Source of the DNA: an uncultured Gammaproteobacteria bacterium
Lineage (GTDB): Bacteria; Patescibacteriota; Microgenomatia; Levybacterales; UBA12049
NCBI GenBank assembly: GCA_964408825.1
Contig: CAYPAU010000005.1
Location: forward strand, 1 to 39,990
Direction of reading: 5' to 3'
DNA length: 39,990 bases
In this document: piece by piece, positions 1 through 39,990 of the stretch
Layout: the number at the start of each line of letters is the position of its first letter
How positions within the stretch are numbered: position 1 is the stretch's first letter
Notes under the pieces: generated by a model
What the model saw: the letters and a program-made list of their open reading frames with translations, nothing else
Told to the model about the DNA's origin: nothing
Database searches by the model: none
Position numbers and translations under genes: made by a program

Positions 1-14
1 TTATTATATTATAT

Positions 15-797
15 ATGACCATTCCCCAGGCTCTGATTAAAAGAACTACCGATGAGGTTATAGAAGAGACCGTAAAAACGGTAAGTGTCCCAGGATTCCG
101 CAAGGGAAAAGCTCCAAAGAAGCTCGTGGAAAAAGGGGTGGATAAGCAAAAGGCAAAAGAAGAGGTCTTAAAAAAATTATTACCGCAAGCGTATGTTTCT
201 GCAGTAGAAAAAAATGGTATAAAACCAATTATAAATCCTCGAATTCACGTAGATGAACTTTCTGATGATAAGGATTGGAAATTTACAGCATCAACATGCG
301 AGGCCCCTCAGGTGAATCTAGGTAATTACAAAGAGAATGTAAAAAAACTCACGGTCAAAAGTAAAATTATTCTTCCGGGCAAACAAGAACAAAAAGAGGT
401 AGCTGCAAATGACCTTCTTAAAGTTGTAGCTGATAGCGTTCAAGTTAAAGTATCGAAAATTATAATAGAGCAGGAGGTTGAGAGACTTCTTGCGCAAACA
501 CTTGATGAGATAAAAAAACTTGGGCTTACTTTGGATCAATATCTCTCCTCGACAAAAAGAACAGCCGAGGATCTCAGAAAAGAGTACGAAAAAAAGGCCT
601 TATCAGACATAAGACTTGAGTTTGCACTTTCTAAAATCGCGGAAGTTGAAAAAATAACAGTAACAGATAAAGACATCGATGAGGCTATCAAGGATGCCAA
701 AGATGATAACGAAAGAAAAAGTCTTGAGGCCAACAGATATCTTCTTGCAAGCATTATTAGACAGCGAAAAACGCTTGATTTTATAAGAAGTTTGTGA
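15..797 (+). CDS. tig: Trigger factor, short form (ribosome-binding N domain plus C-terminal chaperone domain, no PPIase domain)
   Basis: TF signature GFRKGKAP at aa 27-34 and a helical C-terminal domain. It is 260 aa versus about 430 aa typical. The frame is open to the window edge, but TATTAT(2-7)-N7-ATG(15) fits the leaderless start pattern. Confidence 0.8.
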   Translation: MTIPQALIKRTTDEVIEETVKTVSVPGFRKGKAPKKLVEKGVDKQKAKEEVLKKLLPQAYVSAVEKNGIKPIINPRIHVDELSDDKDWKFTASTCEAPQVNLGNYKENVKKLTVKSKIILPGKQEQKEVAANDLLKVVADSVQVKVSKIIIEQEVERLLAQTLDEIKKLGLTLDQYLSSTKRTAEDLRKEYEKKALSDIRLEFALSKIAEVEKITVTDKDIDEAIKDAKDDNERKSLEANRYLLASIIRQRKTLDFIRSL

Positions 798-803
798 TAA
801 CTT

Positions 804-1448
804 ATGCTATCAATGAAAAACCAAACCAAAGGTAAGAAAACTCAAAGTTTTGTCGACCAGAACCCCGTTGAAGCTGTAACAAATATTGGAAGGGGTGTCA
901 GAGATTCTGTTGTGGATGATTTATTTAAAGGCGGGGTAAAAGAGGCTTGGGAAAAAATATTGGGAGCGGAAGACCTGGAGGATCAATCTTCAGGAGAACT
1001 TGAGGAAGGAAAAGAAATAAGTCTTAAAAAGAAGAAAAGACCGGAAAAGCGGGAAGGGTTTAGAGAGCCCGGAATCGATTACAGAAGAGAAATTATAGAC
1101 GCTGAGAAAATTTCCGTAAGAGAAAACCAAAAAGTTATACAGTCACAGATTCAGGAAATACTTGTCGAGCTTAAAAAGTTGTCCCAAACATCAGCGGAGA
1201 TTGCAATGGAATTTAAGGAGATAACAATTGAACAAAGAATTGAAAATCCGGGCGAATATCATATCTCATTCTTCCAATGGATGCTTTCGCTTGTAAAAGC
1301 GGCAAGAATAAAAATAGAAGATTCGGGAGCTTGGCTTAAGGTTATGAGAAGCAAAAAAGCACAGAGAAACTACTGGGCTATGTTTAAAAAACACGGTACG
1401 ACTTTTGGGCTTTCAAACGAGCGCGTTGTAGCAACTCAGACGGGATAG
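804..1448 (+). CDS. Hypothetical protein (charged Lys/Glu-rich N half, conserved-looking C half)
   Basis: 214-aa ORF starting 6 nt after the tig stop with coding-like composition. An alternative ATG lies at 813. No family recognised. Confidence 0.55.
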   Translation: MLSMKNQTKGKKTQSFVDQNPVEAVTNIGRGVRDSVVDDLFKGGVKEAWEKILGAEDLEDQSSGELEEGKEISLKKKKRPEKREGFREPGIDYRREIIDAEKISVRENQKVIQSQIQEILVELKKLSQTSAEIAMEFKEITIEQRIENPGEYHISFFQWMLSLVKAARIKIEDSGAWLKVMRSKKAQRNYWAMFKKHGTTFGLSNERVVATQTG

Positions 1449-1451
1449 CTC

Positions 1452-1482
1452 TTGACAAAAGATTTATATTCTGCTCTATAAT
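1452..1482 (+). promoter_or_regulatory. Sigma70-like promoter: TTGACA (1452-1457), 19-nt spacer, TATAAT (1477-1482)
   Basis: Both hexamers are perfect consensus, in an intergenic position. The spacer contains the TTCTGCTCTA box shared with the major pilin promoter. Confidence 0.6.
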
Positions 1483-1630
1483 AGATTAACCATGGATAAA
1501 AAGTTCCTCATCATTGTTGCTTTTAACCTCCTTATCGGAGGTTAGCAACGTGGGAGGAATTTGGTAAAGCCAAATTTTAACAACTTAAACCTCCCACAAG
1601 GGGTTTTTCAGTTTAAGGAGGTAATAGATT
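1483..1630 (+). promoter_or_regulatory. Structured 5' leader with a 17-codon mini-ORF (1492-1545, MDKKFLIIVAFNLLIGG) and two strong hairpins
   Basis: Hairpin 1 spans 1516-1549 (GTTGC/GCAAC plus TAACCTCC/GGAGGTTA). Hairpin 2 spans 1550-1597 (GTGGGAGG/CCTCCCAC enclosing AATTTGG/CCAAATT). SD AAGGAGGT lies at 1615-1622. Confidence 0.45.
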
Positions 1631-1882
1631 GTGGACAATAGAGAAAGTTTAGGCAGACAAATAAACTTTAAGGAATTTGAGGCATTGAGGAGAAATGGAT
1701 GGGTTGTTGAGGGATCATTTCCGGATGATAGAAGTGTAGTAATATTCGATGGAACAAGCGAAAATTCCCAAGAAATTCCGGTCGAACCCCAAGTAATGTA
1801 TTCAGGTATCGGGGAATATAGAACTGCAGTTACGGTTTTTGTCCCTCCTCAGGAGATTTTTGAACAAGTAGTAAATTCCTAA
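1631..1882 (+). CDS. Hypothetical 83-aa protein (GTG start)
   Basis: A strong SD (AAGGAGGT) lies 9 nt upstream of the GTG. No family recognised. Confidence 0.55.
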   Translation: MDNRESLGRQINFKEFEALRRNGWVVEGSFPDDRSVVIFDGTSENSQEIPVEPQVMYSGIGEYRTAVTVFVPPQEIFEQVVNS

Positions 1883-1906
1883 CCAATTTGTTAAAATAAA
1901 TTGCTT

Positions 1907-1983
1907 GGGCTCATAGCTCAGTTGGTTAGAGCGTTGCATTGACATTGCAAAGGTCAGAAGTTCGACTCTTCTTGGGCCCACCA
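1907..1983 (+). tRNA. tRNA-Val (anticodon GAC), CCA encoded
   Basis: Hand-folded cloverleaf. Acceptor GGGCTCA/TGGGCCC, D stem GCTC/GAGC, anticodon stem TTGCA/TGCAA with loop TTGACAT, T stem AGAAG/CTTCT with loop TTCGACT, discriminator A plus CCA. Total 77 nt. Confidence 0.93.
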
Positions 1984-2005
1984 GTTTAGAAATCTCTCTA
2001 CCCTC

Positions 2006-2014
2006 TGATATACT
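2006..2014 (+). promoter_or_regulatory. Extended -10 box TGaTATACT, 6 nt before ATG 2021 (leaderless-type)
   Basis: TG 2006-2007, TATACT 2009-2014, N6, ATG 2021. Confidence 0.5.
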
Positions 2015-2020
2015 ATAGAT

Positions 2021-2251
2021 ATGGCAAGGTTTGAACAAGCTGCAAAAACCTTAAGAGAAATTCTTCTTAATAATTTTCTGGGCGGTCTTGCATGGGCTGT
2101 TGGAGCAACTGTGGGAATTTCTATAATAATTTTCCTTCTAACGAATGTCTTTAAAAATGTCGGATGGATTCCCTTTATAGGTGACTTTATTTCAAATTTG
2201 ACAAGTTACGTCCTTTCGAATTTACAAAACAACCCTCAATTGATAAAATAG
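2021..2251 (+). CDS. Small membrane protein (76 aa, hydrophobic core segment)
   Basis: ORF with the hydrophobic stretch LGGLAWAVGATVGISIIIFLL. It sits directly upstream of thrS and has a leaderless-type -10 box. Confidence 0.55.
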   Translation: MARFEQAAKTLREILLNNFLGGLAWAVGATVGISIIIFLLTNVFKNVGWIPFIGDFISNLTSYVLSNLQNNPQLIK

Positions 2252-2256
2252 CCTGA

Positions 2257-3459
2257 ATGAAAACTTCAAAGCTTAAAGATCATAGACAAATCGGACAAGA
2301 ACTTGACCTTTTTTCTTTTCATGAATATGCGCCCGGGGCAATATTTTGGCATCCCAAAGGCTGGATCATATATAGAACTCTACAAGAATTTTTAAGAAAC
2401 GCCACGCTAGCAGAGGGGTATCAGGAAACATCAACTCCTGTTCTTGTTAAAACTGAGCTTTTCAAAAAATCGGGGCACTGGAAATACTTCAGGGAAAACA
2501 TGTTTAATCTAAAACTGGATAACCAAAGTTATTCCTTAAAACCCATGAATTGTCCCGAATCAACGATTATCTACAGTTCAAAGATTAGAAGTTATAATGA
2601 TCTCCCCATAAAACTATCGGAGTACGGTATTCTTCACAGAAACGAACTAACCGGAGTTTTAGGAGGAGGGCTGCGCGTAAGACAGTTTACGATTGACGAT
2701 GCCCACTTGTTTGTCCGGCCCGATCAAGTAGGAAAGGAAATAGAAAAACTTTTAGCACTCGTAATTAAAGTTTATAAATCCCTAGGATTTAAACCTAATT
2801 TCTATTTAGCAACGAGACCCGATAAGGCAATGGGAGATCCTAAAACATGGAAAGAAGCCGAAAAGGATCTTGAAATGGTTCTTAAGAGTACAAGAGTTTC
2901 ATTTGGTATGAAACCGAAGGATGGAGCCTTCTATGGACCGAAGATAGATATACATACCAATGACTCGCAGAGAAGAGACTGGCAGCTTGCAACAATTCAA
3001 TTGGATTTCCAAATCCCTCAGAAGATGAGTATTTTTTATATCGATAAGGATGGAAAGAAGAAACAACCTGTTATGATCCACCGGGGGATAACCGGATCTT
3101 TGGAAAGATTTATTTCAATATTGCTCGAACACACCCAAGGTAATTTACCCCTCTGGCTTTCACCCATACAAACTATAATTCTTCCAATAACTGATAGGCA
3201 ATTAGACAACGTAAGAAAAATAAACAATAGACTTTTAGAAACGGGTTTTAGATCCCAAATCGATGATCGCTCCGAAACCCTTCAATCAAAAATTCGTGAG
3301 GCTACTTTACAAAAGATACCATACCTGGGTATAATTGGGGATAAAGAAGTTGAAACCGGAACTGTTTCCGTAAGAAAAAGGGATGGCGAGGATCTAGGAC
3401 AAATGGAGGTCGCAAAATTCCTAAATTTATTAAAAGAAGAAATTGATAAAAAGACATAA
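2257..3459 (+). CDS. thrS: Threonyl-tRNA synthetase, catalytic core plus anticodon-binding domain only (no TGS/editing N-terminus)
   Basis: It starts at the class II core (DHRQIGQELDLF...) and is 400 aa versus about 640 aa typical. Synteny thrS-infC-rpmI-rplT-pheST. Confidence 0.92.
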   Translation: MKTSKLKDHRQIGQELDLFSFHEYAPGAIFWHPKGWIIYRTLQEFLRNATLAEGYQETSTPVLVKTELFKKSGHWKYFRENMFNLKLDNQSYSLKPMNCPESTIIYSSKIRSYNDLPIKLSEYGILHRNELTGVLGGGLRVRQFTIDDAHLFVRPDQVGKEIEKLLALVIKVYKSLGFKPNFYLATRPDKAMGDPKTWKEAEKDLEMVLKSTRVSFGMKPKDGAFYGPKIDIHTNDSQRRDWQLATIQLDFQIPQKMSIFYIDKDGKKKQPVMIHRGITGSLERFISILLEHTQGNLPLWLSPIQTIILPITDRQLDNVRKINNRLLETGFRSQIDDRSETLQSKIREATLQKIPYLGIIGDKEVETGTVSVRKRDGEDLGQMEVAKFLNLLKEEIDKKT

Positions 3460-4078
3460 AAGAAAACCGGATACTAGAAAGTTTTACAGAGTAAATGAAC
3501 GCATTTACGCCAGTACCTTGCGAGTATTGGGGCAGGACGGAAAGCAAATTGGAATATTTTCAAAATATGAAGCTCTCAAAAAAGCAAGAGAAGAGGGACT
3601 TGATCTCGTAGAAATTGCACCATCTGCCTCACCTCCCGTTGCAAAAATAGTAGACTTTAATAAATTTATTTATCAGGAGGAAAAGAAAAAACGGGAGGAG
3701 AAAAAAAAGTCAAAAGCTTCCGAAACTAAGGAGCTTAGACTTGGTCCCTTTATGGATGAGCATGATCTTATGGTCATGATAAGACGCGCCCGGGAATTTA
3801 TAGGTAATGGAAATAAGGTTAAATTTGTAGTAAAATTCGCAGGACGACAGATAGCACATCCTGAATTTGGAGAAAGAATCTTACAAAAAGCACTGGATGA
3901 GTTATCCGATATTTCAAAGACAGAAAGAGAAAAACATTTCGAAGGCAGACAGCTGATTGCGATAATTGCCTCCGACAGAAAGAGGAAGAAATCAAATCAG
4001 AATAGGCCCGAAGAGATAAGAATAAAGGAGGAGCAGAAAAAAAATGGCAAAGAAGAAAGTAAAAAAATCAATCAGTAA
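3443..4078 (+). CDS. infC: Translation initiation factor IF-3 with Lys-rich C-terminal tail
   Basis: Conserved RVNERI...LRVLGQDGKQIGI...GLDLVEIAPSASPPVAKIVDF. Only TTG (3443) or ATA (3446) is available as a start after the in-frame stop at 3431-3433. Confidence 0.9.
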   Translation: MIKRHKRKPDTRKFYRVNERIYASTLRVLGQDGKQIGIFSKYEALKKAREEGLDLVEIAPSASPPVAKIVDFNKFIYQEEKKKREEKKKSKASETKELRLGPFMDEHDLMVMIRRAREFIGNGNKVKFVVKFAGRQIAHPEFGERILQKALDELSDISKTEREKHFEGRQLIAIIASDRKRKKSNQNRPEEIRIKEEQKKNGKEESKKINQ

Positions 4079-4241
4079 AAGATTTAAAGTTACCAAAACC
4101 GGTAAGGTTCTATTTTCGCACCAATATCAAAGTCACCATAAGTTGATTAAAGGAAAATCAAGACAAAGAAGGCAAAAAGAACCGGGGCAACTAAAAGGCA
4201 GATTTGCGAAGAAAGTTAAACAAATGCTAGGAAAATCATGA
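4044..4241 (+). CDS. rpmI: Ribosomal protein L35
   Basis: 65-aa basic protein (KRFKVTKTGKV...). SD AAGGAGG lies upstream. It overlaps the infC 3' end. Confidence 0.9.
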   Translation: MAKKKVKKSISKRFKVTKTGKVLFSHQYQSHHKLIKGKSRQRRQKEPGQLKGRFAKKVKQMLGKS

Positions 4242-4270
4242 AAGAGTTATTAGTTGTTCGTTATTACCTG

Positions 4271-4292
4271 CCTGCCTGCAGGCAGGGTTTTT
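4271..4292 (+). terminator. GC-rich palindrome CCTGCCTG/CAGGCAGG followed by a T-run
   Basis: Perfect 16-nt palindrome at 4271-4286, then GTTTTT. It lies between rpmI and rplT and may act as an attenuator or partial terminator. Confidence 0.45.
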
Positions 4293-4303
4293 AGTTAAAT
4301 ATT

Positions 4304-4654
4304 ATGTCGAGAATAAAAAGAGGAGTAGTATCCAAAAGAAAACATAAAAAAATCCTAAAGCTTACTAAAGGGTATAAAGGAACAAAAAGAAAACTCATAA
4401 GGGTGGCCAAAGAAGCAGAGCTTCACGCAAGAAGCTATGCTTATCACGGAAGGAAACTTAGGAAGAGAGACTTTAGAAGCCTTTGGATTACCCGAATAGG
4501 GGAGGCAGCAAAAAGGCAGGGTATGTCTTACAGTGTGTTTATGAATAAGCTTAAGAAGGGAAAGATCGACCTTGACAGAAAAATATTGAGTGATCTTATT
4601 GTAAACGATCCCCCAACTTTCCAAAAAATTGTAGATTCAGTAAGAAATGTTTAG
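4304..4654 (+). CDS. rplT: Ribosomal protein L20
   Basis: N-terminus MSRIKRGVVSKRKHKKILKLTKGYKG, 116 aa, expected synteny. Confidence 0.93.
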   Translation: MSRIKRGVVSKRKHKKILKLTKGYKGTKRKLIRVAKEAELHARSYAYHGRKLRKRDFRSLWITRIGEAAKRQGMSYSVFMNKLKKGKIDLDRKILSDLIVNDPPTFQKIVDSVRNV

Positions 4655-4677
4655 AAACAAACAAATCTTTATCTTTT

Positions 4678-4705
4678 CCTGCCTTGCCGGCAGGCAGGCC
4701 TTTTT
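4678..4705 (+). terminator. Rho-independent terminator-like hairpin CCTGCCT...AGGCAGG plus TTTTT
   Basis: 7-bp GC-rich stem at 4678-4698 followed by CCTTTTT, downstream of rplT. Confidence 0.6.
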
Positions 4706-4791
4706 CTCCCAAACCGGAGAGTAGTTTTATGGCAGTCCCATAACGCTCTTCGGACCATCTCAGATGGAATGGGAGTTTTTTTATGGGTTTA

Positions 4792-4800
4792 TGATATTCT
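4792..4800 (+). promoter_or_regulatory. Extended -10 box TGaTATTCT, 6 nt before pheS ATG 4807
   Basis: TG 4792-4793, TATTCT 4795-4800, N6, ATG. No SD present. Confidence 0.45.
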
Positions 4801-4806
4801 ATAAAT

Positions 4807-5856
4807 ATGGAAGAGGAACTTATTGGAATTAAAAATTCGGCCGTATCCCTTATTCTTGATGCAAAAGATCCCAAAGAGATTGAAGATTTAAAAGTTCAAT
4901 TTCTGGGAAGATCGGGAAAATTAACTCTTCTTATTAAAGAAATTCCGAAGTTGCCGGTTGGAAAAAGACCTGAAATAGGAAGACTTGCTAATGAAGTGAA
5001 AACAACCATTGAGGAAACTTTAGAGTCTCAAGATAAAATCTTAAGAAACGTAAAAACTAAATCCCTAAAAGAAAGGGTCGATCCAACAATGCCGGGTATT
5101 AAACCTAAGCTGGGTCACCTTCATCCTCTTACTCAAGTCATTTATGACGTGGTTGATGTTTTCAAAAGTCTTGGTTACCAGGCAGCTGACGGACCCGAGA
5201 TTGAAACTGATTATTATAATTTCGAAGCATTGAATATTCCCAAAGACCACCCGGCAAGGGACACTCAGCAAACATTTTATCTTGATATCAGAAATTCAAA
5301 AGTAAATCCGGGAGAAATAATTTTAAGAACACAAACATCTGCAATGCAGGCAAGAGTAATGGAGAAAATAAAACCACCCGTACGCGTAATTGTCCCAGGT
5401 AAAAACTTCAGATACGAGCAGGTTGATGCTTCTCATGGATTTGAATTCTGGCATCTTGAAGGTTTTTGCGTAGATAAAAATATAAGACTTACCGACCTCT
5501 TCGGAACGATCGATTACATTTTAAGAAAAGCGATGGGAGAATCCGCCAGCCGGCGGATTAAAATAAAATTTGCAACAACTAATTTCCCGTTTGTTGAACC
5601 CGGTGTGGACACTTATGTCGAGTGTACTGTTTGCAAAGGTAAGGGTTGCGGTTTTTGCAAATACTCCGGGTGGAGCGAAATAATGCCGGCAGGAATGATA
5701 CATCCAAATGTATTAAAAGCAGTCGGATATGATAGTAAGAATTTTTCCGGCTTTGCCTTTGCAATAGGTCTTTCAAGACTTGTGACTCTACGATACCAAA
5801 TGGACGATCTAAGACTTTTGACAAACCCGGATCTAAGAATTCTGGAACAATTTTAA
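4807..5856 (+). CDS. pheS: Phenylalanyl-tRNA synthetase alpha subunit
   Basis: Class II motifs (HPARD, FRYEQVDASH, GFAFAIGLSRL), 349 aa. Confidence 0.95.
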   Translation: MEEELIGIKNSAVSLILDAKDPKEIEDLKVQFLGRSGKLTLLIKEIPKLPVGKRPEIGRLANEVKTTIEETLESQDKILRNVKTKSLKERVDPTMPGIKPKLGHLHPLTQVIYDVVDVFKSLGYQAADGPEIETDYYNFEALNIPKDHPARDTQQTFYLDIRNSKVNPGEIILRTQTSAMQARVMEKIKPPVRVIVPGKNFRYEQVDASHGFEFWHLEGFCVDKNIRLTDLFGTIDYILRKAMGESASRRIKIKFATTNFPFVEPGVDTYVECTVCKGKGCGFCKYSGWSEIMPAGMIHPNVLKAVGYDSKNFSGFAFAIGLSRLVTLRYQMDDLRLLTNPDLRILEQF

Positions 5857-5945
5857 ATTTGAAATTTATAATTTAAAATGAAATTCAAATATTTAAAAAT
5901 TAATAATTCAATGATAATTAAAAATTTAAAAAATTAAATTAATCT

Positions 5946-7805
5946 ATGATTGCGCCTTTATCCTGGTTAAGGGAATATGTTGATATTTCGCTTCCTCCTG
6001 AAAAACTCGGAGAAAGACTTACTGAAATTGGACTTTCGACAGAGAAAATAGAGAAAACAAGAGACGATGTTATTTTTGAATTTGAAATAACACCCAATAG
6101 GCCAGACCTCCTTTCGATAATAGGAATTGCAAGAGAGACAGCTGCGGTAGAAGGAAAGGAAATAAAGTTTCCAAAACTTTATGATTTAAAAAATGTCAAG
6201 CCTCAAAAAACATTGCCTTTAAAAATTATTACCGATGTAAAAATTAATCCTAGGTTTACCGGAATAATAATTGATGACATTACGGTAAAAGAATCTCCCG
6301 ATTGGCTAAAAGAAAAGCTTACGAAGGTTGGGCAGCGTCCGATAAATAATATTGTTGATATAACAAATTATGTAATGCTGGAGCTCGGGAATCCAATTCA
6401 CGCTTTTGATTACGATAAAATAAAGGGACAGGCTATGAAAGTTCACCAAACAAGGGGAGGAGAAAAATTTACTAGTGTTGATGGAATTTCATACCATCTC
6501 CCAAAAGGAGCTGTGGTTATTTCTGATTCCGATAGAATAATTGACCTTTGCGGAATAAAAGGAGGAGAAAATACAGGAACCTATAAAAATACAAAAACAA
6601 TTTTCTTAAGGGTTCCTGTTGAAGTCCCCTCGCTTATTAGAAGAGCCTCCCAGTCCCTCGGTCTTCGTTCTGAAGCCTCTTCCATATTTGAAAGAGGGGT
6701 AAATGCCGGTGGTACCCTAGATACCTTATCTCGTGCAATTGAGCTTATTCTTGAAATTGCAGGTGGAGAAATCGTAAGTCCGCTTTATGATATCAAAAAA
6801 GAAAATTTTCTTCCTTGGACCATTGACTTAAGTCTTAAGAGACTTTCCAAAATTCTGGGCATTGAAATTCCTAGAGCAAAAGTTATAAATATCCTACAAA
6901 GGCTTAACTTAAAAACCACTAATCTAAAGGGGGATAAAATTAGAGTAAAAATACCAACTTATAGAAATGATCTAAAAATTGAGGAGGATATTATTGAAGA
7001 AGTCGCAAGGCTTTACGGATACAACAACTTTCCTAAAACTTTACCAGAACGGCCAATCCCTACGAAGACAATTCCTTATTTTAAAGATTATAAACTTGAA
7101 GAAAGAGTAAAAGAACTCTTTAAGTCAACCGGATTTTCGGAAATATACTCATATAGTCTTATCTCTGAAAAGGATCTTGAAGAGAATAATATTAATCCGG
7201 ACAAGATACTTCGGGTAGATAATTCAATAAGTCGCGAATTTGAATATCTCAGACCAACGTTAAAAATTAATCTTAGAAAAGCTGTTTTGGAAAACAAGGC
7301 AAATTTCAAGGATATAAATTTATTTGAACTAGGAAAAGTTTATCTTGGGGAATCTATTGATAAATCAAGGGAAACATATTTCCTATCTGGAATATCAAAT
7401 AATAAAAATTTCTATGAAGTGAAGGGGATTCTTGAGAAACTCTTTGAAGAATTAAATATAAAAAGTCAACCGGAGGAAAATATAGAAATTTTAGAGGAGG
7501 GTATTTTCTTTGAACTTAATTATAATACACTTCTTGAGAGAATTGACTTTTCAAAAAAGTTTAAACCACTACCAAAGTTTCCTCCGATAACCGAAGACTT
7601 AACCATTACCTTAAAGGACAAAGATAGGGTTGGAAAAATAATTGAAAAAATAAAAAACCAAAGCAATTTAGTTCGAATTATTGAAGTTATAGATAGATAT
7701 GAAAACAATGTAACTTTTCATATTACTTATCAAAGTGATAAGAGAAACTTGACCCGTGAAGATGTTGAAGAGATCCGAGCAAAAATTTTAAAATCCCTAA
7801 AGTGA
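5946..7805 (+). CDS. pheT: Phenylalanyl-tRNA synthetase beta subunit, short form lacking the N-terminal OB (B2) tRNA-binding insert
   Basis: MIAPLSWLREYV... runs quickly into TPNRPDLLSIIGIARE. It is 619 aa versus about 800 aa typical. Confidence 0.92.
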   Translation: MIAPLSWLREYVDISLPPEKLGERLTEIGLSTEKIEKTRDDVIFEFEITPNRPDLLSIIGIARETAAVEGKEIKFPKLYDLKNVKPQKTLPLKIITDVKINPRFTGIIIDDITVKESPDWLKEKLTKVGQRPINNIVDITNYVMLELGNPIHAFDYDKIKGQAMKVHQTRGGEKFTSVDGISYHLPKGAVVISDSDRIIDLCGIKGGENTGTYKNTKTIFLRVPVEVPSLIRRASQSLGLRSEASSIFERGVNAGGTLDTLSRAIELILEIAGGEIVSPLYDIKKENFLPWTIDLSLKRLSKILGIEIPRAKVINILQRLNLKTTNLKGDKIRVKIPTYRNDLKIEEDIIEEVARLYGYNNFPKTLPERPIPTKTIPYFKDYKLEERVKELFKSTGFSEIYSYSLISEKDLEENNINPDKILRVDNSISREFEYLRPTLKINLRKAVLENKANFKDINLFELGKVYLGESIDKSRETYFLSGISNNKNFYEVKGILEKLFEELNIKSQPEENIEILEEGIFFELNYNTLLERIDFSKKFKPLPKFPPITEDLTITLKDKDRVGKIIEKIKNQSNLVRIIEVIDRYENNVTFHITYQSDKRNLTREDVEEIRAKILKSLK

Positions 7806-8587
7806 CGGAGGAAAAAGTCTATTTTGAAACTGCCAACAATCTAAAACTCTGCGGAATATTAACTTTTCCCAGGAATAAAACAGCCAAGTGCGTAGTTTTG
7901 TGCCATGGACTAACCGTTGACAAGGAAGAAGACGGGATATTCACAAAGCTGGCTAGAAAACTTGCCGAGAATGGTTTTTTTGTTTTTCGTTTCGACTTCA
8001 ATGGACACGGAGAAAGTGACGGAAACTCGATAGACATGACTGTCCAAAATGAAACAGAAGATATAATAGCGGCCTTTGATTATTTGAAAAAGAGGGGCTT
8101 TCGAAATTTTGGTTTAGTAGCAGCAAGTTTTGCCGGAGGCCCTGCTTCTTATTTTGCAAAAGAATTTAAAAAAGAGACAAAAGCTTTAGTTTTATGGAAT
8201 TCTTTAATCGACTATAGCTCTTTAATAATTCCTAAAAATTCTTGGGATAGGGAATATTGGGGAAAACCGGCTTTTGAAAGAGTAGAAAAATTTGGATTCA
8301 CCGAAATAGGAAGTGGAAAATTTAAAGTAGGGAGTAAATTAATGCAGGAAATACAAAAACTTGAACCATGGAGAGAACTACTTGATTTATATATTCCAAT
8401 TGTGTTCGTACATGGCACTAATGACGAAAAAGTTCCCTATGAGGACTCCGTTAAGTACTCAAAACTTGTTAAAAATTGCTCTCTTGTAACTATAGAGGGC
8501 GCAGAGCATGGGTTTCATGACAGAAAAGAGGATAGCGAAAAAGCAGATAAAGCAACCGTAGATTTTCTACTTAAAAACTTAAATTAA
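7802..8587 (+). CDS. Alpha/beta hydrolase
   Basis: Motifs HGLT...FDFNGHGES, nucleophile elbow AASFAGG, HGTNDEKVP, and His in GAEHGF. The GTG start overlaps the pheT stop. Confidence 0.8.
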   Translation: MTEEKVYFETANNLKLCGILTFPRNKTAKCVVLCHGLTVDKEEDGIFTKLARKLAENGFFVFRFDFNGHGESDGNSIDMTVQNETEDIIAAFDYLKKRGFRNFGLVAASFAGGPASYFAKEFKKETKALVLWNSLIDYSSLIIPKNSWDREYWGKPAFERVEKFGFTEIGSGKFKVGSKLMQEIQKLEPWRELLDLYIPIVFVHGTNDEKVPYEDSVKYSKLVKNCSLVTIEGAEHGFHDRKEDSEKADKATVDFLLKNLN

Positions 8588-10941
8588 GGTCCGGGGATAA
8601 GTGGAGTAGGTGTTGGGGTAGGGCTCGGGGTTGGCGTTGGGGTTGGATTATTTTCTTCCTTCTTAGATTCTCCCGTATATCCTGAAGTTTCTGTGGGCGG
8701 ATGGTATTTCTCATCACCGGCATACTGGCCCGAGAGCCATGCACTTATCCCCTCCTGCCATCTATTTTTTCCATCAGTTGAGACAGGATCATCTTCGTGG
8801 AAAACAATATAATCTTTTGTGTCATATTCTTTATTTTCTATTTCCCAGGGGCTTGCAAGCTTACCCGAATCATGCCTTGACATTTTTACTTTTTGATAAA
8901 TATTTCCCGACCCGATCGGCTCCGTCCCTTTTATAAAGTACTCGGATCTTGTCGGCTGACCTCCTACAGGCAACCCTCCGCCTAAAGCATCTATTTCAAG
9001 AGCAATAACGCTATCGGGTTTTTTGGGAGATTCGTCTTTTTTACCTTCTAAAACAAAACTCATTACCCTGTTCCAGATAGGAGAGGCACCAGTTGCGCCT
9101 GATGCAATTGTAGGGTTCATTGGACTATTATCGTTATTTCCCACCCAAATCCCTACGACGAAAGAAGGTGTGTATCCAACGGCCCAGTTGTCTCTCTTCT
9201 GATCTGTTGTACCAGTTTTTACGGATACAGTTTTCCCCGGAATATTAAGATATGACCTTGTACCAAAAATCAGTGATCTCGCATTATTGTCTAAAAGAAT
9301 ATGAGAGATAAGAAAAGCAACTCCTTCGGATAAAACTCTTTCTCCGTTTTTCTTCTTATGTTCAAAGAGTTTTTTTCCTTTACTGTCGGTTACCTTAAGT
9401 ATTATAACCGGATTTTGTTTAACACCTTGATTGGCAAATACCGAATATGCGACGGCCTCATCAAGAAGAGATGTTTCTCTCCCTCCAAGAACAAGAGATA
9501 ATCCTACGTCTTTAAGATTTTCCGCTGTCGGCTCCCAGTTTTCTATTCCCATTGAATAACCTTTTTGCATTACGTCTTTTATGCCGACTCTTGCAAGCGT
9601 TTTGACTGCGGGGACGTTGATTGAATTACCTAAGGCAAATCTTATTTGCATAGGACCCCTAAATTTTCCATCATAATTTTCCGGGGTATATATGGGATGG
9701 GCGGCTTCATTTGTGGGAAAATCAGTTTTAACATCTATAAGGAGAGTCGATGGAGTATAACCTTTTTCAAAAGCTGTCGCATAAACAACAGGCTTTAAGG
9801 AAGACCCGGGTTGCCTCCTTGCTAAAGCAGTATTGAAATTTCCGTCATTATCTTCATCGAAATAATCCTTACTTCCTACCATCGACAAAATTTCTCCAGT
9901 CTTTGGATCCATGACAACTGCTGCTCCGTTTCCCACCCGATATCCCTTAAGCTTTTCAATCTCTTCTCTTACAATTTTTTCTGCCTCCTTTTCTATTTCG
10001 TAGTCGAGTGTAGTTGTTACCTGAAGACCTCCTTGCTCAACAGCTGATTCCCCAAACTGTTTTGCTAAAAGCTGTTTTACATAAATAACAAAATGAGGAG
10101 CCTTTATACTCTCGTCTCTTTTTGTGAATTTTTTATTTTTTATCTCAGAAAGCGCCTTTTCTTTCTCTTCTTTTGTTATGTATTTCTCATCAACCATCTG
10201 CTTCAATACCGCCTCGGTTCTCCCTATGTAGTATTTATTTCCTGAATAAGGAGAGTAGATGCTTGGAGATTGAGGCAAACCTGCAAGAAAAGCACTTTCC
10301 GCAAGATTTAAATCTCTTACATCCTTGCCAAAGTAGCTTTGAGCGGCTGCCTCAACTCCGATATTTGCTCCCCCATACGGAACATCATTTAAGTACATTT
10401 CAAGAATTTGGTCTTTTGAATATCTCTGATTAACCTGAATAGCAAGCATTAATTCCTTGATTTTTCGAGGAACAGTTTTTTCCGATGAGAGAAGAACTGT
10501 TTTAACAAGCTGTTGCGTAATTGTCGAACCACCCGTTAATCCTTTAAAAAGAAGAATGTCTCTTATTGCGCGGATGTAGCCAAAAATTGAAAAACCTTGG
10601 TTTTTATAAAAATCCCTATCTTCTATTGCGATCGTCGCTTCTTTAAGATTCTGTGGAATATCCGAAAGTTTTACATAGGTTCTGTTCTGATCCTGATAAA
10701 CAGAGTAGAGGAGGACACCTTTTCTGTCATAGATTCTTGTTGAATTTGCAAGCTGGGCATCTATTAATTTGCCGGGAGTGGGCAGATCTTTACCATACCA
10801 AAGAAATAAAACTATTGTAAGCAAAACCAAACCAATAAATCCGAGGAGTGCGTATCTTGAAAGCTTTGAGTAGAGAAGAATTTTGGAGTAATTACTTTTT
10901 CTAAACCTTGTCCTTCGACTGCGTCTTGCGTAATCAACCAT
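8584..10941 (-). CDS. Class A penicillin-binding protein (glycosyltransferase plus transpeptidase) with a C-terminal Pro/Thr tail
   Basis: N-terminal TM, GT51 motifs (EDRDFY, GGSTITQQ), transpeptidase SSLKP and KTGTT, and the tail PTPTPTPSPTPTPTP. Confidence 0.92.
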   Translation of the reverse strand: MVDYARRSRRTRFRKSNYSKILLYSKLSRYALLGFIGLVLLTIVLFLWYGKDLPTPGKLIDAQLANSTRIYDRKGVLLYSVYQDQNRTYVKLSDIPQNLKEATIAIEDRDFYKNQGFSIFGYIRAIRDILLFKGLTGGSTITQQLVKTVLLSSEKTVPRKIKELMLAIQVNQRYSKDQILEMYLNDVPYGGANIGVEAAAQSYFGKDVRDLNLAESAFLAGLPQSPSIYSPYSGNKYYIGRTEAVLKQMVDEKYITKEEKEKALSEIKNKKFTKRDESIKAPHFVIYVKQLLAKQFGESAVEQGGLQVTTTLDYEIEKEAEKIVREEIEKLKGYRVGNGAAVVMDPKTGEILSMVGSKDYFDEDNDGNFNTALARRQPGSSLKPVVYATAFEKGYTPSTLLIDVKTDFPTNEAAHPIYTPENYDGKFRGPMQIRFALGNSINVPAVKTLARVGIKDVMQKGYSMGIENWEPTAENLKDVGLSLVLGGRETSLLDEAVAYSVFANQGVKQNPVIILKVTDSKGKKLFEHKKKNGERVLSEGVAFLISHILLDNNARSLIFGTRSYLNIPGKTVSVKTGTTDQKRDNWAVGYTPSFVVGIWVGNNDNSPMNPTIASGATGASPIWNRVMSFVLEGKKDESPKKPDSVIALEIDALGGGLPVGGQPTRSEYFIKGTEPIGSGNIYQKVKMSRHDSGKLASPWEIENKEYDTKDYIVFHEDDPVSTDGKNRWQEGISAWLSGQYAGDEKYHPPTETSGYTGESKKEENNPTPTPTPSPTPTPTPLIPGP

Positions 10942-10948
10942 ACCTTAA

Positions 10949-10957
10949 ATTATAACA
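10949..10957 (-). promoter_or_regulatory. Extended -10 box TGtTATAAT (minus strand), 7 nt before PBP ATG 10941
   Basis: The minus strand reads ttTGtTATAATttaaggtATG. Confidence 0.55.
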
Positions 10958-10963
10958 AAAACC

Positions 10964-10996
10964 AGTTGCCAGTGGCTAGTTGCTAGTGGCTAGTGT
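10964..10996. repeat. Heptamer tandem repeat (AGTKGCY)n, CTAGT-word family
   Basis: agttgcc agtggct agttgct agtggct agtg. It lies in the PBP/tyrS divergent spacer. A related array is at 31751-31785. Confidence 0.85.
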
Positions 10997-11002
10997 TATA
11001 CT
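10994..11002 (+). promoter_or_regulatory. Extended -10 box TGtTATACT, 6 nt before tyrS ATG 11009
   Basis: TG 10994-10995, TATACT 10997-11002, N6, ATG. No SD present. Confidence 0.55.
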
Positions 11003-11008
11003 TAGGTC

Positions 11009-12175
11009 ATGGATAAAGTTGAAGAATTATTAAGCAGAGGGGTTGCAAATATAATTCCTTCCAGAAGGACCTTGGAGGATAAACTTAAGTCAGGTGAAAA
11101 ATTAAATGTTTACCTGGGAATTGATCCCACGGCCACTAAGATTCACCTTGGTCACGCAGTGCCCCTTAGGAAACTTCAGCAATTCGCAGATTTGGGACAT
11201 AATGTAACGTTCTTAATAGGTGATTTTACCGCTCTTATTGGGGACACATCCGACAAGGAGAGCGAAAGACCAGTGCTCACATCAGGAGAAATCGAAGAAA
11301 ATTTTAAAACTTACAAAAAACAGGCGGAAAAAATTCTTGATTTTTCAAAAATTAAAGTAAGATATAACAGCGAGTGGCTTAATAATTTGTCCTTTAAAAA
11401 CGTCGTTAAGCTTGCCCAAGAATTTTCATTTGGAGACTTTGGCAGCAGAGAGATGATAAAAAAAAGATTGTCCGCAGGAAAAAGAGTCGGACTTGCCGAA
11501 GGTCTTTATCCTACGATGCAAGGATACGACAGTTATTTCATGGATACCGATGTCCAAATCGGAGGAACCGATCAAACATTTAATATGCAGGCAGGGAGAA
11601 TTCTTCAGAGAAACTGGAGAAAAAAAGAATCTTATATTCTTGCCACGCAGTTTCTGCCCGGCGCCGACGGCCGTAAGATGAGCAAAACCTGGAATAATGC
11701 AATTTGGCTTGATGATTCTCCCAATGATATGTTTGCCAAGATAATGGCGGTAAATGATGATCTTATTGTCCAATACTTTACGCTTGCAACCAATCTTCCG
11801 CTTGGCGCAGTAAGAAATATCGAAGAAGAATTAAAAAATCCTCTCGGTGCGAAAAAAGAGTTGGCAAGACAAATAGTTAAAGAGCTTCACGGAGATAGGG
11901 AAGCAGAAGAGGCCGAAAACAATTTCGAAAAAACAGTTCAAAAAGGTCAAGCCCCGCAGGATATTAAAGTTTTCACTTTTGATAAAATTAAAACTATGGA
12001 CGACGTCCTTGTCGATACGGGGCTTGCAGTCAGCAAATCAGAGGCAAGAAGGCTTATTGAGCAAGGAGGAGTTTCTGTGGACGGAAACATAATTGATAAT
12101 CCAAACCAGAAGATTAAAGAGGGGATAATCAAAGTAGGAAAATATAAATTCGCAAAAATAAAACCTGCCCCCTAA
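11009..12175 (+). CDS. tyrS: Tyrosyl-tRNA synthetase
   Basis: HIGH-type HLGH motif, KMSKT motif and a C-terminal S4 domain. 388 aa. Confidence 0.93.
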   Translation: MDKVEELLSRGVANIIPSRRTLEDKLKSGEKLNVYLGIDPTATKIHLGHAVPLRKLQQFADLGHNVTFLIGDFTALIGDTSDKESERPVLTSGEIEENFKTYKKQAEKILDFSKIKVRYNSEWLNNLSFKNVVKLAQEFSFGDFGSREMIKKRLSAGKRVGLAEGLYPTMQGYDSYFMDTDVQIGGTDQTFNMQAGRILQRNWRKKESYILATQFLPGADGRKMSKTWNNAIWLDDSPNDMFAKIMAVNDDLIVQYFTLATNLPLGAVRNIEEELKNPLGAKKELARQIVKELHGDREAEEAENNFEKTVQKGQAPQDIKVFTFDKIKTMDDVLVDTGLAVSKSEARRLIEQGGVSVDGNIIDNPNQKIKEGIIKVGKYKFAKIKPAP

Positions 12176-12184
12176 TTTTTTCAG

Positions 12185-13546
12185 ATGAGCAAAGAAACAG
12201 GAATCCCGCTTGTGGTTGGTGGCGGTGGTAGAGAATCTTCTCTCGTGCATGGTTATTCAAAAAGTCCTCATGTAAAGCGTGTTGTTTCAGTTCCCGGAAA
12301 TGATTTAATGCAAGATACCTCAGAAAAACCCGTCCAGATTTATCCCGATCTGAAAACCACTGACGTAAATGCAATTCTTGATGTTTGTAAAAGAGAAGAC
12401 GTTGACCTTGTAGATGTGGCTCAAGATAATGCTATTGAAGTAGGACTCGTTGATGCACTTAGGCAAAAGGGGATTCCCGTGGTTGGTCCTACGAGAGACG
12501 CGGGAGAAATTGAATGGAGTAAAGTTTTTGCAAGAAACATGGGAAAAATAATCGGTCTTACTCAACCAGATTATGGAGTTTTTAGCACAATGGAGGAGGG
12601 TGTGGAATATTTATTAAAACAGCCTGTCAATAAATCCTGGTTTGTTAAAGCGGATGGTCTTGCTGAAGGAAAAGGGGTAATCCCAATCGAGGGAAAGAAA
12701 GAAATAAGAGCCAGAATAAAAGAATTACGAGATAGATTCCCTGATGCTTCCGGAATCTATCTGATTGAAGACTGGATTGGCAAAGAACAGGAACCTTATG
12801 AAAAAGGAGAAGAATTCTCCTATTTTGTAATAACCGATGGAAAAATATTTAAAAGACTGGGAGCCGCCCAAGATCAAAAACGTCTTTATGACAATGATCA
12901 AGGACCAAATACAGGAGGAATGGGATGCACCTCTCCACCATTTTTGCTAACCCAAAAAATGAATTCAATTATAGATGACGAAATTATAAGTCGTGTTTTT
13001 GAATACTTAAGATACATAGGAAGAGAATATAAAGGAGTATTGTATTTAGGAGGAATTTATCTACGCAATCGTAATAAAATTTATGTAATAGAGTTTAATG
13101 CACGCTGGGGAGATCCTGAGGCACAAGTAGTAGTACCTAGTCTTACAACTGATTTATATGAACTTGGCATTGCGGTTTCTGACGGACGTCTTAGAAAGAT
13201 TAAAGTTGGAGTAGATGGAAAATATAGAATTGCAGTTGCAGGAGTCGCGAAAGGCTATCCATATAATCACGGAGGAGTAAAGGGTAAAGAAATATTTGGT
13301 ATTGATGATGCAAGAAAAATGGATGGAGTAACCATTTACGGAGCGGGTGTAGCAAAAGTTGAGGGAAAATATTATGTGAACGGTGGAAGATTATTTTATG
13401 TGGTTGGGGAAGGAGACAGTCTAATAGAAGTAAGGGGCAAGGTATATGAGGCCATGAAGAGAATACGCGTTGAAGGAGATAACCTTCATTACAGAACCGA
13501 TACTGGACTAAGAGATGCAGGAAGATTCCGAAATGAAAATAGATAG
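12185..13546 (+). CDS. purD: Phosphoribosylamine-glycine ligase
   Basis: GGGGRE N-terminus, ATP-grasp core (EFNARWGDPE), 453 aa. Confidence 0.88.
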   Translation: MSKETGIPLVVGGGGRESSLVHGYSKSPHVKRVVSVPGNDLMQDTSEKPVQIYPDLKTTDVNAILDVCKREDVDLVDVAQDNAIEVGLVDALRQKGIPVVGPTRDAGEIEWSKVFARNMGKIIGLTQPDYGVFSTMEEGVEYLLKQPVNKSWFVKADGLAEGKGVIPIEGKKEIRARIKELRDRFPDASGIYLIEDWIGKEQEPYEKGEEFSYFVITDGKIFKRLGAAQDQKRLYDNDQGPNTGGMGCTSPPFLLTQKMNSIIDDEIISRVFEYLRYIGREYKGVLYLGGIYLRNRNKIYVIEFNARWGDPEAQVVVPSLTTDLYELGIAVSDGRLRKIKVGVDGKYRIAVAGVAKGYPYNHGGVKGKEIFGIDDARKMDGVTIYGAGVAKVEGKYYVNGGRLFYVVGEGDSLIEVRGKVYEAMKRIRVEGDNLHYRTDTGLRDAGRFRNENR

Positions 13547-15065
13547 ATACGCGTTAATAAGTGTCTATGATAAACAGGGGATTGTGGAGTTTGCAAAATC
13601 TCTTTCTTCTTTAGGTTATAAAATAATCTCAACCGGCGGGACAGCGAAAATTTTAACAGAAAGCAATATCTCTGTAATCCCAATTGAGAAAATTACCGGA
13701 AATCCGGAAAGTTTTGATGGGAGAATGAAGACGATAAGTTTTCAAATAGAATCGGGAATACTTTTTGACAGAGTAAATAGGAAACATCAACAAGAAGCAA
13801 AAAAATTAAAAATCAAACCCATCGATATTGTGGTTTGCAATTTCTATCCTTTTGAAAAAAAGAGAACTATAGAAAACATAGATGTGGGCGGACCCACGAT
13901 GATAAGAGCAGCGGCGAAAAATTATAAAAATGTTTTGGTAATCATCGATCCTTCGGATTACGTGTCGACAATTGATAAACTTCGCAACAAAACTATCACC
14001 GAAAAATTTAGAAAATACCTTGCCGCAAAATCATTTGCTCATTTATCCCTATATGATTCTGAAATAGCTGGGTATTTAAGCGGTGAGAAGTTTCCCCACG
14101 AGTTAACAATTGCGGGAAGAAAAGTAATTAATCTGCGTTATGGAGAGAACCCGCATCAAAAAGCAGCCTTTTACCTTTTTCCGAAATCGACGTCAATTTT
14201 AAGAAAACTCAAGAAACTTTGGGGACGGGATTTATCTTTGGTCAATATTACGGACATTAACGCCGGAATTGAAACGGTCCGGATGTTTGATGCTCCATGT
14301 TCGGTTGTTATAAAACATAATAGCGCTTGTGGAATCGCACTTGGCAAAACGCCTCAGCAGTCCCTTAGATTAGCAATAGAAGCAGATCCCGAATCCGCTT
14401 TTGGGGGAGTGATTGTATTGAATAAAACTTTTAATATAAAATGTGCTGAAATTTTATCCGATTTTAAAAACAAAAGAAAAGCAAATATGGATATAGTCGC
14501 TTCTCCAAAATTTGAAGATAAAGCTATCAAGCTTCTATCCAGAGTGAGAAAAAGTATTGGAGTGTATCAACTTGGTAATTTAAAGAAATCTTCTGCTAAA
14601 AACTTTAATATCAAATGGGTGGACGGAGGATTTATCATTCAAACTCAAGATCTGTATTCGCCTCAAAGCTTTAAGTCATGGGAAGTGGTAACAAAAATAA
14701 AACCAACCAAAAAACAACTTGAACAAATGAAAATTGCGTGGCTTTTTATAACACGAGTAAGATCGAATTCCGTGATTGTAGTTGATAAAAGTATCCCAAT
14801 GACAAGAGGTATAGGCTCGGGCCAAACTTCAAGGATAAGATCTGCTAAAATTGCTCTCTTACAAGCAGGAAGATTCGCAAGAGGGGCAATCCTTGCAAGT
14901 GACAGTTTTTTTCCTTTTGACGACTGCGTTAAACTTGCAGCAAAATACAAAATTGGCGGAATAGTTCAGCAAGGAGGGTCGGTAAATGACAATCTATCAA
15001 TAAAAGCTGCTGATAGAGCAAAGATTCCTATGGTCTTTACACACCGACGGGCATTTTGGCACTGA
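13533..15065 (+). CDS. purH: Bifunctional AICAR formyltransferase / IMP cyclohydrolase
   Basis: N-terminus MKIDRYALISVYDKQGIVEFA (MGS-like), YGENPHQ, and a C-terminal AICARFT domain. The ORF track start 13515 lies upstream, but ATG 13533 matches family N-termini better. Confidence 0.9.
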   Translation: MKIDRYALISVYDKQGIVEFAKSLSSLGYKIISTGGTAKILTESNISVIPIEKITGNPESFDGRMKTISFQIESGILFDRVNRKHQQEAKKLKIKPIDIVVCNFYPFEKKRTIENIDVGGPTMIRAAAKNYKNVLVIIDPSDYVSTIDKLRNKTITEKFRKYLAAKSFAHLSLYDSEIAGYLSGEKFPHELTIAGRKVINLRYGENPHQKAAFYLFPKSTSILRKLKKLWGRDLSLVNITDINAGIETVRMFDAPCSVVIKHNSACGIALGKTPQQSLRLAIEADPESAFGGVIVLNKTFNIKCAEILSDFKNKRKANMDIVASPKFEDKAIKLLSRVRKSIGVYQLGNLKKSSAKNFNIKWVDGGFIIQTQDLYSPQSFKSWEVVTKIKPTKKQLEQMKIAWLFITRVRSNSVIVVDKSIPMTRGIGSGQTSRIRSAKIALLQAGRFARGAILASDSFFPFDDCVKLAAKYKIGGIVQQGGSVNDNLSIKAADRAKIPMVFTHRRAFWH

Positions 15066-15073
15066 TTATTTTA

Positions 15074-15082
15074 TGGTATTAT
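15074..15082 (+). promoter_or_regulatory. Extended -10 box TGgTATTAT, 6 nt before ATG 15089
   Basis: TG 15074-15075, TATTAT 15077-15082, N6, ATG. Confidence 0.45.
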
Positions 15083-15088
15083 ATATCT

Positions 15089-15184
15089 ATGGATATCTTC
15101 AGAAAACACCAGTGGATTTGGAAAGTAATTGTTGCTGTCGCAACGCTTGCTCTAATCGCTACATCTGTCCTCCCGTATTTTTAG
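15089..15184 (+). CDS. Candidate 31-aa single-pass membrane peptide (MDIFRKHQWIWKVIVAVATLALIATSVLPYF)
   Basis: The ORF is below the track cutoff. It has a hydrophobic helix and the same -10/N6/ATG architecture as bona fide genes in this window. Confidence 0.35.
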   Translation: MDIFRKHQWIWKVIVAVATLALIATSVLPYF

Positions 15185-15187
15185 CCT

Positions 15188-15215
15188 TTGAAAGTAAAAG
15201 TTTAATAGTTATAAT
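15188..15215 (+). promoter_or_regulatory. Promoter TTGAAA-N16-TATAAT upstream of recG
   Basis: TTGAAA 15188-15193 and TATAAT 15210-15215, about 60 nt before recG ATG 15276. Confidence 0.45.
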
Positions 15216-15275
15216 AGCTAGATGGTTACATAGCTTCTCAGACAATTAATTATATAGCTATTTAGCAATTTTTCT

Positions 15276-17363
15276 ATGAATCTTGACAAATCGGTCAAAA
15301 GCATGGGCGGTATTTACAAAAAATATGCCGGCCGTCTTGAAAAACTCGGAATAATAAAACTTGAAGATTTTCTCTATCACATCCCTTTTCGCTACGAAGA
15401 TTACTCTCTAATTTCCAAGATAAACAAAGTTCAGGCAGGAGAGACAGTGACCATACAGGGTAAAATTTCGGAGATAAAAAATGAATACACAAGAAGATGG
15501 AAAAATCTTCAAAAAGCAAGGGTTAGGGATAAATCCGGAACTATAGATATAATTTGGTTTAACCAACCCTTTATTCCAAAAATCTTAAAAAAGAACGACC
15601 GCGTCTCTCTCTCCGGAAGGGTAAAACAATATCTAGGAAAAAATATCCTGGAATCCCCGGAATATGAAACTTTAAACGAGCAAACTATTCATACGGGAAG
15701 ACTCATCCCCATCTACAGCGAAACCCGAGGCATCTCGTCCAAATGGATAAGAAAACAAATACATAATTTAATTAGGGAACATAGGGATGAGTTCAAGGAA
15801 TATCTTCCCGATGAAATTCTTAGTATAAATAACTTTTTAAATTTTAAGAATGCTATTGAGCAAATACATTTTCCTTCTTCAAAAAAAAATGCAGAACTTG
15901 CCCGGGAAAGACTTTCCTTCGATGAACTTTTTCTTCTTCAGCTTAAGAGTATGATTAAGAAAGCGCAGTGGAAGAAGAAAAAAGCTTCCAATGTTTTTGA
16001 GGTTTCAAAATTCAGAGAAGAAATCGGAGAGTTTTTAGAAAAACTTCCTTTTAAACTAACCAATTCTCAAAAAAAAGCAGTCGAGGATATTTTAAAAGAC
16101 CTGAAATCAAAAAAACCAATGAACAGACTTCTGGAAGGAGACGTCGGATCGGGTAAAACTGTGGTTTCAGCAATTACAATGTATTTATCCTTTTTAAACG
16201 GGTTCCAGTCAGTTTTGATGGCACCCACAGAAATTCTCGCACAACAACACTACAAGACAATTTCTGATTTATTAAACCCTTTTGGAGTAAAAGTCGGTTT
16301 AGTAACAGGATCAAAGAAATGGAAAATGCTCGCCCCGCGAAGCTTGGACGAAGCGGGGGAAAATGCTCGCCCCGCGAAGCTTGGACGAAGCGGGGGAAAA
16401 TGGAAAATCGATATCCTTGTCGGTACTCACGCTGTAATTTACGGAAAATTAAATTTTGAAAACTTAGGACTTGTTGTGATAGATGAACAGCAAAGGTTTG
16501 GTGTAAAACAGAGATCTCAGCTACGCAACAGAGGGAAAAATCCTCATCTTCTAACGATGACCGCAACTCCGATACCAAGAACCGTTGCACTTGTCATTTA
16601 TGGAGAACTGGATGTCTCATTTCTTTCTGAAATGCCCCATGGACGAAAAACAGTAAAAACATGGCTTGTGCCCGAAGAAAAAAGAGAAAATGCATATGTT
16701 TGGATCGAAAAAGAAATAAAAAACACGAATTCACAAGCATTTATAATTTGTCCTTTTATAGAGGAATCTGAAACCATGGTTTCAGTCAAAGCCGCAACCA
16801 AAGAATTTGAAAGGCTTAAAAAAAACGTTTTTCCAAGATTAAAACTCAAACTTCTGCATGGAAAACAAAAAAGTGAGGGAAAAGAGGAAATCTTAAATGA
16901 TTTTAAAAAGGGGACGGTGGATATACTTGTCGCAACACCGGTCGTTGAAGTTGGTATTGACATTCCCAATGCAACAATAATGCTTGTTGAAGCCTCAGAA
17001 AGATTTGGCCTTTCGCAACTTCATCAACTCAGAGGAAGAGTGGGCAGGAGTGATAAACAATCTTATTGTCTTTTATTTACGGATTCAAAAAACGAAAAAA
17101 CGCTCAAGAGATTAAAGAGTATGGAAAGCATTAACGTGGGCGCGCAATTGGCAGAGCTTGATTTAAAACTCAGAGGACCGGGCGAAATCTACGGAACATC
17201 TCAGCACGGAATTCAGGCTCTTAAAATCGCGTCATTTTCCGATTTTTCTGGAATTGAAAAATCCAGAAAAGAAGCAGAGGCCATTTTACCCAAATTTAAA
17301 AAATATCCAATGCTTCTTAACAAAATAAAGTCCGAAAACCTCGCCGAAATCTCTCCCGATTGA
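15276..17363 (+). CDS. recG: ATP-dependent DNA helicase RecG
   Basis: OB wedge domain, helicase motifs GDVGSGKT, DEQQRFG, TATPIPRT and QLRGRVGR. 695 aa. It contains an in-frame repeat insert. Confidence 0.92.
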   Translation: MNLDKSVKSMGGIYKKYAGRLEKLGIIKLEDFLYHIPFRYEDYSLISKINKVQAGETVTIQGKISEIKNEYTRRWKNLQKARVRDKSGTIDIIWFNQPFIPKILKKNDRVSLSGRVKQYLGKNILESPEYETLNEQTIHTGRLIPIYSETRGISSKWIRKQIHNLIREHRDEFKEYLPDEILSINNFLNFKNAIEQIHFPSSKKNAELARERLSFDELFLLQLKSMIKKAQWKKKKASNVFEVSKFREEIGEFLEKLPFKLTNSQKKAVEDILKDLKSKKPMNRLLEGDVGSGKTVVSAITMYLSFLNGFQSVLMAPTEILAQQHYKTISDLLNPFGVKVGLVTGSKKWKMLAPRSLDEAGENARPAKLGRSGGKWKIDILVGTHAVIYGKLNFENLGLVVIDEQQRFGVKQRSQLRNRGKNPHLLTMTATPIPRTVALVIYGELDVSFLSEMPHGRKTVKTWLVPEEKRENAYVWIEKEIKNTNSQAFIICPFIEESETMVSVKAATKEFERLKKNVFPRLKLKLLHGKQKSEGKEEILNDFKKGTVDILVATPVVEVGIDIPNATIMLVEASERFGLSQLHQLRGRVGRSDKQSYCLLFTDSKNEKTLKRLKSMESINVGAQLAELDLKLRGPGEIYGTSQHGIQALKIASFSDFSGIEKSRKEAEAILPKFKKYPMLLNKIKSENLAEISPD
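16323..16396 (+). repeat. Tandem 2 x 37-nt GC-rich hairpin repeat inside recG
   Basis: The unit AAAATGCTCGCCCCGCGAAGCTTGGACGAAGCGGGGG is identical at 16323-16359 and 16360-16396. It is flanked by AAATGGAAAAT at 16317 and 16398, 81 nt apart. Confidence 0.95.
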
Positions 17364-17379
17364 AATAAAAAATTTCTTC

Positions 17380-17388
17380 TGTTAAAAT
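17380..17388 (+). promoter_or_regulatory. Extended -10 box TGtTAAAAT, 9 nt before ATG 17398
   Basis: TG 17380-17381 and TAAAAT 17383-17388. This implies a very short or absent leader. Confidence 0.4.
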
Positions 17389-17397
17389 TTTGTTCTA

Positions 17398-18678
17398 ATG
17401 GCAAGAAGACCTGAAGGCCTACAGGGAGAATTTCGGCTTCTATCTGATGAATTTGAAGACGGAGATTTCAAGCTATTTCTCCCATTCTCTAATCTCAACC
17501 GTTGGGTTGAAGAAGAGGATTTTCTATCTAAGGCTTCCAAAAGACTTGGGGCATGGAAAAGACTCGGTGGAATAAGAGTTTTAAGCTTTTTATCATATGT
17601 TGGACCCGCTCCAGAAAAACAGTATTTCATTGGCTACACACATGATAGACTAGATCATTCCCTGGTCGTTGCCCTAACTGCCGGTGAGATAGGAAGGAGA
17701 AATAATCTTCCTGTCTCATCTATAAATTATCTTGAAGCAGCAGGTCTTTTGCATGATATTGCAACGCCGGCTTTGGGAGATACTGCAAAATCAATCGATC
17801 CAGAAAACCTGGATGAAGAAAAATTCTGGCGTGAATCGCTGGATAATGAAGGAAGAGAATTTCTCAAAAATGAAAACCTAAATCCTCAAAAAATTGATGG
17901 AATTATTAATAACGGCGGAGTATTGGGCCAGATCCTCGACGTAGCAGACAGAATCACCTATACAATGAAGGATCTGCGTAATGTAATAAGATTGATGGGT
18001 AATAAAATAAATGTACGTCCCTATCTTATAGAGATAAGGTATCCTTTATCTCACCATCCTGATATTGGAAATATTTTTAAGGATGTAGCTATAGACCAAA
18101 AAAAAGGGCTAGTTTTTTTCTCCGATCAGGACCGCCTGGGGGTTTTTTTACTTTTTAGAGCCCTCATGCATAAGCATTTATATATGGATCCGACAAGCCA
18201 GGGAAGAGACCTTTTTGTTGCAAACCTTCTAAAACCTCTTTACTCAACCGACGGTTCAAAACCATTTAGTCCGGAAAGACTTAGGGAAATGACAGACAGA
18301 GAAGCCCTTGATGTTCTTGCAGGAAGTTACAATTTTCCGCGGTTAAGAGGCGATTGGATATACACCCAATTAACCAACTGGTATCCAATGCATCAAAGAT
18401 GCGAAACTGTTGAGGATGCAAAAGAAACAGCAAGGAAGATTAGTCATAGATATCTGGTCTTGGGAATAAAAGAATGCAAGGGATTTGATACGGGGATTTC
18501 TTACCTAACCTTGGATGAAGATGGAAACGTTATCCCCTTTAGAGAAGCGGATGTCTCCATGGCAAGACAAATAGAAGAGGTCGAAAGGGCAACGAGAGGA
18601 GTTTTTATTTATTATACCGATGTCTCTAAAGAGAGTCCCATCAATAAACTTTTAGAAGCAACTTATAATTCTTCTTAA
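17398..18678 (+). CDS. HD-domain metal-dependent phosphohydrolase (dGTPase/SAMHD1-like superfamily)
   Basis: H...HD pattern: HDRLDHSLVVAL then AAGLLHDIATPALGD. 426 aa. Confidence 0.7.
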   Translation: MARRPEGLQGEFRLLSDEFEDGDFKLFLPFSNLNRWVEEEDFLSKASKRLGAWKRLGGIRVLSFLSYVGPAPEKQYFIGYTHDRLDHSLVVALTAGEIGRRNNLPVSSINYLEAAGLLHDIATPALGDTAKSIDPENLDEEKFWRESLDNEGREFLKNENLNPQKIDGIINNGGVLGQILDVADRITYTMKDLRNVIRLMGNKINVRPYLIEIRYPLSHHPDIGNIFKDVAIDQKKGLVFFSDQDRLGVFLLFRALMHKHLYMDPTSQGRDLFVANLLKPLYSTDGSKPFSPERLREMTDREALDVLAGSYNFPRLRGDWIYTQLTNWYPMHQRCETVEDAKETARKISHRYLVLGIKECKGFDTGISYLTLDEDGNVIPFREADVSMARQIEEVERATRGVFIYYTDVSKESPINKLLEATYNSS

Positions 18679-18683
18679 ATAGC

Positions 18684-18712
18684 TTGCAGAGTAATAATAA
18701 ATAAAGTAAAAT
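18684..18712 (+). promoter_or_regulatory. Promoter TTGCAG-N17-TAAAAT, with the -10 box 6 nt before rpmF ATG
   Basis: TTGCAG 18684-18689, TAAAAT 18707-18712, ATG 18719. Confidence 0.55.
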
Positions 18713-18718
18713 ACATAA

Positions 18719-18943
18719 ATGCCGCAGGAACCCAAGAGAAGACATTCAAGACAAAGACAAGGCAAAAGAAGACATTCCATAAGTCTTGGAATTCCCCATG
18801 GAGTAACCTGCTCAAATTGCGGAACAGTAAATCTGCCTCATACAATTTGCAAAAAATGCGGATATTACCAGGGTCGACAGATTTTAAATCTTGAGAAAAA
18901 AGAAAAAAAAGAGGATGAAAAATCCACTGGATCCCAGACATAA
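18719..18943 (+). CDS. rpmF: Ribosomal protein L32 with Lys/Glu-rich C-terminal extension
   Basis: MPQEPKRRHSRQRQGKRR plus the zinc ribbon CSNCG...CKKCG. Confidence 0.9.
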   Translation: MPQEPKRRHSRQRQGKRRHSISLGIPHGVTCSNCGTVNLPHTICKKCGYYQGRQILNLEKKEKKEDEKSTGSQT

Positions 18944-19265
18944 AAAAAGACAAAAGATTGTTGAGGATCTATTCAGAAATAGTTTTCTTAAACAACCAAC
19001 AAGACAGGAGGCAAAAAAAATAATTCTTCATTTAGATAAAATTGATAGGAAGATTAAAAAGGCAGCTCCCGAATTTCCAATAGACAAAATAAATAGAGTA
19101 GATCTTGCAATACTACGTCTTGCCATATATGAACTTACTATAGAAAAGGTTCAACCCAAAAAAGTAATAGTAGATGAAGCGATAGAGCTTGCTAAGGAAT
19201 ATGGAGGGGAATCGAGCCCTTCCTTTGTAAATGGTGCTTTAGGAAATATTGTTAACAGGATATGA
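18915..19265 (+). CDS. nusB: Transcription antitermination factor NusB (short)
   Basis: Motifs DLAILRLAIYEL and DEAIELAKEYGGESSPSFVNGALGNI. The ORF is open from 18891, and ATG 18915 is preferred. Confidence 0.8.
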   Translation: MKNPLDPRHKKRQKIVEDLFRNSFLKQPTRQEAKKIILHLDKIDRKIKKAAPEFPIDKINRVDLAILRLAIYELTIEKVQPKKVIVDEAIELAKEYGGESSPSFVNGALGNIVNRI

Positions 19266-19924
19266 AAGACCTTCCAAAATTTAAAAATAAAAAGATTTTC
19301 GAACAGGCATTTATTCACAGATCCTACCTTAATGAAAATAAACAGTACAAAATATCAAATGAAAGATTAGAATTTTTAGGAGATAGTGTTCTTTCTTTTA
19401 TCGTATCCCAATATTTATATACCAATTATCCAAATTTTAATGAAGGGATTCTCACAAACCTAAGAGCAATGCTTGTGAATACCAAAACACTCTGTGAAGT
19501 TGCAAAAGAATTAAACTTTGGGAAGATGCTAAAGCTCTCAAGAGGAGAGGAAGAATCAAAGGGGAGAGAGAACGTGAGTATTCTGGCTGATTGCTTTGAG
19601 GCCTTTATCGGTGCACTTTTTTTGGATAGAGGAATAGGGGCGGTCTCAAAATTTATTGAAACTGTTCTTTTACCAAAGTCTGAGATATTTTTATCTAAAA
19701 AGGTACTCAAAGACTCCAAGAGTCTTCTTCAGGAATCAATTCAGGCAAAAAAACAGATTTCACCTGTTTATAAAGTTATAAAAGAAGAGGGTCCTCCACA
19801 TATGAGAATTTTTACCATCGGAGCATATGTAGAAGATAAACTTGTGGGGCAGGGGATTGGAAAATCCAAGCAGGAAGCGGAAAAAAATGCCGCAAAAGAA
19901 GCTCTTTTAAGATTAAAAACCTAA
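19262..19924 (+). CDS. rnc: Ribonuclease III
   Basis: Signature ERLEFLGDSVL plus a C-terminal dsRBD (GPPHMRIF...GKSKQEAEKNAAKEAL). Confidence 0.93.
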   Translation: MKDLPKFKNKKIFEQAFIHRSYLNENKQYKISNERLEFLGDSVLSFIVSQYLYTNYPNFNEGILTNLRAMLVNTKTLCEVAKELNFGKMLKLSRGEEESKGRENVSILADCFEAFIGALFLDRGIGAVSKFIETVLLPKSEIFLSKKVLKDSKSLLQESIQAKKQISPVYKVIKEEGPPHMRIFTIGAYVEDKLVGQGIGKSKQEAEKNAAKEALLRLKT

Positions 19925-19936
19925 CCTTAGGAACAA

Positions 19937-19969
19937 CCTCGGAGGTCGAAAGGCTAAAGACCTACGAGG
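19937..19969 (+). terminator. Hairpin CCTCGGAGGTC / GACCTACGAGG (10 of 11 bp) downstream of rnc
   Basis: Stem arms at 19937-19947 and 19959-19969 with an 11-nt loop. A T-run follows about 15 nt later, so terminator function is uncertain. Confidence 0.3.
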
Positions 19970-19993
19970 TGGACCTTCAGGATTTTTCAATCC

Positions 19994-20022
19994 TTGAATA
20001 TAAAGAAGGTAAATGATAAAAT
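19994..20022 (+). promoter_or_regulatory. Promoter TTGAAT-N17-TGaTAAAAT, with the -10 box 7 nt before rpsP ATG 20030
   Basis: TTGAAT 19994-19999, TG 20014-20015, TAAAAT 20017-20022. Confidence 0.55.
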
Positions 20023-20029
20023 TACATCT

Positions 20030-20257
20030 ATGTCAGTTGTAATAAGACTCACAAAAACAGGAAAAAAGGGCGAGAGCAAATATAGAATTGTCGTCAAAGA
20101 AAAAAGAAGCAAAAGAGACGGAAAATTTATAGAAATGCTCGGCCAATTTGAGAAGAGAGAAACAGGGAAATCTAAAAACATTAATGTTGAAAGGTACAAA
20201 TACTGGCTTTCTGTTGGCGCCAAACCAACTCCGGCTGTAGCAAACCTCGTTAAATAA
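20030..20257 (+). CDS. rpsP: Ribosomal protein S16
   Basis: MSVVIRLTKTGKKGESKYRIVV matches the S16 N-terminus. The track start 19994 is a TTG that coincides with the -35 box. Confidence 0.9.
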   Translation: MSVVIRLTKTGKKGESKYRIVVKEKRSKRDGKFIEMLGQFEKRETGKSKNINVERYKYWLSVGAKPTPAVANLVK

Positions 20258-20493
20258 TGAAGGACGCCCTATATTACATAGTCTCCTTACTTTCAGAGAA
20301 TAAAGATAAAATCGCAGTCTCCGAGGAAAACGAAGGTGATGTCACAACCTTTAAAATTACTGTGGGTAAAGAAGACATGGGAAAAGTCATAGGAAAAAAC
20401 GGTAAAATAATAAGAGCCATAAGAAATGTTATAAAAATTCCCGCAATAAAACAAAATAAAAGAGTGAATATTCTCCTTGAGGAAACATCCTAA
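20257..20493 (+). CDS. KH-domain RNA-binding protein (UPF0109/YlqC-like)
   Basis: Motif GKVIGKNGKIIRAIRNVI and a conserved position between rpsP and trmD. Confidence 0.8.
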   Translation: MKDALYYIVSLLSENKDKIAVSEENEGDVTTFKITVGKEDMGKVIGKNGKIIRAIRNVIKIPAIKQNKRVNILLEETS

Positions 20494-20508
20494 GTTCTTA
20501 AGCTTCCT

Positions 20509-21219
20509 ATGACTATTTCTATATTGACTCTTTTCCCCGAAATGTTTGAGGGACCGTTCTCTTATTCAATAGTAAAAAATGCTGTCAAGAAAGGGCTTAT
20601 TAAAATAAATTTTGTAAACATAAGAGATTTTGGGCTTTCTAAACATAAGATAGTAGATGACAAGCCTTACGGTGGCGGTAAGGGTATGATTTTAAAGGTA
20701 GATGTTTTATATAAAGCTATAGAGCATTCAAAAAGAAAATTTAAAAAAAATAAAGGTCTTAAGCAAAGAGTAATTCTTCTAGATCCCTCAGGGACAATTT
20801 ATTCTCAAGAAATTGCGGAAAGTTTCTCTTCCCTTGACCATCTCATAATCATATGCGGCCACTACGAAGGATTCGATAACAGAATAAAGAAGTTTATAGA
20901 CATGGAGATTTCAATAGGAGATTATATTCTAACGGGAGGCGAAATTCCCGCTATGGTAGTCATTGACAGCGTTGCAAGACTTTTTAAGGGTGTCTTACCC
21001 TCAGATGTAACTAAATTTGAATCGTTTTCAAATAATAAAAAGCAGACGGTACTTCTTGAGTATCCTCAGTATACAAGGCCTGAAAAATTTAAAAACCTTA
21101 AGGTTCCCAAAGTTCTTCTGTCAGGAAATCATAGGAAGATAAAAGAATGGAGAAGAACACAGTCGGAGAAGATTACCAAAAGTAAAAGACCGGATCTGCT
21201 AAAAGGGGCTGGCCGATGA
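20509..21219 (+). CDS. trmD: tRNA (guanine37-N1)-methyltransferase
   Basis: Motifs ILTLFPEMF, DDKPYGGGKGM, CGHYEGFD, GGEIPAMV and LLSGNH. Confidence 0.93.
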   Translation: MTISILTLFPEMFEGPFSYSIVKNAVKKGLIKINFVNIRDFGLSKHKIVDDKPYGGGKGMILKVDVLYKAIEHSKRKFKKNKGLKQRVILLDPSGTIYSQEIAESFSSLDHLIIICGHYEGFDNRIKKFIDMEISIGDYILTGGEIPAMVVIDSVARLFKGVLPSDVTKFESFSNNKKQTVLLEYPQYTRPEKFKNLKVPKVLLSGNHRKIKEWRRTQSEKITKSKRPDLLKGAGR

Positions 21220-21906
21220 GGTTCCTGAGGGTTGCGCAAGAAAACTGGCAAATGAAGTATCCCATGAAGATATTTTCTCAATAAGCATAGCATGGTCAGT
21301 GCTTATACCGGCAAGCCTTCGACTTCCTGAATAATTACTTGGAACTGCCGATTTATAATAAAAAAAAGTTGTTATGCTCACAGTTCCACCTTTTTGAGTT
21401 ATGCTTTCTACCTCAGATAGTGGGAATGTTTCTGAAAGATTTTTAAGAAAACTTACGGTCTGCCTGGGAGTTCCCTTCAGAGTTAGTGTTAGCTTGACAA
21501 ATGGAAATCCTGACTTAACATCGGAACCTTTTGATAAATCTCCCACATAAAAACTGTAATCATTTAGAGATGCGCCTGATTTACTTGAAGCTAGAGAAAT
21601 TGCATTTATTATCCCTTGGAAATCTTTGTTTGATGGCAAAGCTTTAGAGGCAACTTCAAACTTACTATCAAGATCACTCTCTGAAATTGCCCTAAGAAGT
21701 GTTAAATTGTTATTTAAGATTTTAAATTTCCCAAGCTCAACTGATCTTTCTTTACTTAGTTTTGGAATTTCAATAATCCTTGCAACTACGAAGAAAACAA
21801 ATACAAAAAAACAAACCAAAATGACTCCCCAATAAATCATGTATTTCTTGTACCTGCTATAGATTATTCTGAGAGTCTCAACGCCTATATTAATTTTTTC
21901 TTTCAT
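21199..21906 (-). CDS. pilO: PilO-like pilus assembly protein
   Basis: N-terminal TM, then coiled coil, then a small alpha/beta domain. It is last in the pilMNO order and overlaps the trmD 3' end by 21 nt (convergent). Confidence 0.5.
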   Translation of the reverse strand: MKEKINIGVETLRIIYSRYKKYMIYWGVILVCFFVFVFFVVARIIEIPKLSKERSVELGKFKILNNNLTLLRAISESDLDSKFEVASKALPSNKDFQGIINAISLASSKSGASLNDYSFYVGDLSKGSDVKSGFPFVKLTLTLKGTPRQTVSFLKNLSETFPLSEVESITQKGGTVSITTFFYYKSAVPSNYSGSRRLAGISTDHAMLIEKISSWDTSFASFLAQPSGTSSASPF

Positions 21907-22439
21907 AGTCTCTTTCCTGTAATCGACACCGAATAGAATCCATTTCTACTATCCGCAGTAAAATTTTCTATTGTAAGACTTTCTATTATCTTTTTTTCCT
22001 TTACCAAAGTTATTAAGCCATTTAGGGATTCCTCAATCGAAAGAAGAGATTCTGAGGAGACAACAAGAGATATTTTCTCGCGGTCGATATTGAAAGTATT
22101 TATTGAAGCCTCAGAAGGTATGGTATTTACGATAGATTCCATTACCAAATCATACTTGGGTCTCTTTTCAATTATGTTTTCTATATCTTCTAATTTTTGA
22201 TTTATCAGAATAAGTTTTCCTTCCTTTCCTTTAAGAGTTGAAATACTTTTGAGAACTCCTTCCTCGCGTTTTTTAACCGAAGCAGGCGACAGTTGACTTG
22301 TTATTAAAAAAACCACAACTGCGGCAATTCCGACCAAAGCAAGTGTGGCTATTGCAGAAATCTTTAGTATCTTTATCGTCCTTTCTTCCCGAACGATCTC
22401 CTTGGTTGTGGGAGAAATAAGATTTATGTTAATCTTCAT
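21903..22439 (-). CDS. pilN: PilN-like fimbrial assembly protein
   Basis: MKININLISP... start, a single TM, and 178 aa. It is translationally coupled to pilM. Confidence 0.7.
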   Translation of the reverse strand: MKININLISPTTKEIVREERTIKILKISAIATLALVGIAAVVVFLITSQLSPASVKKREEGVLKSISTLKGKEGKLILINQKLEDIENIIEKRPKYDLVMESIVNTIPSEASINTFNIDREKISLVVSSESLLSIEESLNGLITLVKEKKIIESLTIENFTADSRNGFYSVSITGKRL

Positions 22440-23472
22440 ACTCTCTTAAAGCAAGGCCTATGGCAATTGTATAATCAGGGGCATTATCGATCATGGCTTT
22501 TGGAAGCGTTGTCTCATCCTTTACCACCCTCCAGGGATTTGCAATGACGGTTTCTATGTTGGTTTTGCCGGCAAAATAAAGGTCAATTCCTGGAAGCTTT
22601 GCGGTCCCACCGGTTAGTAGTATCTGTCTTATCGGATCATCGCTCTTGTACTTTTCTGTATAAAACGCCATGGCTTTTAAGACCTCTGTCATTATTGAGC
22701 CTAAGATAGGTTCTGTTGCTTTCCCGATTTTTCCACCAAAGGCTTCTTTTGAAATTCCGTACGTCTTTTTATACTGCTCGGCTTGGTCGGAGGTAAGACC
22801 AAAATCTGAAACCATAGCTCTGTTTATAGTCATACCGCCTGTTGGTATTGAGTAAGTAAAAATCATTATTTCATCTTTTATAAGGGCGATTGTGGTGCTA
22901 ACCGAACCTATATTAATTATGATGCTAGGCGGAAAATTCCCATCAGAAACAAGCGCTCTGACAATGGATAATATTTCAGTCTCAAGAACTTTTATCTTAA
23001 GCCCTGCCATTCCGAGCACCTTCTGATATTTATTTATTAAAAGTGTGGGTGCACCAACTATAAGTACCTGCATTTTTTCCCCCGAAACAGGATCCTTTGG
23101 TTTCTTCAAAATGCTCCAAGCCAAAGAAACGGTAGATAAAGGAACCGGTATGTGCTGTTCTGCCTCCCAGTAAATCGCCGAGGACAATTCCTTATCAGAG
23201 AGATTGGGCATTTCTATTACCTTTGTATAAACTTGATTTTCGGGAAGTGCTATGTTTACAGATTTAGAAGTTATCTTGGCATCAGATACTGCTTTTGATA
23301 TCGAGGTTGCCATCTCCTCCTCATCCAAGGGAGATTCAGACATCATTCCTTTTTGAGGGGAGGGAGACATGATGGAGGCCTCAACGCCAAACCCGTCCTT
23401 GGTTTTTGATAGGGAAACGGCTTTTATAGAGGAGAGGCCTATGTCAAGACCGAAAGATTTTTTGTTATTCAT
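22429..23472 (-). CDS. pilM: Type IV pilus assembly ATPase-like protein PilM (actin fold)
   Basis: GLDIGLSSIKAV start, LLTGGTAKLPG near the C-terminus, 347 aa. Confidence 0.85.
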   Translation of the reverse strand: MNNKKSFGLDIGLSSIKAVSLSKTKDGFGVEASIMSPSPQKGMMSESPLDEEEMATSISKAVSDAKITSKSVNIALPENQVYTKVIEMPNLSDKELSSAIYWEAEQHIPVPLSTVSLAWSILKKPKDPVSGEKMQVLIVGAPTLLINKYQKVLGMAGLKIKVLETEILSIVRALVSDGNFPPSIIINIGSVSTTIALIKDEIMIFTYSIPTGGMTINRAMVSDFGLTSDQAEQYKKTYGISKEAFGGKIGKATEPILGSIMTEVLKAMAFYTEKYKSDDPIRQILLTGGTAKLPGIDLYFAGKTNIETVIANPWRVVKDETTLPKAMIDNAPDYTIAIGLALREYED

Positions 23473-24293
23473 TGAGACTTAGGCGATAATATTCCGTAAG
23501 AAAAGTATTCTATGGGAAGAAACGAGAATCCCTTAAATACGCTTAATCTTCTCTGAACCTCAGAGGATGCACCGGTTGAGACAATGACAGACCCCTGAGA
23601 GGGAATATTTGCTCCTGAAACTGCAATATTTGCATTTTTGTAAATCGGCACAATCCTAGCAAGAGCACCATCACTTACACCTATGACATTTTTAAAATTA
23701 AATGACTTTCCCGAAAGAGTGTAGGGAGGACTTACCTTATCAGGTTTACCAAATCCGTTTCCTCCGGCTCTTGAGTCGCAGGGATCAACAGCATATTTTC
23801 GGGAATTGATCGTCGAGGGATCTGAGGGATTTCCTCTGACCAGTATTATCTCAAGCGCTGCCTCATCGCAACCGACATTGGTGTCTCCCCAATAAATTGT
23901 AAGATCCCCACTCCACCTTGAAGCAGTTGTATTCAAAGATCCATCAGGATTATGAGGCATTAGCCATAAATCAATCCCTTCATCCTGCGGAATAATATTC
24001 CCTCCGTTTAAAGGAAGTTCTGATGTCAGAGCAGAAATCAAATTTGTTTTATAATTTGCGCTATTGCTGAAAGATTCGGGAGATCCGATACTTGTATTGA
24101 TCTGAATGGTTTTTTGAATTCCCGCCTCTGCCGCTGCCAAGGCCTGAGCAGAATTTGCCTCCTCCGTTGAGGTCTTAACATTTGTGATACTTTTTGAAAC
24201 GACTGAGAGTCCGATTGTGAGAGAAACGACCATAACCAGTACAACTATGAGAAGCGTTTGTCCTTCTTGTCCAAAATGAATTTTATTTGGCAT
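23469..24293 (-). CDS. PilX-like / degenerate pseudopilin (N-terminal hydrophobic helix, no canonical G/F site)
   Basis: N-terminus GQEGQTLLIVVLVMVVSLTIGL resembles the PilX N domain. Position in the pilus cluster supports the call. Confidence 0.5.
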   Translation of the reverse strand: MPNKIHFGQEGQTLLIVVLVMVVSLTIGLSVVSKSITNVKTSTEEANSAQALAAAEAGIQKTIQINTSIGSPESFSNSANYKTNLISALTSELPLNGGNIIPQDEGIDLWLMPHNPDGSLNTTASRWSGDLTIYWGDTNVGCDEAALEIILVRGNPSDPSTINSRKYAVDPCDSRAGGNGFGKPDKVSPPYTLSGKSFNFKNVIGVSDGALARIVPIYKNANIAVSGANIPSQGSVIVSTGASSEVQRRLSVFKGFSFLPIEYFSYGILSPKSQ

Positions 24294-24299
24294 ATTTTT

Positions 24300-24329
24300 A
24301 GAGTACCAATCAAGCTTGCCTTATGTCAA
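24300..24329 (-). promoter_or_regulatory. Internal promoter TTGACA-N18-TACTCT, with the -10 box 6 nt before ATG 24293
   Basis: The minus strand reads ccTTGACAtaaggcaagcttgattggTACTCTaaaaatATG. Confidence 0.5.
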
Positions 24330-24355
24330 GGTCATCAAGACCGACAAACAAACTC

Positions 24356-25747
24356 TTAATAATTTCTGACTGTAATCGAGGTCTGAAAAGAGACAGAGGC
24401 TTGATTTTCAGAAAGAGTGCTGCTGCCTTTTGAGATGTTTGCTAAAGTAAAACTGATTGTTATAGTAGGCGGTGAAACTATGCTTTCCTGCCTGCAGGTA
24501 ATCGAGCAGGAAGTGACGCGAACGGAATTTGTATCAACGAGTTTTGTAGTCAAACCGCCGCTGATTGAGGCTATTTGACCATTTTCATCATCTGCCCCGG
24601 GCGTCCCGGACGCAGGAAGACACGAGAAGATCGTTTGCCCGCCGTCAAATGCTGTTACCTTAATGTACTTATAAGCCGGGGCAGGCGTCGGGGACGGACC
24701 CGGAGTAGGGGAAGGGGTGGGAGTAAGAGTTGGAGTGGGAGTAGGAGTAGAGGTCGGAGTAGGAGTAGAGGTTGGCGGGGGCGGAGTATAATATATTGTT
24801 GCGGTAATTTGATCTATGTAAACACTTAAGCCTGTAGAGGCTTGATCGGCATATAGGGAAACACCAAAATTACTGGCTCTAATCTCAGTAGCGCTCCAAG
24901 ACGTCTCTCCCCAGAGATAAGTACCGCTACCGAAAACAAAAAGCTGATCCGAGGTATTTGAAATTGTCAAAGTCTGGGTATTGCCGGTTATTACTCCGGC
25001 TTTTATAGGAGATATAACAAGACGCACCGATCCGGTATTTACTTTCCCCTCGACCTGAAATGAGATGCCCTCAATGGTTGACCCGTCAGGAACGCTTCCC
25101 GGATCAAGATTAAAGCGGAAATCTGTCCCCTTTAGATAGTGAGTTTCTGCTCCCGGATTTAAGGTCTCTTTACCTGTAGAAACATACTTATTATCGCTAG
25201 TTTTAATTTCCGCAGGCTTATCCCAGTTAATAGTACCCGTTGCTCTGGTTGCAGTTGTTGCAGAATTAGGAAATTTCTGAGTCGAGACTGCGGCAGCGAC
25301 ATCCTGCTTAGGACCAGTCTCTCTTATTCCAAATTTTGGAATTAAACTCGCCAAAAAAGATACAGTCTTCTTCCCCAAATTCCGGAGTCGCAAAGTAAAA
25401 CCCTGAGGCTCTTTTTCTGCAATTTCCTTAGGATTTGAGAATGTGATAGGCGCGGTACAATTTTTTGCATAGCTTTCTACAAGGAGGGGATTCGAATCCA
25501 TGCTTACGCCGTCAAAAGATCTTGAGTACTTTATCATTCTTCCCATCTGCTCAATCGCATAATTCCCGTTTCTTCTTACTGTATCAAGAGAGCTTGCCTT
25601 ATTTGATCCCCGAAGAGAAGAGAAGAGAATTCCAACCACCATACTTCCGATCACCATAACAACAATTATCACAACCAGAAGCTCGATTAGGGTAAACCCA
25701 TTCTTTAATTTAAAATTTGAAATTTTAAATTTTAAATTCATCGTCAT
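24356..25747 (-). CDS. Large modular type IV pilin-like protein (463 aa) with an inserted beta-rich module and a Pro/Thr linker
   Basis: Class III signal KLKNG/FTLIELLVV, the linker PPPPTSTPTPTSTPTPTPTLTPTPSPTPGPSPTPAP, and a Cys-containing C-terminal segment. Confidence 0.75.
   Translation of the reverse strand: MTMNLKFKISNFKLKNGFTLIELLVVIIVVMVIGSMVVGILFSSLRGSNKASSLDTVRRNGNYAIEQMGRMIKYSRSFDGVSMDSNPLLVESYAKNCTAPITFSNPKEIAEKEPQGFTLRLRNLGKKTVSFLASLIPKFGIRETGPKQDVAAAVSTQKFPNSATTATRATGTINWDKPAEIKTSDNKYVSTGKETLNPGAETHYLKGTDFRFNLDPGSVPDGSTIEGISFQVEGKVNTGSVRLVISPIKAGVITGNTQTLTISNTSDQLFVFGSGTYLWGETSWSATEIRASNFGVSLYADQASTGLSVYIDQITATIYYTPPPPTSTPTPTSTPTPTPTLTPTPSPTPGPSPTPAPAYKYIKVTAFDGGQTIFSCLPASGTPGADDENGQIASISGGLTTKLVDTNSVRVTSCSITCRQESIVSPPTITISFTLANISKGSSTLSENQASVSFQTSITVRNY
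25704..25738. repeat. Heptamer array (TNAAATT x5) encoding the signal-peptide start of the large pilin
   Basis: tttaatt taaaatt tgaaatt ttaaatt ttaaatt. The coding strand gives MTMNLKFKISNFKLKNG. Confidence 0.8.
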
Positions 25748-26271
25748 GGATAGACCGGCGTAATGGGTTTAAAAAAACACGATGTGAGAGAAACCTTATG
25801 CCAAAATTGACTGACACTCGGACACTTTCCGTCTGACCATTTTACAGTAGACGTCACCCTACCGTTATTTGGGACTGCTGGAGTTGGTGTTACGCCGCAT
25901 ACGTTTTGCTCTACTCTTAGTTCTCTGACGAAAATTCCTACGTTTTGGGGGCAACTTTGTCCGGCAGGAAGCGGAGTAGGAACAACGCCTCCCTGGGGAA
26001 GACAGTAGTAATTGCTGTATCCTGAAAAAGTTCCCCAATTTGACTGAGAAGTGTTACGCAGAACATCCAGTCCCTCTTGCGCAAATTGAGTCGCCTGATT
26101 TTGGTTTATTCCGAACTGCTCATTTGAAAGAGATGAGATAACTACCGCAACAATTGCAGACATTATAAGTGTTGCCGCTCCCAGGGCAACCATTACCTCC
26201 AAAAGTGTCTGTCCACTCTGAACTTTTAACAATTTAACAATGTAGCAATTTAACAATTTCTTTTTACTCAT
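25744..26271 (-). CDS. Minor pilin-like protein (degenerate prepilin signal G/QTLLEV)
   Basis: KVQSG/QTLLEVMVALGAATL and a 4-nt overlap with neighbours on both sides. Confidence 0.65.
   Translation of the reverse strand: MSKKKLLNCYIVKLLKVQSGQTLLEVMVALGAATLIMSAIVAVVISSLSNEQFGINQNQATQFAQEGLDVLRNTSQSNWGTFSGYSNYYCLPQGGVVPTPLPAGQSCPQNVGIFVRELRVEQNVCGVTPTPAVPNNGRVTSTVKWSDGKCPSVSQFWHKVSLTSCFFKPITPVYP
26224..26259. repeat. Octamer array (ATTTAACA-like x4) in the 5' end of the minor pilin ORF
   Basis: ttttaaca atttaaca atgtagca atttaaca. It encodes LLNCYIVKLLK. Confidence 0.75.
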
Positions 26272-26852
26272 TTTATGCTCCCGTCCTTTCCTACTGTGAT
26301 TATGGCCGATTGATTGGTCTGTGTATTTTTAATGCCGATCATCCCATATGATCCACCATCAAATATAATTCCTCCTGTTAAAACAGGGAAGGAGAAAGTA
26401 GAGGGACTATTTTCAATACGATAGCCTCCCGGCAATTTTCCTGTCTTTATGGGAGGGGAGACATAGTTTCCGCCGCATCTTACGTCAAGTTCATAATCGG
26501 CATCTTCGGTATTTATGCAAACCCCCGATGAAACCCCCGCAATCTTACATATTTTTACTTGATATCTATCCAATTGATTTGTATTGCACGGAGGGGTCGA
26601 GGGTTTTACCTGAGAGTAGGCTCTTGATTTGCCAAGATTAAGCATTGACTTTATATCGCCTGCGGCTGCATTTAAAGTCTGGGTTCTTGAGAAGGAAACA
26701 AAAGCAGCGACTCCGACTGTTGAGAGGATTGCCAAGATAGAAAAAACTATCATTAGTTCAATCATTGTAAAACCTACTCTTCTTGATTTTTTTAGAAAGA
26801 GGCGTTTTAGATTAAGGGTTCTTAAGTACATATTGCCGGTTGGGAGAAACAC
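26268..26852 (-). CDS. Type IV pilin-like protein (GspH/FimT-like size)
   Basis: Prepilin signal SRRVG/FTMIELMIVFSIL. An alternative ATG lies at 26831. Confidence 0.75.
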   Translation of the reverse strand: MFLPTGNMYLRTLNLKRLFLKKSRRVGFTMIELMIVFSILAILSTVGVAAFVSFSRTQTLNAAAGDIKSMLNLGKSRAYSQVKPSTPPCNTNQLDRYQVKICKIAGVSSGVCINTEDADYELDVRCGGNYVSPPIKTGKLPGGYRIENSPSTFSFPVLTGGIIFDGGSYGMIGIKNTQTNQSAIITVGKDGSIK

Positions 26853-27354
26853 AAAAAGCAGTTCCAGATATATTTGGGTCTGAGTCGTTCTGATTTTCTA
26901 TACAAGCGGTAAGAGTATAGGATCCGCTTGAGTAGCTATAAATATAGTCACCATAGGTCATAGCATCACCGGAGGAAACATCGTAAACGGATTTATTTGG
27001 ATCACAAGGAGGCTTGGACATATAGGTAGTTGCATTATAGACAGCGGGCGAGGTGGGAGGACAATGAGTAGAGTAAAAAATTGTCTTAAATGAGCTACTG
27101 TCCGGATAGCTTCCTTGATCTGAACGGTAGAATTCAAGGGCCGCTTGAATCTGCCGTAAGTCGGATTTTCTTTGACTGTCTCTTGCTCTTTGTCTTACTC
27201 CGATAAAGTTGGCAAAAAGAACGCTTGCAAGAACTCCGATAATTGCAACTGCAATAAGAAGCTCAATCAGGGTAAAACCAGATCTACAATTGACAATTGA
27301 CAATTGACAATTGACAATTTTTTTGATTTTTGAACGCCACAAGCCTGAATTCAT
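26812..27354 (-). CDS. Type IV pilin / T2SS GspG-like pseudopilin
   Basis: NCRSG/FTLIELLIAVAIIGVLA, then RDSQRKSDLRQIQAALEFY. Confidence 0.8.
   Translation of the reverse strand: MNSGLWRSKIKKIVNCQLSIVNCRSGFTLIELLIAVAIIGVLASVLFANFIGVRQRARDSQRKSDLRQIQAALEFYRSDQGSYPDSSSFKTIFYSTHCPPTSPAVYNATTYMSKPPCDPNKSVYDVSSGDAMTYGDYIYSYSSGSYTLTACIENQNDSDPNISGTAFCVSPNRQYVLKNP
27286..27319. repeat. Heptamer array (ACAATTG x4.9) inside the pilin signal-peptide coding region
   Basis: The coding strand has ATTGTCA x4, giving IVNCQLSIVNC. Confidence 0.9.
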
Positions 27355-27357
27355 AAG

Positions 27358-27385
27358 TCTTAATTCATAAATCTTAAATCTTATG
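27358..27385. repeat. Heptamer array tcttaat tcataaa tcttaaa tcttatg in the pilin-pilin spacer
   Basis: It shares the 13-mer TCTTAATTCATAA with the array at 37601-37631. Confidence 0.8.
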
Positions 27386-28003
27386 TCATGGTGTTATATT
27401 CGCGCTTGTCACACCGTAATTGCACTGAAAACCTGTCCCGCACCCGTCCGCCGTAACCCTCCCGTTTGCATTTGCACATGGGATTGAAGTACATGCTTGG
27501 GTATCAAGACTTCCTCGCTCAAGAGACGCATAGATTGCATAAGATTGTCCATCACTGTATGCCCAATAGGCATAACTTCTTCCAGTTTTTGGATCTTTCG
27601 GGAGTTTTGTTTTGTATGAATCCCAATAACTACCCCAGTTTTGACAACCAGATGGGGGATTGATTCTGTATAGCTCTGTAGCAGAGCATCCAGGAAGTAC
27701 GGCTCCTGTGTTATGTGGAGGATATTTGCCATTATCGTTGTAATATGCCTCAAGAGTCCTTTGAAGTTGGGAAAGATCCGATTTTCTTTGCGAGTCGTTT
27801 GCTTTCTTAAACTGTTCAAGCGGATTAATTATGACTATTACTCCGCTTGTTATAACGCTTAAGACTCCTATTACTATCAGAAGTTCAATAAGAGTAAACC
27901 CAGATGAGTTAGTTGTTCCCCAAAGAAGAGACTTAAAAAAGTTCCCAAAACTAAAAAGGGGCCGAAAGGAATTTTTCCCCCGGGCAGCTTCTTTTTTCCC
28001 CAT
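27386..28003 (-). CDS. Type IV pilin with a long (35-aa) leader
   Basis: TNSSG/FTLIELLIVIGVLSV, then NDSQRKSDLSQLQRTLEAYY. The only in-frame start is ATG 28003, which lies 127 nt inside pilD. Confidence 0.75.
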   Translation of the reverse strand: MGKKEAARGKNSFRPLFSFGNFFKSLLWGTTNSSGFTLIELLIVIGVLSVITSGVIVIINPLEQFKKANDSQRKSDLSQLQRTLEAYYNDNGKYPPHNTGAVLPGCSATELYRINPPSGCQNWGSYWDSYKTKLPKDPKTGRSYAYWAYSDGQSYAIYASLERGSLDTQACTSIPCANANGRVTADGCGTGFQCNYGVTSANITP

Positions 28004-28737
28004 ATAACTAGTATGATGCCTACTGATGCACCTGTCAAGAACGCCAGATAAAAAGCGCCTACAATAAGTGGGAAGCCAAGAAAAAGTCCCATTAAAAACG
28101 CGAGTTTCACATCCCCAAAGCCCATACCCTTACCTTTTGTAATCAAAAAAAGTATAAGAAGAAAAATAAATGCCCCAAAAGCAGAAAGGAGATAATTGCT
28201 GAATTGTTGAATGGTTAAATTGTTGAAATCAAATGGTAAATGGAAAATGGTAAATGGAAAATGGTAAATTACTGAGACTACGACTGCAGGATAAACGATC
28301 TTATCAGGAATAATTCCATATTTTAAATCAGTAAAAAAAATAACTGTCAAACTCGAGGCAATGAAAAGATAATAGAAAAGATCTATTGTTACATTGCTGA
28401 ATTGTTGAATTGTTAAATTAAATGGAAAATGGAAAATGGCAAATGGCAAATTATTTAGTTTAAGAACATAAAGATAAATGATAATAAATATTAACCCTGT
28501 CAAAATCTCAACCAAGGGGTAGTAAAACGAAATAAGGGAGTGGCAATGCCGGCATTTTCCTTTCAGAATCAAAAAGGACAAGACCGGGATCATATCAAAC
28601 CATCTAAGATTTTTTTTGCAGTTATCACAATAAGATCTTCCTCTAAAAACCTGCTCACCATGAGGAATCCTGTCAACAAGAACGTTTAGAAAACTCCCTA
28701 CACAAACTCCTAGAATAAAGAGAAACAATAGCGCCAT
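27877..28737 (-). CDS. pilD: Prepilin peptidase / N-methyltransferase (A24 family)
   Basis: CxxC...CxxC zinc motif and the catalytic Asp contexts DLKYGIIPD and GMGFGDVKL. ATG 28737 is preferred over TTG 28752 because TATAAT lies 6 nt upstream. Confidence 0.9.
   Translation of the reverse strand: MALLFLFILGVCVGSFLNVLVDRIPHGEQVFRGRSYCDNCKKNLRWFDMIPVLSFLILKGKCRHCHSLISFYYPLVEILTGLIFIIIYLYVLKLNNLPFAIFHFPFNLTIQQFSNVTIDLFYYLFIASSLTVIFFTDLKYGIIPDKIVYPAVVVSVIYHFPFTIFHLPFDFNNLTIQQFSNYLLSAFGAFIFLLILFLITKGKGMGFGDVKLAFLMGLFLGFPLIVGAFYLAFLTGASVGIILVIWGKKKLPGGKIPFGPFLVLGTFLSLFFGEQLTHLGLLLLNF
28195..28269. repeat. Composite repeat copy A inside pilD: ATTGCTGAATTGTTGAAT-GGTTAAATT module plus (AAATGGW)x5.5
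   Basis: Seen directly in the sequence. It encodes ...YHFPFTIFHLPFDFNNLTIQQFSN. Confidence 0.9.
28393..28451. repeat. Composite repeat copy B inside pilD: ATTGCTGAATTGTTGAAT-TGTTAAATT module plus (AAATGGM)x4.5
   Basis: Seen directly in the sequence. It encodes ...LPFAIFHFPFNLTIQQFSN. Confidence 0.9.
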
Positions 28738-28743
28738 GAAACA

Positions 28744-28749
28744 ATTATA
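28744..28749 (-). promoter_or_regulatory. -10 box TATAAT (minus strand), 6 nt before pilD ATG 28737
   Basis: The minus strand reads cTTGTATAATtgtttcATG. Confidence 0.45.
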
Positions 28750-28821
28750 CAAGATCTAAGATTTCCGAATTTTATAAAGAAGTTAAATATAAAGGTTTAC
28801 TTATTAGGGTTAAGGTTAAGA

Positions 28822-29403
28822 TTAAGGGGCAAAAGGAGAGAATGTTCCAGCACCGATTTGTGTAGCAGTTGGATCACCAGATAGGCAGACTATACCTGCT
28901 TTGGCAGCTACGGAGGAATATAGCCAGTATGAATTATCGGAAGCAGTTGCACATTTCTTGTCTTCCGACGCAGACTCCATTCTTGTATAGATAACATAAT
29001 CATCGTCGGTAGCTGCTTCACGAGCATAACAATAATTACTCACCACTGCACCAACTGCTGTTGCATCTATGGCACAAGCAGTAGTATTAAATGACCCTGT
29101 AGAATAGGCAACGGTTGAAGGAAGCGATTTAAGCTCACCTGCAGTCACCAGTGTCTGCAGCCACGTACTGTCTGCAGTGGGTAGAGTGGCATTCTGAGCA
29201 GTGTAATACGCTCCCAAGGCATTCTTAAGCTGGGCAGCTGTAGTTTTTCTGCCTGAGTCTCGGCCTCTCGCCAATTGTTCAAGCGGATTTACTGCCGCGA
29301 TAACCAGGGCTGCGATGACTCCAAGAACTGCGATTACTACGAGAAGTTCAATAAGTGTGAACCCTGGAGATTTCTTAAGAAGTTTGGGCAGTTGAAATTT
29401 CAT
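28822..29403 (-). CDS. Probable major type IV pilin
   Basis: Short leader MKFQLPKLLKKSPG/FTLIELLVVIAVLGVIAAL, an Ala/Thr/Gly-rich body with 4 Cys, its own consensus -35, and first pilin position after pilC. Confidence 0.8.
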   Translation of the reverse strand: MKFQLPKLLKKSPGFTLIELLVVIAVLGVIAALVIAAVNPLEQLARGRDSGRKTTAAQLKNALGAYYTAQNATLPTADSTWLQTLVTAGELKSLPSTVAYSTGSFNTTACAIDATAVGAVVSNYCYAREAATDDDYVIYTRMESASEDKKCATASDNSYWLYSSVAAKAGIVCLSGDPTATQIGAGTFSPFAP

Positions 29404-29442
29404 CTATATATTAAGTAGAGCAGAAAAAAAATAACTTGTCAA
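29404..29442 (-). promoter_or_regulatory. Major pilin promoter: TTGACA-N11-TTCTGCTCTA box, TACTTAAT, ATG within about 12 nt
   Basis: The minus strand reads cTTGACAagttattttttTTCTGCTCTActtaatatatagATG. There is no SD. Confidence 0.55.
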
Positions 29443-29460
29443 GGGGGCAAATTGAGGCTA

Positions 29461-29482
29461 ATTATTAGTTATTAGTTATTTT
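29461..29482. repeat. Heptamer array (ATTAGTT x2.5) spanning the pilC stop codon
   Basis: att attagtt attagtt atttt. Confidence 0.7.
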
Positions 29483-30681
29483 ACCGAAGAAATTAAACTA
29501 TAAATCGGAGTAATAACAGACACCAGAAGAAATGCCACTCCAGCTCCCAGTGTCACCATAATGGCAGGCTCAAGCGCCGTAGTCAGGGTTTTTACGGTTT
29601 GATCTGTCTCAAATTCAAAATACTCAGACGCCTTAAGAAGAGTCTCATCAAGTTTTCCTGTTTCCTCTCCAATTTTAACAAGCTGTGAAAGAACCGGAGG
29701 AAATAAAGAATAAGACGAAAGCGCCTCTCCGACAGAAACTCCATTTTCAACTTTTCTTGCAACTCCCATAGCCGCATTCTTGTAATGAATATTTCCCAAA
29801 GTATCCGATGCCTGAACCAGGGAGTCAACTACGAGAGTTCCCGATCCTACAAGAAGACTTAAGGTTCTTGAAAATTCGGTGAGGATTATTTTTTTTGAAA
29901 GATTGCCAAAAATTGGTATTTTCAAAGTTAGGTTATCGATAACGAGTCTTCCTGCCTGACTTTTATGCCATCTTCCAAATAGAAAGAGCCCCAAGACCAA
30001 TATACCGATTATAAAAGGCCAGAAAGTTATTAAAAAACCCGACATTCCGATAATCATTTTCGTAGTAAAAGGAAGCTCAACGTCTAGACTCTTGTAAAGC
30101 CCTGATAATTGAGGGATAACAACAGTCATCATTATAACAACAACAAGAATCATAAGAAGAACGACAATAGCAGGATAGGTGAGAGCACCTTTAATGGTTC
30201 TATTTAATTTATCTTGTTTCTCAAGATTTTCTGCCAAGCGCGTCAAGGCTTTATCCAAAAGTCCGGATGATTCGGCGGATTTTACGATTGATACGTAAAT
30301 AGGAGAAAAAACATCGGGGGATTTCGATATCGAAGAAGAAAATGTCTTTCCTTCCTCTATATCCGAAATGATTCCTCCGACAATCTCAATTGTTGACTGA
30401 CTAGTAAATTGCTCCTTGAGTATTTCAAGGGATTTCAAAAGAGTAAGACCAGAGGTAAGCATTGAGGAGAGTTGTCTTGTGAAAAGCATTAGGTCCGAGT
30501 GCTTCACCCGACTAAAAAACGGCAAAAATTTTAATATATTATTTTTATCTTCCGAGAAAACAGTAATTGGCACTAATCCTTTGCTCCTAAGATAGGTTAT
30601 GGATTCGGGGATATCTTTGGCTTCAATAAGCCCTCTTATTATTTTATTGTCCTTTGAAATCGCTTTATATCGAAGTTTCAT
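29476..30681 (-). CDS. pilC: Type IV pilus platform protein PilC (GspF family)
   Basis: Duplicated GspF domains and three TM segments. ATG 30681 lies 1 nt after the pilT stop. The track ORF extends to 30708. Confidence 0.9.
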   Translation of the reverse strand: MKLRYKAISKDNKIIRGLIEAKDIPESITYLRSKGLVPITVFSEDKNNILKFLPFFSRVKHSDLMLFTRQLSSMLTSGLTLLKSLEILKEQFTSQSTIEIVGGIISDIEEGKTFSSSISKSPDVFSPIYVSIVKSAESSGLLDKALTRLAENLEKQDKLNRTIKGALTYPAIVVLLMILVVVIMMTVVIPQLSGLYKSLDVELPFTTKMIIGMSGFLITFWPFIIGILVLGLFLFGRWHKSQAGRLVIDNLTLKIPIFGNLSKKIILTEFSRTLSLLVGSGTLVVDSLVQASDTLGNIHYKNAAMGVARKVENGVSVGEALSSYSLFPPVLSQLVKIGEETGKLDETLLKASEYFEFETDQTVKTLTTALEPAIMVTLGAGVAFLLVSVITPIYSLISSVK

Positions 30682-30682
30682 A

Positions 30683-31747
30683 TCAACCGACAAGACGCAA
30701 GAGCTCATCCTGTCTCAACGCATAGCTTCTTGCGGTTTCAAGACTTATGGTTCCGCCTAAGACCAGAGAAGCAAGCGATGACTCAAGCGGAATCATTCCC
30801 ACATCTTGAGAGTTTTGAATAATAGAATCTATAAGATGTGTTTTCCCGTCTCTTATGTTACTTGCGATAGCACTCGTACCAATCAGAAGTTCAACTGCCG
30901 GGATCCTGCCACCTGATATTTGAGGCATAAGTCTTTGAGAAACTATTCCCTTAAGAGTTGCTGAAAGCTGTGCTCTAATTTGGGACTGCTGATCCGAAGA
31001 AAATACATCAATTATTCGGTCTATACTCTGAGAGGCGGAGTTGGTATGAAGAGTTGAAAAAACCAAATGTCCTGTCTCTGCAATTGTAATCGTTGATGCT
31101 ATAGTTTCAGGATCCCTCATTTCCCCAACCAAGACCACATCCGGATCTTCGCGAAGAGCGGAACGTAAGGCCGCCTGCCACGAATTTGTATCCTGCCCCA
31201 TCTCACGCTGAGAGATCAGGCTCTTTCCATGAGGATAGATATATTCGATCGGGTCTTCGATGGTAAGAATATGAACTGCTCTTCCTAAGTTAATTTCATT
31301 AATAATTGCAGCAAGTGTGGTCGATTTCCCATGACCGGTTGGTCCCGCAATAAGAATAAGTCCCTGTTTAAGAGTTGCGAAATTATGAAGATATTTTGGA
31401 AGATTTAGCTCTTCAATCGTCCTTATCTTTGGCTCAAGGAATCTAAATTCTCCGCAAATAAAATTCTTTTGAAAATAAATGTTTGCCCGGAATCGTCCCG
31501 TCTGACCATTGGCACCCTCAAAACTAAAGGAGAAATCAAGCTCTTTATTTAAAATAAATTTTTCTTTTTGCGACTGATTAAGAAGCGAGAAAATCATACT
31601 GTGTGTATCTTCTCCTGAGAGAGGCAGAGCGTCTGAGACGAATGAAAGCTCACCATCAATGCGAAGAGAAGGAGGAACTCCGGGAATAAGATGTAAATCC
31701 GATGCCTTACTGTTTACTGTAAGATGTAAAAGGTGTTGAATATCCAT
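30683..31747 (-). CDS. pilT: Twitching motility (retraction) ATPase PilT
   Basis: Walker A GPTGHGKST, Asp box, Walker B VVLVGEMRD, His box FSTLHTNSA. 354 aa. Confidence 0.92.
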   Translation of the reverse strand: MDIQHLLHLTVNSKASDLHLIPGVPPSLRIDGELSFVSDALPLSGEDTHSMIFSLLNQSQKEKFILNKELDFSFSFEGANGQTGRFRANIYFQKNFICGEFRFLEPKIRTIEELNLPKYLHNFATLKQGLILIAGPTGHGKSTTLAAIINEINLGRAVHILTIEDPIEYIYPHGKSLISQREMGQDTNSWQAALRSALREDPDVVLVGEMRDPETIASTITIAETGHLVFSTLHTNSASQSIDRIIDVFSSDQQSQIRAQLSATLKGIVSQRLMPQISGGRIPAVELLIGTSAIASNIRDGKTHLIDSIIQNSQDVGMIPLESSLASLVLGGTISLETARSYALRQDELLRLVG

Positions 31748-31750
31748 AAA

Positions 31751-31785
31751 CTAGTTGCTAGCGACTAGTTACTAGTGGCTAGTTA
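31751..31785. repeat. Heptamer array ctagttg ctagcga ctagtta ctagtgg ctagtta in the pilB-pilT spacer
   Basis: Same CTAGT word family as 10964-10996. It runs into the pilB stop codon. Confidence 0.85.
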
Positions 31786-33516
31786 TTCTTGTGCTACTCT
31801 TATTACCTCCTCGGGTGTCGTTATGCCAGATAGAACCTTAAAGTAGCCATCCTGTTTCATTGTTATCATTCCCTCATTTAACGCTTCTTTCTGAACGGCG
31901 GCACTGCCCGGGCGCTCAAGAATAAGATTTGCCATTTTCTGAGAAATCGGTAAAACTTCAAAAATACCAATTCGACCCAAATATCCAGAGCCTGAACACT
32001 TATCGCAACCTTTTCCTCGATATAATTTAAGTTCTGAACCATTTGGAGACGGATATAATTTTCCCAAAACATTTTTTATCTCTTCTGTAATTTGTCTAAG
32101 TGGAGCATACGGTTCTCTGCATGTCGCACAGACTCTTCTGACAATTCTTTGCCCGACAACCGCATTCATTGTCGATGAAAGAAGAAAGGGCTCAGCACCC
32201 AAATCTATAAGACGAGGTATTGCTCCAGCCGCATCTGAAGTATGAAGTGCCGAAAAAACCAAATGTCCCGTGAGTGATGCCTGAATAGCAAGCTCGGTGG
32301 TTTCTCCGTCTCTTATTTCTCCAACAAGGATTATATTGGGGTCTTGTCTTAAGAATGACCTAAGACCTGTTGCAAAAGTAAGTCCCACACCGGGATTTAT
32401 CTGTATCTGATTAACTCCCGGCATTTGATACTCAACAGGATCTTCAAGGGTCATAATATTAACTCTTGTTGTATTAAGTTTCTCCAAAACCGCATAAAGA
32501 GTAGTAGTTTTACCAGATCCGGTCGGACCACAAACCAATATAACTCCATGCGGGCGAAGAATCGATGTTTCTAAATTTTTAAGAGATGTTCCCGTAAGAC
32601 CAAGTTCGGGAAGAGTAGGTATTCCTCCTGATTTACGAAGAAGCCTCATCACAATCTTCTCTCCAAAGGTTGTCGGCATTACGGAAATACGAAGATCCAC
32701 TTCGTTATTGTCTACTTTGAAATTAAAACGGCCGTCCTGTGGCATTCTGTGTTCATCGATTTTCATGTCGGAAAGGATTTTGATGCGGGATATGACTGCT
32801 TCCTGAACGGTCTTTGGAAGACTCAGCCTGTCATACAAAATACCATCTATTCTGTAACGCACTCTGATTCGATCTTCCTGCGGTTCAATGTGGACATCAG
32901 AGGCTCTGCTTGATACCGCATATTCAAGAATAGTTGAAACGATTTTGGCAATAGGAGCCTCTTTTATAATCTCCGCAATTTCCTTACTGTCGATGGTTTT
33001 TGCCTTAATCAGCTCCTCTGTCTGCTTTATAGCCTCTCCGACTTCTCCTACGATTTCCTGTTTGTACTGTTGTCTTATTGCTGTTTTTATATCCTCAAAA
33101 GGTGCTGCAAAAGTCTTGAGGGTAAGTCCTGTTTTTTGTCTGACAAATTCCAAGGCTTCAAGGTCTACGGGATTGGCCATTGCGACGGACAAGGTTTTTG
33201 TCCGCTCGTCATACATAAAGGGGATAAGCGTAAATCTTTCGGCAACAGCTCTTGAAATCATTGAGAGGGCAAGAGGAGAAAAGGATGTTGAGGAAAGTGA
33301 GATAAAAGGAATTCCTAAGAGTCTTGCCTTGGCTTCTGCAATTTTATCGGAGGAAACAATTCCTGACAACAAAAGAGTCTCTTCGTATGATTTGTCTAAG
33401 CTTGCGGCTTTAACCTTAATATCCTGAACCTGTGAAGGGGTCAAGATATGCTCGGAAAGCAGAATATCAAGTATCGTAGACTTTATGGAATCTGTATTAA
33501 AATCTGTGGCGGGCAT
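31783..33516 (-). CDS. pilB: Type IV pilus assembly ATPase PilB (GspE family)
   Basis: N-terminal GSPII domain, Walker A GPTGSGKTT, tetracysteine CATC...CDKC, 577 aa. Confidence 0.93.
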   Translation of the reverse strand: MPATDFNTDSIKSTILDILLSEHILTPSQVQDIKVKAASLDKSYEETLLLSGIVSSDKIAEAKARLLGIPFISLSSTSFSPLALSMISRAVAERFTLIPFMYDERTKTLSVAMANPVDLEALEFVRQKTGLTLKTFAAPFEDIKTAIRQQYKQEIVGEVGEAIKQTEELIKAKTIDSKEIAEIIKEAPIAKIVSTILEYAVSSRASDVHIEPQEDRIRVRYRIDGILYDRLSLPKTVQEAVISRIKILSDMKIDEHRMPQDGRFNFKVDNNEVDLRISVMPTTFGEKIVMRLLRKSGGIPTLPELGLTGTSLKNLETSILRPHGVILVCGPTGSGKTTTLYAVLEKLNTTRVNIMTLEDPVEYQMPGVNQIQINPGVGLTFATGLRSFLRQDPNIILVGEIRDGETTELAIQASLTGHLVFSALHTSDAAGAIPRLIDLGAEPFLLSSTMNAVVGQRIVRRVCATCREPYAPLRQITEEIKNVLGKLYPSPNGSELKLYRGKGCDKCSGSGYLGRIGIFEVLPISQKMANLILERPGSAAVQKEALNEGMITMKQDGYFKVLSGITTPEEVIRVAQE

Positions 33517-33523
33517 TACTTCT

Positions 33524-33553
33524 ATACTAAGTAAAAATAAGCTATAATGTCAA
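33524..33553 (-). promoter_or_regulatory. pilB promoter TTGACA-N18-TAGTAT, with the -10 box 7 nt before ATG 33516
   Basis: The minus strand reads cTTGACAttatagcttatttttactTAGTATagaagtaATG. Confidence 0.55.
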
Positions 33554-33580
33554 GGCAATCCCGATCAAATCGGGATTGCC
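33554..33580. promoter_or_regulatory. Perfect 12-bp inverted repeat GGCAATCCCGAT-caa-ATCGGGATTGCC abutting the pilB -35 box
   Basis: Perfect dyad read directly from the sequence. It could be an operator or an RNA hairpin. Confidence 0.5.
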
Positions 33581-33670
33581 GCAGACCCGGCAAAAATTGA
33601 AGCATGAGCCGTGTATGAATAATACTGAAAAGGCGAATGCTGAATTAGACGGGTTAAGGAATTTTAGAAC

Positions 33671-34339
33671 ATGAGATCTTTCATTTTGGCTTCAAAAGAC
33701 ATTAATAGAGGGCTTGAGTACGTCTTTGAAATTTTTCAAAAAAAAATCGACAAACTGGATATAACGGTAGAATCTTTTGAAAAATCTGTCGGGATAGAAG
33801 ACGTAAGGAATTTGCAAAAAAAATTGTTTTACAAACCCTTACGGGGAGACACTAAGGTTTTTGCAATAAATGCCGAAAATGGGATAACAATTGAGTCCCA
33901 AAATGCTCTTCTTAAAATTCTTGAGGAACCACCACTTAGCACATTCATGTTTCTTATAGTTAAAAATACCAATATTCTACTGCCGACTATTTTATCAAGA
34001 TGTAAGATTATTAAACTGGGGGGAGAAAAAGATGACATTTCAGAAAAAGAAATTTCCGAATTTGAAAAACTTATCGGAAAATTGTCCTCAAGGGATATAA
34101 ATTTCAAGCTAAAACTTGCTCAAGATCGGGGAGAAGATAGGGAGGAAGCAATCCTTTGGTTTGAGAAAGCAATTTTTGCTGCAAGAAAGATACTGTTTAA
34201 TAAACTGAATTCTCAAAGTACTGAAGACTTAGAGAAAACATTAAAAATAATAAAGAAACTTGAGGAAGGTCACTATTTTACCCAAAACACCAATGTTAAC
34301 CCACGCTTCATCCTTGAAAATACTCTTTTATCAATTTGA
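33671..34339 (+). CDS. holB: DNA polymerase III delta-prime-like subunit, truncated form
   Basis: Motifs NALLKILEEPP and LPTILSRC. It is 222 aa and has no N-terminal P-loop segment. Confidence 0.72.
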   Translation: MRSFILASKDINRGLEYVFEIFQKKIDKLDITVESFEKSVGIEDVRNLQKKLFYKPLRGDTKVFAINAENGITIESQNALLKILEEPPLSTFMFLIVKNTNILLPTILSRCKIIKLGGEKDDISEKEISEFEKLIGKLSSRDINFKLKLAQDRGEDREEAILWFEKAIFAARKILFNKLNSQSTEDLEKTLKIIKKLEEGHYFTQNTNVNPRFILENTLLSI

Positions 34340-34399
34340 AATTTCTCGCTTTAAGCTTCGTTTTTTGCTAAAATTAGAGGATTAAATCTTCCAAACTAC

Positions 34400-35662
34400 A
34401 TGCTTTCTGAATTTAAAAAATTCTTTTATTTTCCGGTCTCATACTATTTTCGATTTTTTGCCAAGATAAGACTCTTCCTTTGGAACCCTTATGTAATAGT
34501 AGCAACAGGTTCAAGCGGAAAAACCTCGCTTCTTCATTTACTTCAGTCTCAAATAGGGGATAGGGCAAAATATTCGCATCTTGCCAATAGTACCTATGGA
34601 ATTCCTTTTGATATTTTGGGGTTAAAACGAGAAAATTTGGAAATGTTTGAATGGATAGGCTTGGTAATAAAAACTCCTTTTGCTATCTTCCTACCGATTC
34701 CTAAGCAAAAGATTTATATTGCTGAGGCGGATTGTGACAGGCCCGGAGAAGGAAAGTATTTAGCCACTCTATTAAAACCCAATATAACTTTATGGCTTGG
34801 CACAGGAAAGACCCATACGGTAAACTTTGACAAACAAGTTACAAACGGAAAGGCTGCAACTTCAGAGGATGCAGTCGCATATGAATTCGGATATTTTTTA
34901 GAATATACAAAGGATTTCTCGGTTGTTAATGCAGATTCTAAATTAGTAGAAATGCAGTTTACAAGAACAAAAGCTCAGATAGAAAAGGTGACACTAAAAA
35001 AACTTGATGATTATAAGGTTTACAAAGACAGGACTATTTTTAAAGCAAGCGGGAAAGTTTATGAATTCAAAAGACTTTTGCCCAGAGAATTTTTCTATGC
35101 TCTTTCGATGACACTTTTGATACTTGAGAAGCTGAAGATTAAACCGGATTTATCTTTCAAAAATTTTTCCCTACCCCCCGGGAGAAGCAATATACTCTCC
35201 GGAGTTAAAAATACCACTATTATAGACAGCACTTACAACGCCACTCCGGACGGAGTTTCCTCGGTTCTTAATATGTTCGCCAAATATCCTTCGGGGAGTA
35301 AATGGTTGGTCTTAGGTGATATGATAGAGCTTGGTCAGGAAGAGGGCATTGAGCATGAAAAACTTGCTGAAGAAATCGCTAAAGTAAAGGCTCAAAAAGT
35401 TATTCTGGTCGGCCCACGGCTTTCTAAGTTTACTTATTCTAAACTTATTACACTAAAAATCAATGCCGAAAAATTTACAATACCCAAGGATGCCCTTCTA
35501 TACATAGTAAAAAATCTAAGAGGCGGAGAAACGGTTTTATTTAAAGGTGCAGGATTCCTTGAGGGAATAATTGAACAATTATTGCTAACTAAAAAAGACA
35601 TTGCAAAACTTCCAAGACGCGAAAAGGTCTGGGAGTCGCGAAGAAAAAAATTCGGCTTATAA
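34400..35662 (+). CDS. murF: Mur ligase family protein, MurF-like (UDP-MurNAc-tripeptide D-Ala-D-Ala ligase) lacking the usual N-terminal domain
   Basis: P-loop ATGSSGKTS, DSTYNATPDGV (compare DxYNANP), and LGDMIELG. Confidence 0.65.
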   Translation: MLSEFKKFFYFPVSYYFRFFAKIRLFLWNPYVIVATGSSGKTSLLHLLQSQIGDRAKYSHLANSTYGIPFDILGLKRENLEMFEWIGLVIKTPFAIFLPIPKQKIYIAEADCDRPGEGKYLATLLKPNITLWLGTGKTHTVNFDKQVTNGKAATSEDAVAYEFGYFLEYTKDFSVVNADSKLVEMQFTRTKAQIEKVTLKKLDDYKVYKDRTIFKASGKVYEFKRLLPREFFYALSMTLLILEKLKIKPDLSFKNFSLPPGRSNILSGVKNTTIIDSTYNATPDGVSSVLNMFAKYPSGSKWLVLGDMIELGQEEGIEHEKLAEEIAKVKAQKVILVGPRLSKFTYSKLITLKINAEKFTIPKDALLYIVKNLRGGETVLFKGAGFLEGIIEQLLLTKKDIAKLPRREKVWESRRKKFGL

Positions 35663-35664
35663 GA

Positions 35665-36420
35665 ATGGGGAATGATAAATTGAAAATGGAAAATCAAAAA
35701 CCGAATGTTTTTGTCCTGCATGGCTGGAGTTATTCTGTTGATCAATGGAAGCCTTTCATATCTGCTCTAAAAAAAATAAAATTAAAACCTGTCCTTCTTA
35801 AAATCCCCGGCTTAACAGATGAGATAAGAAATCCATGGGCGCTTGATAATTATATAGACTGGCTTTTTGATGAAGTCAAAGATGAAGGAAAAATAATATT
35901 AATAGGCCATTCAAACGGAGGACGAATTGCCATGGCTTTTGCTTTAAAATACCAGGATAAAGTTTCAAAGCTGATTTTAATTGACAGCGCCGGAATTTAC
36001 CACGATGATATTATCATAAAAATTAAAAGATTGATCTTTAGATCTATTGCGAAAACAGGAAAAAAAATTATCCCTTCGCAAGCTACCAGAAACTTTTTGT
36101 ATTTCCTAACAGGAGAGAGTGATTATAAAAACGCAAATGAAATTATGCGAGAAACTATGATAAATCTAATTGAGGCAGATAAAACTTTGGGAATAGAAAA
36201 AATACTCGCTCCTACTATTATAATATGGGGGGAAAATGACAGAGTAACTCCGCTTTCAGATGCAAGACTATTAAACAAAGGAATAGTCAATAGTAAATTA
36301 TTTGTAGTTAATAATGCCCGACACTCTCCACAGTTTACCCATCCACATGAAGTCGTAAAAATCATTTTTAACAACCTGCCTGCCGCCCGCCTGCCGGACG
36401 GGCAGGGCAGACAGGTTTAA
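35665..36420 (+). CDS. Alpha/beta hydrolase
   Basis: Nucleophile GHSNGG, WGENDRVTP, and His in ARHSPQ. The last 13 or so codons are encoded by a GC-rich hairpin element. Confidence 0.75.
   Translation: MGNDKLKMENQKPNVFVLHGWSYSVDQWKPFISALKKIKLKPVLLKIPGLTDEIRNPWALDNYIDWLFDEVKDEGKIILIGHSNGGRIAMAFALKYQDKVSKLILIDSAGIYHDDIIIKIKRLIFRSIAKTGKKIIPSQATRNFLYFLTGESDYKNANEIMRETMINLIEADKTLGIEKILAPTIIIWGENDRVTPLSDARLLNKGIVNSKLFVVNNARHSPQFTHPHEVVKIIFNNLPAARLPDGQGRQV
36374..36418 (+). repeat. GC-rich imperfect palindrome (CCTGCC...GGCAGG family) plus T-run at the 3' end of the hydrolase gene
   Basis: AACCTGCCTGCCGCCCGCCTGCCGGACGGGCAGGGCAGACAGGTTT. It shares its core with the hairpins at 4271 and 4678. Confidence 0.7.
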
Positions 36421-36430
36421 CAATTTTATT

Positions 36431-37621
36431 ATGTCTATTTTTAATTCACTCGGTTCAAACTATGATTTTAAATTTGTTTTAAAGACACTGCTTTCTGTTG
36501 GGGGAGAATCGGAAAAGCGAAAACTAAAAGAAACTCTGAGAAGAAAATATAAGGGGGAAGTATTATTGTTCTATAAGGGTAGAGAAGCTCTAACTTTTGC
36601 TCTAAAGTCTTTGTCTCTTCCGGAAGAATCGAAGACTGCCATTAACGGATTTACGTGTTATGCAGTTTATAAAGCCGTTGAGGAAGCCGGTCTAAAACCA
36701 GTCTTACTTGACATCGACGACAGCCTGAATTTTTCTCCGGAAAAACTTAAAAGTATCATAGAATCTTCGGATATCAAGGTTGTCATCGTACAAAATACGC
36801 TGGGGTACATATGTGAAATAAAAGAAATTGCAAAAATTTGTAAAAAAAATAATATTATTCTTATTGAAGATTTGGCTCATTGTGTTGGGACAAATTACGA
36901 AAACGGAGAAGAAGCGGGGACAGTTGGCGATTTCGTAGTGTTTTCTTTCAGCCAAGACAAAATGGTTGACGGAATATCGGGTGGAGCATTAATTGCAAAA
37001 ATTCAAAATTCAAAATTCAAAATTCAAAATTATTCCTACCCACAGTTTTCAGTACAGATCAAGAATCGGCTTTATCCGCTACTTACATTTATAATTCGGT
37101 CAGCTTACGATTTTGGTTTGGGTAAATTACTCCACTACTTTTTGAAAAAATCGAACATGCTTTCAACACCCATGGACGATTCGTTATATGGAACGCTAAA
37201 TCTTTCAGACTTCTATCAATCACTAGTAATGGAATCTTTTAATAATCTTAAAGGAGACTTGGAACATCGGAAAAAGATCGCAAAAATTTATAAAAATAAT
37301 CTGCCCTCTAAAATATTATTTGAAAAAATTACTTCTCAAATAGAAAATTCCTCAAATCTTCGTTTTCCAATTTTTGTAGAAAACCGAGACAAGCTGTTAA
37401 AATTCTTAAAAAGTAAAGGTTTTTATATTTCGGACATCTGGTATGATGCGCCAATTTCTCCAAAAAGATTTATGCAAAAAATTGAATATGCAGGAGATTG
37501 TCCCAATGCTGAGGAGATTTCTGAAAGAATTTTAAACTTACCGACACACAAAAACATTTCGGAAAAACAAGCGTTAAAATTGGCAAAATATATAAATAAT
37601 TTCTTAATTCATAATTCTTAA
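36431..37621 (+). CDS. DegT/DnrJ/EryC1/StrS-family PLP aminotransferase (amino-sugar biosynthesis)
   Basis: Family layout with the PLP lysine context FSFSQDK. It contains an in-frame heptamer-repeat insert. Confidence 0.85.
   Translation: MSIFNSLGSNYDFKFVLKTLLSVGGESEKRKLKETLRRKYKGEVLLFYKGREALTFALKSLSLPEESKTAINGFTCYAVYKAVEEAGLKPVLLDIDDSLNFSPEKLKSIIESSDIKVVIVQNTLGYICEIKEIAKICKKNNIILIEDLAHCVGTNYENGEEAGTVGDFVVFSFSQDKMVDGISGGALIAKIQNSKFKIQNYSYPQFSVQIKNRLYPLLTFIIRSAYDFGLGKLLHYFLKKSNMLSTPMDDSLYGTLNLSDFYQSLVMESFNNLKGDLEHRKKIAKIYKNNLPSKILFEKITSQIENSSNLRFPIFVENRDKLLKFLKSKGFYISDIWYDAPISPKRFMQKIEYAGDCPNAEEISERILNLPTHKNISEKQALKLAKYINNFLIHNS
36998..37032. repeat. Heptamer array (AAAATTC x5) in frame inside the aminotransferase gene
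   Basis: It encodes KIQNSKFKIQN immediately after GGALIA. Confidence 0.9.
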
Positions 37622-37631
37622 TTCATGATTC
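37601..37631. repeat. Heptamer array ttcttaa ttcataa ttcttaa ttcatga spanning the DegT stop and the FemAB start
   Basis: Stop TAA at 37619-37621 and ATG at 37625 are both embedded in the array. Confidence 0.85.
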
Positions 37632-38638
37632 AACCAAAAGAAATAAGTAGTAAAACCGAGTGGGAAAACTTTTTAGCAAATCACGAGGAGGCAAATTTTC
37701 TTCAGTCATGGTATTGGGGAGAATTCCATAAAAATCTTGGTCAAGAGATTATAAGAACCGGGTTTTACAAAAATAATAAATTAAAAGGGGTCATGCTTTC
37801 AATTGTCGAAAAAGCCAAAAGAGGAAGGCATCTAATAGTTCCAGGAGGACCCATCATTGATTGGGAAGATAAAAAAATAGTCGAAAGCTTCTGTAAAGAA
37901 ATAAAAAAAATTGCATATATTTACGATTGTGCTTTTATAAGAGTAAGACCCCAGCTTGAATCATCCGATTTTTCAAAAAATCTGTTTAAAAACTGCGGAT
38001 TCATAAACGCCCCCATGCATCTTCATGCACAGCTCACATCTCAACTTGAGATTACAAAATCTGAGGAAGAGTTGCTTTCCAATATGAGAAAGACGACTCG
38101 TTATGAAATAAAAAAGGCAGAGAAAGAAGGGGTTAAAATAATCTCTTCGAAAGATCCGAAAGACATACAAGGGTTTTATGATCTTCAAATACAGACTTCG
38201 CTTCGCCAAAGATTTATCCCTTTTCCTTATGAATATTTACATGAACAGTTTAAAGTTTTGGCAGAGAATAATCTTGCACTTTTATACAATGCTCTTTTTG
38301 AAAAAAAACTCTTAGCTCAAGCTTTTATAATATTTTATGGCAGTGAAGCAGTTTATCATTACGGTGCAAGTACTGATGAAGGAAGAAATCATCCGGGAGC
38401 ATATCTAATACAATGGGAGGCGATAAGGGAAGCAAAAAAAAGAGGTCTTAAAAGATACAATCTTTGGGGTATTGCTAATGACCCAAAGCACAGATTTTAC
38501 AGTTTATCAATATTTAAGCGGGGATTTGGTGGGCAGGACGTTGAATATCTTCAAGCACAGGATCTCGTAATAAATTATCCAAGATATTTAATAAATCTTT
38601 CCATAGAACGTCTCAGAAAAATCCGCAGAAGAGTCTAG
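37625..38638 (+). CDS. FemAB-family peptidoglycan interpeptide-bridge aminoacyltransferase
   Basis: FLQSWYWGEF and YHYGASTDEGRNHPGAYLIQWEAIREAKKRGLKRYNLWGI. Confidence 0.85.
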   Translation: MIQPKEISSKTEWENFLANHEEANFLQSWYWGEFHKNLGQEIIRTGFYKNNKLKGVMLSIVEKAKRGRHLIVPGGPIIDWEDKKIVESFCKEIKKIAYIYDCAFIRVRPQLESSDFSKNLFKNCGFINAPMHLHAQLTSQLEITKSEEELLSNMRKTTRYEIKKAEKEGVKIISSKDPKDIQGFYDLQIQTSLRQRFIPFPYEYLHEQFKVLAENNLALLYNALFEKKLLAQAFIIFYGSEAVYHYGASTDEGRNHPGAYLIQWEAIREAKKRGLKRYNLWGIANDPKHRFYSLSIFKRGFGGQDVEYLQAQDLVINYPRYLINLSIERLRKIRRRV

Positions 38639-38690
38639 ATTTCTAAAAATCTCAGTTCTATTTCCTATGGAAGTTTAGCCCGAATTTTTG

Positions 38691-38696
38691 TATAAT
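38691..38696 (+). promoter_or_regulatory. -10 box TATAAT, 6 nt before gyrB ATG 38703
   Basis: tttTTGTATAATtaaactATG. No SD present. Confidence 0.5.
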
Positions 38697-38702
38697 TAAA
38701 CT

Positions 38703-39990
38703 ATGCCAAAAAGCTTTAATAAACCTCAGAAATCATCTTCTGATTATTCTGCGAAAACCATACAAGTTTTAGAAGGACTAGAGCCTGTACGCAAAAGGCC
38801 GGGGATGTATATCGGCTCAACCGATGTTGCTGGTCTTCACGAAACGCTCAGGGAGATAATTGATAATGCTGTTGATGAAGCTTTAGCAGGTCACGCCAAA
38901 AATGTCTGGATAAGCCTTAACTCCGACGGTTCGGCGACGGTCATAGATGACGGAAGAGGAATCCCCGTTGACATAATGCCGCAATACAAAAAATCCGCGC
39001 TTGAGATAGTCATGACCAAGCTTCATGCGGGAGGAAAATTCGGGGGATCCGCTTACAAAATATCAGGAGGTCTTCATGGAGTAGGTTCCTCGGTCGTAAA
39101 CGCATTGTCAAAATGGATGTGGGTTGAGGTAAAAAGAAACGGAAAAATCTTCAGACAAGAATATCAGAAGGGTTTTCCAAAAACCAAAGTTGAAGCTGTT
39201 CCAAAAACCAAAATAGAATTCAACAATTTTAGAGATGAAAGGAAAATGGGCACGGCGGTGACTTTTCTTCCGGATGGCGATGTCTTCCCAGAAACCCAGT
39301 TTGACTTCGATATGGTGAAAAAAGCCATAAGGGAAAGGGCCTATCTTGTACCAAGTCTATATTTTCATCTTTATGACTCAAGAAGCGAAAAGCAGAACGA
39401 GGTTCATTATTATTTTGAAGGCGGAATTACCTCCCTTGTAGCAAGACTTAATGACAACAAAGATCCACTTCACAAAGTAATTTTTATTCAAAAACAAGAA
39501 GGGGAAGTTGAGGTTGAGGTAGCTCTTCAATACAATAACGGCTATTCGGAAAATGTCGAAAGTTACGTAAATGTAATAAACACAGTAAATGGGGGAACGC
39601 ACCTAACGGGGTTTAGAATGGCTTCAACCCGAGCAATAAATGATTACGGCAAAAAGATCGGAAGTTTTAAAAACGAAGAGGAGGGAATCTTAGGAGATGA
39701 TACAAGAGAAGGCTTAACCGCTGTTGTTTTTGTAAAAATGCCTCAGGATAAGATTCAGTTTGAGGGACAAACAAAAGGAAAACTTGGAAACGCGGAAATC
39801 CAGCCTCTGGTTGCGCAGATTGTAAAAGAAGGGCTCTCAACTTATTTTGAGGAAAATCCCAGTGACGGCAGGAAAATTCTTGAAAAAGTGTACTTGGCTG
39901 CCAAAGCCCGTTTGGCGGCAAAAGCGGCAAAGGAAGCGATCCTTAGAAAAGGGGCTCTTGAGGGCTCGTCTCTTCCCGGAAAACTTGCGG
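38703..39990 (+). CDS. gyrB: DNA gyrase subunit B (3' end beyond the window)
   Basis: My own translation gives MPKSFNKPQKSSSDYSAKTIQVLEGLEPVRKRPGMYIGSTD...HEMLREIIDNAVDEA-type GHKL motifs. There is no stop before the window end, so it is absent from the ORF track. Confidence 0.95.
   Translation, partial: MPKSFNKPQKSSSDYSAKTIQVLEGLEPVRKRPGMYIGSTDVAGLHETLREIIDNAVDEALAGHAKNVWISLNSDGSATVIDDGRGIPVDIMPQYKKSALEIVMTKLHAGGKFGGSAYKISGGLHGVGSSVVNALSKWMWVEVKRNGKIFRQEYQKGFPKTKVEAVPKTKIEFNNFRDERKMGTAVTFLPDGDVFPETQFDFDMVKKAIRERAYLVPSLYFHLYDSRSEKQNEVHYYFEGGITSLVARLNDNKDPLHKVIFIQKQEGEVEVEVALQYNNGYSENVESYVNVINTVNGGTHLTGFRMASTRAINDYGKKIGSFKNEEEGILGDDTREGLTAVVFVKMPQDKIQFEGQTKGKLGNAEIQPLVAQIVKEGLSTYFEENPSDGRKILEKVYLAAKARLAAKAAKEAILRKGALEGSSLPGKLA

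Follow-up and report, generated by a model that had tools for sequence, protein, structure and literature searches.

Many genes in the window, the whole 39,990-nucleotide stretch of DNA analysed here, are preceded by a -10-like hexamer only a few nucleotides upstream of the ATG. The question raised by this locus is whether these boxes are promoters from which the mRNAs begin directly at the start codon. The window comes from Candidatus Levybacteria (Microgenomates, CPR/Patescibacteria), a groundwater bacterium; its G+C content is low (38%), and its intergenic DNA is AT-rich. We curated 43 gene starts, 18 first in their transcription units and 25 internal, with the 1014 non-start ATGs serving as background. 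When the sequence was re-read, all twelve hexamers, spacers and ATG coordinates given in the original prediction were found as listed. The boxes and starts retained, together with two Shine-Dalgarno (SD) sites, were as follows.

2006-2023, plus strand: TGaTATACT-N6-ATG, where an extended -10 promoter adjoins the start of a gene for a DUF5665 small membrane protein (2021-2251)
2241-2259, plus strand: TGaTAAAAT-N7-ATG, N-terminally truncated thrS (2257-3459; TIGR00418 profile positions 168-565)
4792-4809, plus strand: TGaTATTCT-N6-ATG, pheS start
10939-10957, minus strand: TGtTATAAT-N7-ATG, start of the class A PBP gene, divergent from tyrS
10994-11011, plus strand: TGtTATACT-N6-ATG, tyrS start
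15074-15184, plus strand: TGgTATTAT-N6-ATG and 31-codon ORF (MDIFRKHQWIWKVIVAVATLALIATSVLPYF), with 10 tblastn matches at E<=1e-8
17360-17400, plus strand: TTGAAA-N17-TGtTAAAAT-N9-ATG, HD-domain gene
18684-18721, plus strand: TTGCAG-N17-TAAAAT-N6-ATG, rpmF (L32) start; the L32 profile aligns from position 3, at residue 5
19994-20032, plus strand: TTGAAT-N17-TGaTAAAAT-N7-ATG, rpsP (S16), start 20030; S16 profile position 2 at residue 10
24291-24329, minus strand: TTGACA-N18-TGgTACTCT-N6-ATG, gene for a 274-aa hypothetical protein heading the pilM cluster
28001-28038, minus strand: TTGACA-N17-CATACT-N6-ATG, candidate leaderless promoter of the pilin gene (27386-28003), inside the end of pilD
28735-28749, minus strand: TATAAT-N6-ATG, pilD (prepilin peptidase), start 28737 and not TTG 28752
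33514-33553, minus strand: TTGACA-N18-TAGTAT-N7-ATG, pilB start, heading pilB-pilT-pilC
38691-38705, plus strand: TATAAT-N6-ATG, gyrB start
1615-1633, plus strand: AAGGAGG-N9-GTG, SD-led 83-aa ORF
4025-4046, plus strand: AAGGAGG-N12-ATG, SD-like site of rpmI, which is internal to the thrS operon

Eleven of the twelve predicted boxes proved real at these positions and spacings. The prediction had passed over those of thrS (2257), the pilin gene (28003) and the HD-domain gene (17398), and weaker ones at purD (12185) and a GTG (7802). The twelfth, at 2-17 on the plus strand before the tig ATG at 15, was an artefact of the window edge and was rejected as a promoter. Contigs of 99%-identical strains extend upstream of window position 2 with the frame still open (...SEITREEDGTIILYMTIPQ), which makes ATG 15 an internal Met codon; TATTAT thus belongs to the coding region (T-I-I-L-Y-M) of a trigger factor gene whose start lies upstream of the window. 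The Pfam Trigger_N match, starting at profile position 18, fits this assignment. The box of thrS, which heads thrS-infC-rpmI-rplT, falls within the end of the gene before it. Judged from its sequence matches, the 31-codon ORF is a conserved gene for a small hydrophobic protein, upstream of recG. Profile searches with this ORF and with the 274-aa protein, previously labelled 'PilX-like', returned no Pfam or NCBIfam match. For the HD-domain gene a leader of about 2 nt is predicted, making it near-leaderless. A tRNA-Val (1907-1983) sits just before the box at 2006-2023.

The boxes were strongly localised relative to gene starts. TAnnnT was found at a spacing of 6 or 7 nt before 14 of the 43 starts, compared with 0.032 per background ATG (binomial P = 3.8e-11), and each other spacing gave 0-2 matches, save spacings 0 (6) and 4 (4). 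This peak stood far above the AT-rich background. Strings of the form TGnTAnnnT-N6-ATG and TGnTAnnnT-N7-ATG occurred 5 and 4 times in the window, against 1.23 and 1.27 expected from dinucleotide shuffles, and 8 of these 9 coincided exactly with the starts of conserved genes. The box preceded 11 of the 18 unit-first genes and 3 of the 25 internal ones (Fisher P = 0.001). Some unit-first genes, such as recG, holB, mur, pheT and rplT, lacked a box at the ATG.

The same arrangement was observed in about 600 kb of sequence comprising 40 loci from 40 related Levybacteria genomes (446 genes, 259 unit-first and 187 internal), in which the first ATG of any ORF with 100 aa or more was taken, crudely, as the gene start. 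The spacing of TGnTAnnnT peaked sharply at 6-7 nt (41 genes at 6, 21 at 7, 7 at 8, 10 at 9 and at most 4 at any other), with a secondary enrichment at 8-9. The box was present before 84 of the 259 unit-first genes (about 32%) and 29 of the 187 internal genes (Fisher P = 4e-5), against 4.2% of all ATGs; these percentages are rough and probably underestimates because of the crude start calling. Peregrinibacteria loci showed the same spacing peak as Levybacteria.

In orthologues with 45-80% protein identity, the box-to-ATG distance was kept while the remaining upstream region diverged. Nearly every Levybacteria tyrS orthologue had TGnTATACT or cgTATAAT at a spacing of 6-7 nt, and this box followed the ATG when the N-terminus shifted by a codon or two. 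For other unit-first genes, the box was present in orthologues of PBP1 (21/26), rpsP (17/24) and rpmF (14/21), and it stood at 6-7 nt in those of thrS (10/11), the 31-codon ORF (7/10) and pheS (11/24, with more near-misses at 5 or 8). The 274-aa hypothetical protein had it in 8 of 17. Among internal genes the corresponding counts were 0/17 for rpmI, 0/28 for pheT, 1/26 for rnc, 2/25 for nusB and 1/20 for pilM, as well as 0/17 and 0/11 for the hypotheticals hyp235 and hyp463.

The composition of the box was that of a promoter. A TG at -15/-14 was found in 62 of 113 boxes (55%) and in only 37 of 472 control hexamers (8%), accompanied by a weak -35 signal, a T-T-G-a-a-a bias 17-18 nt upstream of the box. 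The consensus was TnTGnTATA(A/C)T, and 8 window cases carried the extended -10 TG. Window boxes without TG had instead a TTGnnn -35 (rpmF, pilB) or a perfect TATAAT (pilD, gyrB). These features agree with the extended -10 element of the housekeeping sigma factor, which is TATAAT-like with A at position 2, T at position 6 and TG one base upstream. Because of the extended -10 TG, the weak -35, the conserved distance in orthologues and the near absence before internal genes, we regard the box as a promoter element and not a ribosome site. Transcription starts are centred 7 bp past the -10 in 49 species (PMC12641261), so a spacing of 6 would put +1 on the ATG's A. All available indirect tests supported the original reading of a -10 element from which transcription would start at or next to this A. 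RNA runs searched for the window gave no match, and the only related metatranscriptomes, tiny sets from the study that includes the relative L002, were empty for the locus.

Several observations suggested that the codon adjacent to the box is the true start. Besides the profile ends of L32 and S16, the usual GyrB N-terminal segment precedes VLEGLEPVRKRPGMYIG, the frame being closed by a stop codon two codons before the ATG, and N-terminal peptides were kept from residue 1 in orthologues (MDKVEELL, MVDYA, MPQEP, MSVVI, MEEEL); MPQEP is the conserved N-terminus of the rpmF orthologues, and MSVVI/MAVVI that of the rpsP orthologues. The TTG at 19994 that opens the mechanical rpsP ORF is the -35 hexamer. 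The A24_N domain of PilD begins 8 residues past ATG 28737. As for the start revisions proposed earlier, orthologue N-termini upheld those of rpsP (20030) and nusB (18915), the pilD start at 28737 was assigned by the box alone, and purH was left undecided.

SD usage was scored as GGAG, GAGG or AGGA in the interval -18 to -3. The frequency was at background in Levybacteria (0.10 vs 0.10) and Peregrinibacteria (0.07 vs 0.11); proteobacterial control loci showed enrichment (0.23 vs 0.07). Within the window there were only two strong sites, the predicted AAGGAGG sequences before the 83-aa ORF and rpmI. Since almost no window gene has an SD, its absence does not discriminate the box genes. The 83-aa ORF likely has a TTGACA-N19-TATAAT promoter at about 1452-1482, from which the leader would be about 140 nt. 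Internal genes were A-rich around the start and often overlapped the stop codon of the gene before them by 4 or 1 nt. The earlier proposal of two coexisting initiation modes was incomplete, since box and SD are both missing from most internal genes. The anti-SD of 16S rRNA was sought in the window and related loci and was not present there.

We considered whether the pattern could be due to chance: with 38% G+C and AT-rich intergenic DNA, TAnnnT might lie close to ATGs so frequently that selection by eye would turn up a dozen cases. TAnnnT-N6/7-ATG occurs 45 times on both strands of the window, 31 of them away from gene starts; a generic sigma-70 scan gave 41 promoter-like sites compared with 49 in shuffles; and one strong in-frame hit within tyrS (11996) shows no conservation. 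However, chance accounts neither for the positional peak (P about 4e-11) and the 9 extended boxes against 2.5 expected from shuffles, 8 of them on gene starts, nor for the distance conserved in divergent orthologues and the same peak in 600 kb of independent genomes. The tests refuted this explanation, and its probability is negligible.

The box might instead act in the mRNA, as a non-SD ribosome-binding or enhancer motif of leadered transcripts like that of the Bacteroidetes 'group B'. SD motifs occur at background frequency throughout the genes, which calls for a different start signal, and A-rich and T-rich sequences upstream of starts are typical of SD-poor lineages. Yet the promoter-specific TG (55% vs 8%) and the TTG at 17-18 nt would be superfluous for a ribosome site, and the divergent PBP1/tyrS pair has one box per strand. 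In group B the motif stands before first and internal genes without distinction (PMC6028130), a pattern that was not seen here, where internal genes almost never carried the box (0/17, 0/28, 1/26). We consider this reading improbable. Still less probable is that the promoters are real and translation begins at a codon downstream of the adjacent ATG, leaving the mRNAs leadered. Metagenome-assembled genomes often have miscalled starts, and the mechanical ORF starts of rpsP, pilD and nusB had to be revised. Against this stand the L32 and S16 alignments and the GyrB N-terminus described above, the peptides conserved from residue 1, and the way the box tracks the ATG.

Taken together, most transcription units very probably have a housekeeping-sigma -10 at 6-7 nt from the ATG, which would give widespread leaderless mRNAs with coupled or SD-independent internal genes. 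Direct observation covers the motif with its spacing, promoter-type features, conservation and restriction to unit-first genes. From the short distance between the -10 and the ATG it follows that the mRNAs probably begin at the start codon, and we infer both the transcription start and the mode of ribosome binding. The hexamer ends 6 nt, less often 7 nt, from the ATG, usually with the extended -10 TG or else with a TTGACA-like -35 at 17-18 nt. Initiation by RNA polymerase would fall about 7 bp past the hexamer, on the A of the ATG, so that the mRNA would begin 5'-AUG with neither an untranslated leader nor an SD site. The ribosome and initiator tRNA would then bind the 5'-terminal AUG of the first gene directly. 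Spacings of 7 and of 8-9 may give leaders of 1-3 nt instead of none. Downstream genes would probably depend on termination-reinitiation coupling or on SD-independent entry on unstructured RNA. A few genes (the 83-aa ORF, rpmI) retain a canonical AAGGAGG.

Other bacteria are well known to have a leaderless-type layout. For this group (Levybacteria/CPR), no report of it was found in the searchable literature. Tentatively, and with slightly more doubt than confidence, we suggest that initiation in large parts of the CPR/Patescibacteria, at least in Levybacteria and Peregrinibacteria, may be essentially SD-independent, with leaderless initiation as the default for unit-first genes, stop-start coupling or A-rich entry for the rest, and SD at a handful of genes. 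If true, SD-independent initiation would characterise the lineage as a whole and be linked to the reduced ribosome of CPR bacteria, and the promoter rule could correct many publicly annotated CPR gene starts.

The layout shares features with several known systems. The extended -10 promoters of Firmicutes and E. coli (the 'TRTG' -16 region, a form typical of Firmicutes) have the same TnTGnTATAAT consensus and a weak or dispensable -35, but they normally lie 20-200 nt upstream of the start codon, compared with 6-7 nt here. Bacteroidetes of group B resemble the window in having little or no SD and A-rich sequence around starts. Their motif is found equally at first and internal genes and cannot be a promoter (PMC6028130), whereas the present box is confined to unit-first genes and has promoter features. 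In Deinococcus deserti the majority of mapped transcripts are leaderless (167/262 genes, as cited in PMC6028130). Deinococcus-Thermus, like the window, has a -10-like motif directly upstream of the start codon; this unrelated lineage is free-living with a normal-sized genome, and its case is supported by dRNA-seq and proteogenomics. In group C as defined by GeneMarkS-2, first-in-operon genes have a Pribnow box 6-8 nt ahead of the start codon and no SD on the leaderless ones, and a quarter to half of operons are predicted leaderless (PMC6028130). The window shares with this group a localised -10 spacing peak and enrichment at first over internal genes, and the peak (6-7 nt) and fraction are in the same range as in its Actinobacteria (Mycobacterium tuberculosis, M. 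smegmatis, Corynebacterium glutamicum and Streptomyces coelicolor). However, the remaining genes of group C have SD-type sites at the same distance, whereas SD is at background for Levybacteria internal genes. G+C is low here (38%) and high in the group C Actinobacteria, and the extended -10 TG is frequent here. Transcription starts are mapped in those Actinobacteria; those in the window are predicted from sequence.

Pfam and NCBIfam scans of the window (G+C ~38%) revealed a compact, mainly housekeeping gene map, arranged as follows.

Within 15-21219, plus strand: trigger factor, DUF5660, 83-aa ORF, tRNA-Val, DUF5665, thrS-infC-rpmI-rplT, pheS-pheT, hydrolase
After this hydrolase, minus strand: class A PBP, divergent from tyrS-purD-purH
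Up to 21219, plus strand: tyrS-purD-purH, 31-codon ORF, recG, HD-domain gene, rpmF-nusB-rnc, rpsP-KH-trmD
21199-33516, minus strand: type IV pilus cluster (pilB, pilT, pilC, pilins, pilD, pilM)
33671 to window end, plus strand: holB-like gene, Mur ligase, hydrolase, aminotransferase, FemAB-like gene, gyrB

DUF5660 and DUF5665 are domains that we take to be typical of CPR bacteria, and the best tyrS relatives, with 60-74% identity, belonged to Candidatus Levybacteria genomes from groundwater. Both RNA-restricted and unrestricted run searches found the window only in groundwater DNA metagenomes. The study of a relative (L002) also included three SOLiD metatranscriptomes; these were very small and yielded nothing on the locus.

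The box, a -10-like TAnnnT hexamer ending 6-7 nt before the ATG, occurred at gene starts in excess of chance by four tests. The original prediction had listed twelve such starts, and in each of the twelve the hexamer, spacer and ATG position match the window sequence as written. Over 43 curated gene starts, TAnnnT was found eight times at spacing 6 and six times at spacing 7 (nucleotides between hexamer and start codon); the remaining spacings had 0-2 occurrences each, except 0 (6) and 4 (4). Of the window's ATGs that are not gene starts (n = 1014), only 3.2% had the hexamer at spacing 6 or 7, and the enrichment at gene starts gave a binomial P of 3.8e-11. The extended strings TGnTAnnnT-N6-ATG and TGnTAnnnT-N7-ATG occurred five and four times, against 1.23 and 1.27 expected from dinucleotide shuffles, and in eight of the nine the ATG was exactly where a conserved gene starts. 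When genes with a divergent neighbour or a gap of at least 40 nt were counted as unit-first, together with orf31 (the 31-codon ORF), the box preceded 11 of 18 unit-first genes versus 3 of 25 internal genes (Fisher P = 0.001). The count from a generic promoter scan of the window was not above that of shuffles, so only the position relative to the ATG was informative.

The pattern extended to related loci. ORFs of at least 100 aa were taken from the first ATG in ~600 kb from 40 Levybacteria-like loci, a crude way of calling starts. The box stood at 6-7 nt in 84 of 259 unit-first genes, compared with 4.2% of all ATGs. Extended boxes numbered 41 at spacing 6, 21 at 7, 7 at 8 and 10 at 9, with at most four per spacing elsewhere out to 44 nt. 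This analysis is near to the genome-wide test that the original prediction proposed. In the 21 Peregrinibacteria loci the peak recurred (fractions of 0.13 and 0.09 among unit-first genes), as it did in five loci from other CPR bacteria (0.22 at spacing 6, n = 23). The six proteobacterial loci had no 6-7 nt peak.

Comparison of orthologues gave the strongest support for the promoter/start-codon layout. In nearly every Levybacteria locus, tyrS carried TGnTATACT or cgTATAAT 6-7 nt before its ATG, and the upstream region outside the box was unalignable among these loci. Where the N-terminus was longer or shorter by one or two codons, the box shifted with the ATG. The Peregrinibacteria orthologues had TATCCT, TAGACT or TACAAT at 6-7 nt. 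Orthologue families split cleanly by their position in the unit, first versus internal.

Orthologues with TAnnnT at 6-7 nt before the start, by position in the transcription unit
PBP1, first: 21/26
rpsP, first: 17/24
rpmF, first: 14/21
thrS, own promoter: 10/11
pheS, first: 11/24
orf31, first: 7/10
274-aa gene (head of the pilM cluster), first: 8/17
rpmI, internal: 0/17
pheT, internal: 0/28
rnc, internal: 1/26
nusB, internal: 2/25
KH, internal: 2/22
pilM, internal: 1/20
hyp235, internal: 0/17
hyp463, internal: 0/11
rplT, internal: 1/17

Alignment on the hexamer of 113 box-carrying starts from the 40 Levybacteria-like loci gave the consensus TnTGnTATA(A/C)T. TG was present one base 5' of the hexamer in 62 of the 113 boxes, but in only 37 of 472 other TAnnnT hexamers from the same upstream regions, and a T-T-G-a-a-a bias appeared 17-18 nt further upstream. 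These TG and TTG elements are contacts of the RNA polymerase sigma factor, not of the ribosome. In the window, TG was present in eight boxes and absent in four. Of the TG-less boxes, those of rpmF and pilB had a TTGnnn -35 element at 17-18 nt, and those of pilD and gyrB had a perfect TATAAT; rpsP and the 274-aa gene had both TG and -35. The promoter elements of the window compensate for each other as in classical promoters.

Mapped transcription starts from 49 species lie 7 bp past the -10 element (PMC12641261). With a 6-nt spacer, the dominant one, the A of the ATG would be +1. At spacing 7, transcription would either begin on that A or add a 1-nt leader, and spacings 8-9 would give leaders of 1-3 nt. 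Because starts lie 7 bp after the -10 element and the dominant spacing is 6, we infer from the sequence that unit-first genes with the box would be transcribed into leaderless mRNAs. A pyrimidine was found at -1 in 78% of spacing-6 box genes versus 59% of box-less genes, a weak discrimination because T is common at -1 everywhere. Box-carrying genes favoured G at +4 (53%).

As judged from reading frames and protein alignments, the ATG adjoining the box is the real start codon. At 2021, 4807, 10941, 11009, 18719, 24293 and 33516, the ATG was the first possible start after an in-frame stop, and in gyrB an in-frame stop lay two codons upstream. GyrB had its usual N-terminal segment, and residue 5 of L32 (rpmF) aligned to profile position 3. 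The proposed revision of the rpsP start to 20030 was supported by the family profile and by orthologue N-termini: residue 10 of the resulting S16 aligned to profile position 2, and its N-terminus MSVVI was common to orthologues. The TTG at 19994 was the -35 hexamer. The revised nusB start, ATG 18915, likewise gave a conserved N-terminus (MKNPL). For pilD it is the box itself that suggests 28737, and purH could start at either 13515 or 13533.

One of the twelve boxes, that of tig (ATG 15), had to be discarded. It lay at the very edge of the window, within its first 14 bases, and 99%-identical strain contigs from two runs continued upstream of position 2. Since the tig frame stayed open in the 30 extra upstream bases of these contigs (SEITREEDGTIILYMTIPQ...), and Pfam Trigger_N aligned only from profile position 18, consistent with a start upstream of the window, ATG 15 is an internal methionine and the 'TATTAT' is coding sequence (Ile-Ile-Leu-Tyr). 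The trigger factor (1-797), whose gene starts upstream of the window, carried Trigger_N and Trigger_C domains only ~12 residues apart, and a PPIase (FKBP) domain was not detected in it. Three promoters missing from the original list were added.

ATG 2257, plus strand: thrS, TGaTAAAAT-N7-ATG, box within the end of the preceding gene
ATG 28003, minus strand: pilin gene, candidate promoter TTGACA-N17-CATACT-N6-ATG, inside the pilD end
ATG 17398, plus strand: HD gene, TTGAAA-N17-TGtTAAAAT-N9-ATG, predicting a ~2-nt leader

Weak candidates were TAATTT-N6 at purD and TAAAAT-N7 at a GTG at 7802.

Several other starts deserve mention. The thrS product (2257-3459) had only 400 aa and matched the ThrRS model from position 168 of 565, so the N-terminal TGS/editing region is absent; this truncated start is fixed by the promoter conserved in 10 of 11 orthologues. 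Within tyrS, an in-frame TGaTAAAAT-N7-ATG (11980-11998; ATG 11996, Met330), just before the S4 domain, resembled an internal leaderless start; it was conserved in no orthologue and is probably due to chance. The holB-like ORF (33671-34339, 222 aa), 154 nt from pilB, matched DNA_pol3_delta2 only from profile position 73, and its ATG had neither box nor SD; the ORF is perhaps truncated, or its start unusual. The infC start region (3443; GAAATTGATAAAAAG) overlapped the thrS end and was conserved across relatives. Translation of infC may begin at TTG, or at a non-standard codon (ATT or ATA, for example) as known from infC elsewhere.

The strong SD sites named in the original prediction, before rpmI (AAGGAGG-N12-ATG) and the 83-aa ORF (AAGGAGG-N9-GTG), were present and were the only ones in the window. 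Its picture of two coexisting initiation modes was incomplete: SD sites were at background in the related loci. SD-like tetramers at -18 to -3 of crudely called genes were found in 10% of genes versus 10% at all ATGs in the 40 Levybacteria loci, and in 7% versus 11% in the 21 Peregrinibacteria loci. The same crude procedure gave 23% versus 7% in the proteobacterial loci. In orthologues, the rpmI SD region was coding sequence (the infC 3' end) with only a weak GAAAGGAA. The 16S 3' end, which carries the anti-SD, was present neither in the window nor in 72 loci searched. Internal genes were A-rich around the start (61% at -3, 71% at +4, 67% at +5), and their distances to the preceding gene peaked at -4 (41 cases) and -1 (11 cases), corresponding to ATGA and TAATG overlaps. 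Translation of internal genes probably depends on termination-reinitiation coupling, or on ribosome entry at unstructured RNA that needs no SD. That internal genes showed almost no SD enrichment was the less expected part of the result.

The 31-codon ORF (15089-15184; MDIFRKHQWIWKVIVAVATLALIATSVLPYF) is a conserved gene for a small hydrophobic protein, with 10 tblastn hits at E<=1e-8 and no Pfam or NCBIfam family. It always lay immediately upstream of recG, in most relatives ending a few nucleotides before it. Between the two genes in the window was a near-consensus TTGAAA-N16-TATAAT-N6-ATG (15188-15233; 11 of 12 matches), with its predicted +1 at the ATG of a 3-codon ORF (M-V-T-stop) 42 nt before recG. 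This may be chance, or recG may have a 54-nt leader that opens with a leaderless mini-ORF; the spacer holding it was absent in relatives. CTAG-rich heptad tandem repeats, (AGTNGCY)n, at 10964-10993 and 31753-31782 (10 matches versus 3.3 expected) occupied the space between the back-to-back PBP1 and tyrS promoters and again that just upstream of pilT. Similar repeats were seen at the same place in two related loci (L001, L002) and before other genes in relatives. G+C-rich CCTGCC-repeat hairpins followed by T runs, at 4267-4286 (after rpmI), 4678-4698 (after rplT) and ~36385-36425 (before the aminotransferase gene), resemble intrinsic terminators that have a repeat in common.

A large part of bacterial diversity belongs to the CPR/Patescibacteria, few of which have been cultured. 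Should the pattern hold, TGnTAnnnT-N6/7-ATG would be a simple rule to fix start codons and find small genes in their genomes; here, it supported the rpsP and pilD starts and found the conserved 31-aa ORF. It would also mark transcription-unit starts in compact operons, including promoters inside the end of a preceding gene, show builders of Patescibacteria genetic tools a native expression signal, and bring a deep-branching, ribosome-reduced lineage into the debate on ancestral leaderless initiation.

Leaderless genes with a -10 box adjoining the start codon are textbook knowledge for Actinobacteria and Deinococcus. The layout itself is thus known, but its occurrence in CPR/Patescibacteria was not found in the literature covered: full-text searches of literature outside subscription journals returned no paper describing leaderless genes in these bacteria, and a recent review of Patescibacteria biology did not mention promoters or translation initiation. 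The closest study was Tsurumaki et al. 2022, which reported a shorter S1 in CPR and anti-SD loss in only part of the Parcubacteria (PMC9297842). GeneMarkS-2 places in its 'group C' the genomes whose first-in-operon genes have a Pribnow box 6-8 nt from the start. This group takes in 90% of Actinobacteria and 97% of Deinococcus-Thermus, and a leaderless start is predicted for 25-50% of operons (PMC6028130). The pattern may already be modelled, unremarked, when genomes are annotated automatically with GeneMarkS-2. Unlike in group C genomes, the remaining Levybacteria genes show no SD sites, but in motif, spacing, fraction and first-gene bias the Levybacteria case is like group C.

Follow-up and report, generated by a model that had tools for sequence, protein, structure and literature searches.

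The window, as we call the whole stretch of 39,990 nucleotides that was analysed, carries an intact recG gene encoding 695 amino acids. The product contains the Pfam domains RecG_wedge, DEAD, Helicase_C and RecG_dom3_C and matched RecG of T. maritima (1GM5) with E = 5e-147, and its homologues in a protein search were RecG proteins of Levybacteria. In the part encoding the first RecA-like domain, in the interval from TGS to GTHA, the gene contains a perfect tandem repeat with TGS on one side and ILVGTHA on the other, and the open reading frame runs through it uninterrupted. The coordinates originally given for the two copies of this repeat (16323-16359 and 16360-16396) were right according to both the sequence and TRF, which reported a period of 37 nt, 2.2 copies, 100% matches and a score of 164 at 16321-16402. 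The 37-nt period stands, but the repeated entity is a 30-nt core and not a 37-mer, the extra 7 nt being one unit of a heptamer array. The following features were identified:

15276-17363, + strand: recG coding sequence, 695 aa, intact host gene (open reading frame list, Pfam, 1GM5 match, homologues)
16315-16409, + strand: composite insert, a five-unit heptamer array broken by two cores (sequence, TRF)
16322-16328, + strand: heptamer unit h1, GAAAATG, directly 5' of core 1 (sequence)
16329-16358, + strand: core copy 1, CTCGCCCCGCGAAGCTTGGACGAAGCGGGG, 30 nt, frame LAPRSLDEAG (nhmmer with the family profile, E = 2e-8)
16333-16358, + strand: predicted core 1 hairpin, stem CCCCGC 16333-16338 / GCGGGG 16353-16358, 14-nt loop (fold predictions)
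16359-16365, + strand: heptamer unit h2, GAAAATG, separating core 1 and core 2 (sequence)
16366-16395, + strand: core copy 2, the identical 30-mer, frame ARPAKLGRSG (nhmmer, core scan)
16370-16395, + strand: predicted core 2 hairpin, stem 16370-16375 / 16390-16395 (fold predictions)
16396-16409, + strand: heptamer units h3 (GAAAATG) and h4 (GAAAATC), 3' of core 2 (sequence)

The composite insert codes for about K348-K377 of RecG, and the predicted peptide stretch across the region is MLAPRSLDEAGENARPAKLGR. Its array units are AGAAATG, GAAAATG (three times) and GAAAATC. Allowing up to three mismatches, the core occurred exactly twice in the window, whereas none of 100 dinucleotide shuffles gave a match, and the CCCCGC...GCGGGG arrangement was present at these two sites of the window only. 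As had been claimed, each of the two copies is translated in a frame of its own. The core has no stop codon in any of the six frames, each of which gives a peptide rich in Pro, Arg, Gly, Ala and Ser. This openness was considered as a sign of adaptation and dropped, because 27% of shuffled cores were likewise open in six frames.

The 11-mer AAATGGAAAAT indeed occurs at 16317 and 16398, 81 nt apart. Its two copies, taken in the original prediction for the flanks of the insert, are units of the array and not a clean target duplication. The proposed kinship with the pilD inserts holds, as AAATGGA is a permuted GAAAATG, the heptamer that also makes up the pilD arrays. Deletion of both cores alone leaves the array KKWKMENGKWKID, which is the likely pre-insertion state, core-free as in two homologues (P0004 and P0116). 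An ancestor produced by precise excision of 81 nt, giving KKWKID, was considered and set aside because relatives carry the array without cores.

The RecG segment at the insert site varied from 7 to 41 aa among 120 homologues. In RecG of T. maritima and E. coli an unrelated segment of about 16 aa takes this place, most Levybacteria have a short loop, and the core is absent from this site in most relatives, which bears out the view of a lineage-specific insertion. Insert-bearing and empty states were interleaved in a neighbour-joining tree, and the nearest relatives of the window RecG (P0002 and P0003) have no array. In the AlphaFold model residues 349-375 had pLDDT values below 50 and formed coil between strands 340-343 and 380-383. 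The insert is therefore predicted to be a disordered 27-residue loop, at a hypervariable, structurally permissive site. Since the frame of the host gene is preserved, the insert is probably translated.

A dispersed core family in heptamer arrays

When 185,579 genomes were scanned for an exact 19-mer, six Levybacteria loci were recovered, three of them in one genome; four further matches in GC-rich genomes were taken as chance. A metagenome scan for the core yielded 25 loci, of which about 19 were low in GC. The search for other copies that had been suggested thus found the core dispersed over 16 non-redundant sites, in Levybacteria and in low-GC contigs related to them, with at most three differences from the consensus (CTCGCCCCGCGAAGCTTGGGCGAAGCGGGG). 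Long open reading frames contained 14 of the 16 sites. The host genes identified by Pfam were RecG, PGK, L10, RecJ, FemAB, NAD(P)HX dehydratase, TrpRS, LepA, HrcA and DUF2298, together with three GT4-like glycosyltransferases, two of them recognised by Pfam and the third (L032) by sequence similarity only. In all, the same 30-mer was present in at least 13 genes besides recG.

Across the family the core was read in five of six frames and in both orientations (8 forward and 3 reverse to transcription in subfamily A), and none of the 14 intragenic copies broke its host reading frame. Because the sites were sampled by DNA pattern, there was no bias towards intact reading frames. The same 30-mer in five frames of different genes also upholds the earlier proposal that the DNA, and not the peptide, is the conserved entity. 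Genomes carried only a handful of copies, the exact scan finding at least three sites in one genome. With the nhmmer core profile, 125 kb of sequence from unselected loci yielded no additional copy, and 315 kb yielded no decayed one. A blastn search with the other GC cores found at the recG site (L003 and L004) and with two other window palindromes gave no more full-length matches in the collected loci; one partial relative was seen in pheS of L001. Neither a transposition intermediate nor a polymorphic empty/filled pair from one population was seen among the recovered loci. The core family is thus low-copy, dispersed in Levybacteria and neighbouring Microgenomates, and patchy in its phylogenetic distribution.

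Subfamily A cores were always flanked by heptamer arrays of GAAAATG, GAAATTG, AAAAATT or TCACTCA. The window holds far more heptamer arrays than expected (7 against 0.05); the arrays comprise about 4.6-5.6 units and lie in frame within coding loops. In recG the array has five units with two cores (window), one core (L001) or none (P0004/L005): the core-free relative reads KKWKMVNGKWKFD, and the one-core relative without its core reads KKWKMKNEKWKMD. The single core of the latter gene (L001/P0008) has the array position and frame of core copy 2 in the window. In PGK, removal of the two cores leaves KQFPISNFQFPKENEEF, and a core-free PGK (P0217) reads QQFSIFNFQFSKENEEF. The insert is 51 nt long with one core and 81 nt with two. 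As relatives with no core or one core share the array architecture, each core is a net addition of 30 nt, or ten codons. LepA (L034) is different in that the core fills a native loop with no net change in length, and is a replacement rather than an insertion.

The layout unit-core-unit-core-unit-unit was found also in PGK (identical in L007, L028 and L039, with a variant in L035), and the two-core layout also in a glycosyltransferase (L030, identical to L033); these PGK and glycosyltransferase loci come from independent assemblies. The two units that border a core match one another and are sometimes unlike the remaining units of the array (L001, L011, L015 and L037). They resemble a 7-bp target duplication, or flanks copied along with the core; bare insertion of 30 nt would leave them unexplained.

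The core was 28/30 identical between the window and L001, whereas the two recG genes had 72% DNA identity and 55% at third positions of conserved residues. It was near-identical across genomes whose RecG proteins share only 64-69% identity, although the exact-match patterns used in the search bias core identities upwards. In PGK, with flanks 93% identical between L035 and L028, copy 2 of one strain has taken on the letters of copy 1 at three linked sites, a concerted pattern that is best explained by conversion between the tandem copies.

Hairpin potential and motifs of the core

The minimum-energy fold predicted for the core was a 6-bp stem with a 14-nt loop, and the proposed CCCCGC...GCGGGG hairpin thus stands as a predicted fold. 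It is modest, however: folded as RNA or DNA, it was no more stable than composition-matched shuffles (z = -1.0 to -1.7), so no claim of structure is made from energy. The core variants held no compensatory pairs; all changes were G/C-to-A/T transitions, some yielding G-T pairs, and no covariance model was built for this reason. An Rfam E-value search of positions 16100-16600 gave no match, and neither did a scan of viral contigs for the core. Type I-E CRISPR repeats have the same CCCCGC/GCGGGG stem. Identity with such a repeat was dismissed, since its spacers would have a length of only 7 nt, an array is lacking and there is no further similarity. At one family locus (L023) core-like hairpins adjoin tRNA 3'-end repeats.

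The family consensus contains GCGAAGC twice. Each window core has it once (16337-16343 in core 1 and 16374-16380 in core 2), the second one being mutated to ACGAAGC, which in core 1 lies at 16348-16354. As DNA, GCGAAGC forms a mini-hairpin of unusual stability, and it has been reported at origins of replication and transcription (PMC13037366). The window copies fit the GCGNAGC mini-hairpin pattern, with terminal G-C pairs intact, and may form the mini-hairpin in vivo.

The passenger reading and its alternatives

We consider it probable that the supposed 2 x 37-nt repeat consists of two 30-nt GC-rich imperfect palindromes lying in (GAAAATG)5, which belong to a dispersed Levybacteria/Microgenomates family and are carried as a translated passenger in a permissive RecG loop. 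On the best reading the core is a tiny translated passenger that is apparently mobile. The original prediction already likened the block to a miniature insertion element tolerated in a surface loop, and the core behaves as one. At the DNA level it would be a selfish or neutral passenger, which can persist in essential genes and be translated because it has no stops in any frame and adds ten codons. Copying into heptamer arrays might proceed by a single-strand, hairpin-dependent reaction without target duplication, or by transfer of unit-core-unit from array to array. The second recG core may stem from a second +30 event or from local copying, and not from slippage of 37 nt.

We propose more tentatively, as a possibility rather than an expectation, that Levybacteria and related CPR harbour an undescribed class of 30-nt mobile GC-rich palindromes that specifically colonise heptanucleotide arrays in essential genes, are copied there with a gain of exactly ten codons and no net target duplication, and are kept near-identical, across species with saturated synonymous sites in the orthologous genes, by active sequence-specific machinery or by horizontal spread, arrays and cores together forming a major engine of CPR loop-length variation. 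Literature searches on CPR and Levybacteria repeats, and on repeats more broadly, gave no earlier description of such CPR repeats.

The low copy number and the lack of decayed copies in the 315 kb are odd for a purely neutral parasite, and with the near-identity across genomes they could reflect selection on the sequence itself. The core might then be a selected cis-acting DNA or RNA signal (for binding or processing, replication or priming, recombination, or a polymerase or ribosome pause) that permissive loops merely accommodate. The copies are 90-100% identical across genes and genomes while synonymous sites of the hosts are saturated, and both the paired GCGAAGC of the consensus and the hairpins beside tRNA 3'-end repeats in L023 would suit such a role. 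We nevertheless think it unlikely: the host genes are unrelated, the core stands in both orientations to transcription and is missing from the same site in most relatives, the second GCGAAGC is already altered in both window cores, and Rfam held no match. Its patchiness and low copy number also speak against a genome-wide signal of the uptake-sequence kind.

Neither 7 nor 37 is a multiple of three, and gain or loss of a unit would shift the frame, so that slippage could in principle switch recG on and off as a contingency locus modulating recombination and repair; the enrichment of heptamer arrays in the window would agree with this. Such switching is very improbable, since arrays and cores also occur in the essential PGK, L10, TrpRS and LepA genes, where an OFF state would be lethal, the arrays have only about five units, and all alleles recovered by the DNA pattern search were in frame.

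Purely local duplication or expansion of a lineage-specific loop segment, with no mobility, would account for two perfect copies lying side by side at a period of 37 nt, but the occurrence of the same 30-mer in other genes already contradicts it. A 37-nt copying step would shift the frame and alter the unit count, which is the same in alleles with no, one or two cores; slippage of 37 nt was rejected on these grounds as the source of copy 2, and the repeat expansion offered in the original prediction is scarcely tenable.

We give equally little credence to removal of the insert from expression, by ribosomal bypass between the AAATGGAAAAT copies as take-off and landing sites or by excision at the RNA or protein level. 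Direct repeats 81 nt apart do flank GC-rich hairpins in an AT-rich mRNA, a geometry loosely like that of bypass elements (bioRxiv 10.1101/2022.08.31.505936). Past the putative take-off site, however, there is no stop codon or frameshift, and the cores lie in both orientations. All 14 intragenic members were in frame and stop-free although sampling was blind to frame, a constraint expected only if the insert is translated. Finally, an assembly artefact is hardly conceivable: this recG (P0001) was matched by protein search solely on the window's own contig and its two-core state is known from that single assembly of the locus, but recG would be broken by collapse to one 37-nt unit and is in frame as assembled, and independent assemblies from several samples show the identical architecture at two other genes.

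Read as a passenger element, the core family is of interest because the spread of repeats far smaller than transposons that bind a transposase is poorly understood. It offers a clean system, with a sharp-ended 30-nt core, heptamer landing arrays and exact +30-nt steps, and has the advantage of alleles with zero, one and two cores at one site and of tiny host genomes that ease the search for a partner enzyme. For CPR annotation and evolution it means that seemingly lineage-specific loops in RecG, PGK, L10, RecJ and aminoacyl-tRNA synthetases can be passenger DNA and not functional innovation; the same protein loops are hit repeatedly.

Comparison with known repeat systems

MITEs have terminal inverted repeats and a target-site duplication of fixed length, and mostly exceed 50 bp. 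Compared with them, the core is 30 nt long with an inverted repeat of only 6 nt, and its flanking heptamers are identical, like a 7-bp duplication, yet the unit count stays flat as the number of cores rises. The core and intragenic REPs are both short (20-40 nt) GC-rich imperfect palindromes, the core having 30 nt and a 6-bp stem. REPs have a candidate mobilising enzyme, the Y1/HUH transposase RAYT; to our knowledge none is known for cyanobacterial small dispersed repeats (SDRs). Intragenic REPs (repetitive extragenic palindromes) are tagged by GTAG or CGTC, may lie wholly within open reading frames as singles or dimers, the dimers encoding 20-30 aa, and are often found in replication and repair genes; different REPs occupy about the same recB site in two Xanthomonas species (PMC3733652). 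No such tag was present at the termini of the core, which read CTCG...GGGG or CCCC...CGAG depending on the strand. Whereas REPs occur in hundreds per genome, mostly extragenic and in inverted doublets, the core copies found were a handful per genome, mostly intragenic (14/16) and in direct doublets. The core differs from REPs also in the embedding of subfamily A in heptamer arrays and in its CPR hosts.

Rickettsia palindromic elements (RPEs) resemble the core as palindromic repeats lying in frame, compatibly with the protein fold, in unrelated housekeeping genes (PMC10969869), as do the 14 intragenic cores that keep their reading frame open. RPEs, however, are about 100-150 bp long and each has a conserved family-specific peptide in one frame, whereas the core has 30 nt and a peptide that varies with frame and orientation over five frames. 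The two are unrelated in sequence and lineage. Mitochondrial GC clusters, byp elements and the T4 gene 60 bypass element are likewise short hairpin-forming insertions, rich in GC within an AT-rich coding sequence and with matching codons on either side. These are skipped by the ribosome or break the frame, whereas the core keeps the frame everywhere and is most likely translated; the recG insert has 27 codons and is free of stops in six frames.

Cyanobacterial SDR4-6 of Elhai et al. 2008 are reportedly hairpin-forming mobile repeats of 21-27 nt nested in tandem heptameric repeats (STRR arrays). SDR5 inserts precisely at a fixed position of HIP1 (Elhai, PMC4390886). Among long simple-sequence repeats, heptamers are reported to be the commonest class in most bacterial genomes, with polymerase slippage as the proposed cause (PMC4679880); the arrays of the core family differ from other bacterial heptanucleotide repeats in being landing places for GC-rich cores as well. 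The core shares with the SDRs its very small size, its hairpin and its association with heptamer arrays, a likeness drawn from general descriptions of SDRs. It differs from them in the phylum of its hosts, in its length of 30 nt and in lying mostly inside essential coding genes, while nesting in heptamers and presence or absence at orthologous sites, both features of the SDR type, were seen in the core family.

The repeat in recG and its unit

Reading of the sequence showed that positions 16317-16409 follow the order AAATG-GAAAATG-core-GAAAATG-core-GAAAATG-GAAAATC, the core being CTCGCCCCGCGAAGCTTGGACGAAGCGGGG. TRF on the window returned 16321-16402, with a period of 37 nt, 2.2 copies and 100% identity. 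The repeat is real, and the original prediction was correct in its coordinates, its two reading frames and its flanking 11-mers 81 nt apart. Allowing up to 3 mismatches, the 40-kb window has no core outside the two recG places, and 100 shuffles gave none. The GC content of the insert is about 65%, as compared to 38% for the window. The recG host ORF (15276-17363, 695 aa) is intact, has RecG wedge, DEAD and Helicase_C domains, and aligns with T. maritima RecG 1GM5 at E = 5e-147. The 1GM5 counterpart of the insert, TPSEKEKIKSGLRNGQ (residues 456-471), is unrelated to it in sequence.

The recG locus L005 (protein P0004) carries heptamers alone, AAATGGA AAATGGT AAATGGA AAATGGA, translated KKWKMVNGKWKFD. 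In L001 (P0008) an array of the same type holds one core (GCTCGCCCCGCGAAGCTTGGGCGAAGTGGGG), translated NARPAKLGRSG. Deletion of both 30-nt cores from the window array gives KKWKMENGKWKID and deletion of the single L001 core gives KKWKMKNEKWKMD, so that window, L001 and L005 all have five array units. Each core is therefore a net addition of 30 nt, and the remaining 7 nt of the predicted 37-nt unit are one array unit. The flanking 11-mers likewise turned out to be units of the array, which core-free L005 also has, and the ancestor proposed from precise excision between them has to be revised, since removing only the cores leaves a five-unit array comparable to L005. Window core 2 and the L001 core have identical array position and frame.

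The 120 closest RecG homologues came from Candidatus Levybacteria and other Patescibacteria. Their segment from TGS to (I/V)LVGTHA ranges over 7-41 aa and was short in 63 (typically QKTKIKDFD), intermediate in 24 and long in 33. In the AlphaFold model (51 homologues) residues 349-375 are coil with pLDDT below 50, between strands 340-343 and 380-383. By this prediction the insert forms a disordered loop, which would be surface-exposed. The idea of a miniature element in a tolerant loop stands. In other lineages the same site is taken up by another 30-nt GC core with a 14-nt direct repeat on its two sides (L003), by a GC core that has inverted heptamer arrays around it (L004), or by inverted heptamer arrays and nothing else (L041, L042). 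Comparison of window and L001 recG gives identities of 72% (DNA), 69% (protein) and 55% (third positions of conserved residues), and the core is identical at 28/30 positions. Identical 30-mers are shared by genomes with RecG only about 64-69% identical to that of the window, a resemblance inflated by the use of exact-match patterns in the search. In a neighbour-joining tree that leaves out the variable segment, the closest relatives of the window protein (P0002, P0003) are without the array, the array-only P0004 and the one-core P0008 are more distant, and in other parts of the tree long inserts are mixed in with the short form. This distance tree fits repeated gain and loss at a recG hot spot.

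The core is predicted to fold into a 6-bp stem with a 14-nt loop at -6.7 kcal/mol (DNA) or -11.6 kcal/mol (RNA), energies not significant against shuffles. Its family consensus contains GCGAAGC twice, the second copy reading ACGAAGC in the window. As DNA, GCGAAGC folds into a mini-hairpin of exceptional stability (Tm 76.5 C), which nearest-neighbour models miss (PMC13037366). No stop codon is present in any of the six frames of the 37-nt unit or of the GGAAAAT and GGAAATT arrays, an openness equalled by 27% of shuffled cores, and Pro, Arg, Gly, Ala and Ser abound in all six core translations. No Rfam family was found for the core region, and the core had no match in viral contigs.

Core copies in other genes and genomes

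Genome and metagenome scans revealed further copies. A scan with CTCGCCCCGCGAAGCTTGG of one genome per species gave 6 Levybacteria loci, of which one genome accounted for 3, and a further four matches in GC-rich genomes that we took to be chance. A degenerate 22-mer detected 25 loci in metagenome contigs, about 19 of them low-GC. After removal of duplicates 16 sites remained, 14 of them inside long ORFs.

Host genes of the intragenic core sites
RecG: two sites (window, L001)
PGK: one site
FemAB: one site
GT4-like glycosyltransferases: three sites (two by Pfam, the third, L032, by sequence similarity only)
Ribosomal protein L10: one site
RecJ: one site
NAD(P)HX dehydratase: one site
DUF2298 membrane protein: one site
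TrpRS: one site
LepA: one site
HrcA: one site

Cores occur in both orientations and five of six frames, which upholds the view that the conserved entity is the DNA, and none of the 14 intragenic sites interrupts its host ORF. Because sites were collected by DNA pattern, a frame-blind sampling, this lack of broken ORFs argues strongly, at the sequence level, that inserts are translated and out-of-frame events purged. Subfamily A (5' end CTCGCC) always lies within heptamer arrays (GAAAATG, GAAATTG, AAAAATT, and TCACTCA in one glycosyltransferase), and subfamily B (5' flank CCTGC/T) is without arrays.

Single-core inserts measure 51 nt (30 + 3 x 7) in L001 recG, FemAB, L10 and a glycosyltransferase. 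The double-core inserts of recG, of PGK and of a glycosyltransferase measure 81 nt (60 + 21) and share the layout unit-core-unit-core-unit-unit. PGK is a second independent test of this arithmetic: the loop after GHLGRP spans 7-38 aa in 120 homologues, many of which are array-only (e.g. QQFSIFNFQFSKENEEF), and a core-bearing PGK with its two 10-residue cores removed reads KQFPISNFQFPKENEEF. Two PGK loci (L035 821-887, L028 2979-3045) have 93% identical flanks and differ in copy 2 at three linked positions, where it matches copy 1 in one genome and the family consensus in the other. This is the pattern expected from conversion between copies, which would likewise account for the two recG cores being perfectly identical.

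Several related motifs were also seen. The apparently orthologous glycosyltransferases L032 and L011 have heptamer arrays at the same N-terminal site with different cores, canonical in L011 (LAPRSLGEAG) and KKWKMENAMPVGRQGKWKI in L032, which has an additional canonical core further downstream. Other GC-rich core families occupy the same hot spots in PGK homologues P0137, P0160 and P0228 and in recG L004; SLRPELRPRG (PGK) is similar to SLRPELRARAR (recG), and PHFARASRGR (PGK) to the reverse-frame translation of the canonical core. On a 67% GC non-CPR contig (L020 1348-1420) the same 22-nt hairpin motif has the heptamers ATGGTTC and ATGGGCG directly after it. It lies upstream of an ORF that by eye resembles a tRNA adenosine deaminase, or inside the N-terminus of that ORF; this may be chance or an association reaching beyond CPR. 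In L023 (973-1345) three partial repeats of the 3' end of a tRNA-Gly(CCC) gene (CCCGCTCCA) come after that gene. Core-like hairpins (1062-1090, 1303-1332) precede repeats one and three, and a different, T-arm-like GC-rich segment precedes repeat two. These may be integration remnants at the tRNA or tRNA-like minihelices.

How cores may be gained

Cores are placed at array unit boundaries, and a core has the same unit on either side even where the rest of the array differs:
L001: AAAAATG-core-AAAAATG
L015 and L037: AAAATTG-core-AAAATTG
L011: AAAAATT-core-AAAAATT

Two models fit the observations. In the first, a unit-core-unit tract would be copied between arrays by conversion or template switching and would take the place of two resident units. 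Such copying would account for the net 30 nt, for flanks that match and for the preferred use of GAAAWTG arrays, but not for the core hosted by an array of unrelated sequence, TCACTCA, which grew from a native CTCATCACTCAT seed encoding LITH. In the second, the core would insert via a single-stranded DNA hairpin, without duplication, into arrays exposing single strands, by a chemistry like that of IS200/IS605 or REP-RAYT. With a simple duplication of a 7-bp target, every core should add a unit to the array and shift the reading frame, which is not observed. In LepA (L034 286-315) a subfamily B core encodes PAPRSLGEVGT in the native loop IPPP-QGDS-QAPLRAL with a length change of 0 against 60 homologues; here the core has replaced native sequence rather than been added to it.

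Other repeats in the window and known systems

The window has 7 heptamer arrays of about 3-5.6 units each, against 0.05 expected under a first-order Markov model. Most of the heptamer and octamer arrays are in frame inside ORFs.
Heptamer arrays: 10962-10995, 25707-25738, 27286-27319, 28231-28269, 28420-28451, 29459-29480, 36998-37031
Octamer arrays: 26225-26259, 28393-28419

A PilD-like prepilin peptidase (27877-28752, minus strand) carries similar composite in-frame inserts at 28190-28275 and 28385-28455, each an AAATGGA/AAATGGT heptamer array plus a AATTGTTG octamer array, encoding NNLPFAIFHFPFNLTIQQFSN (aa 99-122) and IYHFPFTIFHLPFDFNNLTIQQFSN (aa 162-187). They share their heptamer with the recG array and have no GC core. 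In the pilus gene cluster, arrays 25707-25738, 26225-26259 and 27286-27319 lie in the N-terminal regions of three ORFs, in two of which the array is just upstream of a G/FTLIE-type prepilin cleavage motif (e.g. MTMNLKFKISNFKLKNGFTLIE), in the part removed by PilD. A 41-nt nested GC-rich palindrome, CCTGCCTGCCGCCCGCCTGCCGGACGGGCAGGGCAGACAGG (36375-36415), has the 8-nt direct repeat TTTAACAA on its two sides. An alpha/beta-hydrolase ORF (35665-36420) ends in this palindrome, which supplies its last 14 codons and its stop. The centre of the palindrome has a 95% identical copy inside pheS of L001 (4092-4111), and that hairpin, GCTCGCCTGCCGAACGGGCAGGGG, has the ends GCTCGCC...GGGG, as in the recG core. 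Palindrome CCTGCCTTGCCGGCAGGCAGG (4678-4698), followed by a T-run downstream of ORF 4304-4654, looks like an intrinsic terminator and has CCTGCC/GGCAGG arms in common with the 36375 element. Hexamer and 18-mer repeats at 8612-8646 and 24702-24772 encode Pro-Thr-rich linkers (PTPTPTPSPTPT...), one at a penicillin-binding protein C-terminus and the other in ORF 24356-25747, and are ordinary low-complexity sequence.

Among long simple repeats, heptamers are reported to be the most frequent in the majority of bacterial genomes (PMC4679880). Intragenic REPs have been documented as dimers encoding 20-30 aa, with a repair-gene bias and recurrent sites (PMC3733652), whereas the Levybacteria core is without a GTAG/CGTC tag, low-copy and seated in heptamer arrays. 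RPEs also lie in-frame within genes (PMC10969869), an habit common to both, but measure about 150 bp as compared to 30 nt for the core. We found no description of such elements in the literature on CPR bacteria. Nostoc SDR elements nested in heptamer repeats, reportedly described by Elhai in 2008, would be the closest analogy. The core is an already known sort of thing in a new form, a very small palindromic repeat apparently translated inside genes. Its relationship to heptamer arrays is unusual and well defined, and its copies remain alike across divergent genomes.

Follow-up and report, generated by a model that had tools for sequence, protein, structure and literature searches.

Heptamer and octamer arrays in the pilin leaders of a Levybacteria-like CPR bacterium: members of a lineage-wide repeat class and putative latent frameshift sites

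The window analyzed here is the whole 39,990-nt stretch of DNA from an uncultured Levybacteria-like CPR bacterium, which carries a type IV pilus operon on its minus strand. Three pilin genes of this operon hold a short tandem array in their leader-coding ends, and at the level of sequence these arrays were shown to be members of a class of ~30- to 36-nt heptamer (less often octamer) repeats found across Levybacteria/Microgenomates-type CPR genomes. We consider it probable, with considerable room for doubt, that the leader arrays are translated simple-sequence repeats of this lineage-wide class and constitute latent frameshift sites, at which switching is rare and incidental. The first-pass annotation had read them as the classic architecture of slipped-strand phase variation of surface structures. 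The architecture and the frameshift logic of that reading stand, but dedicated switching probably does not, since 55 of 56 arrays in relatives were invariant and the repeat class also occupies housekeeping genes and spacers. Phase variation in the pilin leaders is therefore only partly supported.

The pilins are encoded in one operon with PilD, PilB, PilT, PilC, and PilM, and PilD is the enzyme that removes their leaders. The genes concerned are as follows, with a slash marking the cleavage site.

26812 to 27354, minus strand: 180-aa minor pilin with a T2SS-G-like fold signature, leader MNSGLWRSKIKKIVNCQLSIVNCRSG/F, and an opening in-frame ATG at 27354
26268 to 26852: 194-aa pilin without an array, between the 180-aa and 175-aa genes
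25744 to 26271, minus strand: 175-aa minor pilin with a G/QTLLE motif; its start codon shares an ATGA with the upstream gene's stop
24356 to 25747, minus strand: 463-aa pilin containing a Pro/Thr-rich linker; its start codon shares an ATGA with the 175-aa gene's stop
27877 to 28752, minus strand: prepilin peptidase PilD (Pfam A24_N_bact and Peptidase_A24), with two in-frame double arrays inside

The N termini of the open reading frames read KKIVNCQLSIVNCRSG/FTLIELL (180 aa), MSKKKLLNCYIVKLLKVQSG/QTLLEVM (175 aa), and MTMNLKFKISNFKLKNG/FTLIELL (463 aa). They have the makeup of class III signal peptides, namely a short basic leader, a glycine, then F or Q, a hydrophobic helix, and a glutamate at +5, with a PilD gene at the same locus. 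Pfam N_methyl matched the 180-aa protein significantly; the 175-aa and 463-aa proteins fell short of the curated cut-off, although the G/[FQ]TL[IL]E motif is visible in both.

Arrays were detected with Tandem Repeats Finder (TRF), and the three pilin leaders contain the following.

27286 to 27319, minus strand: heptamer array CAATTGT (coding strand) in the leader of the 180-aa pilin, 4.9 copies, 100% matches, encoding IVNCQLSIVNC
26224 to 26259 (TRF, 26225 to 26259), minus strand: octamer array AAATTGTT in the leader of the 175-aa pilin, 4.4 copies, 85% matches, encoding LLNCYIVKLLK
25704 to 25738 (TRF, 25707 to 25738), minus strand: heptamer array AATTTAA in the leader of the 463-aa pilin, 4.6 copies, 92% matches, encoding NLKFKISNFKLK

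Detection and translation of the minus strand reproduced the array positions and encoded peptides that the first-pass annotation had given. As it had proposed, each of the three arrays falls after the ATG and before the glycine of the class III (prepilin) cleavage motif, which is G/F in two of the genes and G/Q in the 175-aa pilin. The three array-bearing pilin genes that it had called adjacent are present but not strictly contiguous, with the array-free 194-aa pilin intervening. Only the 180-aa array is perfect, the other two being imperfect, a correction to the earlier description. None of the periods (7, 8, and 7 in the 180-aa, 175-aa, and 463-aa genes, respectively) is a multiple of 3, and in simulation, changes of -2 to +2 units broke the frame between the ATG and the mature pilin, just as had been predicted. 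A chance origin of the arrays is excluded: the window holds four period-7 and three period-8 arrays (non-redundant, at least three copies each), compared with 0.10 and 0.05 in dinucleotide-preserving shuffles.

The pilin leaders are not the only sites occupied. The window contains these further arrays.

27348 to 27383, minus strand: degenerate heptamer array AAGATTT/ATGAATT, filling the spacer 5' of the 180-aa pilin gene and holding that gene's ATG
28194 to 28269, minus strand: octamer and heptamer arrays (CAACAATT, CCATTTA), in frame in PilD loop 2
28385 to 28451, minus strand: octamer and heptamer arrays, in frame in PilD loop 1
31750 to 31785, minus strand: AACTAGT-like heptamer array, filling the PilB-PilT intergenic spacer
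36998 to 37031, plus strand: perfect heptamer array AAAATTC, 4.9 copies, in frame in a DegT/DnrJ/EryC1-type aminotransferase gene
37596 to 37632, plus strand: heptamer array that covers both the 3' end of the aminotransferase gene and the ATG of the gene following it
5849 to 5943, plus strand: long degenerate A/T-rich heptamer/octamer array in an intergenic spacer
10964 to 10995, no strand assigned: heptamer array AGTGGCT in a divergent intergenic region

The in-frame array in the aminotransferase gene indicates that the repeat class is not pilin specific, and further members were found at the N terminus of a hydrolase and in many intergenic spacers. The array-encoded PilD loops are hypervariable among 32 homologues. 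The ATG-bearing type of array at 27348 to 27383 encodes IMNYELRIKN at the pilin starts of relatives. An array is also present at the PilB/PilT junction in L001, L003, L005, L006, and L021, with a different unit in each.

Analysis of relatives extended these observations to the lineage. In 104 kb of sequence from relatives, 20 period-7 arrays were found, compared with 0.1 expected, and across 80 species-level CPR pilus loci (1.09 Mb), period 7 (n = 129) was followed by periods 8 (n = 19), 9 (n = 15), and 6 (n = 8). Array lengths cluster at 29 to 36 nt, and G makes up 6.8% of the coding strand in arrays versus 20.5% in genes. From their positions, the repeats were shown to cluster near gene starts, to fill intergenic spacers, and to sit in frame at permissive coding sites. 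Pilin starts were enriched in a first set of genes (22 of 55 pilin-like genes versus 2 of 156 other genes; Fisher p = 6e-13) and again in an independent set (43/330 versus 27/796; odds ratio, 4.3; p = 1.4e-8). Exact copies of (CAATTGT)4 and (AACTCTC)4 occur at more than 120 loci each, in many phyla, and none of 240 sampled loci of other phyla had a pilin motif downstream; thus, the pilin link was seen only within this clade, and the units themselves are not clade specific. A search for a sequence motif shared among the arrays found none.

The features of these arrays match those of known heptanucleotide long simple-sequence repeats (LSSRs). Over-representation of heptamers, together with the idea that polymerase slippage produces them, has been described for bacterial LSSRs (PMC4692102; PMC4679880), with examples in the STRR of heterocystous cyanobacteria and GGGAATC of Xanthomonas (PMC4692102) and in TAACTGA of Beggiatoaceae, cyanobacteria, and Bacteroidetes (PMC4679880). 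As in LSSRs and STRRs, period 7 is dominant here, in excess over both chance and other periods, and the arrays have few units (two to six in Beggiatoaceae), are dispersed through the genome near starts or in intergenic regions, lie occasionally in ORFs at protein termini, and are conserved in position among relatives while varying in unit, sequence, and length. Unlike LSSRs, the arrays described here comprise many units per genome with no single dominant one, have a coding strand rich in A/T and poor in G, and are in large share translated in frame, in pilin leaders and PilD loops. Tolerance of repeats at permissive coding sites, adding lineage-specific peptide segments, is likewise a feature of the Rickettsia palindromic elements, which are in-frame insertions in protein genes, and of Borg elements, whose tandem repeats are reported to make new disordered protein regions (PMC9879509). 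The arrays differ from the Rickettsia elements in not being palindromic mobile elements. With a unit of 7 or 8 nt, frame is kept by total array length only. A description of such arrays in CPR/Patescibacteria was not found in the searchable literature.

We then considered whether the arrays are translated. The phase-variation reading would fail, as the first-pass annotation had pointed out, if the true start codons lay downstream of the arrays. For the 463-aa and 175-aa genes they probably do not, given the ATGA overlaps and the removal of stops, and the same argument is uninformative for the 180-aa array. In the 175-aa array, the sole in-frame TAA expected of a perfect array is now TAC, and in the 463-aa array, the corresponding TAA is now TCA. 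The same pattern recurred throughout: in 10 of 10 arrays that lie within coding sequence and have a stop triplet in the unit, the single in-frame stop of the perfect array was lost by mismatch and only the correct frame was open, compared with 0.07 to 0.23 per array under a random-mismatch null. The three perfect arrays within coding sequence have units without stops. These data support translation through the array in the 463-aa and 175-aa pilins and show that purifying selection keeps arrays within coding sequence open.

The 180-aa gene has to be judged separately. Its CAATTGT unit is stop-free in every frame, which makes the stop-avoidance test uninformative, and has TTG in all three frames, so that an in-frame TTG or GTG start survives any slippage; one lay upstream of the G/F site for every simulated copy number. 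The start of this gene may therefore be mis-assigned, with initiation at the in-frame TTG within the array or further downstream, in which case most of the array would be 5' untranslated and slippage frame neutral. Relatives with short leaders such as MKG/F, and the 11 of 46 arrays of relatives in which the sole start is inside or after the array, are consistent with such a start. We nevertheless regard it as improbable: the ORF is opened by an in-frame ATG at 27354, an in-frame ATG lies upstream of the array in 31 of 46 leader arrays of relatives, and the two neighboring genes support translation through the array. It would also account for only one array of the three.

Copy number was compared next. 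Exact look-up of the 180-aa pilin and PilT gave no second contig of this species, and its PilD cluster had one member on one contig. Among relatives, the arrays invariant in number were 55 of 56 in 8 near-clonal populations, covering ~265 array-by-contig comparisons of assemblies that, being consensus sequences, hide OFF variants at 0.1 to 5% and so leave room for rare but adaptive switching. The one varying array lies in a homologous minor-pilin leader of a related population, where a 14-nt (two-unit) deletion, the only indel in 10.9 kb, shifts the frame and leaves no in-frame start. The two contigs concerned (L028 and L030) are both MEGAHIT assemblies and share contig coordinate 32949, and they are thus probably one sample assembled twice and a single independent observation, for which an assembly artifact is possible. 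An in-frame start was retained in 46 of 46 leader-proximal arrays of the 80-species survey (35 upstream of the array and 11 inside or after it) and in 22 of 22 leader arrays of the first set of relatives. A comparison of orthologous leaders, suggested by the first-pass annotation, showed that the 175-aa octamer array is orthologous in L009/L016 with its unit register unchanged, although the relative's PilD is only 69% identical. An AACTCTC leader array had 4.7 copies in each of three populations, between which the pilin genes share only 62 to 71% identity. Gene-length differences among contigs of populations F and G (for example, 80/147/165 aa and 222/215 aa) were dismissed as repeat variation, as they reflect start choices of the gene caller on indel-free DNA, and the few length variants within 90% PilD clusters were not changes of heptamer units.

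The closest precedents for switching come from Neisseria, whose pilC carries a poly-G tract in the signal-peptide region. Translational phase variation of the Neisseria Opa proteins works through CTCTT pentamers repeated in the sequence that encodes the leader peptide (PMC3960869). As in Opa and pilC, the repeats here are non-triplet and lie in the ORF after the start codon and ahead of the mature surface-structure protein, an upstream ATG being supported in two of the three genes; they shape only the discarded leader, and a unit change shifts the frame. Opa tracts, unlike these arrays, are longer, perfect, and hypervariable (about 1e-3 per cell per generation), with many copies OFF. The arrays described here have 4.4 to 4.9 units, two of them degenerate, which is shorter than classical tracts; there is no OFF allele in the reference contigs and one polymorphism in relatives; PilD cuts the leader, which is of the class III prepilin type rather than a Sec signal peptide; and the repeat class also occupies housekeeping genes. 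Repeat interruptions are expected to dampen slippage, and typical contingency loci are caught OFF in many copies.

The leader arrays could nonetheless be true contingency loci, selected as hypermutable, giving Opa-like ON/OFF switching of individual minor pilins and diversifying the pilus tip and adhesion of an episymbiotic CPR cell. The architecture fits, the simulation confirms the frameshift, and arrays are enriched in pilin leaders; the lone polymorphic array of the 56 is in a pilin leader, with a non-triplet change that abolishes the in-frame start, and the near-perfect arrays across species would imply continuing homogenization by slippage. Type IV pili are also reported to be central to CPR host attachment (PMC11623550). 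We find this possible but doubtful. The tracts are short and mostly degenerate, nearly all arrays are invariant, neither survey yielded a start-less leader array (0/46 and 0/22), and the only OFF contigs are the probable duplicate assemblies. The association with surface genes is mixed: despite the pilin-start enrichment, the same class lies at the hydrolase N terminus, in many spacers, and in PilD and DegT, two genes for which switching would be implausible.

A regulatory role would explain other features. As cis-acting elements of the mRNA, A/U-rich, G-poor, and weakly structured, the arrays could aid Shine-Dalgarno-independent initiation or re-initiation in the operon and merely be tolerated by the pilin leader. 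A Shine-Dalgarno-like site was present for just 5 of the window's 36 genes, and the coding-strand depletion of G noted above is as this role would predict. Many arrays abut or contain start codons (for example, at 27348 to 27383, 31750 to 31785, and 37596 to 37632); in 11 of 46 pilin-start arrays of relatives, the start codon is inside or after the array; arrays also lie at the start of 27 non-pilin genes; and the CAATTGT and AATTATG units supply a TTG or ATG in every frame. The PilB/PilT junction array, present in six genomes with unlike units when the window is counted, agrees with this role, and TAACTGA heptamers lie just 5' of start codons in Beggiatoaceae, in which ribosome-binding sites are rare (PMC4679880). 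Against it, the arrays have no common motif, and those deep in the PilD and DegT coding sequences could make no sense as initiation signals. When five array regions were folded, their z-scores did not agree (+0.3 to -3.2), and a common structured RNA element was dropped. We therefore judge a cis-acting role unlikely, if less so than a mis-assigned start.

The reading of the leader arrays as translated repeats of a lineage-wide class is the one we favor. Replication slippage, an origin taken from the literature, would generate the arrays, and they would survive in leaders because PilD cuts the segment off, so that a leader need merely stay open, short, and basic. Each array would then be a latent frameshift site at which a change of one or two units uncouples the ATG from the mature pilin. 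As copy number was otherwise stable within populations and, in one instance, between species, ON/OFF switching is probably rare and incidental rather than the work of a dedicated high-frequency system. The at least fourfold enrichment at pilin starts and the near-perfect leader arrays across species exceed plain neutrality and hint at a function, through switching or in cis.

Ultrasmall CPR bacteria are believed to rely chiefly on type IV pili to locate host cells and cling to them, and we know of nothing on how these bacteria vary or regulate their pili. We tentatively suggest, as a conjecture with the odds against it, that prepilin-leader heptamer arrays are conserved and selected in Microgenomates-type CPR and that host-dependent cells switch minor pilins by slippage, or tune their translation, varying pilus-mediated attachment. 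Contingency loci would then be described in CPR for the first time; if the arrays switch minor pilins, CPR and mucosal pathogens would have bet-hedging in common, and metagenomic reads could directly reveal the ON/OFF state. Even without switching, a heptamer repeat class that pervades reduced genomes and is routinely translated, in pilin leaders and PilD loops, matters for CPR gene calling, start-site annotation, and protein-family alignments.

Other elements of the region were also surveyed. Nothing tied the IS200-like transposase, toxin-antitoxin pairs, or IVP genes in the operons of relatives to the arrays. Rfam at gathering thresholds returned a tRNA only, and 31 promoter-like sites, compared with 27.1 in shuffles, were no excess. 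Terminator-like sites were in modest excess (18 versus 11.1 in shuffles; sd, 3.2).

The window has a G+C content of ~38% and is most closely related to metagenome-assembled genomes of Levybacteria/Microgenomates (CPR, Patescibacteria), with PilC 65-71% identical between the window and the relative loci L001-L003. A type IV pilus operon occupies the minus strand from 21.9 to 33.5 kb.

Genes of the type IV pilus operon
31783-33516, minus strand, PilB
30683-31747, minus strand, PilT
29476-30708, minus strand, PilC
28822-29403, minus strand, major-type pilin
27877-28752, minus strand, prepilin peptidase PilD
27386-28003, minus strand, pilin-like gene
26812-27354, minus strand, pilin-like gene, 180 aa
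26268-26852, minus strand, pilin-like gene, 194 aa, without an array
25744-26271, minus strand, pilin-like gene, 175 aa
24356-25747, minus strand, pilin-like gene, 463 aa
within 21.9-33.5 kb, minus strand, 274-aa protein, PilM and PilN

Upstream of the genes, a Shine-Dalgarno-like site was found in only 5 of 36 cases in the window, and a TATAAT-like box lies 5-8 nt before many ATGs throughout it (e.g., at 29404-29450, upstream of the major pilin), which suggests that initiation may be leaderless or Shine-Dalgarno independent. A TTGACA box precedes the major pilin gene in the window, L001-L003, and the relative locus L009, and in most loci it follows a C-rich stretch (CCCCCTTGACAAG in the window, L001, L002, and L009).

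Tandem Repeats Finder recovered the three pilin leader arrays where the first-pass annotation had placed them.

Arrays in the pilin leaders
27286-27319, minus strand, leader of the 180-aa pilin, period 7, 4.9 copies, 100% matches
25707-25738, minus strand, leader of the 463-aa pilin, period 7, 4.6 copies, 92% matches
26225-26259, minus strand, leader of the 175-aa pilin, period 8, 4.4 copies, 85% matches

The encoded peptides, read from the minus strand, agree exactly with those described before, and all three arrays lie between the ATG and the glycine of the prepilin cleavage motif (G/FTLIELL in two pilins and G/QTLLEVM in one). The genes had been called adjacent, which needs correction, as the array-free 194-aa gene separates the 180-aa and 175-aa genes, and the array is perfect in only one of the three leaders. 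The window holds four period-7 and three period-8 arrays, against 0.10 and 0.05 expected from dinucleotide-preserving shuffles.

In both the 175-aa and the 463-aa gene, the ATG shares bases with the stop codon of the gene upstream (ATGA), an arrangement typical of coupled translation. If either array were a perfect (AATTTAA)n or (AAATTGTT)n repeat of unchanged length and phase, exactly one in-frame TAA would occur in it; this codon is replaced by TCA in the array of the 463-aa gene and by TAC in that of the 175-aa gene, and the sole open frame in both genes is the one linking the ATG to the mature pilin. Ten in-CDS arrays with stop-bearing units were examined, drawn from the window and from relatives; in all of them the in-frame stop was altered and only the correct frame was open, and the units of the three perfect in-CDS arrays were stop-free in every frame. 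When mismatches were placed at random, the chance of an open frame was 0.07-0.23 per array, ~0.03 for the two window genes jointly, and ~6e-6 for six independent leader arrays. It had been allowed that the true starts might lie downstream of the arrays; given the ATGA overlap and the removed in-frame stops, this does not hold for the 463-aa and 175-aa genes. The unit of the 180-aa gene, CAATTGT, is stop-free in all frames and offers a TTG in each frame over three units, and stop avoidance is uninformative there.

In each of the three genes, simulated changes of -2 to +2 units put the annotated ATG out of frame with the mature pilin, as had been predicted. Three of the four changes left the 463-aa gene with no start before the cleavage site, and the remaining one (-1 unit) left a GTG far upstream as the only start. 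After every change, the 175-aa and 180-aa genes still had an in-frame TTG or GTG ahead of the cleavage site, and these two genes may switch to such a start after slippage, a switch that is conceivable because Shine-Dalgarno sites are so rarely used. In 80 species-level loci, we surveyed 46 pilin-like genes whose array ends 75 nt or less before the cleavage codon. An in-frame ATG lay upstream of the array in 31 of the 46 and an in-frame GTG or TTG in 4, the only start was inside or after the array in 11, and in none of the 46 was an in-frame start missing. All 22 leader arrays in a first set of relatives were also in frame. In genomes with classical contingency loci, many OFF copies are usual.

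Since no further contig represented the window's species, copy number was compared in eight near-clonal populations of relatives, with 5 to 10 contigs each from different assemblies. Among the 56 period-7 or -8 arrays for which one or more further contigs were available (~265 array-by-contig comparisons), 55 were unchanged in length. The sole varying array lies in a minor pilin leader (MKKKSSRPWRKNSQFSTLNSQLSSGAG/FTLVELI), in the orthologue of the window's 194-aa gene, in the population with PilD P0007. There, a 14-nt deletion of two units (AACTCTC AATTCTC; L027 7583-7619) separates contigs L027 and L028; it is the only indel in 10.9 kb, and the two contigs are otherwise 99.98% identical. The gene is in frame in L027, L031, and L032 and frameshifted in L028 and L030, in which the mature frame has no ATG, GTG, or TTG and the gene caller gives a 113-aa remnant. 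The frameshifted allele belongs to ERZ4903072/ERZ27254763 and the in-frame allele to JGI 3300025323, SAMN03842431, and SAMN03842437. Both L028 and L030 were assembled with MEGAHIT and have a common contig coordinate, 32949; they are probably one sample assembled twice, so that the OFF allele counts as one independent observation and may be an assembly artefact; no other equally perfect array had collapsed in any MEGAHIT contig. The remaining indels in these populations were triplet slips or kept the frame within Pro/Thr hexamer linkers (48 nt). The 463-aa pilin has a Pro/Thr-rich linker made from a hexamer/18-mer repeat (24702-24772 in the window), and the orthologous linker in the relative L021 (8891-8963) shows 48-nt in-frame differences between samples, with proteins of 474, 458, and 469 aa.

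In 12 loci, made up of the window and 11 relatives, leader-end arrays were present in 22 of 55 pilin-like genes versus 2 of 156 others (Fisher p = 6e-13, with orthologues not independent), and an independent 80-locus set gave 43 of 330 versus 27 of 796 (odds ratio 4.3, p = 1.4e-8). The association of arrays with pilin starts is real, and it extends in L027 to five of seven pilins, the major pilin included. Orthologous leader positions carry differing units, namely AAATTTA in the 180-aa orthologue of L009 and TCTTAAA and CAACTCT in the 463-aa and 175-aa orthologues of L001. Certain leader arrays, in contrast, are highly stable. The octamer array of the 175-aa gene is orthologous in the relatives L009 and L016 (PilD 69% identical to that of the window), where it retains the stop-avoiding TAC and departs from the window sequence in a single codon, with the number of units unchanged. 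In L027 (6983-7019) and the relatives L035 (6988-7020) and L044 (1560-1592), three populations whose pilin genes are only 62-71% identical, a leader array of (AACTCTC)x4.7-5.3 (KLSTLNSQLSTRKG/F) is present; with equal aligned length and at most two base differences, it is far more conserved than the surrounding gene. Purine-rich arrays (GAGAATT or GAGAGTT) upstream of several such genes partly complement it.

Arrays of this kind are not confined to pilin genes. Similar ones lie in two other spacers of the window and at the following sites.

Arrays outside the pilin leaders
31750-31785, array filling the PilB-PilT spacer
27348-27383, array around the ATG of the 180-aa gene
28194-28269 and 28385-28451, pairs of octamer and heptamer arrays, in frame in PilD
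36998-37031, perfect (AAAATTC)x4.9, in frame in a housekeeping-type, DegT-like aminotransferase gene (36431-37621), encoding KIQNSKFKIQN
37596-37632, array over the 3' end of the aminotransferase gene and the ATG of the next gene

Sequence from relatives (104 kb) contained 20 period-7 arrays, typically 29-36 nt long, where 0.1 were expected. The 80 species-level pilus loci of CPR, 1.09 Mb in all, contained 129, compared with 19, 15, and 8 arrays at periods 8, 9, and 6. An alignment of 32 PilD homologues showed that the two array-bearing loops are hypervariable and array-encoded group-wide (e.g., FSIFNSQFSI, IVNHQSSIINN, and RFMIYDLRF). The near-identical populations L009 and L016 have different arrays in PilD loop 2. 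Exact (CAATTGT)4 and (AACTCTC)4 each occur at >120 loci, in Bacteroidales, cyanobacteria, Planctomycetes, Verrucomicrobia, and other CPR groups. This broad spread fits published work in which the over-represented long simple-sequence repeats of bacteria are heptamers, with polymerase slippage as the proposed cause (PMC4692102; PMC4679880); in Beggiatoaceae, TAACTGA heptamer repeats lie directly 5' of start codons, and ribosome-binding sites are rare (PMC4679880).

We lean slightly toward a reading in which heptamer and octamer simple-sequence arrays typical of the lineage accumulate at unconstrained sites and seldom switch. Arrays inside genes would be translated with the frame kept open, and the prepilin leader removed by PilD would be the most permissive coding site, which would explain the pilin enrichment with no switch needed. 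The arrays do leave the genes prone to frameshift, as in the one event seen in a relative. All tested features of bacterial heptanucleotide long simple-sequence repeats were found in the arrays here. Switching appears rare because the tracts are short and partly degenerate, nearly all are invariant in length, no OFF allele was seen in the reference contigs, and one window array has kept its register of units between species. The invariance and the lack of OFF alleles in reference contigs also weigh against the slipped-strand phase variation proposed in the first-pass annotation, which is partly supported: its layout and its frameshift logic stand. True, selected phase variation at the leader arrays seems to us unlikely, even with minority variants hidden in consensus assemblies, strong enrichment at pilin starts, and a sole polymorphism of exactly the predicted kind. 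The architecture is functionally like that of Opa-type leader-repeat switches (PMC3960869), but their defining trait, repeat-number polymorphism with ON and OFF alleles, was seen once, in relatives only, and assignment to that class is therefore not established.

The sense strand of the arrays is G-poor (6.8% G in the window and L001-L009 versus 20.5% in window genes), an asymmetry that needs more than slippage alone, and many arrays adjoin or supply start codons. Both observations would suit arrays that act in cis in Shine-Dalgarno-independent initiation, a role that we consider improbable. A literature search found no paper connecting Patescibacteria/CPR with pilus phase variation or heptamer repeats; it retrieved a single study of repeats in CPR, whose subject is an in-frame 9-mer in a surface protein of Gracilibacteria (PMC6851277). 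Pilus variation in CPR is a concrete hypothesis, cheaply testable from repeat-unit counts in reads.

L009 and L016 are 99.4-100% identical over the pilus operon except in a ~1.5-kb patch (positions ~5500-7000; 69-88%) that runs from the 3' part of the major pilin gene through PilD into the start of the gene after it, which suggests a possible recombinational swap of the major pilin allele. Pilus operons of relatives also carry inserted HepT/MNT and PIN/Phd or ParE toxin-antitoxin pairs, an IS200-like Y1 transposase, and 23S-rRNA-intervening-sequence-protein genes.

Inserted genes in pilus operons of relatives
L027, 3300-4955 and 8214-8468
L035, 4243-4868
L044, 3559-3927
L293, 1943-4720

Elsewhere in the window, a perfect 37-nt direct repeat (GGAAAATGCTCGCCCCGCGAAGCTTGGACGAAGCGGG, x2.2, 16321-16402) lies in frame in a 695-aa ORF (15276-17363), which we take to be a RecG-type helicase. 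The repeat encodes WKMLAPRSLDEAGENARPAKLGRSGGKWK, is GC-rich within an AT-rich genome, and holds an inverted repeat, CCCCGC...GCGGGG, in each unit; it resembles a small palindromic element that has entered a coding gene.

Follow-up and report, generated by a model that had tools for sequence, protein, structure and literature searches.

How a conserved membrane enzyme comes to carry two stretches of short-period tandem DNA in frame, one on each side of its first catalytic residue, and whether such DNA acts as a switch, are the questions raised by the prepilin peptidase gene described here. The gene, pilD, is part of a type IV pilus cluster located in the window, that is, the whole stretch of 39,990 nucleotides that was analyzed. 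The cluster comprises pilB, pilT, pilC, a pilin gene, pilD and a run of pilin-like genes on the minus strand, and the closest homologues of its PilD come from organisms named Levybacteria or Roizmanbacteria (Microgenomates). The answer favored here, which we hold to be probable by a modest measure, is that the arrays were born by slippage and are tolerated in permissive segments, where they are filtered at the level of the encoded peptide.

The mechanically derived pilD ORF extends over 27877..28752 of the minus strand, running out to a TTG at 28752, and the gene itself is taken as 27877..28737 (286 aa from the ATG at 28737). The reading frame is intact. The product matches the N-terminal domain A24_N_bact (PF06750, residues 13-94, 1.5e-32) and Peptidase_A24 (PF01478, residues 129-246, 3e-17), and shows the two aspartates and the GxGD motif that define A24 peptidases: D137 (FTDLKYG; codon 28327..28329) and D209 (GMGFGD; codon 28111..28113) are invariant across 37 homologues. 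The same is true for C37, C40, C62 and C65, the four cysteines expected of an A24_N domain, and the window PilD keeps all residues that are invariant among these homologues.

The original prediction had placed two copies of a composite repeat at 28195-28269 and 28393-28451, on either side of the first catalytic aspartate and translated into near-duplicate peptides, and this description holds. The sequence ATTGCTGAATTGTTGAAT is found exactly twice in the window, at 28195 and 28393 (0.06 matches are expected in dinucleotide shuffles with three mismatches permitted), and 28195-28221 shares 26 of its 27 nt with 28393-28419. With Tandem Repeats Finder, AAATGGN heptamers are seen x5.6 at 28231-28269 and x4.6 at 28420-28451, along with 8-nt-period arrays at 28194-28227 and 28385-28419. 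The D137 codon lies between the two modules and the intact ORF translates to both peptides. Read on the coding strand, each module consists of CCATTTN heptamers followed by RCAATNNN octamers, in which RCAAT returns every 8 nt, both parts being in frame. At site 1 the heptamers (CCATTTN x4.6, 28420..28451, minus strand) encode LPFAIFHFPF, residues 97-106, and the octamers (28393..28419, minus strand) encode NLTIQQFSN, residues 107-115, a peptide that forms the beginning of the helix bearing D137. At site 2 the heptamers (CCATTTW x5.6, 28231..28269, minus strand), which form a perfect 14-nt period x2.8, encode IYHFPFTIFHLPF, residues 157-169, and the octamers with their linker (28195..28230, minus strand) encode DFN-NLTIQQFSN, residues 170-181. 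The linker consists of 9 additional bases, GTTGAAATC, which separate the octamer from the heptamer part only in the copy at 28195. The pilD arrays are imperfect, with fewer than three perfect units at period 7.

Arrays of this kind are not confined to pilD. Seven period-7 arrays of at least three units occur in the window, compared with 0.2 in dinucleotide shuffles, and Tandem Repeats Finder detects many period-7 arrays with differing units throughout the sequence. A third, diverged RCAAT octamer array is located at 26224..26259 on the plus strand, in the leader region of the pilin-like ORF 25744..26271; it is antisense to its gene, 80% complementary and opposite in orientation to the pilD copies. 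The 40 kb window holds two copies of the module and this one diverged partial copy. Two other leaders carry heptamer arrays on the minus strand: a perfect array, ACAATTG x4.9 (27286..27319), lies in the leader peptide of the prepilin ORF 26812..27354 (…IVNCQLSIVNCRSG/FTLIELL), and another (25707..25738) in that of the pilin-like ORF 24356..25747 (MTMNLKFKISNFKLKNG/FTLIELL). A further perfect array, AAAATTC x4.9 (36998..37031, plus strand), lies in frame within a gene for a DegT-family aminotransferase, which carries an array at the same position in two further species. The array of the window is of the same class as those of pilD and is situated outside the pilus cluster.

The location of the modules in the protein was addressed with an AlphaFold2 model built from the 37-sequence alignment (mean pLDDT 85.9). 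Residues 95-109 of site 1 are modeled as coil, with pLDDT below 50 at residues 101-104, and residues 160-173 of site 2 as largely coil, broken by a single short turn of helix at 161-164 and with coil at 165-173; pLDDT averages 58 over residues 161-170. In both copies the octamer-coded NLTIQQFSN makes up the first turns of the next transmembrane helix. Helix 110-140 terminates at D137 and helix 174-199 leads to D209, with both modules at the helix ends opposite to these residues. In PilD both aspartates and the Cys4 domain are on the cytoplasmic side (PMC3584216); taken with the model, this puts both loops at the outer side of the membrane, one at each end of the D137 hairpin. This topology relies on the model and on published work, since neither a profile search of PDB sequences nor Foldseek run with the model yielded a usable match to solved PilD structures. 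Both segments, which the original prediction had suspected of lying in loops, are thus predicted to be low-confidence loops on the membrane face away from the active site. They are also outside the core of the A24 family, site 1 falling between the Pfam domains and site 2 representing about 14 residues beyond the 104-position profile. When 48 PilDs were parsed between conserved anchors, the inter-anchor length ranged from 27 to 58 aa at site 1 and from 45 to 80 aa at site 2. At site 1 the anchors of the shortest homologues are only 27 residues apart, compared with 51 in the window PilD, which supports the view that both segments are dispensable. In other species GC-rich hairpin sequences occur in frame at the same loops, indicating that the loops are permissive.

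The history of the two sites was examined by aligning the window pilD with three orthologues (65-69% protein identity). The site-1 module is present in all four genes, and is therefore ancestral to the clade, with a DNA identity of 79-88% compared with 60-72% elsewhere in the gene; conservation in the same orthologues is lowest at site 2 (41-64% DNA identity). Divergence at codon positions 1, 2 and 3 is 0.22-0.33, 0.12-0.17 and 0.48-0.60 in the rest of pilD, whereas in the 75-nt site-1 module it is flat and low (e.g., 0.12, 0.12, 0.12; 0.12-0.24 at third positions), with mostly non-synonymous differences. The site-1 module lacks a codon-position pattern and therefore behaves as a nucleotide-level feature, in agreement with the earlier proposal that these are nucleic-acid-level repeats and not a motif of A24 peptidases. 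The flat and low divergence may follow from the repeat itself: once a change has spread along a 7-nt array it falls on each of the three codon positions in turn, and no such change is silent. The pattern would also be explained by recent exchange or by a function at the nucleotide level.

These data bear on the possibility that the aromatic loop peptides, PFxIFHxPF and NLTIQQFSN, are selected motifs that function in this PilD subfamily. Similar peptides do recur among homologues, and the octamer-coded residues are modeled as the first turns of the following helix. A 7-nt DNA periodicity, however, is not a product of protein selection, third positions are conserved while most orthologue differences change the residue, other homologues have unrelated sequence or almost no loop, and model confidence is low in these segments. 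This reading fits the evidence poorly and is considered most improbable.

At site 2 of the relatives, ATTTAYY heptamers are followed by CAAT-phased heptamers encoding VNHQSSIIN. This is the same two-part design, so that the composite arrangement is old at site 1 and site 2 alike. New in the window is the second part of site 2, a 26/27 intragenic copy of the site-1 octamers. Between the strains L001 and L004/L005 (97-99.6% identical), site 2 and its flanks are replaced as a block and site 1 is identical. The notion of a module inserted twice is not supported in that form, as many Levybacteria carry short-period arrays in both loops, site 1 is ancestral and only the site 2 octamers are a recent copy. 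A small non-autonomous mobile element, similar to MITEs or to the palindromic elements of Rickettsia and transposed twice into pilD, is very improbable. The two near-identical copies in one gene and the third, partial and reversed copy speak for such an element, as do the Y1-transposase genes that adjoin pilD in relatives and the GC-rich hairpin elements in the same loops of other species. Still, no hairpin, inverted repeat or terminal inverted repeats were found inside the pilD module, as would be expected of a palindrome of the MITE or Rickettsia type. Site-1 occupancy is common to the orthologues, hence ancestral, and the architecture of heptamers followed by CAAT-phased units recurs at the relatives' site 2 with a different sequence. 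In a metagenome scan (AAATGGN)x4 proved to be a generic repeat: the contigs that carry it range from 25 to 66% GC, and of 120 matches a single one lay in a pilD. The scan defined no Levybacteria-specific element and yielded no sister strains of the window. The mobile-element explanation, like that of a selected peptide, matches the evidence poorly.

A broader view was obtained from a census of the syntenic loci of the closest PilDs and of 80 species-level genome loci, 1.38 Mb in total and centered on pilus clusters. Among arrays of at least 3.5 units, 146 have period 7, whereas periods 4, 5, 6, 8 and 9 account for 27, 7, 20, 11 and 1. These are heptanucleotide simple sequence repeats in the usual sense: units of 7 nt placed head to tail, in several arrays, and in excess over chance and over other periods. 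As many as 57 distinct heptamer units occur, AAATGGT and AAAATTG being the most frequent. Arrays span a narrow range of 3.5-5.7 units, and their lengths fall into two modes, the second of them at 31-34 nt, in coding as in intergenic arrays; period-8 arrays peak at 30-31 nt. Some arrays have 14-nt super-periods and both orientations relative to the host gene are observed. Per 10 kb, pilD contains 7.1 arrays, pilin-like genes 2.7 and intergenic DNA 2.4, compared with 0.25 for all other genes. The pilD gene holds 38 of 130 arrays though it makes up 4.7% of the sequence, at two fixed offsets which are the two module sites, and where PilD loops have a clear period this is always 7 (site 1, 14/14; site 2, 12/12 among the 48 PilDs).

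Most arrays (106 of 146) lie wholly within ORFs: 54 are mid-gene, 51 in the first 120 nt and one near a 3' end. A further 9 overlap an ORF edge and 31 are intergenic, a placement that in these pilus-cluster-centered loci differs from the mainly intergenic one of STRR-like arrays. At ORF 5' ends, 51 of 60 arrays are in prepilin leaders directly ahead of G/FTLIE; leaders most commonly have 15-16 residues and 42 of 43 array-bearing prepilins have an in-frame ATG. The encoded peptides differ in composition between the two settings, with 2% K+R and 56% hydrophobic residues for the PilD arrays and 16% K+R for the leader arrays, which fits a topology of outer loops as opposed to cytoplasmic leaders. 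The sense strand of arrays is poor in G (4-7%). This G-poverty had been considered as an RNA signal, an idea that was abandoned because two intergenic arrays of the window, ACTAGTK/GCTAGTG, do not look G-poor on inspection; the G bias of coding arrays may come from a need to keep every frame free of stop codons.

Could these arrays be functional nucleic-acid elements, that is, binding sites or unstructured RNA tracts, the RCAAT octamers in particular, that co-regulate the translation or stability of pilus mRNAs? The putative reader would be a protein that takes up about 7-8 nt per binding unit, similar to S1, Csp or CsrA. RCAAT-phased arrays number 32 at period 7 and 31 at period 8, compared with 1, 3 and 0 at periods 6, 9 and 10, and the phasing is retained in three different reading frames across species. 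RCAAT is thus kept across frames and genes while the three bases in between vary, and this adds to the nucleotide-level conservation at site 1. The modules fold no better than shuffles, being less stable on both strands (minimum free energy 0 to -3.9 kcal/mol), and their sense RNA is unstructured (0 kcal/mol), as a binding tract could be. Many arrays adjoin start codons, as do the TAACTGA repeats of Beggiatoaceae (PMC4679880). On the other hand, 57 heptamer units exclude a single sequence-specific reader, arrays stand in either orientation relative to their genes, those of pilD and of the DegT gene are mid-gene, an Rfam scan of 24000-32000 (E<=1) returned zero matches and no candidate binding protein was found. 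A regulatory role of this kind is regarded as quite unlikely.

The original prediction had further proposed that gain or loss of a unit would frameshift pilD and thereby switch the pili. As contingency loci, the arrays would be selected slipped-strand switches in which one or two units gained or lost frameshift pilD or individual prepilins, toggling pili or pilin variants, which could aid escape from pilus-specific phages or alter host attachment. The arrays cluster in pilus genes and toward the 5' ends of coding sequences, where such switches are classically found, and the enrichment of simple sequence repeats near protein N-termini in some pathogenic bacteria has been read as facilitating phase variation (Lin and Kussell, PMC3315296). 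Units are uniform within a species and differ between species, as for the TTTWCNA variants (TTTACCA, TTTTCAA and TTTACGA at site 1), which implies recurrent unit turnover and, by homogenization, recurrent slippage. One natural change was caught, in a prepilin-like gene whose leader carries an AACTCTC/AATTCTC array: L216 lacks 14 nt (two units) of this array when compared with L214 (99.7% identical), and whereas the L214 allele encodes MIIKEYMKKKSSRPWRKNSQFSTLNSQLSSGAG/FTLVEL…, that of L216 is frameshifted. Slippage therefore occurs and can silence a pilin.

Nevertheless, this was the only length variant among 45 arrays and 198 array-by-contig observations in six strain sets of near-identical contigs from different samples, and none of the pilD arrays differed within these sets. 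No out-of-frame pilD was found among the 80 species loci and the six strain sets, as represented by consensus assemblies that would hide minority OFF cells, and clusters at 90% protein identity contained no 7- or 21-nt length variants of PilD. Truncated PilD proteins in these clusters, checked for array frameshifts, turned out to be contig ends or a frameshift in a T-run, the latter in P0158, where it follows site 2 outside the arrays; likewise, gene-length differences downstream of pilD in the P0010 set were start-codon choices on identical DNA and not indels. Array-bearing prepilins nearly always keep an in-frame ATG, the pilD arrays are imperfect, the length range is narrow and intergenic arrays share the same mode. 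In the proven switch neuO, by comparison, the number of units varies from 3 to 53, and 65.6% of genomes carry the OFF state (PMC13001214). What stands of the proposed phase variation is the 14-nt change that breaks a prepilin gene of the lineage; for pilD itself support is weak. Selected switching is an unlikely explanation.

Tolerated slippage, the preferred reading, would account for these observations as follows. The pilD modules are short-period tandem DNA lying in frame in two outer-face loops that flank the D137 hairpin, and belong to a lineage-wide class of arrays of about 30-35 nt in Levybacteria-type Microgenomates. Such arrays would arise by replication slippage or unequal exchange, and the same process would keep their units alike. 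They would last only where their 10-12 encoded residues do no harm, namely, in the two PilD loops, in cleaved prepilin leaders, in one loop of the DegT aminotransferase and in short intergenic spacers. Selection would filter the product, allowing no stop in any frame, near-chargeless sequences in outer loops and Lys-rich ones in cytoplasmic leaders. The site-1 module would have been inherited from the ancestor of the clade and the octamer part of site 2 overwritten by site-1 octamers via intragenic conversion or duplication. The arrays would contribute nothing to catalysis, their sole functional effect being a raised but low risk of frameshift. That the arrays originated by slippage and that they are neutral is what we infer from these patterns.

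Several observations weigh against tolerated slippage. The site-1 module is more conserved in DNA than the remainder of the gene. RCAAT remains phased in three reading frames across species, whereas a purely neutral passenger should decay; this needs rapid homogenization combined with a filter on the protein, or else exchange in the recent past or some function of the nucleotide sequence. Only 1 of 146 arrays is near a 3' end, though C-terminal tails should be permissive too, and slippage alone predicts no modal length of about 33 nt in intergenic DNA. Selection for contingency loci, moreover, would equally concentrate arrays in pilus genes. The switching and regulatory readings stay alive because the 33-nt intergenic mode, the scarcity at 3' ends and the RCAAT phasing lack an explanation. 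A bolder version of both, which is decidedly doubtful, is that Levybacteria-type CPR bacteria possess a dedicated pilus-wide system in which slippage-prone tracts of about 33 nt are actively maintained in nearly all prepilin leaders and in both outer loops of the single PilD, serving either for frameshift switching in a coordinated manner or for recognition by a regulator that reads repeats. If so, populations of these episymbionts could reshuffle the pili they display. Should the switching be real, CPR bacteria would have their first described contingency system.

Heptanucleotide repeats represent a long-noted and unexplained excess in bacteria, and here they occur in an unusually clean natural layout: across dozens of species they keep to set places in a single conserved membrane enzyme and in the leaders of its substrates, with turnover of units, a length steady near 33 nt and evident filtering of the peptides they encode. 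Comparison of such loci can therefore be used to test several questions on the origin of these repeats, including whether slippage is the cause, whether units are homogenized within an array and what determines array length. For annotation, it means that the 15-16-residue pilin leaders and the variable PilD loops in these CPR genomes are repeat-coded and are not conserved motifs. Literature searches turned up no account of prepilin leaders or PilD loops coded by repeats in CPR bacteria.

Related repeats have been reported in other bacteria. An excess of heptanucleotide repeats is on record, and a bias of polymerase slippage has been proposed for it (PMC4692102, citing a 2007 survey). The arrays of cyanobacteria and the GGGAATC-type arrays of Xanthomonas and Nostoc are similar to those described here in having 7-nt tandem units in few copies at many loci and an unexplained origin. 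They are mainly intergenic with one or few units per genome, whereas here 57 units occur, with a mode of about 33 nt, mostly in frame in coding sequence and in pilus genes as far as the sampled loci go. The TAACTGA repeats of Beggiatoaceae, cyanobacteria and Bacteroidetes are also heptamer direct repeats in 2-6 copies, mostly at gene starts, and those within ORFs code for a cyclic peptide of 7 residues located at the periphery of the protein; unlike the arrays of Levybacteria, they have one conserved unit, stop codons in the forward orientation and no link to a single pathway, and conserved intragenic hot spots are unreported (PMC4679880).

Among known switches, neuO of Escherichia coli K1 has AAGACTC repeats in the 5' coding region, a heptanucleotide coding array that preserves the frame for certain numbers of units only, and besides its wide range of lengths and frequent OFF state, variants of plus or minus one unit are measurable within a culture (PMC13001214). 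The arrays described here are restricted to 3.5-5.7 units, pilD is always ON and a single variant was seen in 198 observations. The CTCTT repeats of Neisseria opa genes, in the region coding for the signal peptide, similarly place a unit that is not a multiple of 3 in the cleaved N-terminal leader of a surface protein; the opa tracts are longer than the arrays here and demonstrably hypervariable. As regards tolerance, the palindromic elements of Rickettsia offer a parallel, as repeat DNA is found in frame in unrelated genes, at structurally tolerant places and in a reduced genome (PMC10969869). They are about 150 bp long, palindromic and grouped in families with conserved peptides (PMC10969869), whereas the modules of the window are non-palindromic, unstructured tandem arrays; it is the GC-rich hairpins in the PilD loops of other species that closely resemble the Rickettsia elements.

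Heptamer or octamer arrays of ~33 nt, short tandem repeats with a period of 7 or 8 nt, code for most of the leader peptide in the majority of the prepilins of these type IV pilus clusters, with 51 cases of repeat-coded leaders counted in the related loci L001-L087. In the window the leader arrays are located at 25707-25738, 26224-26259 and 27286-27319. The resulting leaders are 15-16 residues long (e.g., MTMNLKFKISNFKLKNG followed by FTLIELL), and in certain species even the ATG belongs to the array, as with the GAATTAT units translated as MNYELRIKN.

An array also occurs within the gene of a DegT/DnrJ/EryC1 aminotransferase (window 36998-37031), at a position (~residues 189-205) common to three species including the orthologues in L012 and L030. 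It consists of AAAATTC heptamers in the window and of RCAAT octamers in both orthologues, which encode NNLTTQQFNN or NNKTIEQWNN, peptides of the same type as that of the prepilin peptidase PilD. Two intergenic ACTAGTK/GCTAGTG heptamer arrays, 85% alike, were found at 10956-10994 and 31745-31783. The tyrS gene starts 14 nt downstream of one of them and the pilT gene 3 nt downstream of the other; no obvious Shine-Dalgarno sequence was seen between the latter array and the pilT start codon.

A metagenome scan (L088-L207) detected arrays of the (AAATGGN)n type in many environments, on contigs with a GC content of 25-66%. Here, too, array length has its peak at 32-34 nt, so that a size of ~4.7 units may be a trait of bacterial heptamer repeats in general. 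Among 45 arrays tracked over sets of near-identical strains, a single length variant was identified, a 14-nt (two-unit) difference between L214 (12586-12619) and L216 (~6419-6438), strains that are 99.7% identical. This difference shifts the frame of a prepilin-like ORF, which encodes 188 aa in L214 and is broken in L216.

The pilD gene is mosaic among co-occurring strains: L001 differs strongly from L004/L005 in two patches (L001 8200-8290 and 8620-8760), corresponding to the N-terminal helix region and to site 2, one of the two array-coded loops beside the first catalytic Asp, with its flanks, while outside them the locus is 97-99.6% identical. In several relatives the gap from the major pilin gene to pilD contains insertions of Y1 (IS200-like) transposase genes, HepT/nucleotidyltransferase pairs and PhD/ParE toxin-antitoxin pairs (L007 3425-4147; L214-L219; L220, L223, L224); these insertions are absent from this gap in the window. 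The start of a prepilin gene, frequently overlooked by gene callers, falls within pilD in the window (27877-28003) and in 29 of 64 related loci. The leader of this prepilin (34-40 residues, MGKKEA…SSG before FTLIEL) is encoded by the final 105-125 nt of pilD in the +2 frame, and the FTLIELL of the pilin overlaps with the conserved PilD C-terminus (…LNF or …LSF before the stop codon).

A 37-nt perfect tandem repeat (2.2 copies, 16321-16402) lies in frame in ORF 15276..17363 (695 aa); it includes the GC-rich hairpin CCCCGC…GCGGGG and is flanked by fragments of AAATGGA heptamers. In other species the two array-coded PilD loops contain in-frame insertions of GC-rich perfect hairpins (e.g., CACCTCGAAGG…CCTTCGAGGTGG), at site 2 in L015, L019, L026, L030, L045 and L050 and at site 1 in L017 and L031, which are similar to the Rickettsia palindromic elements.
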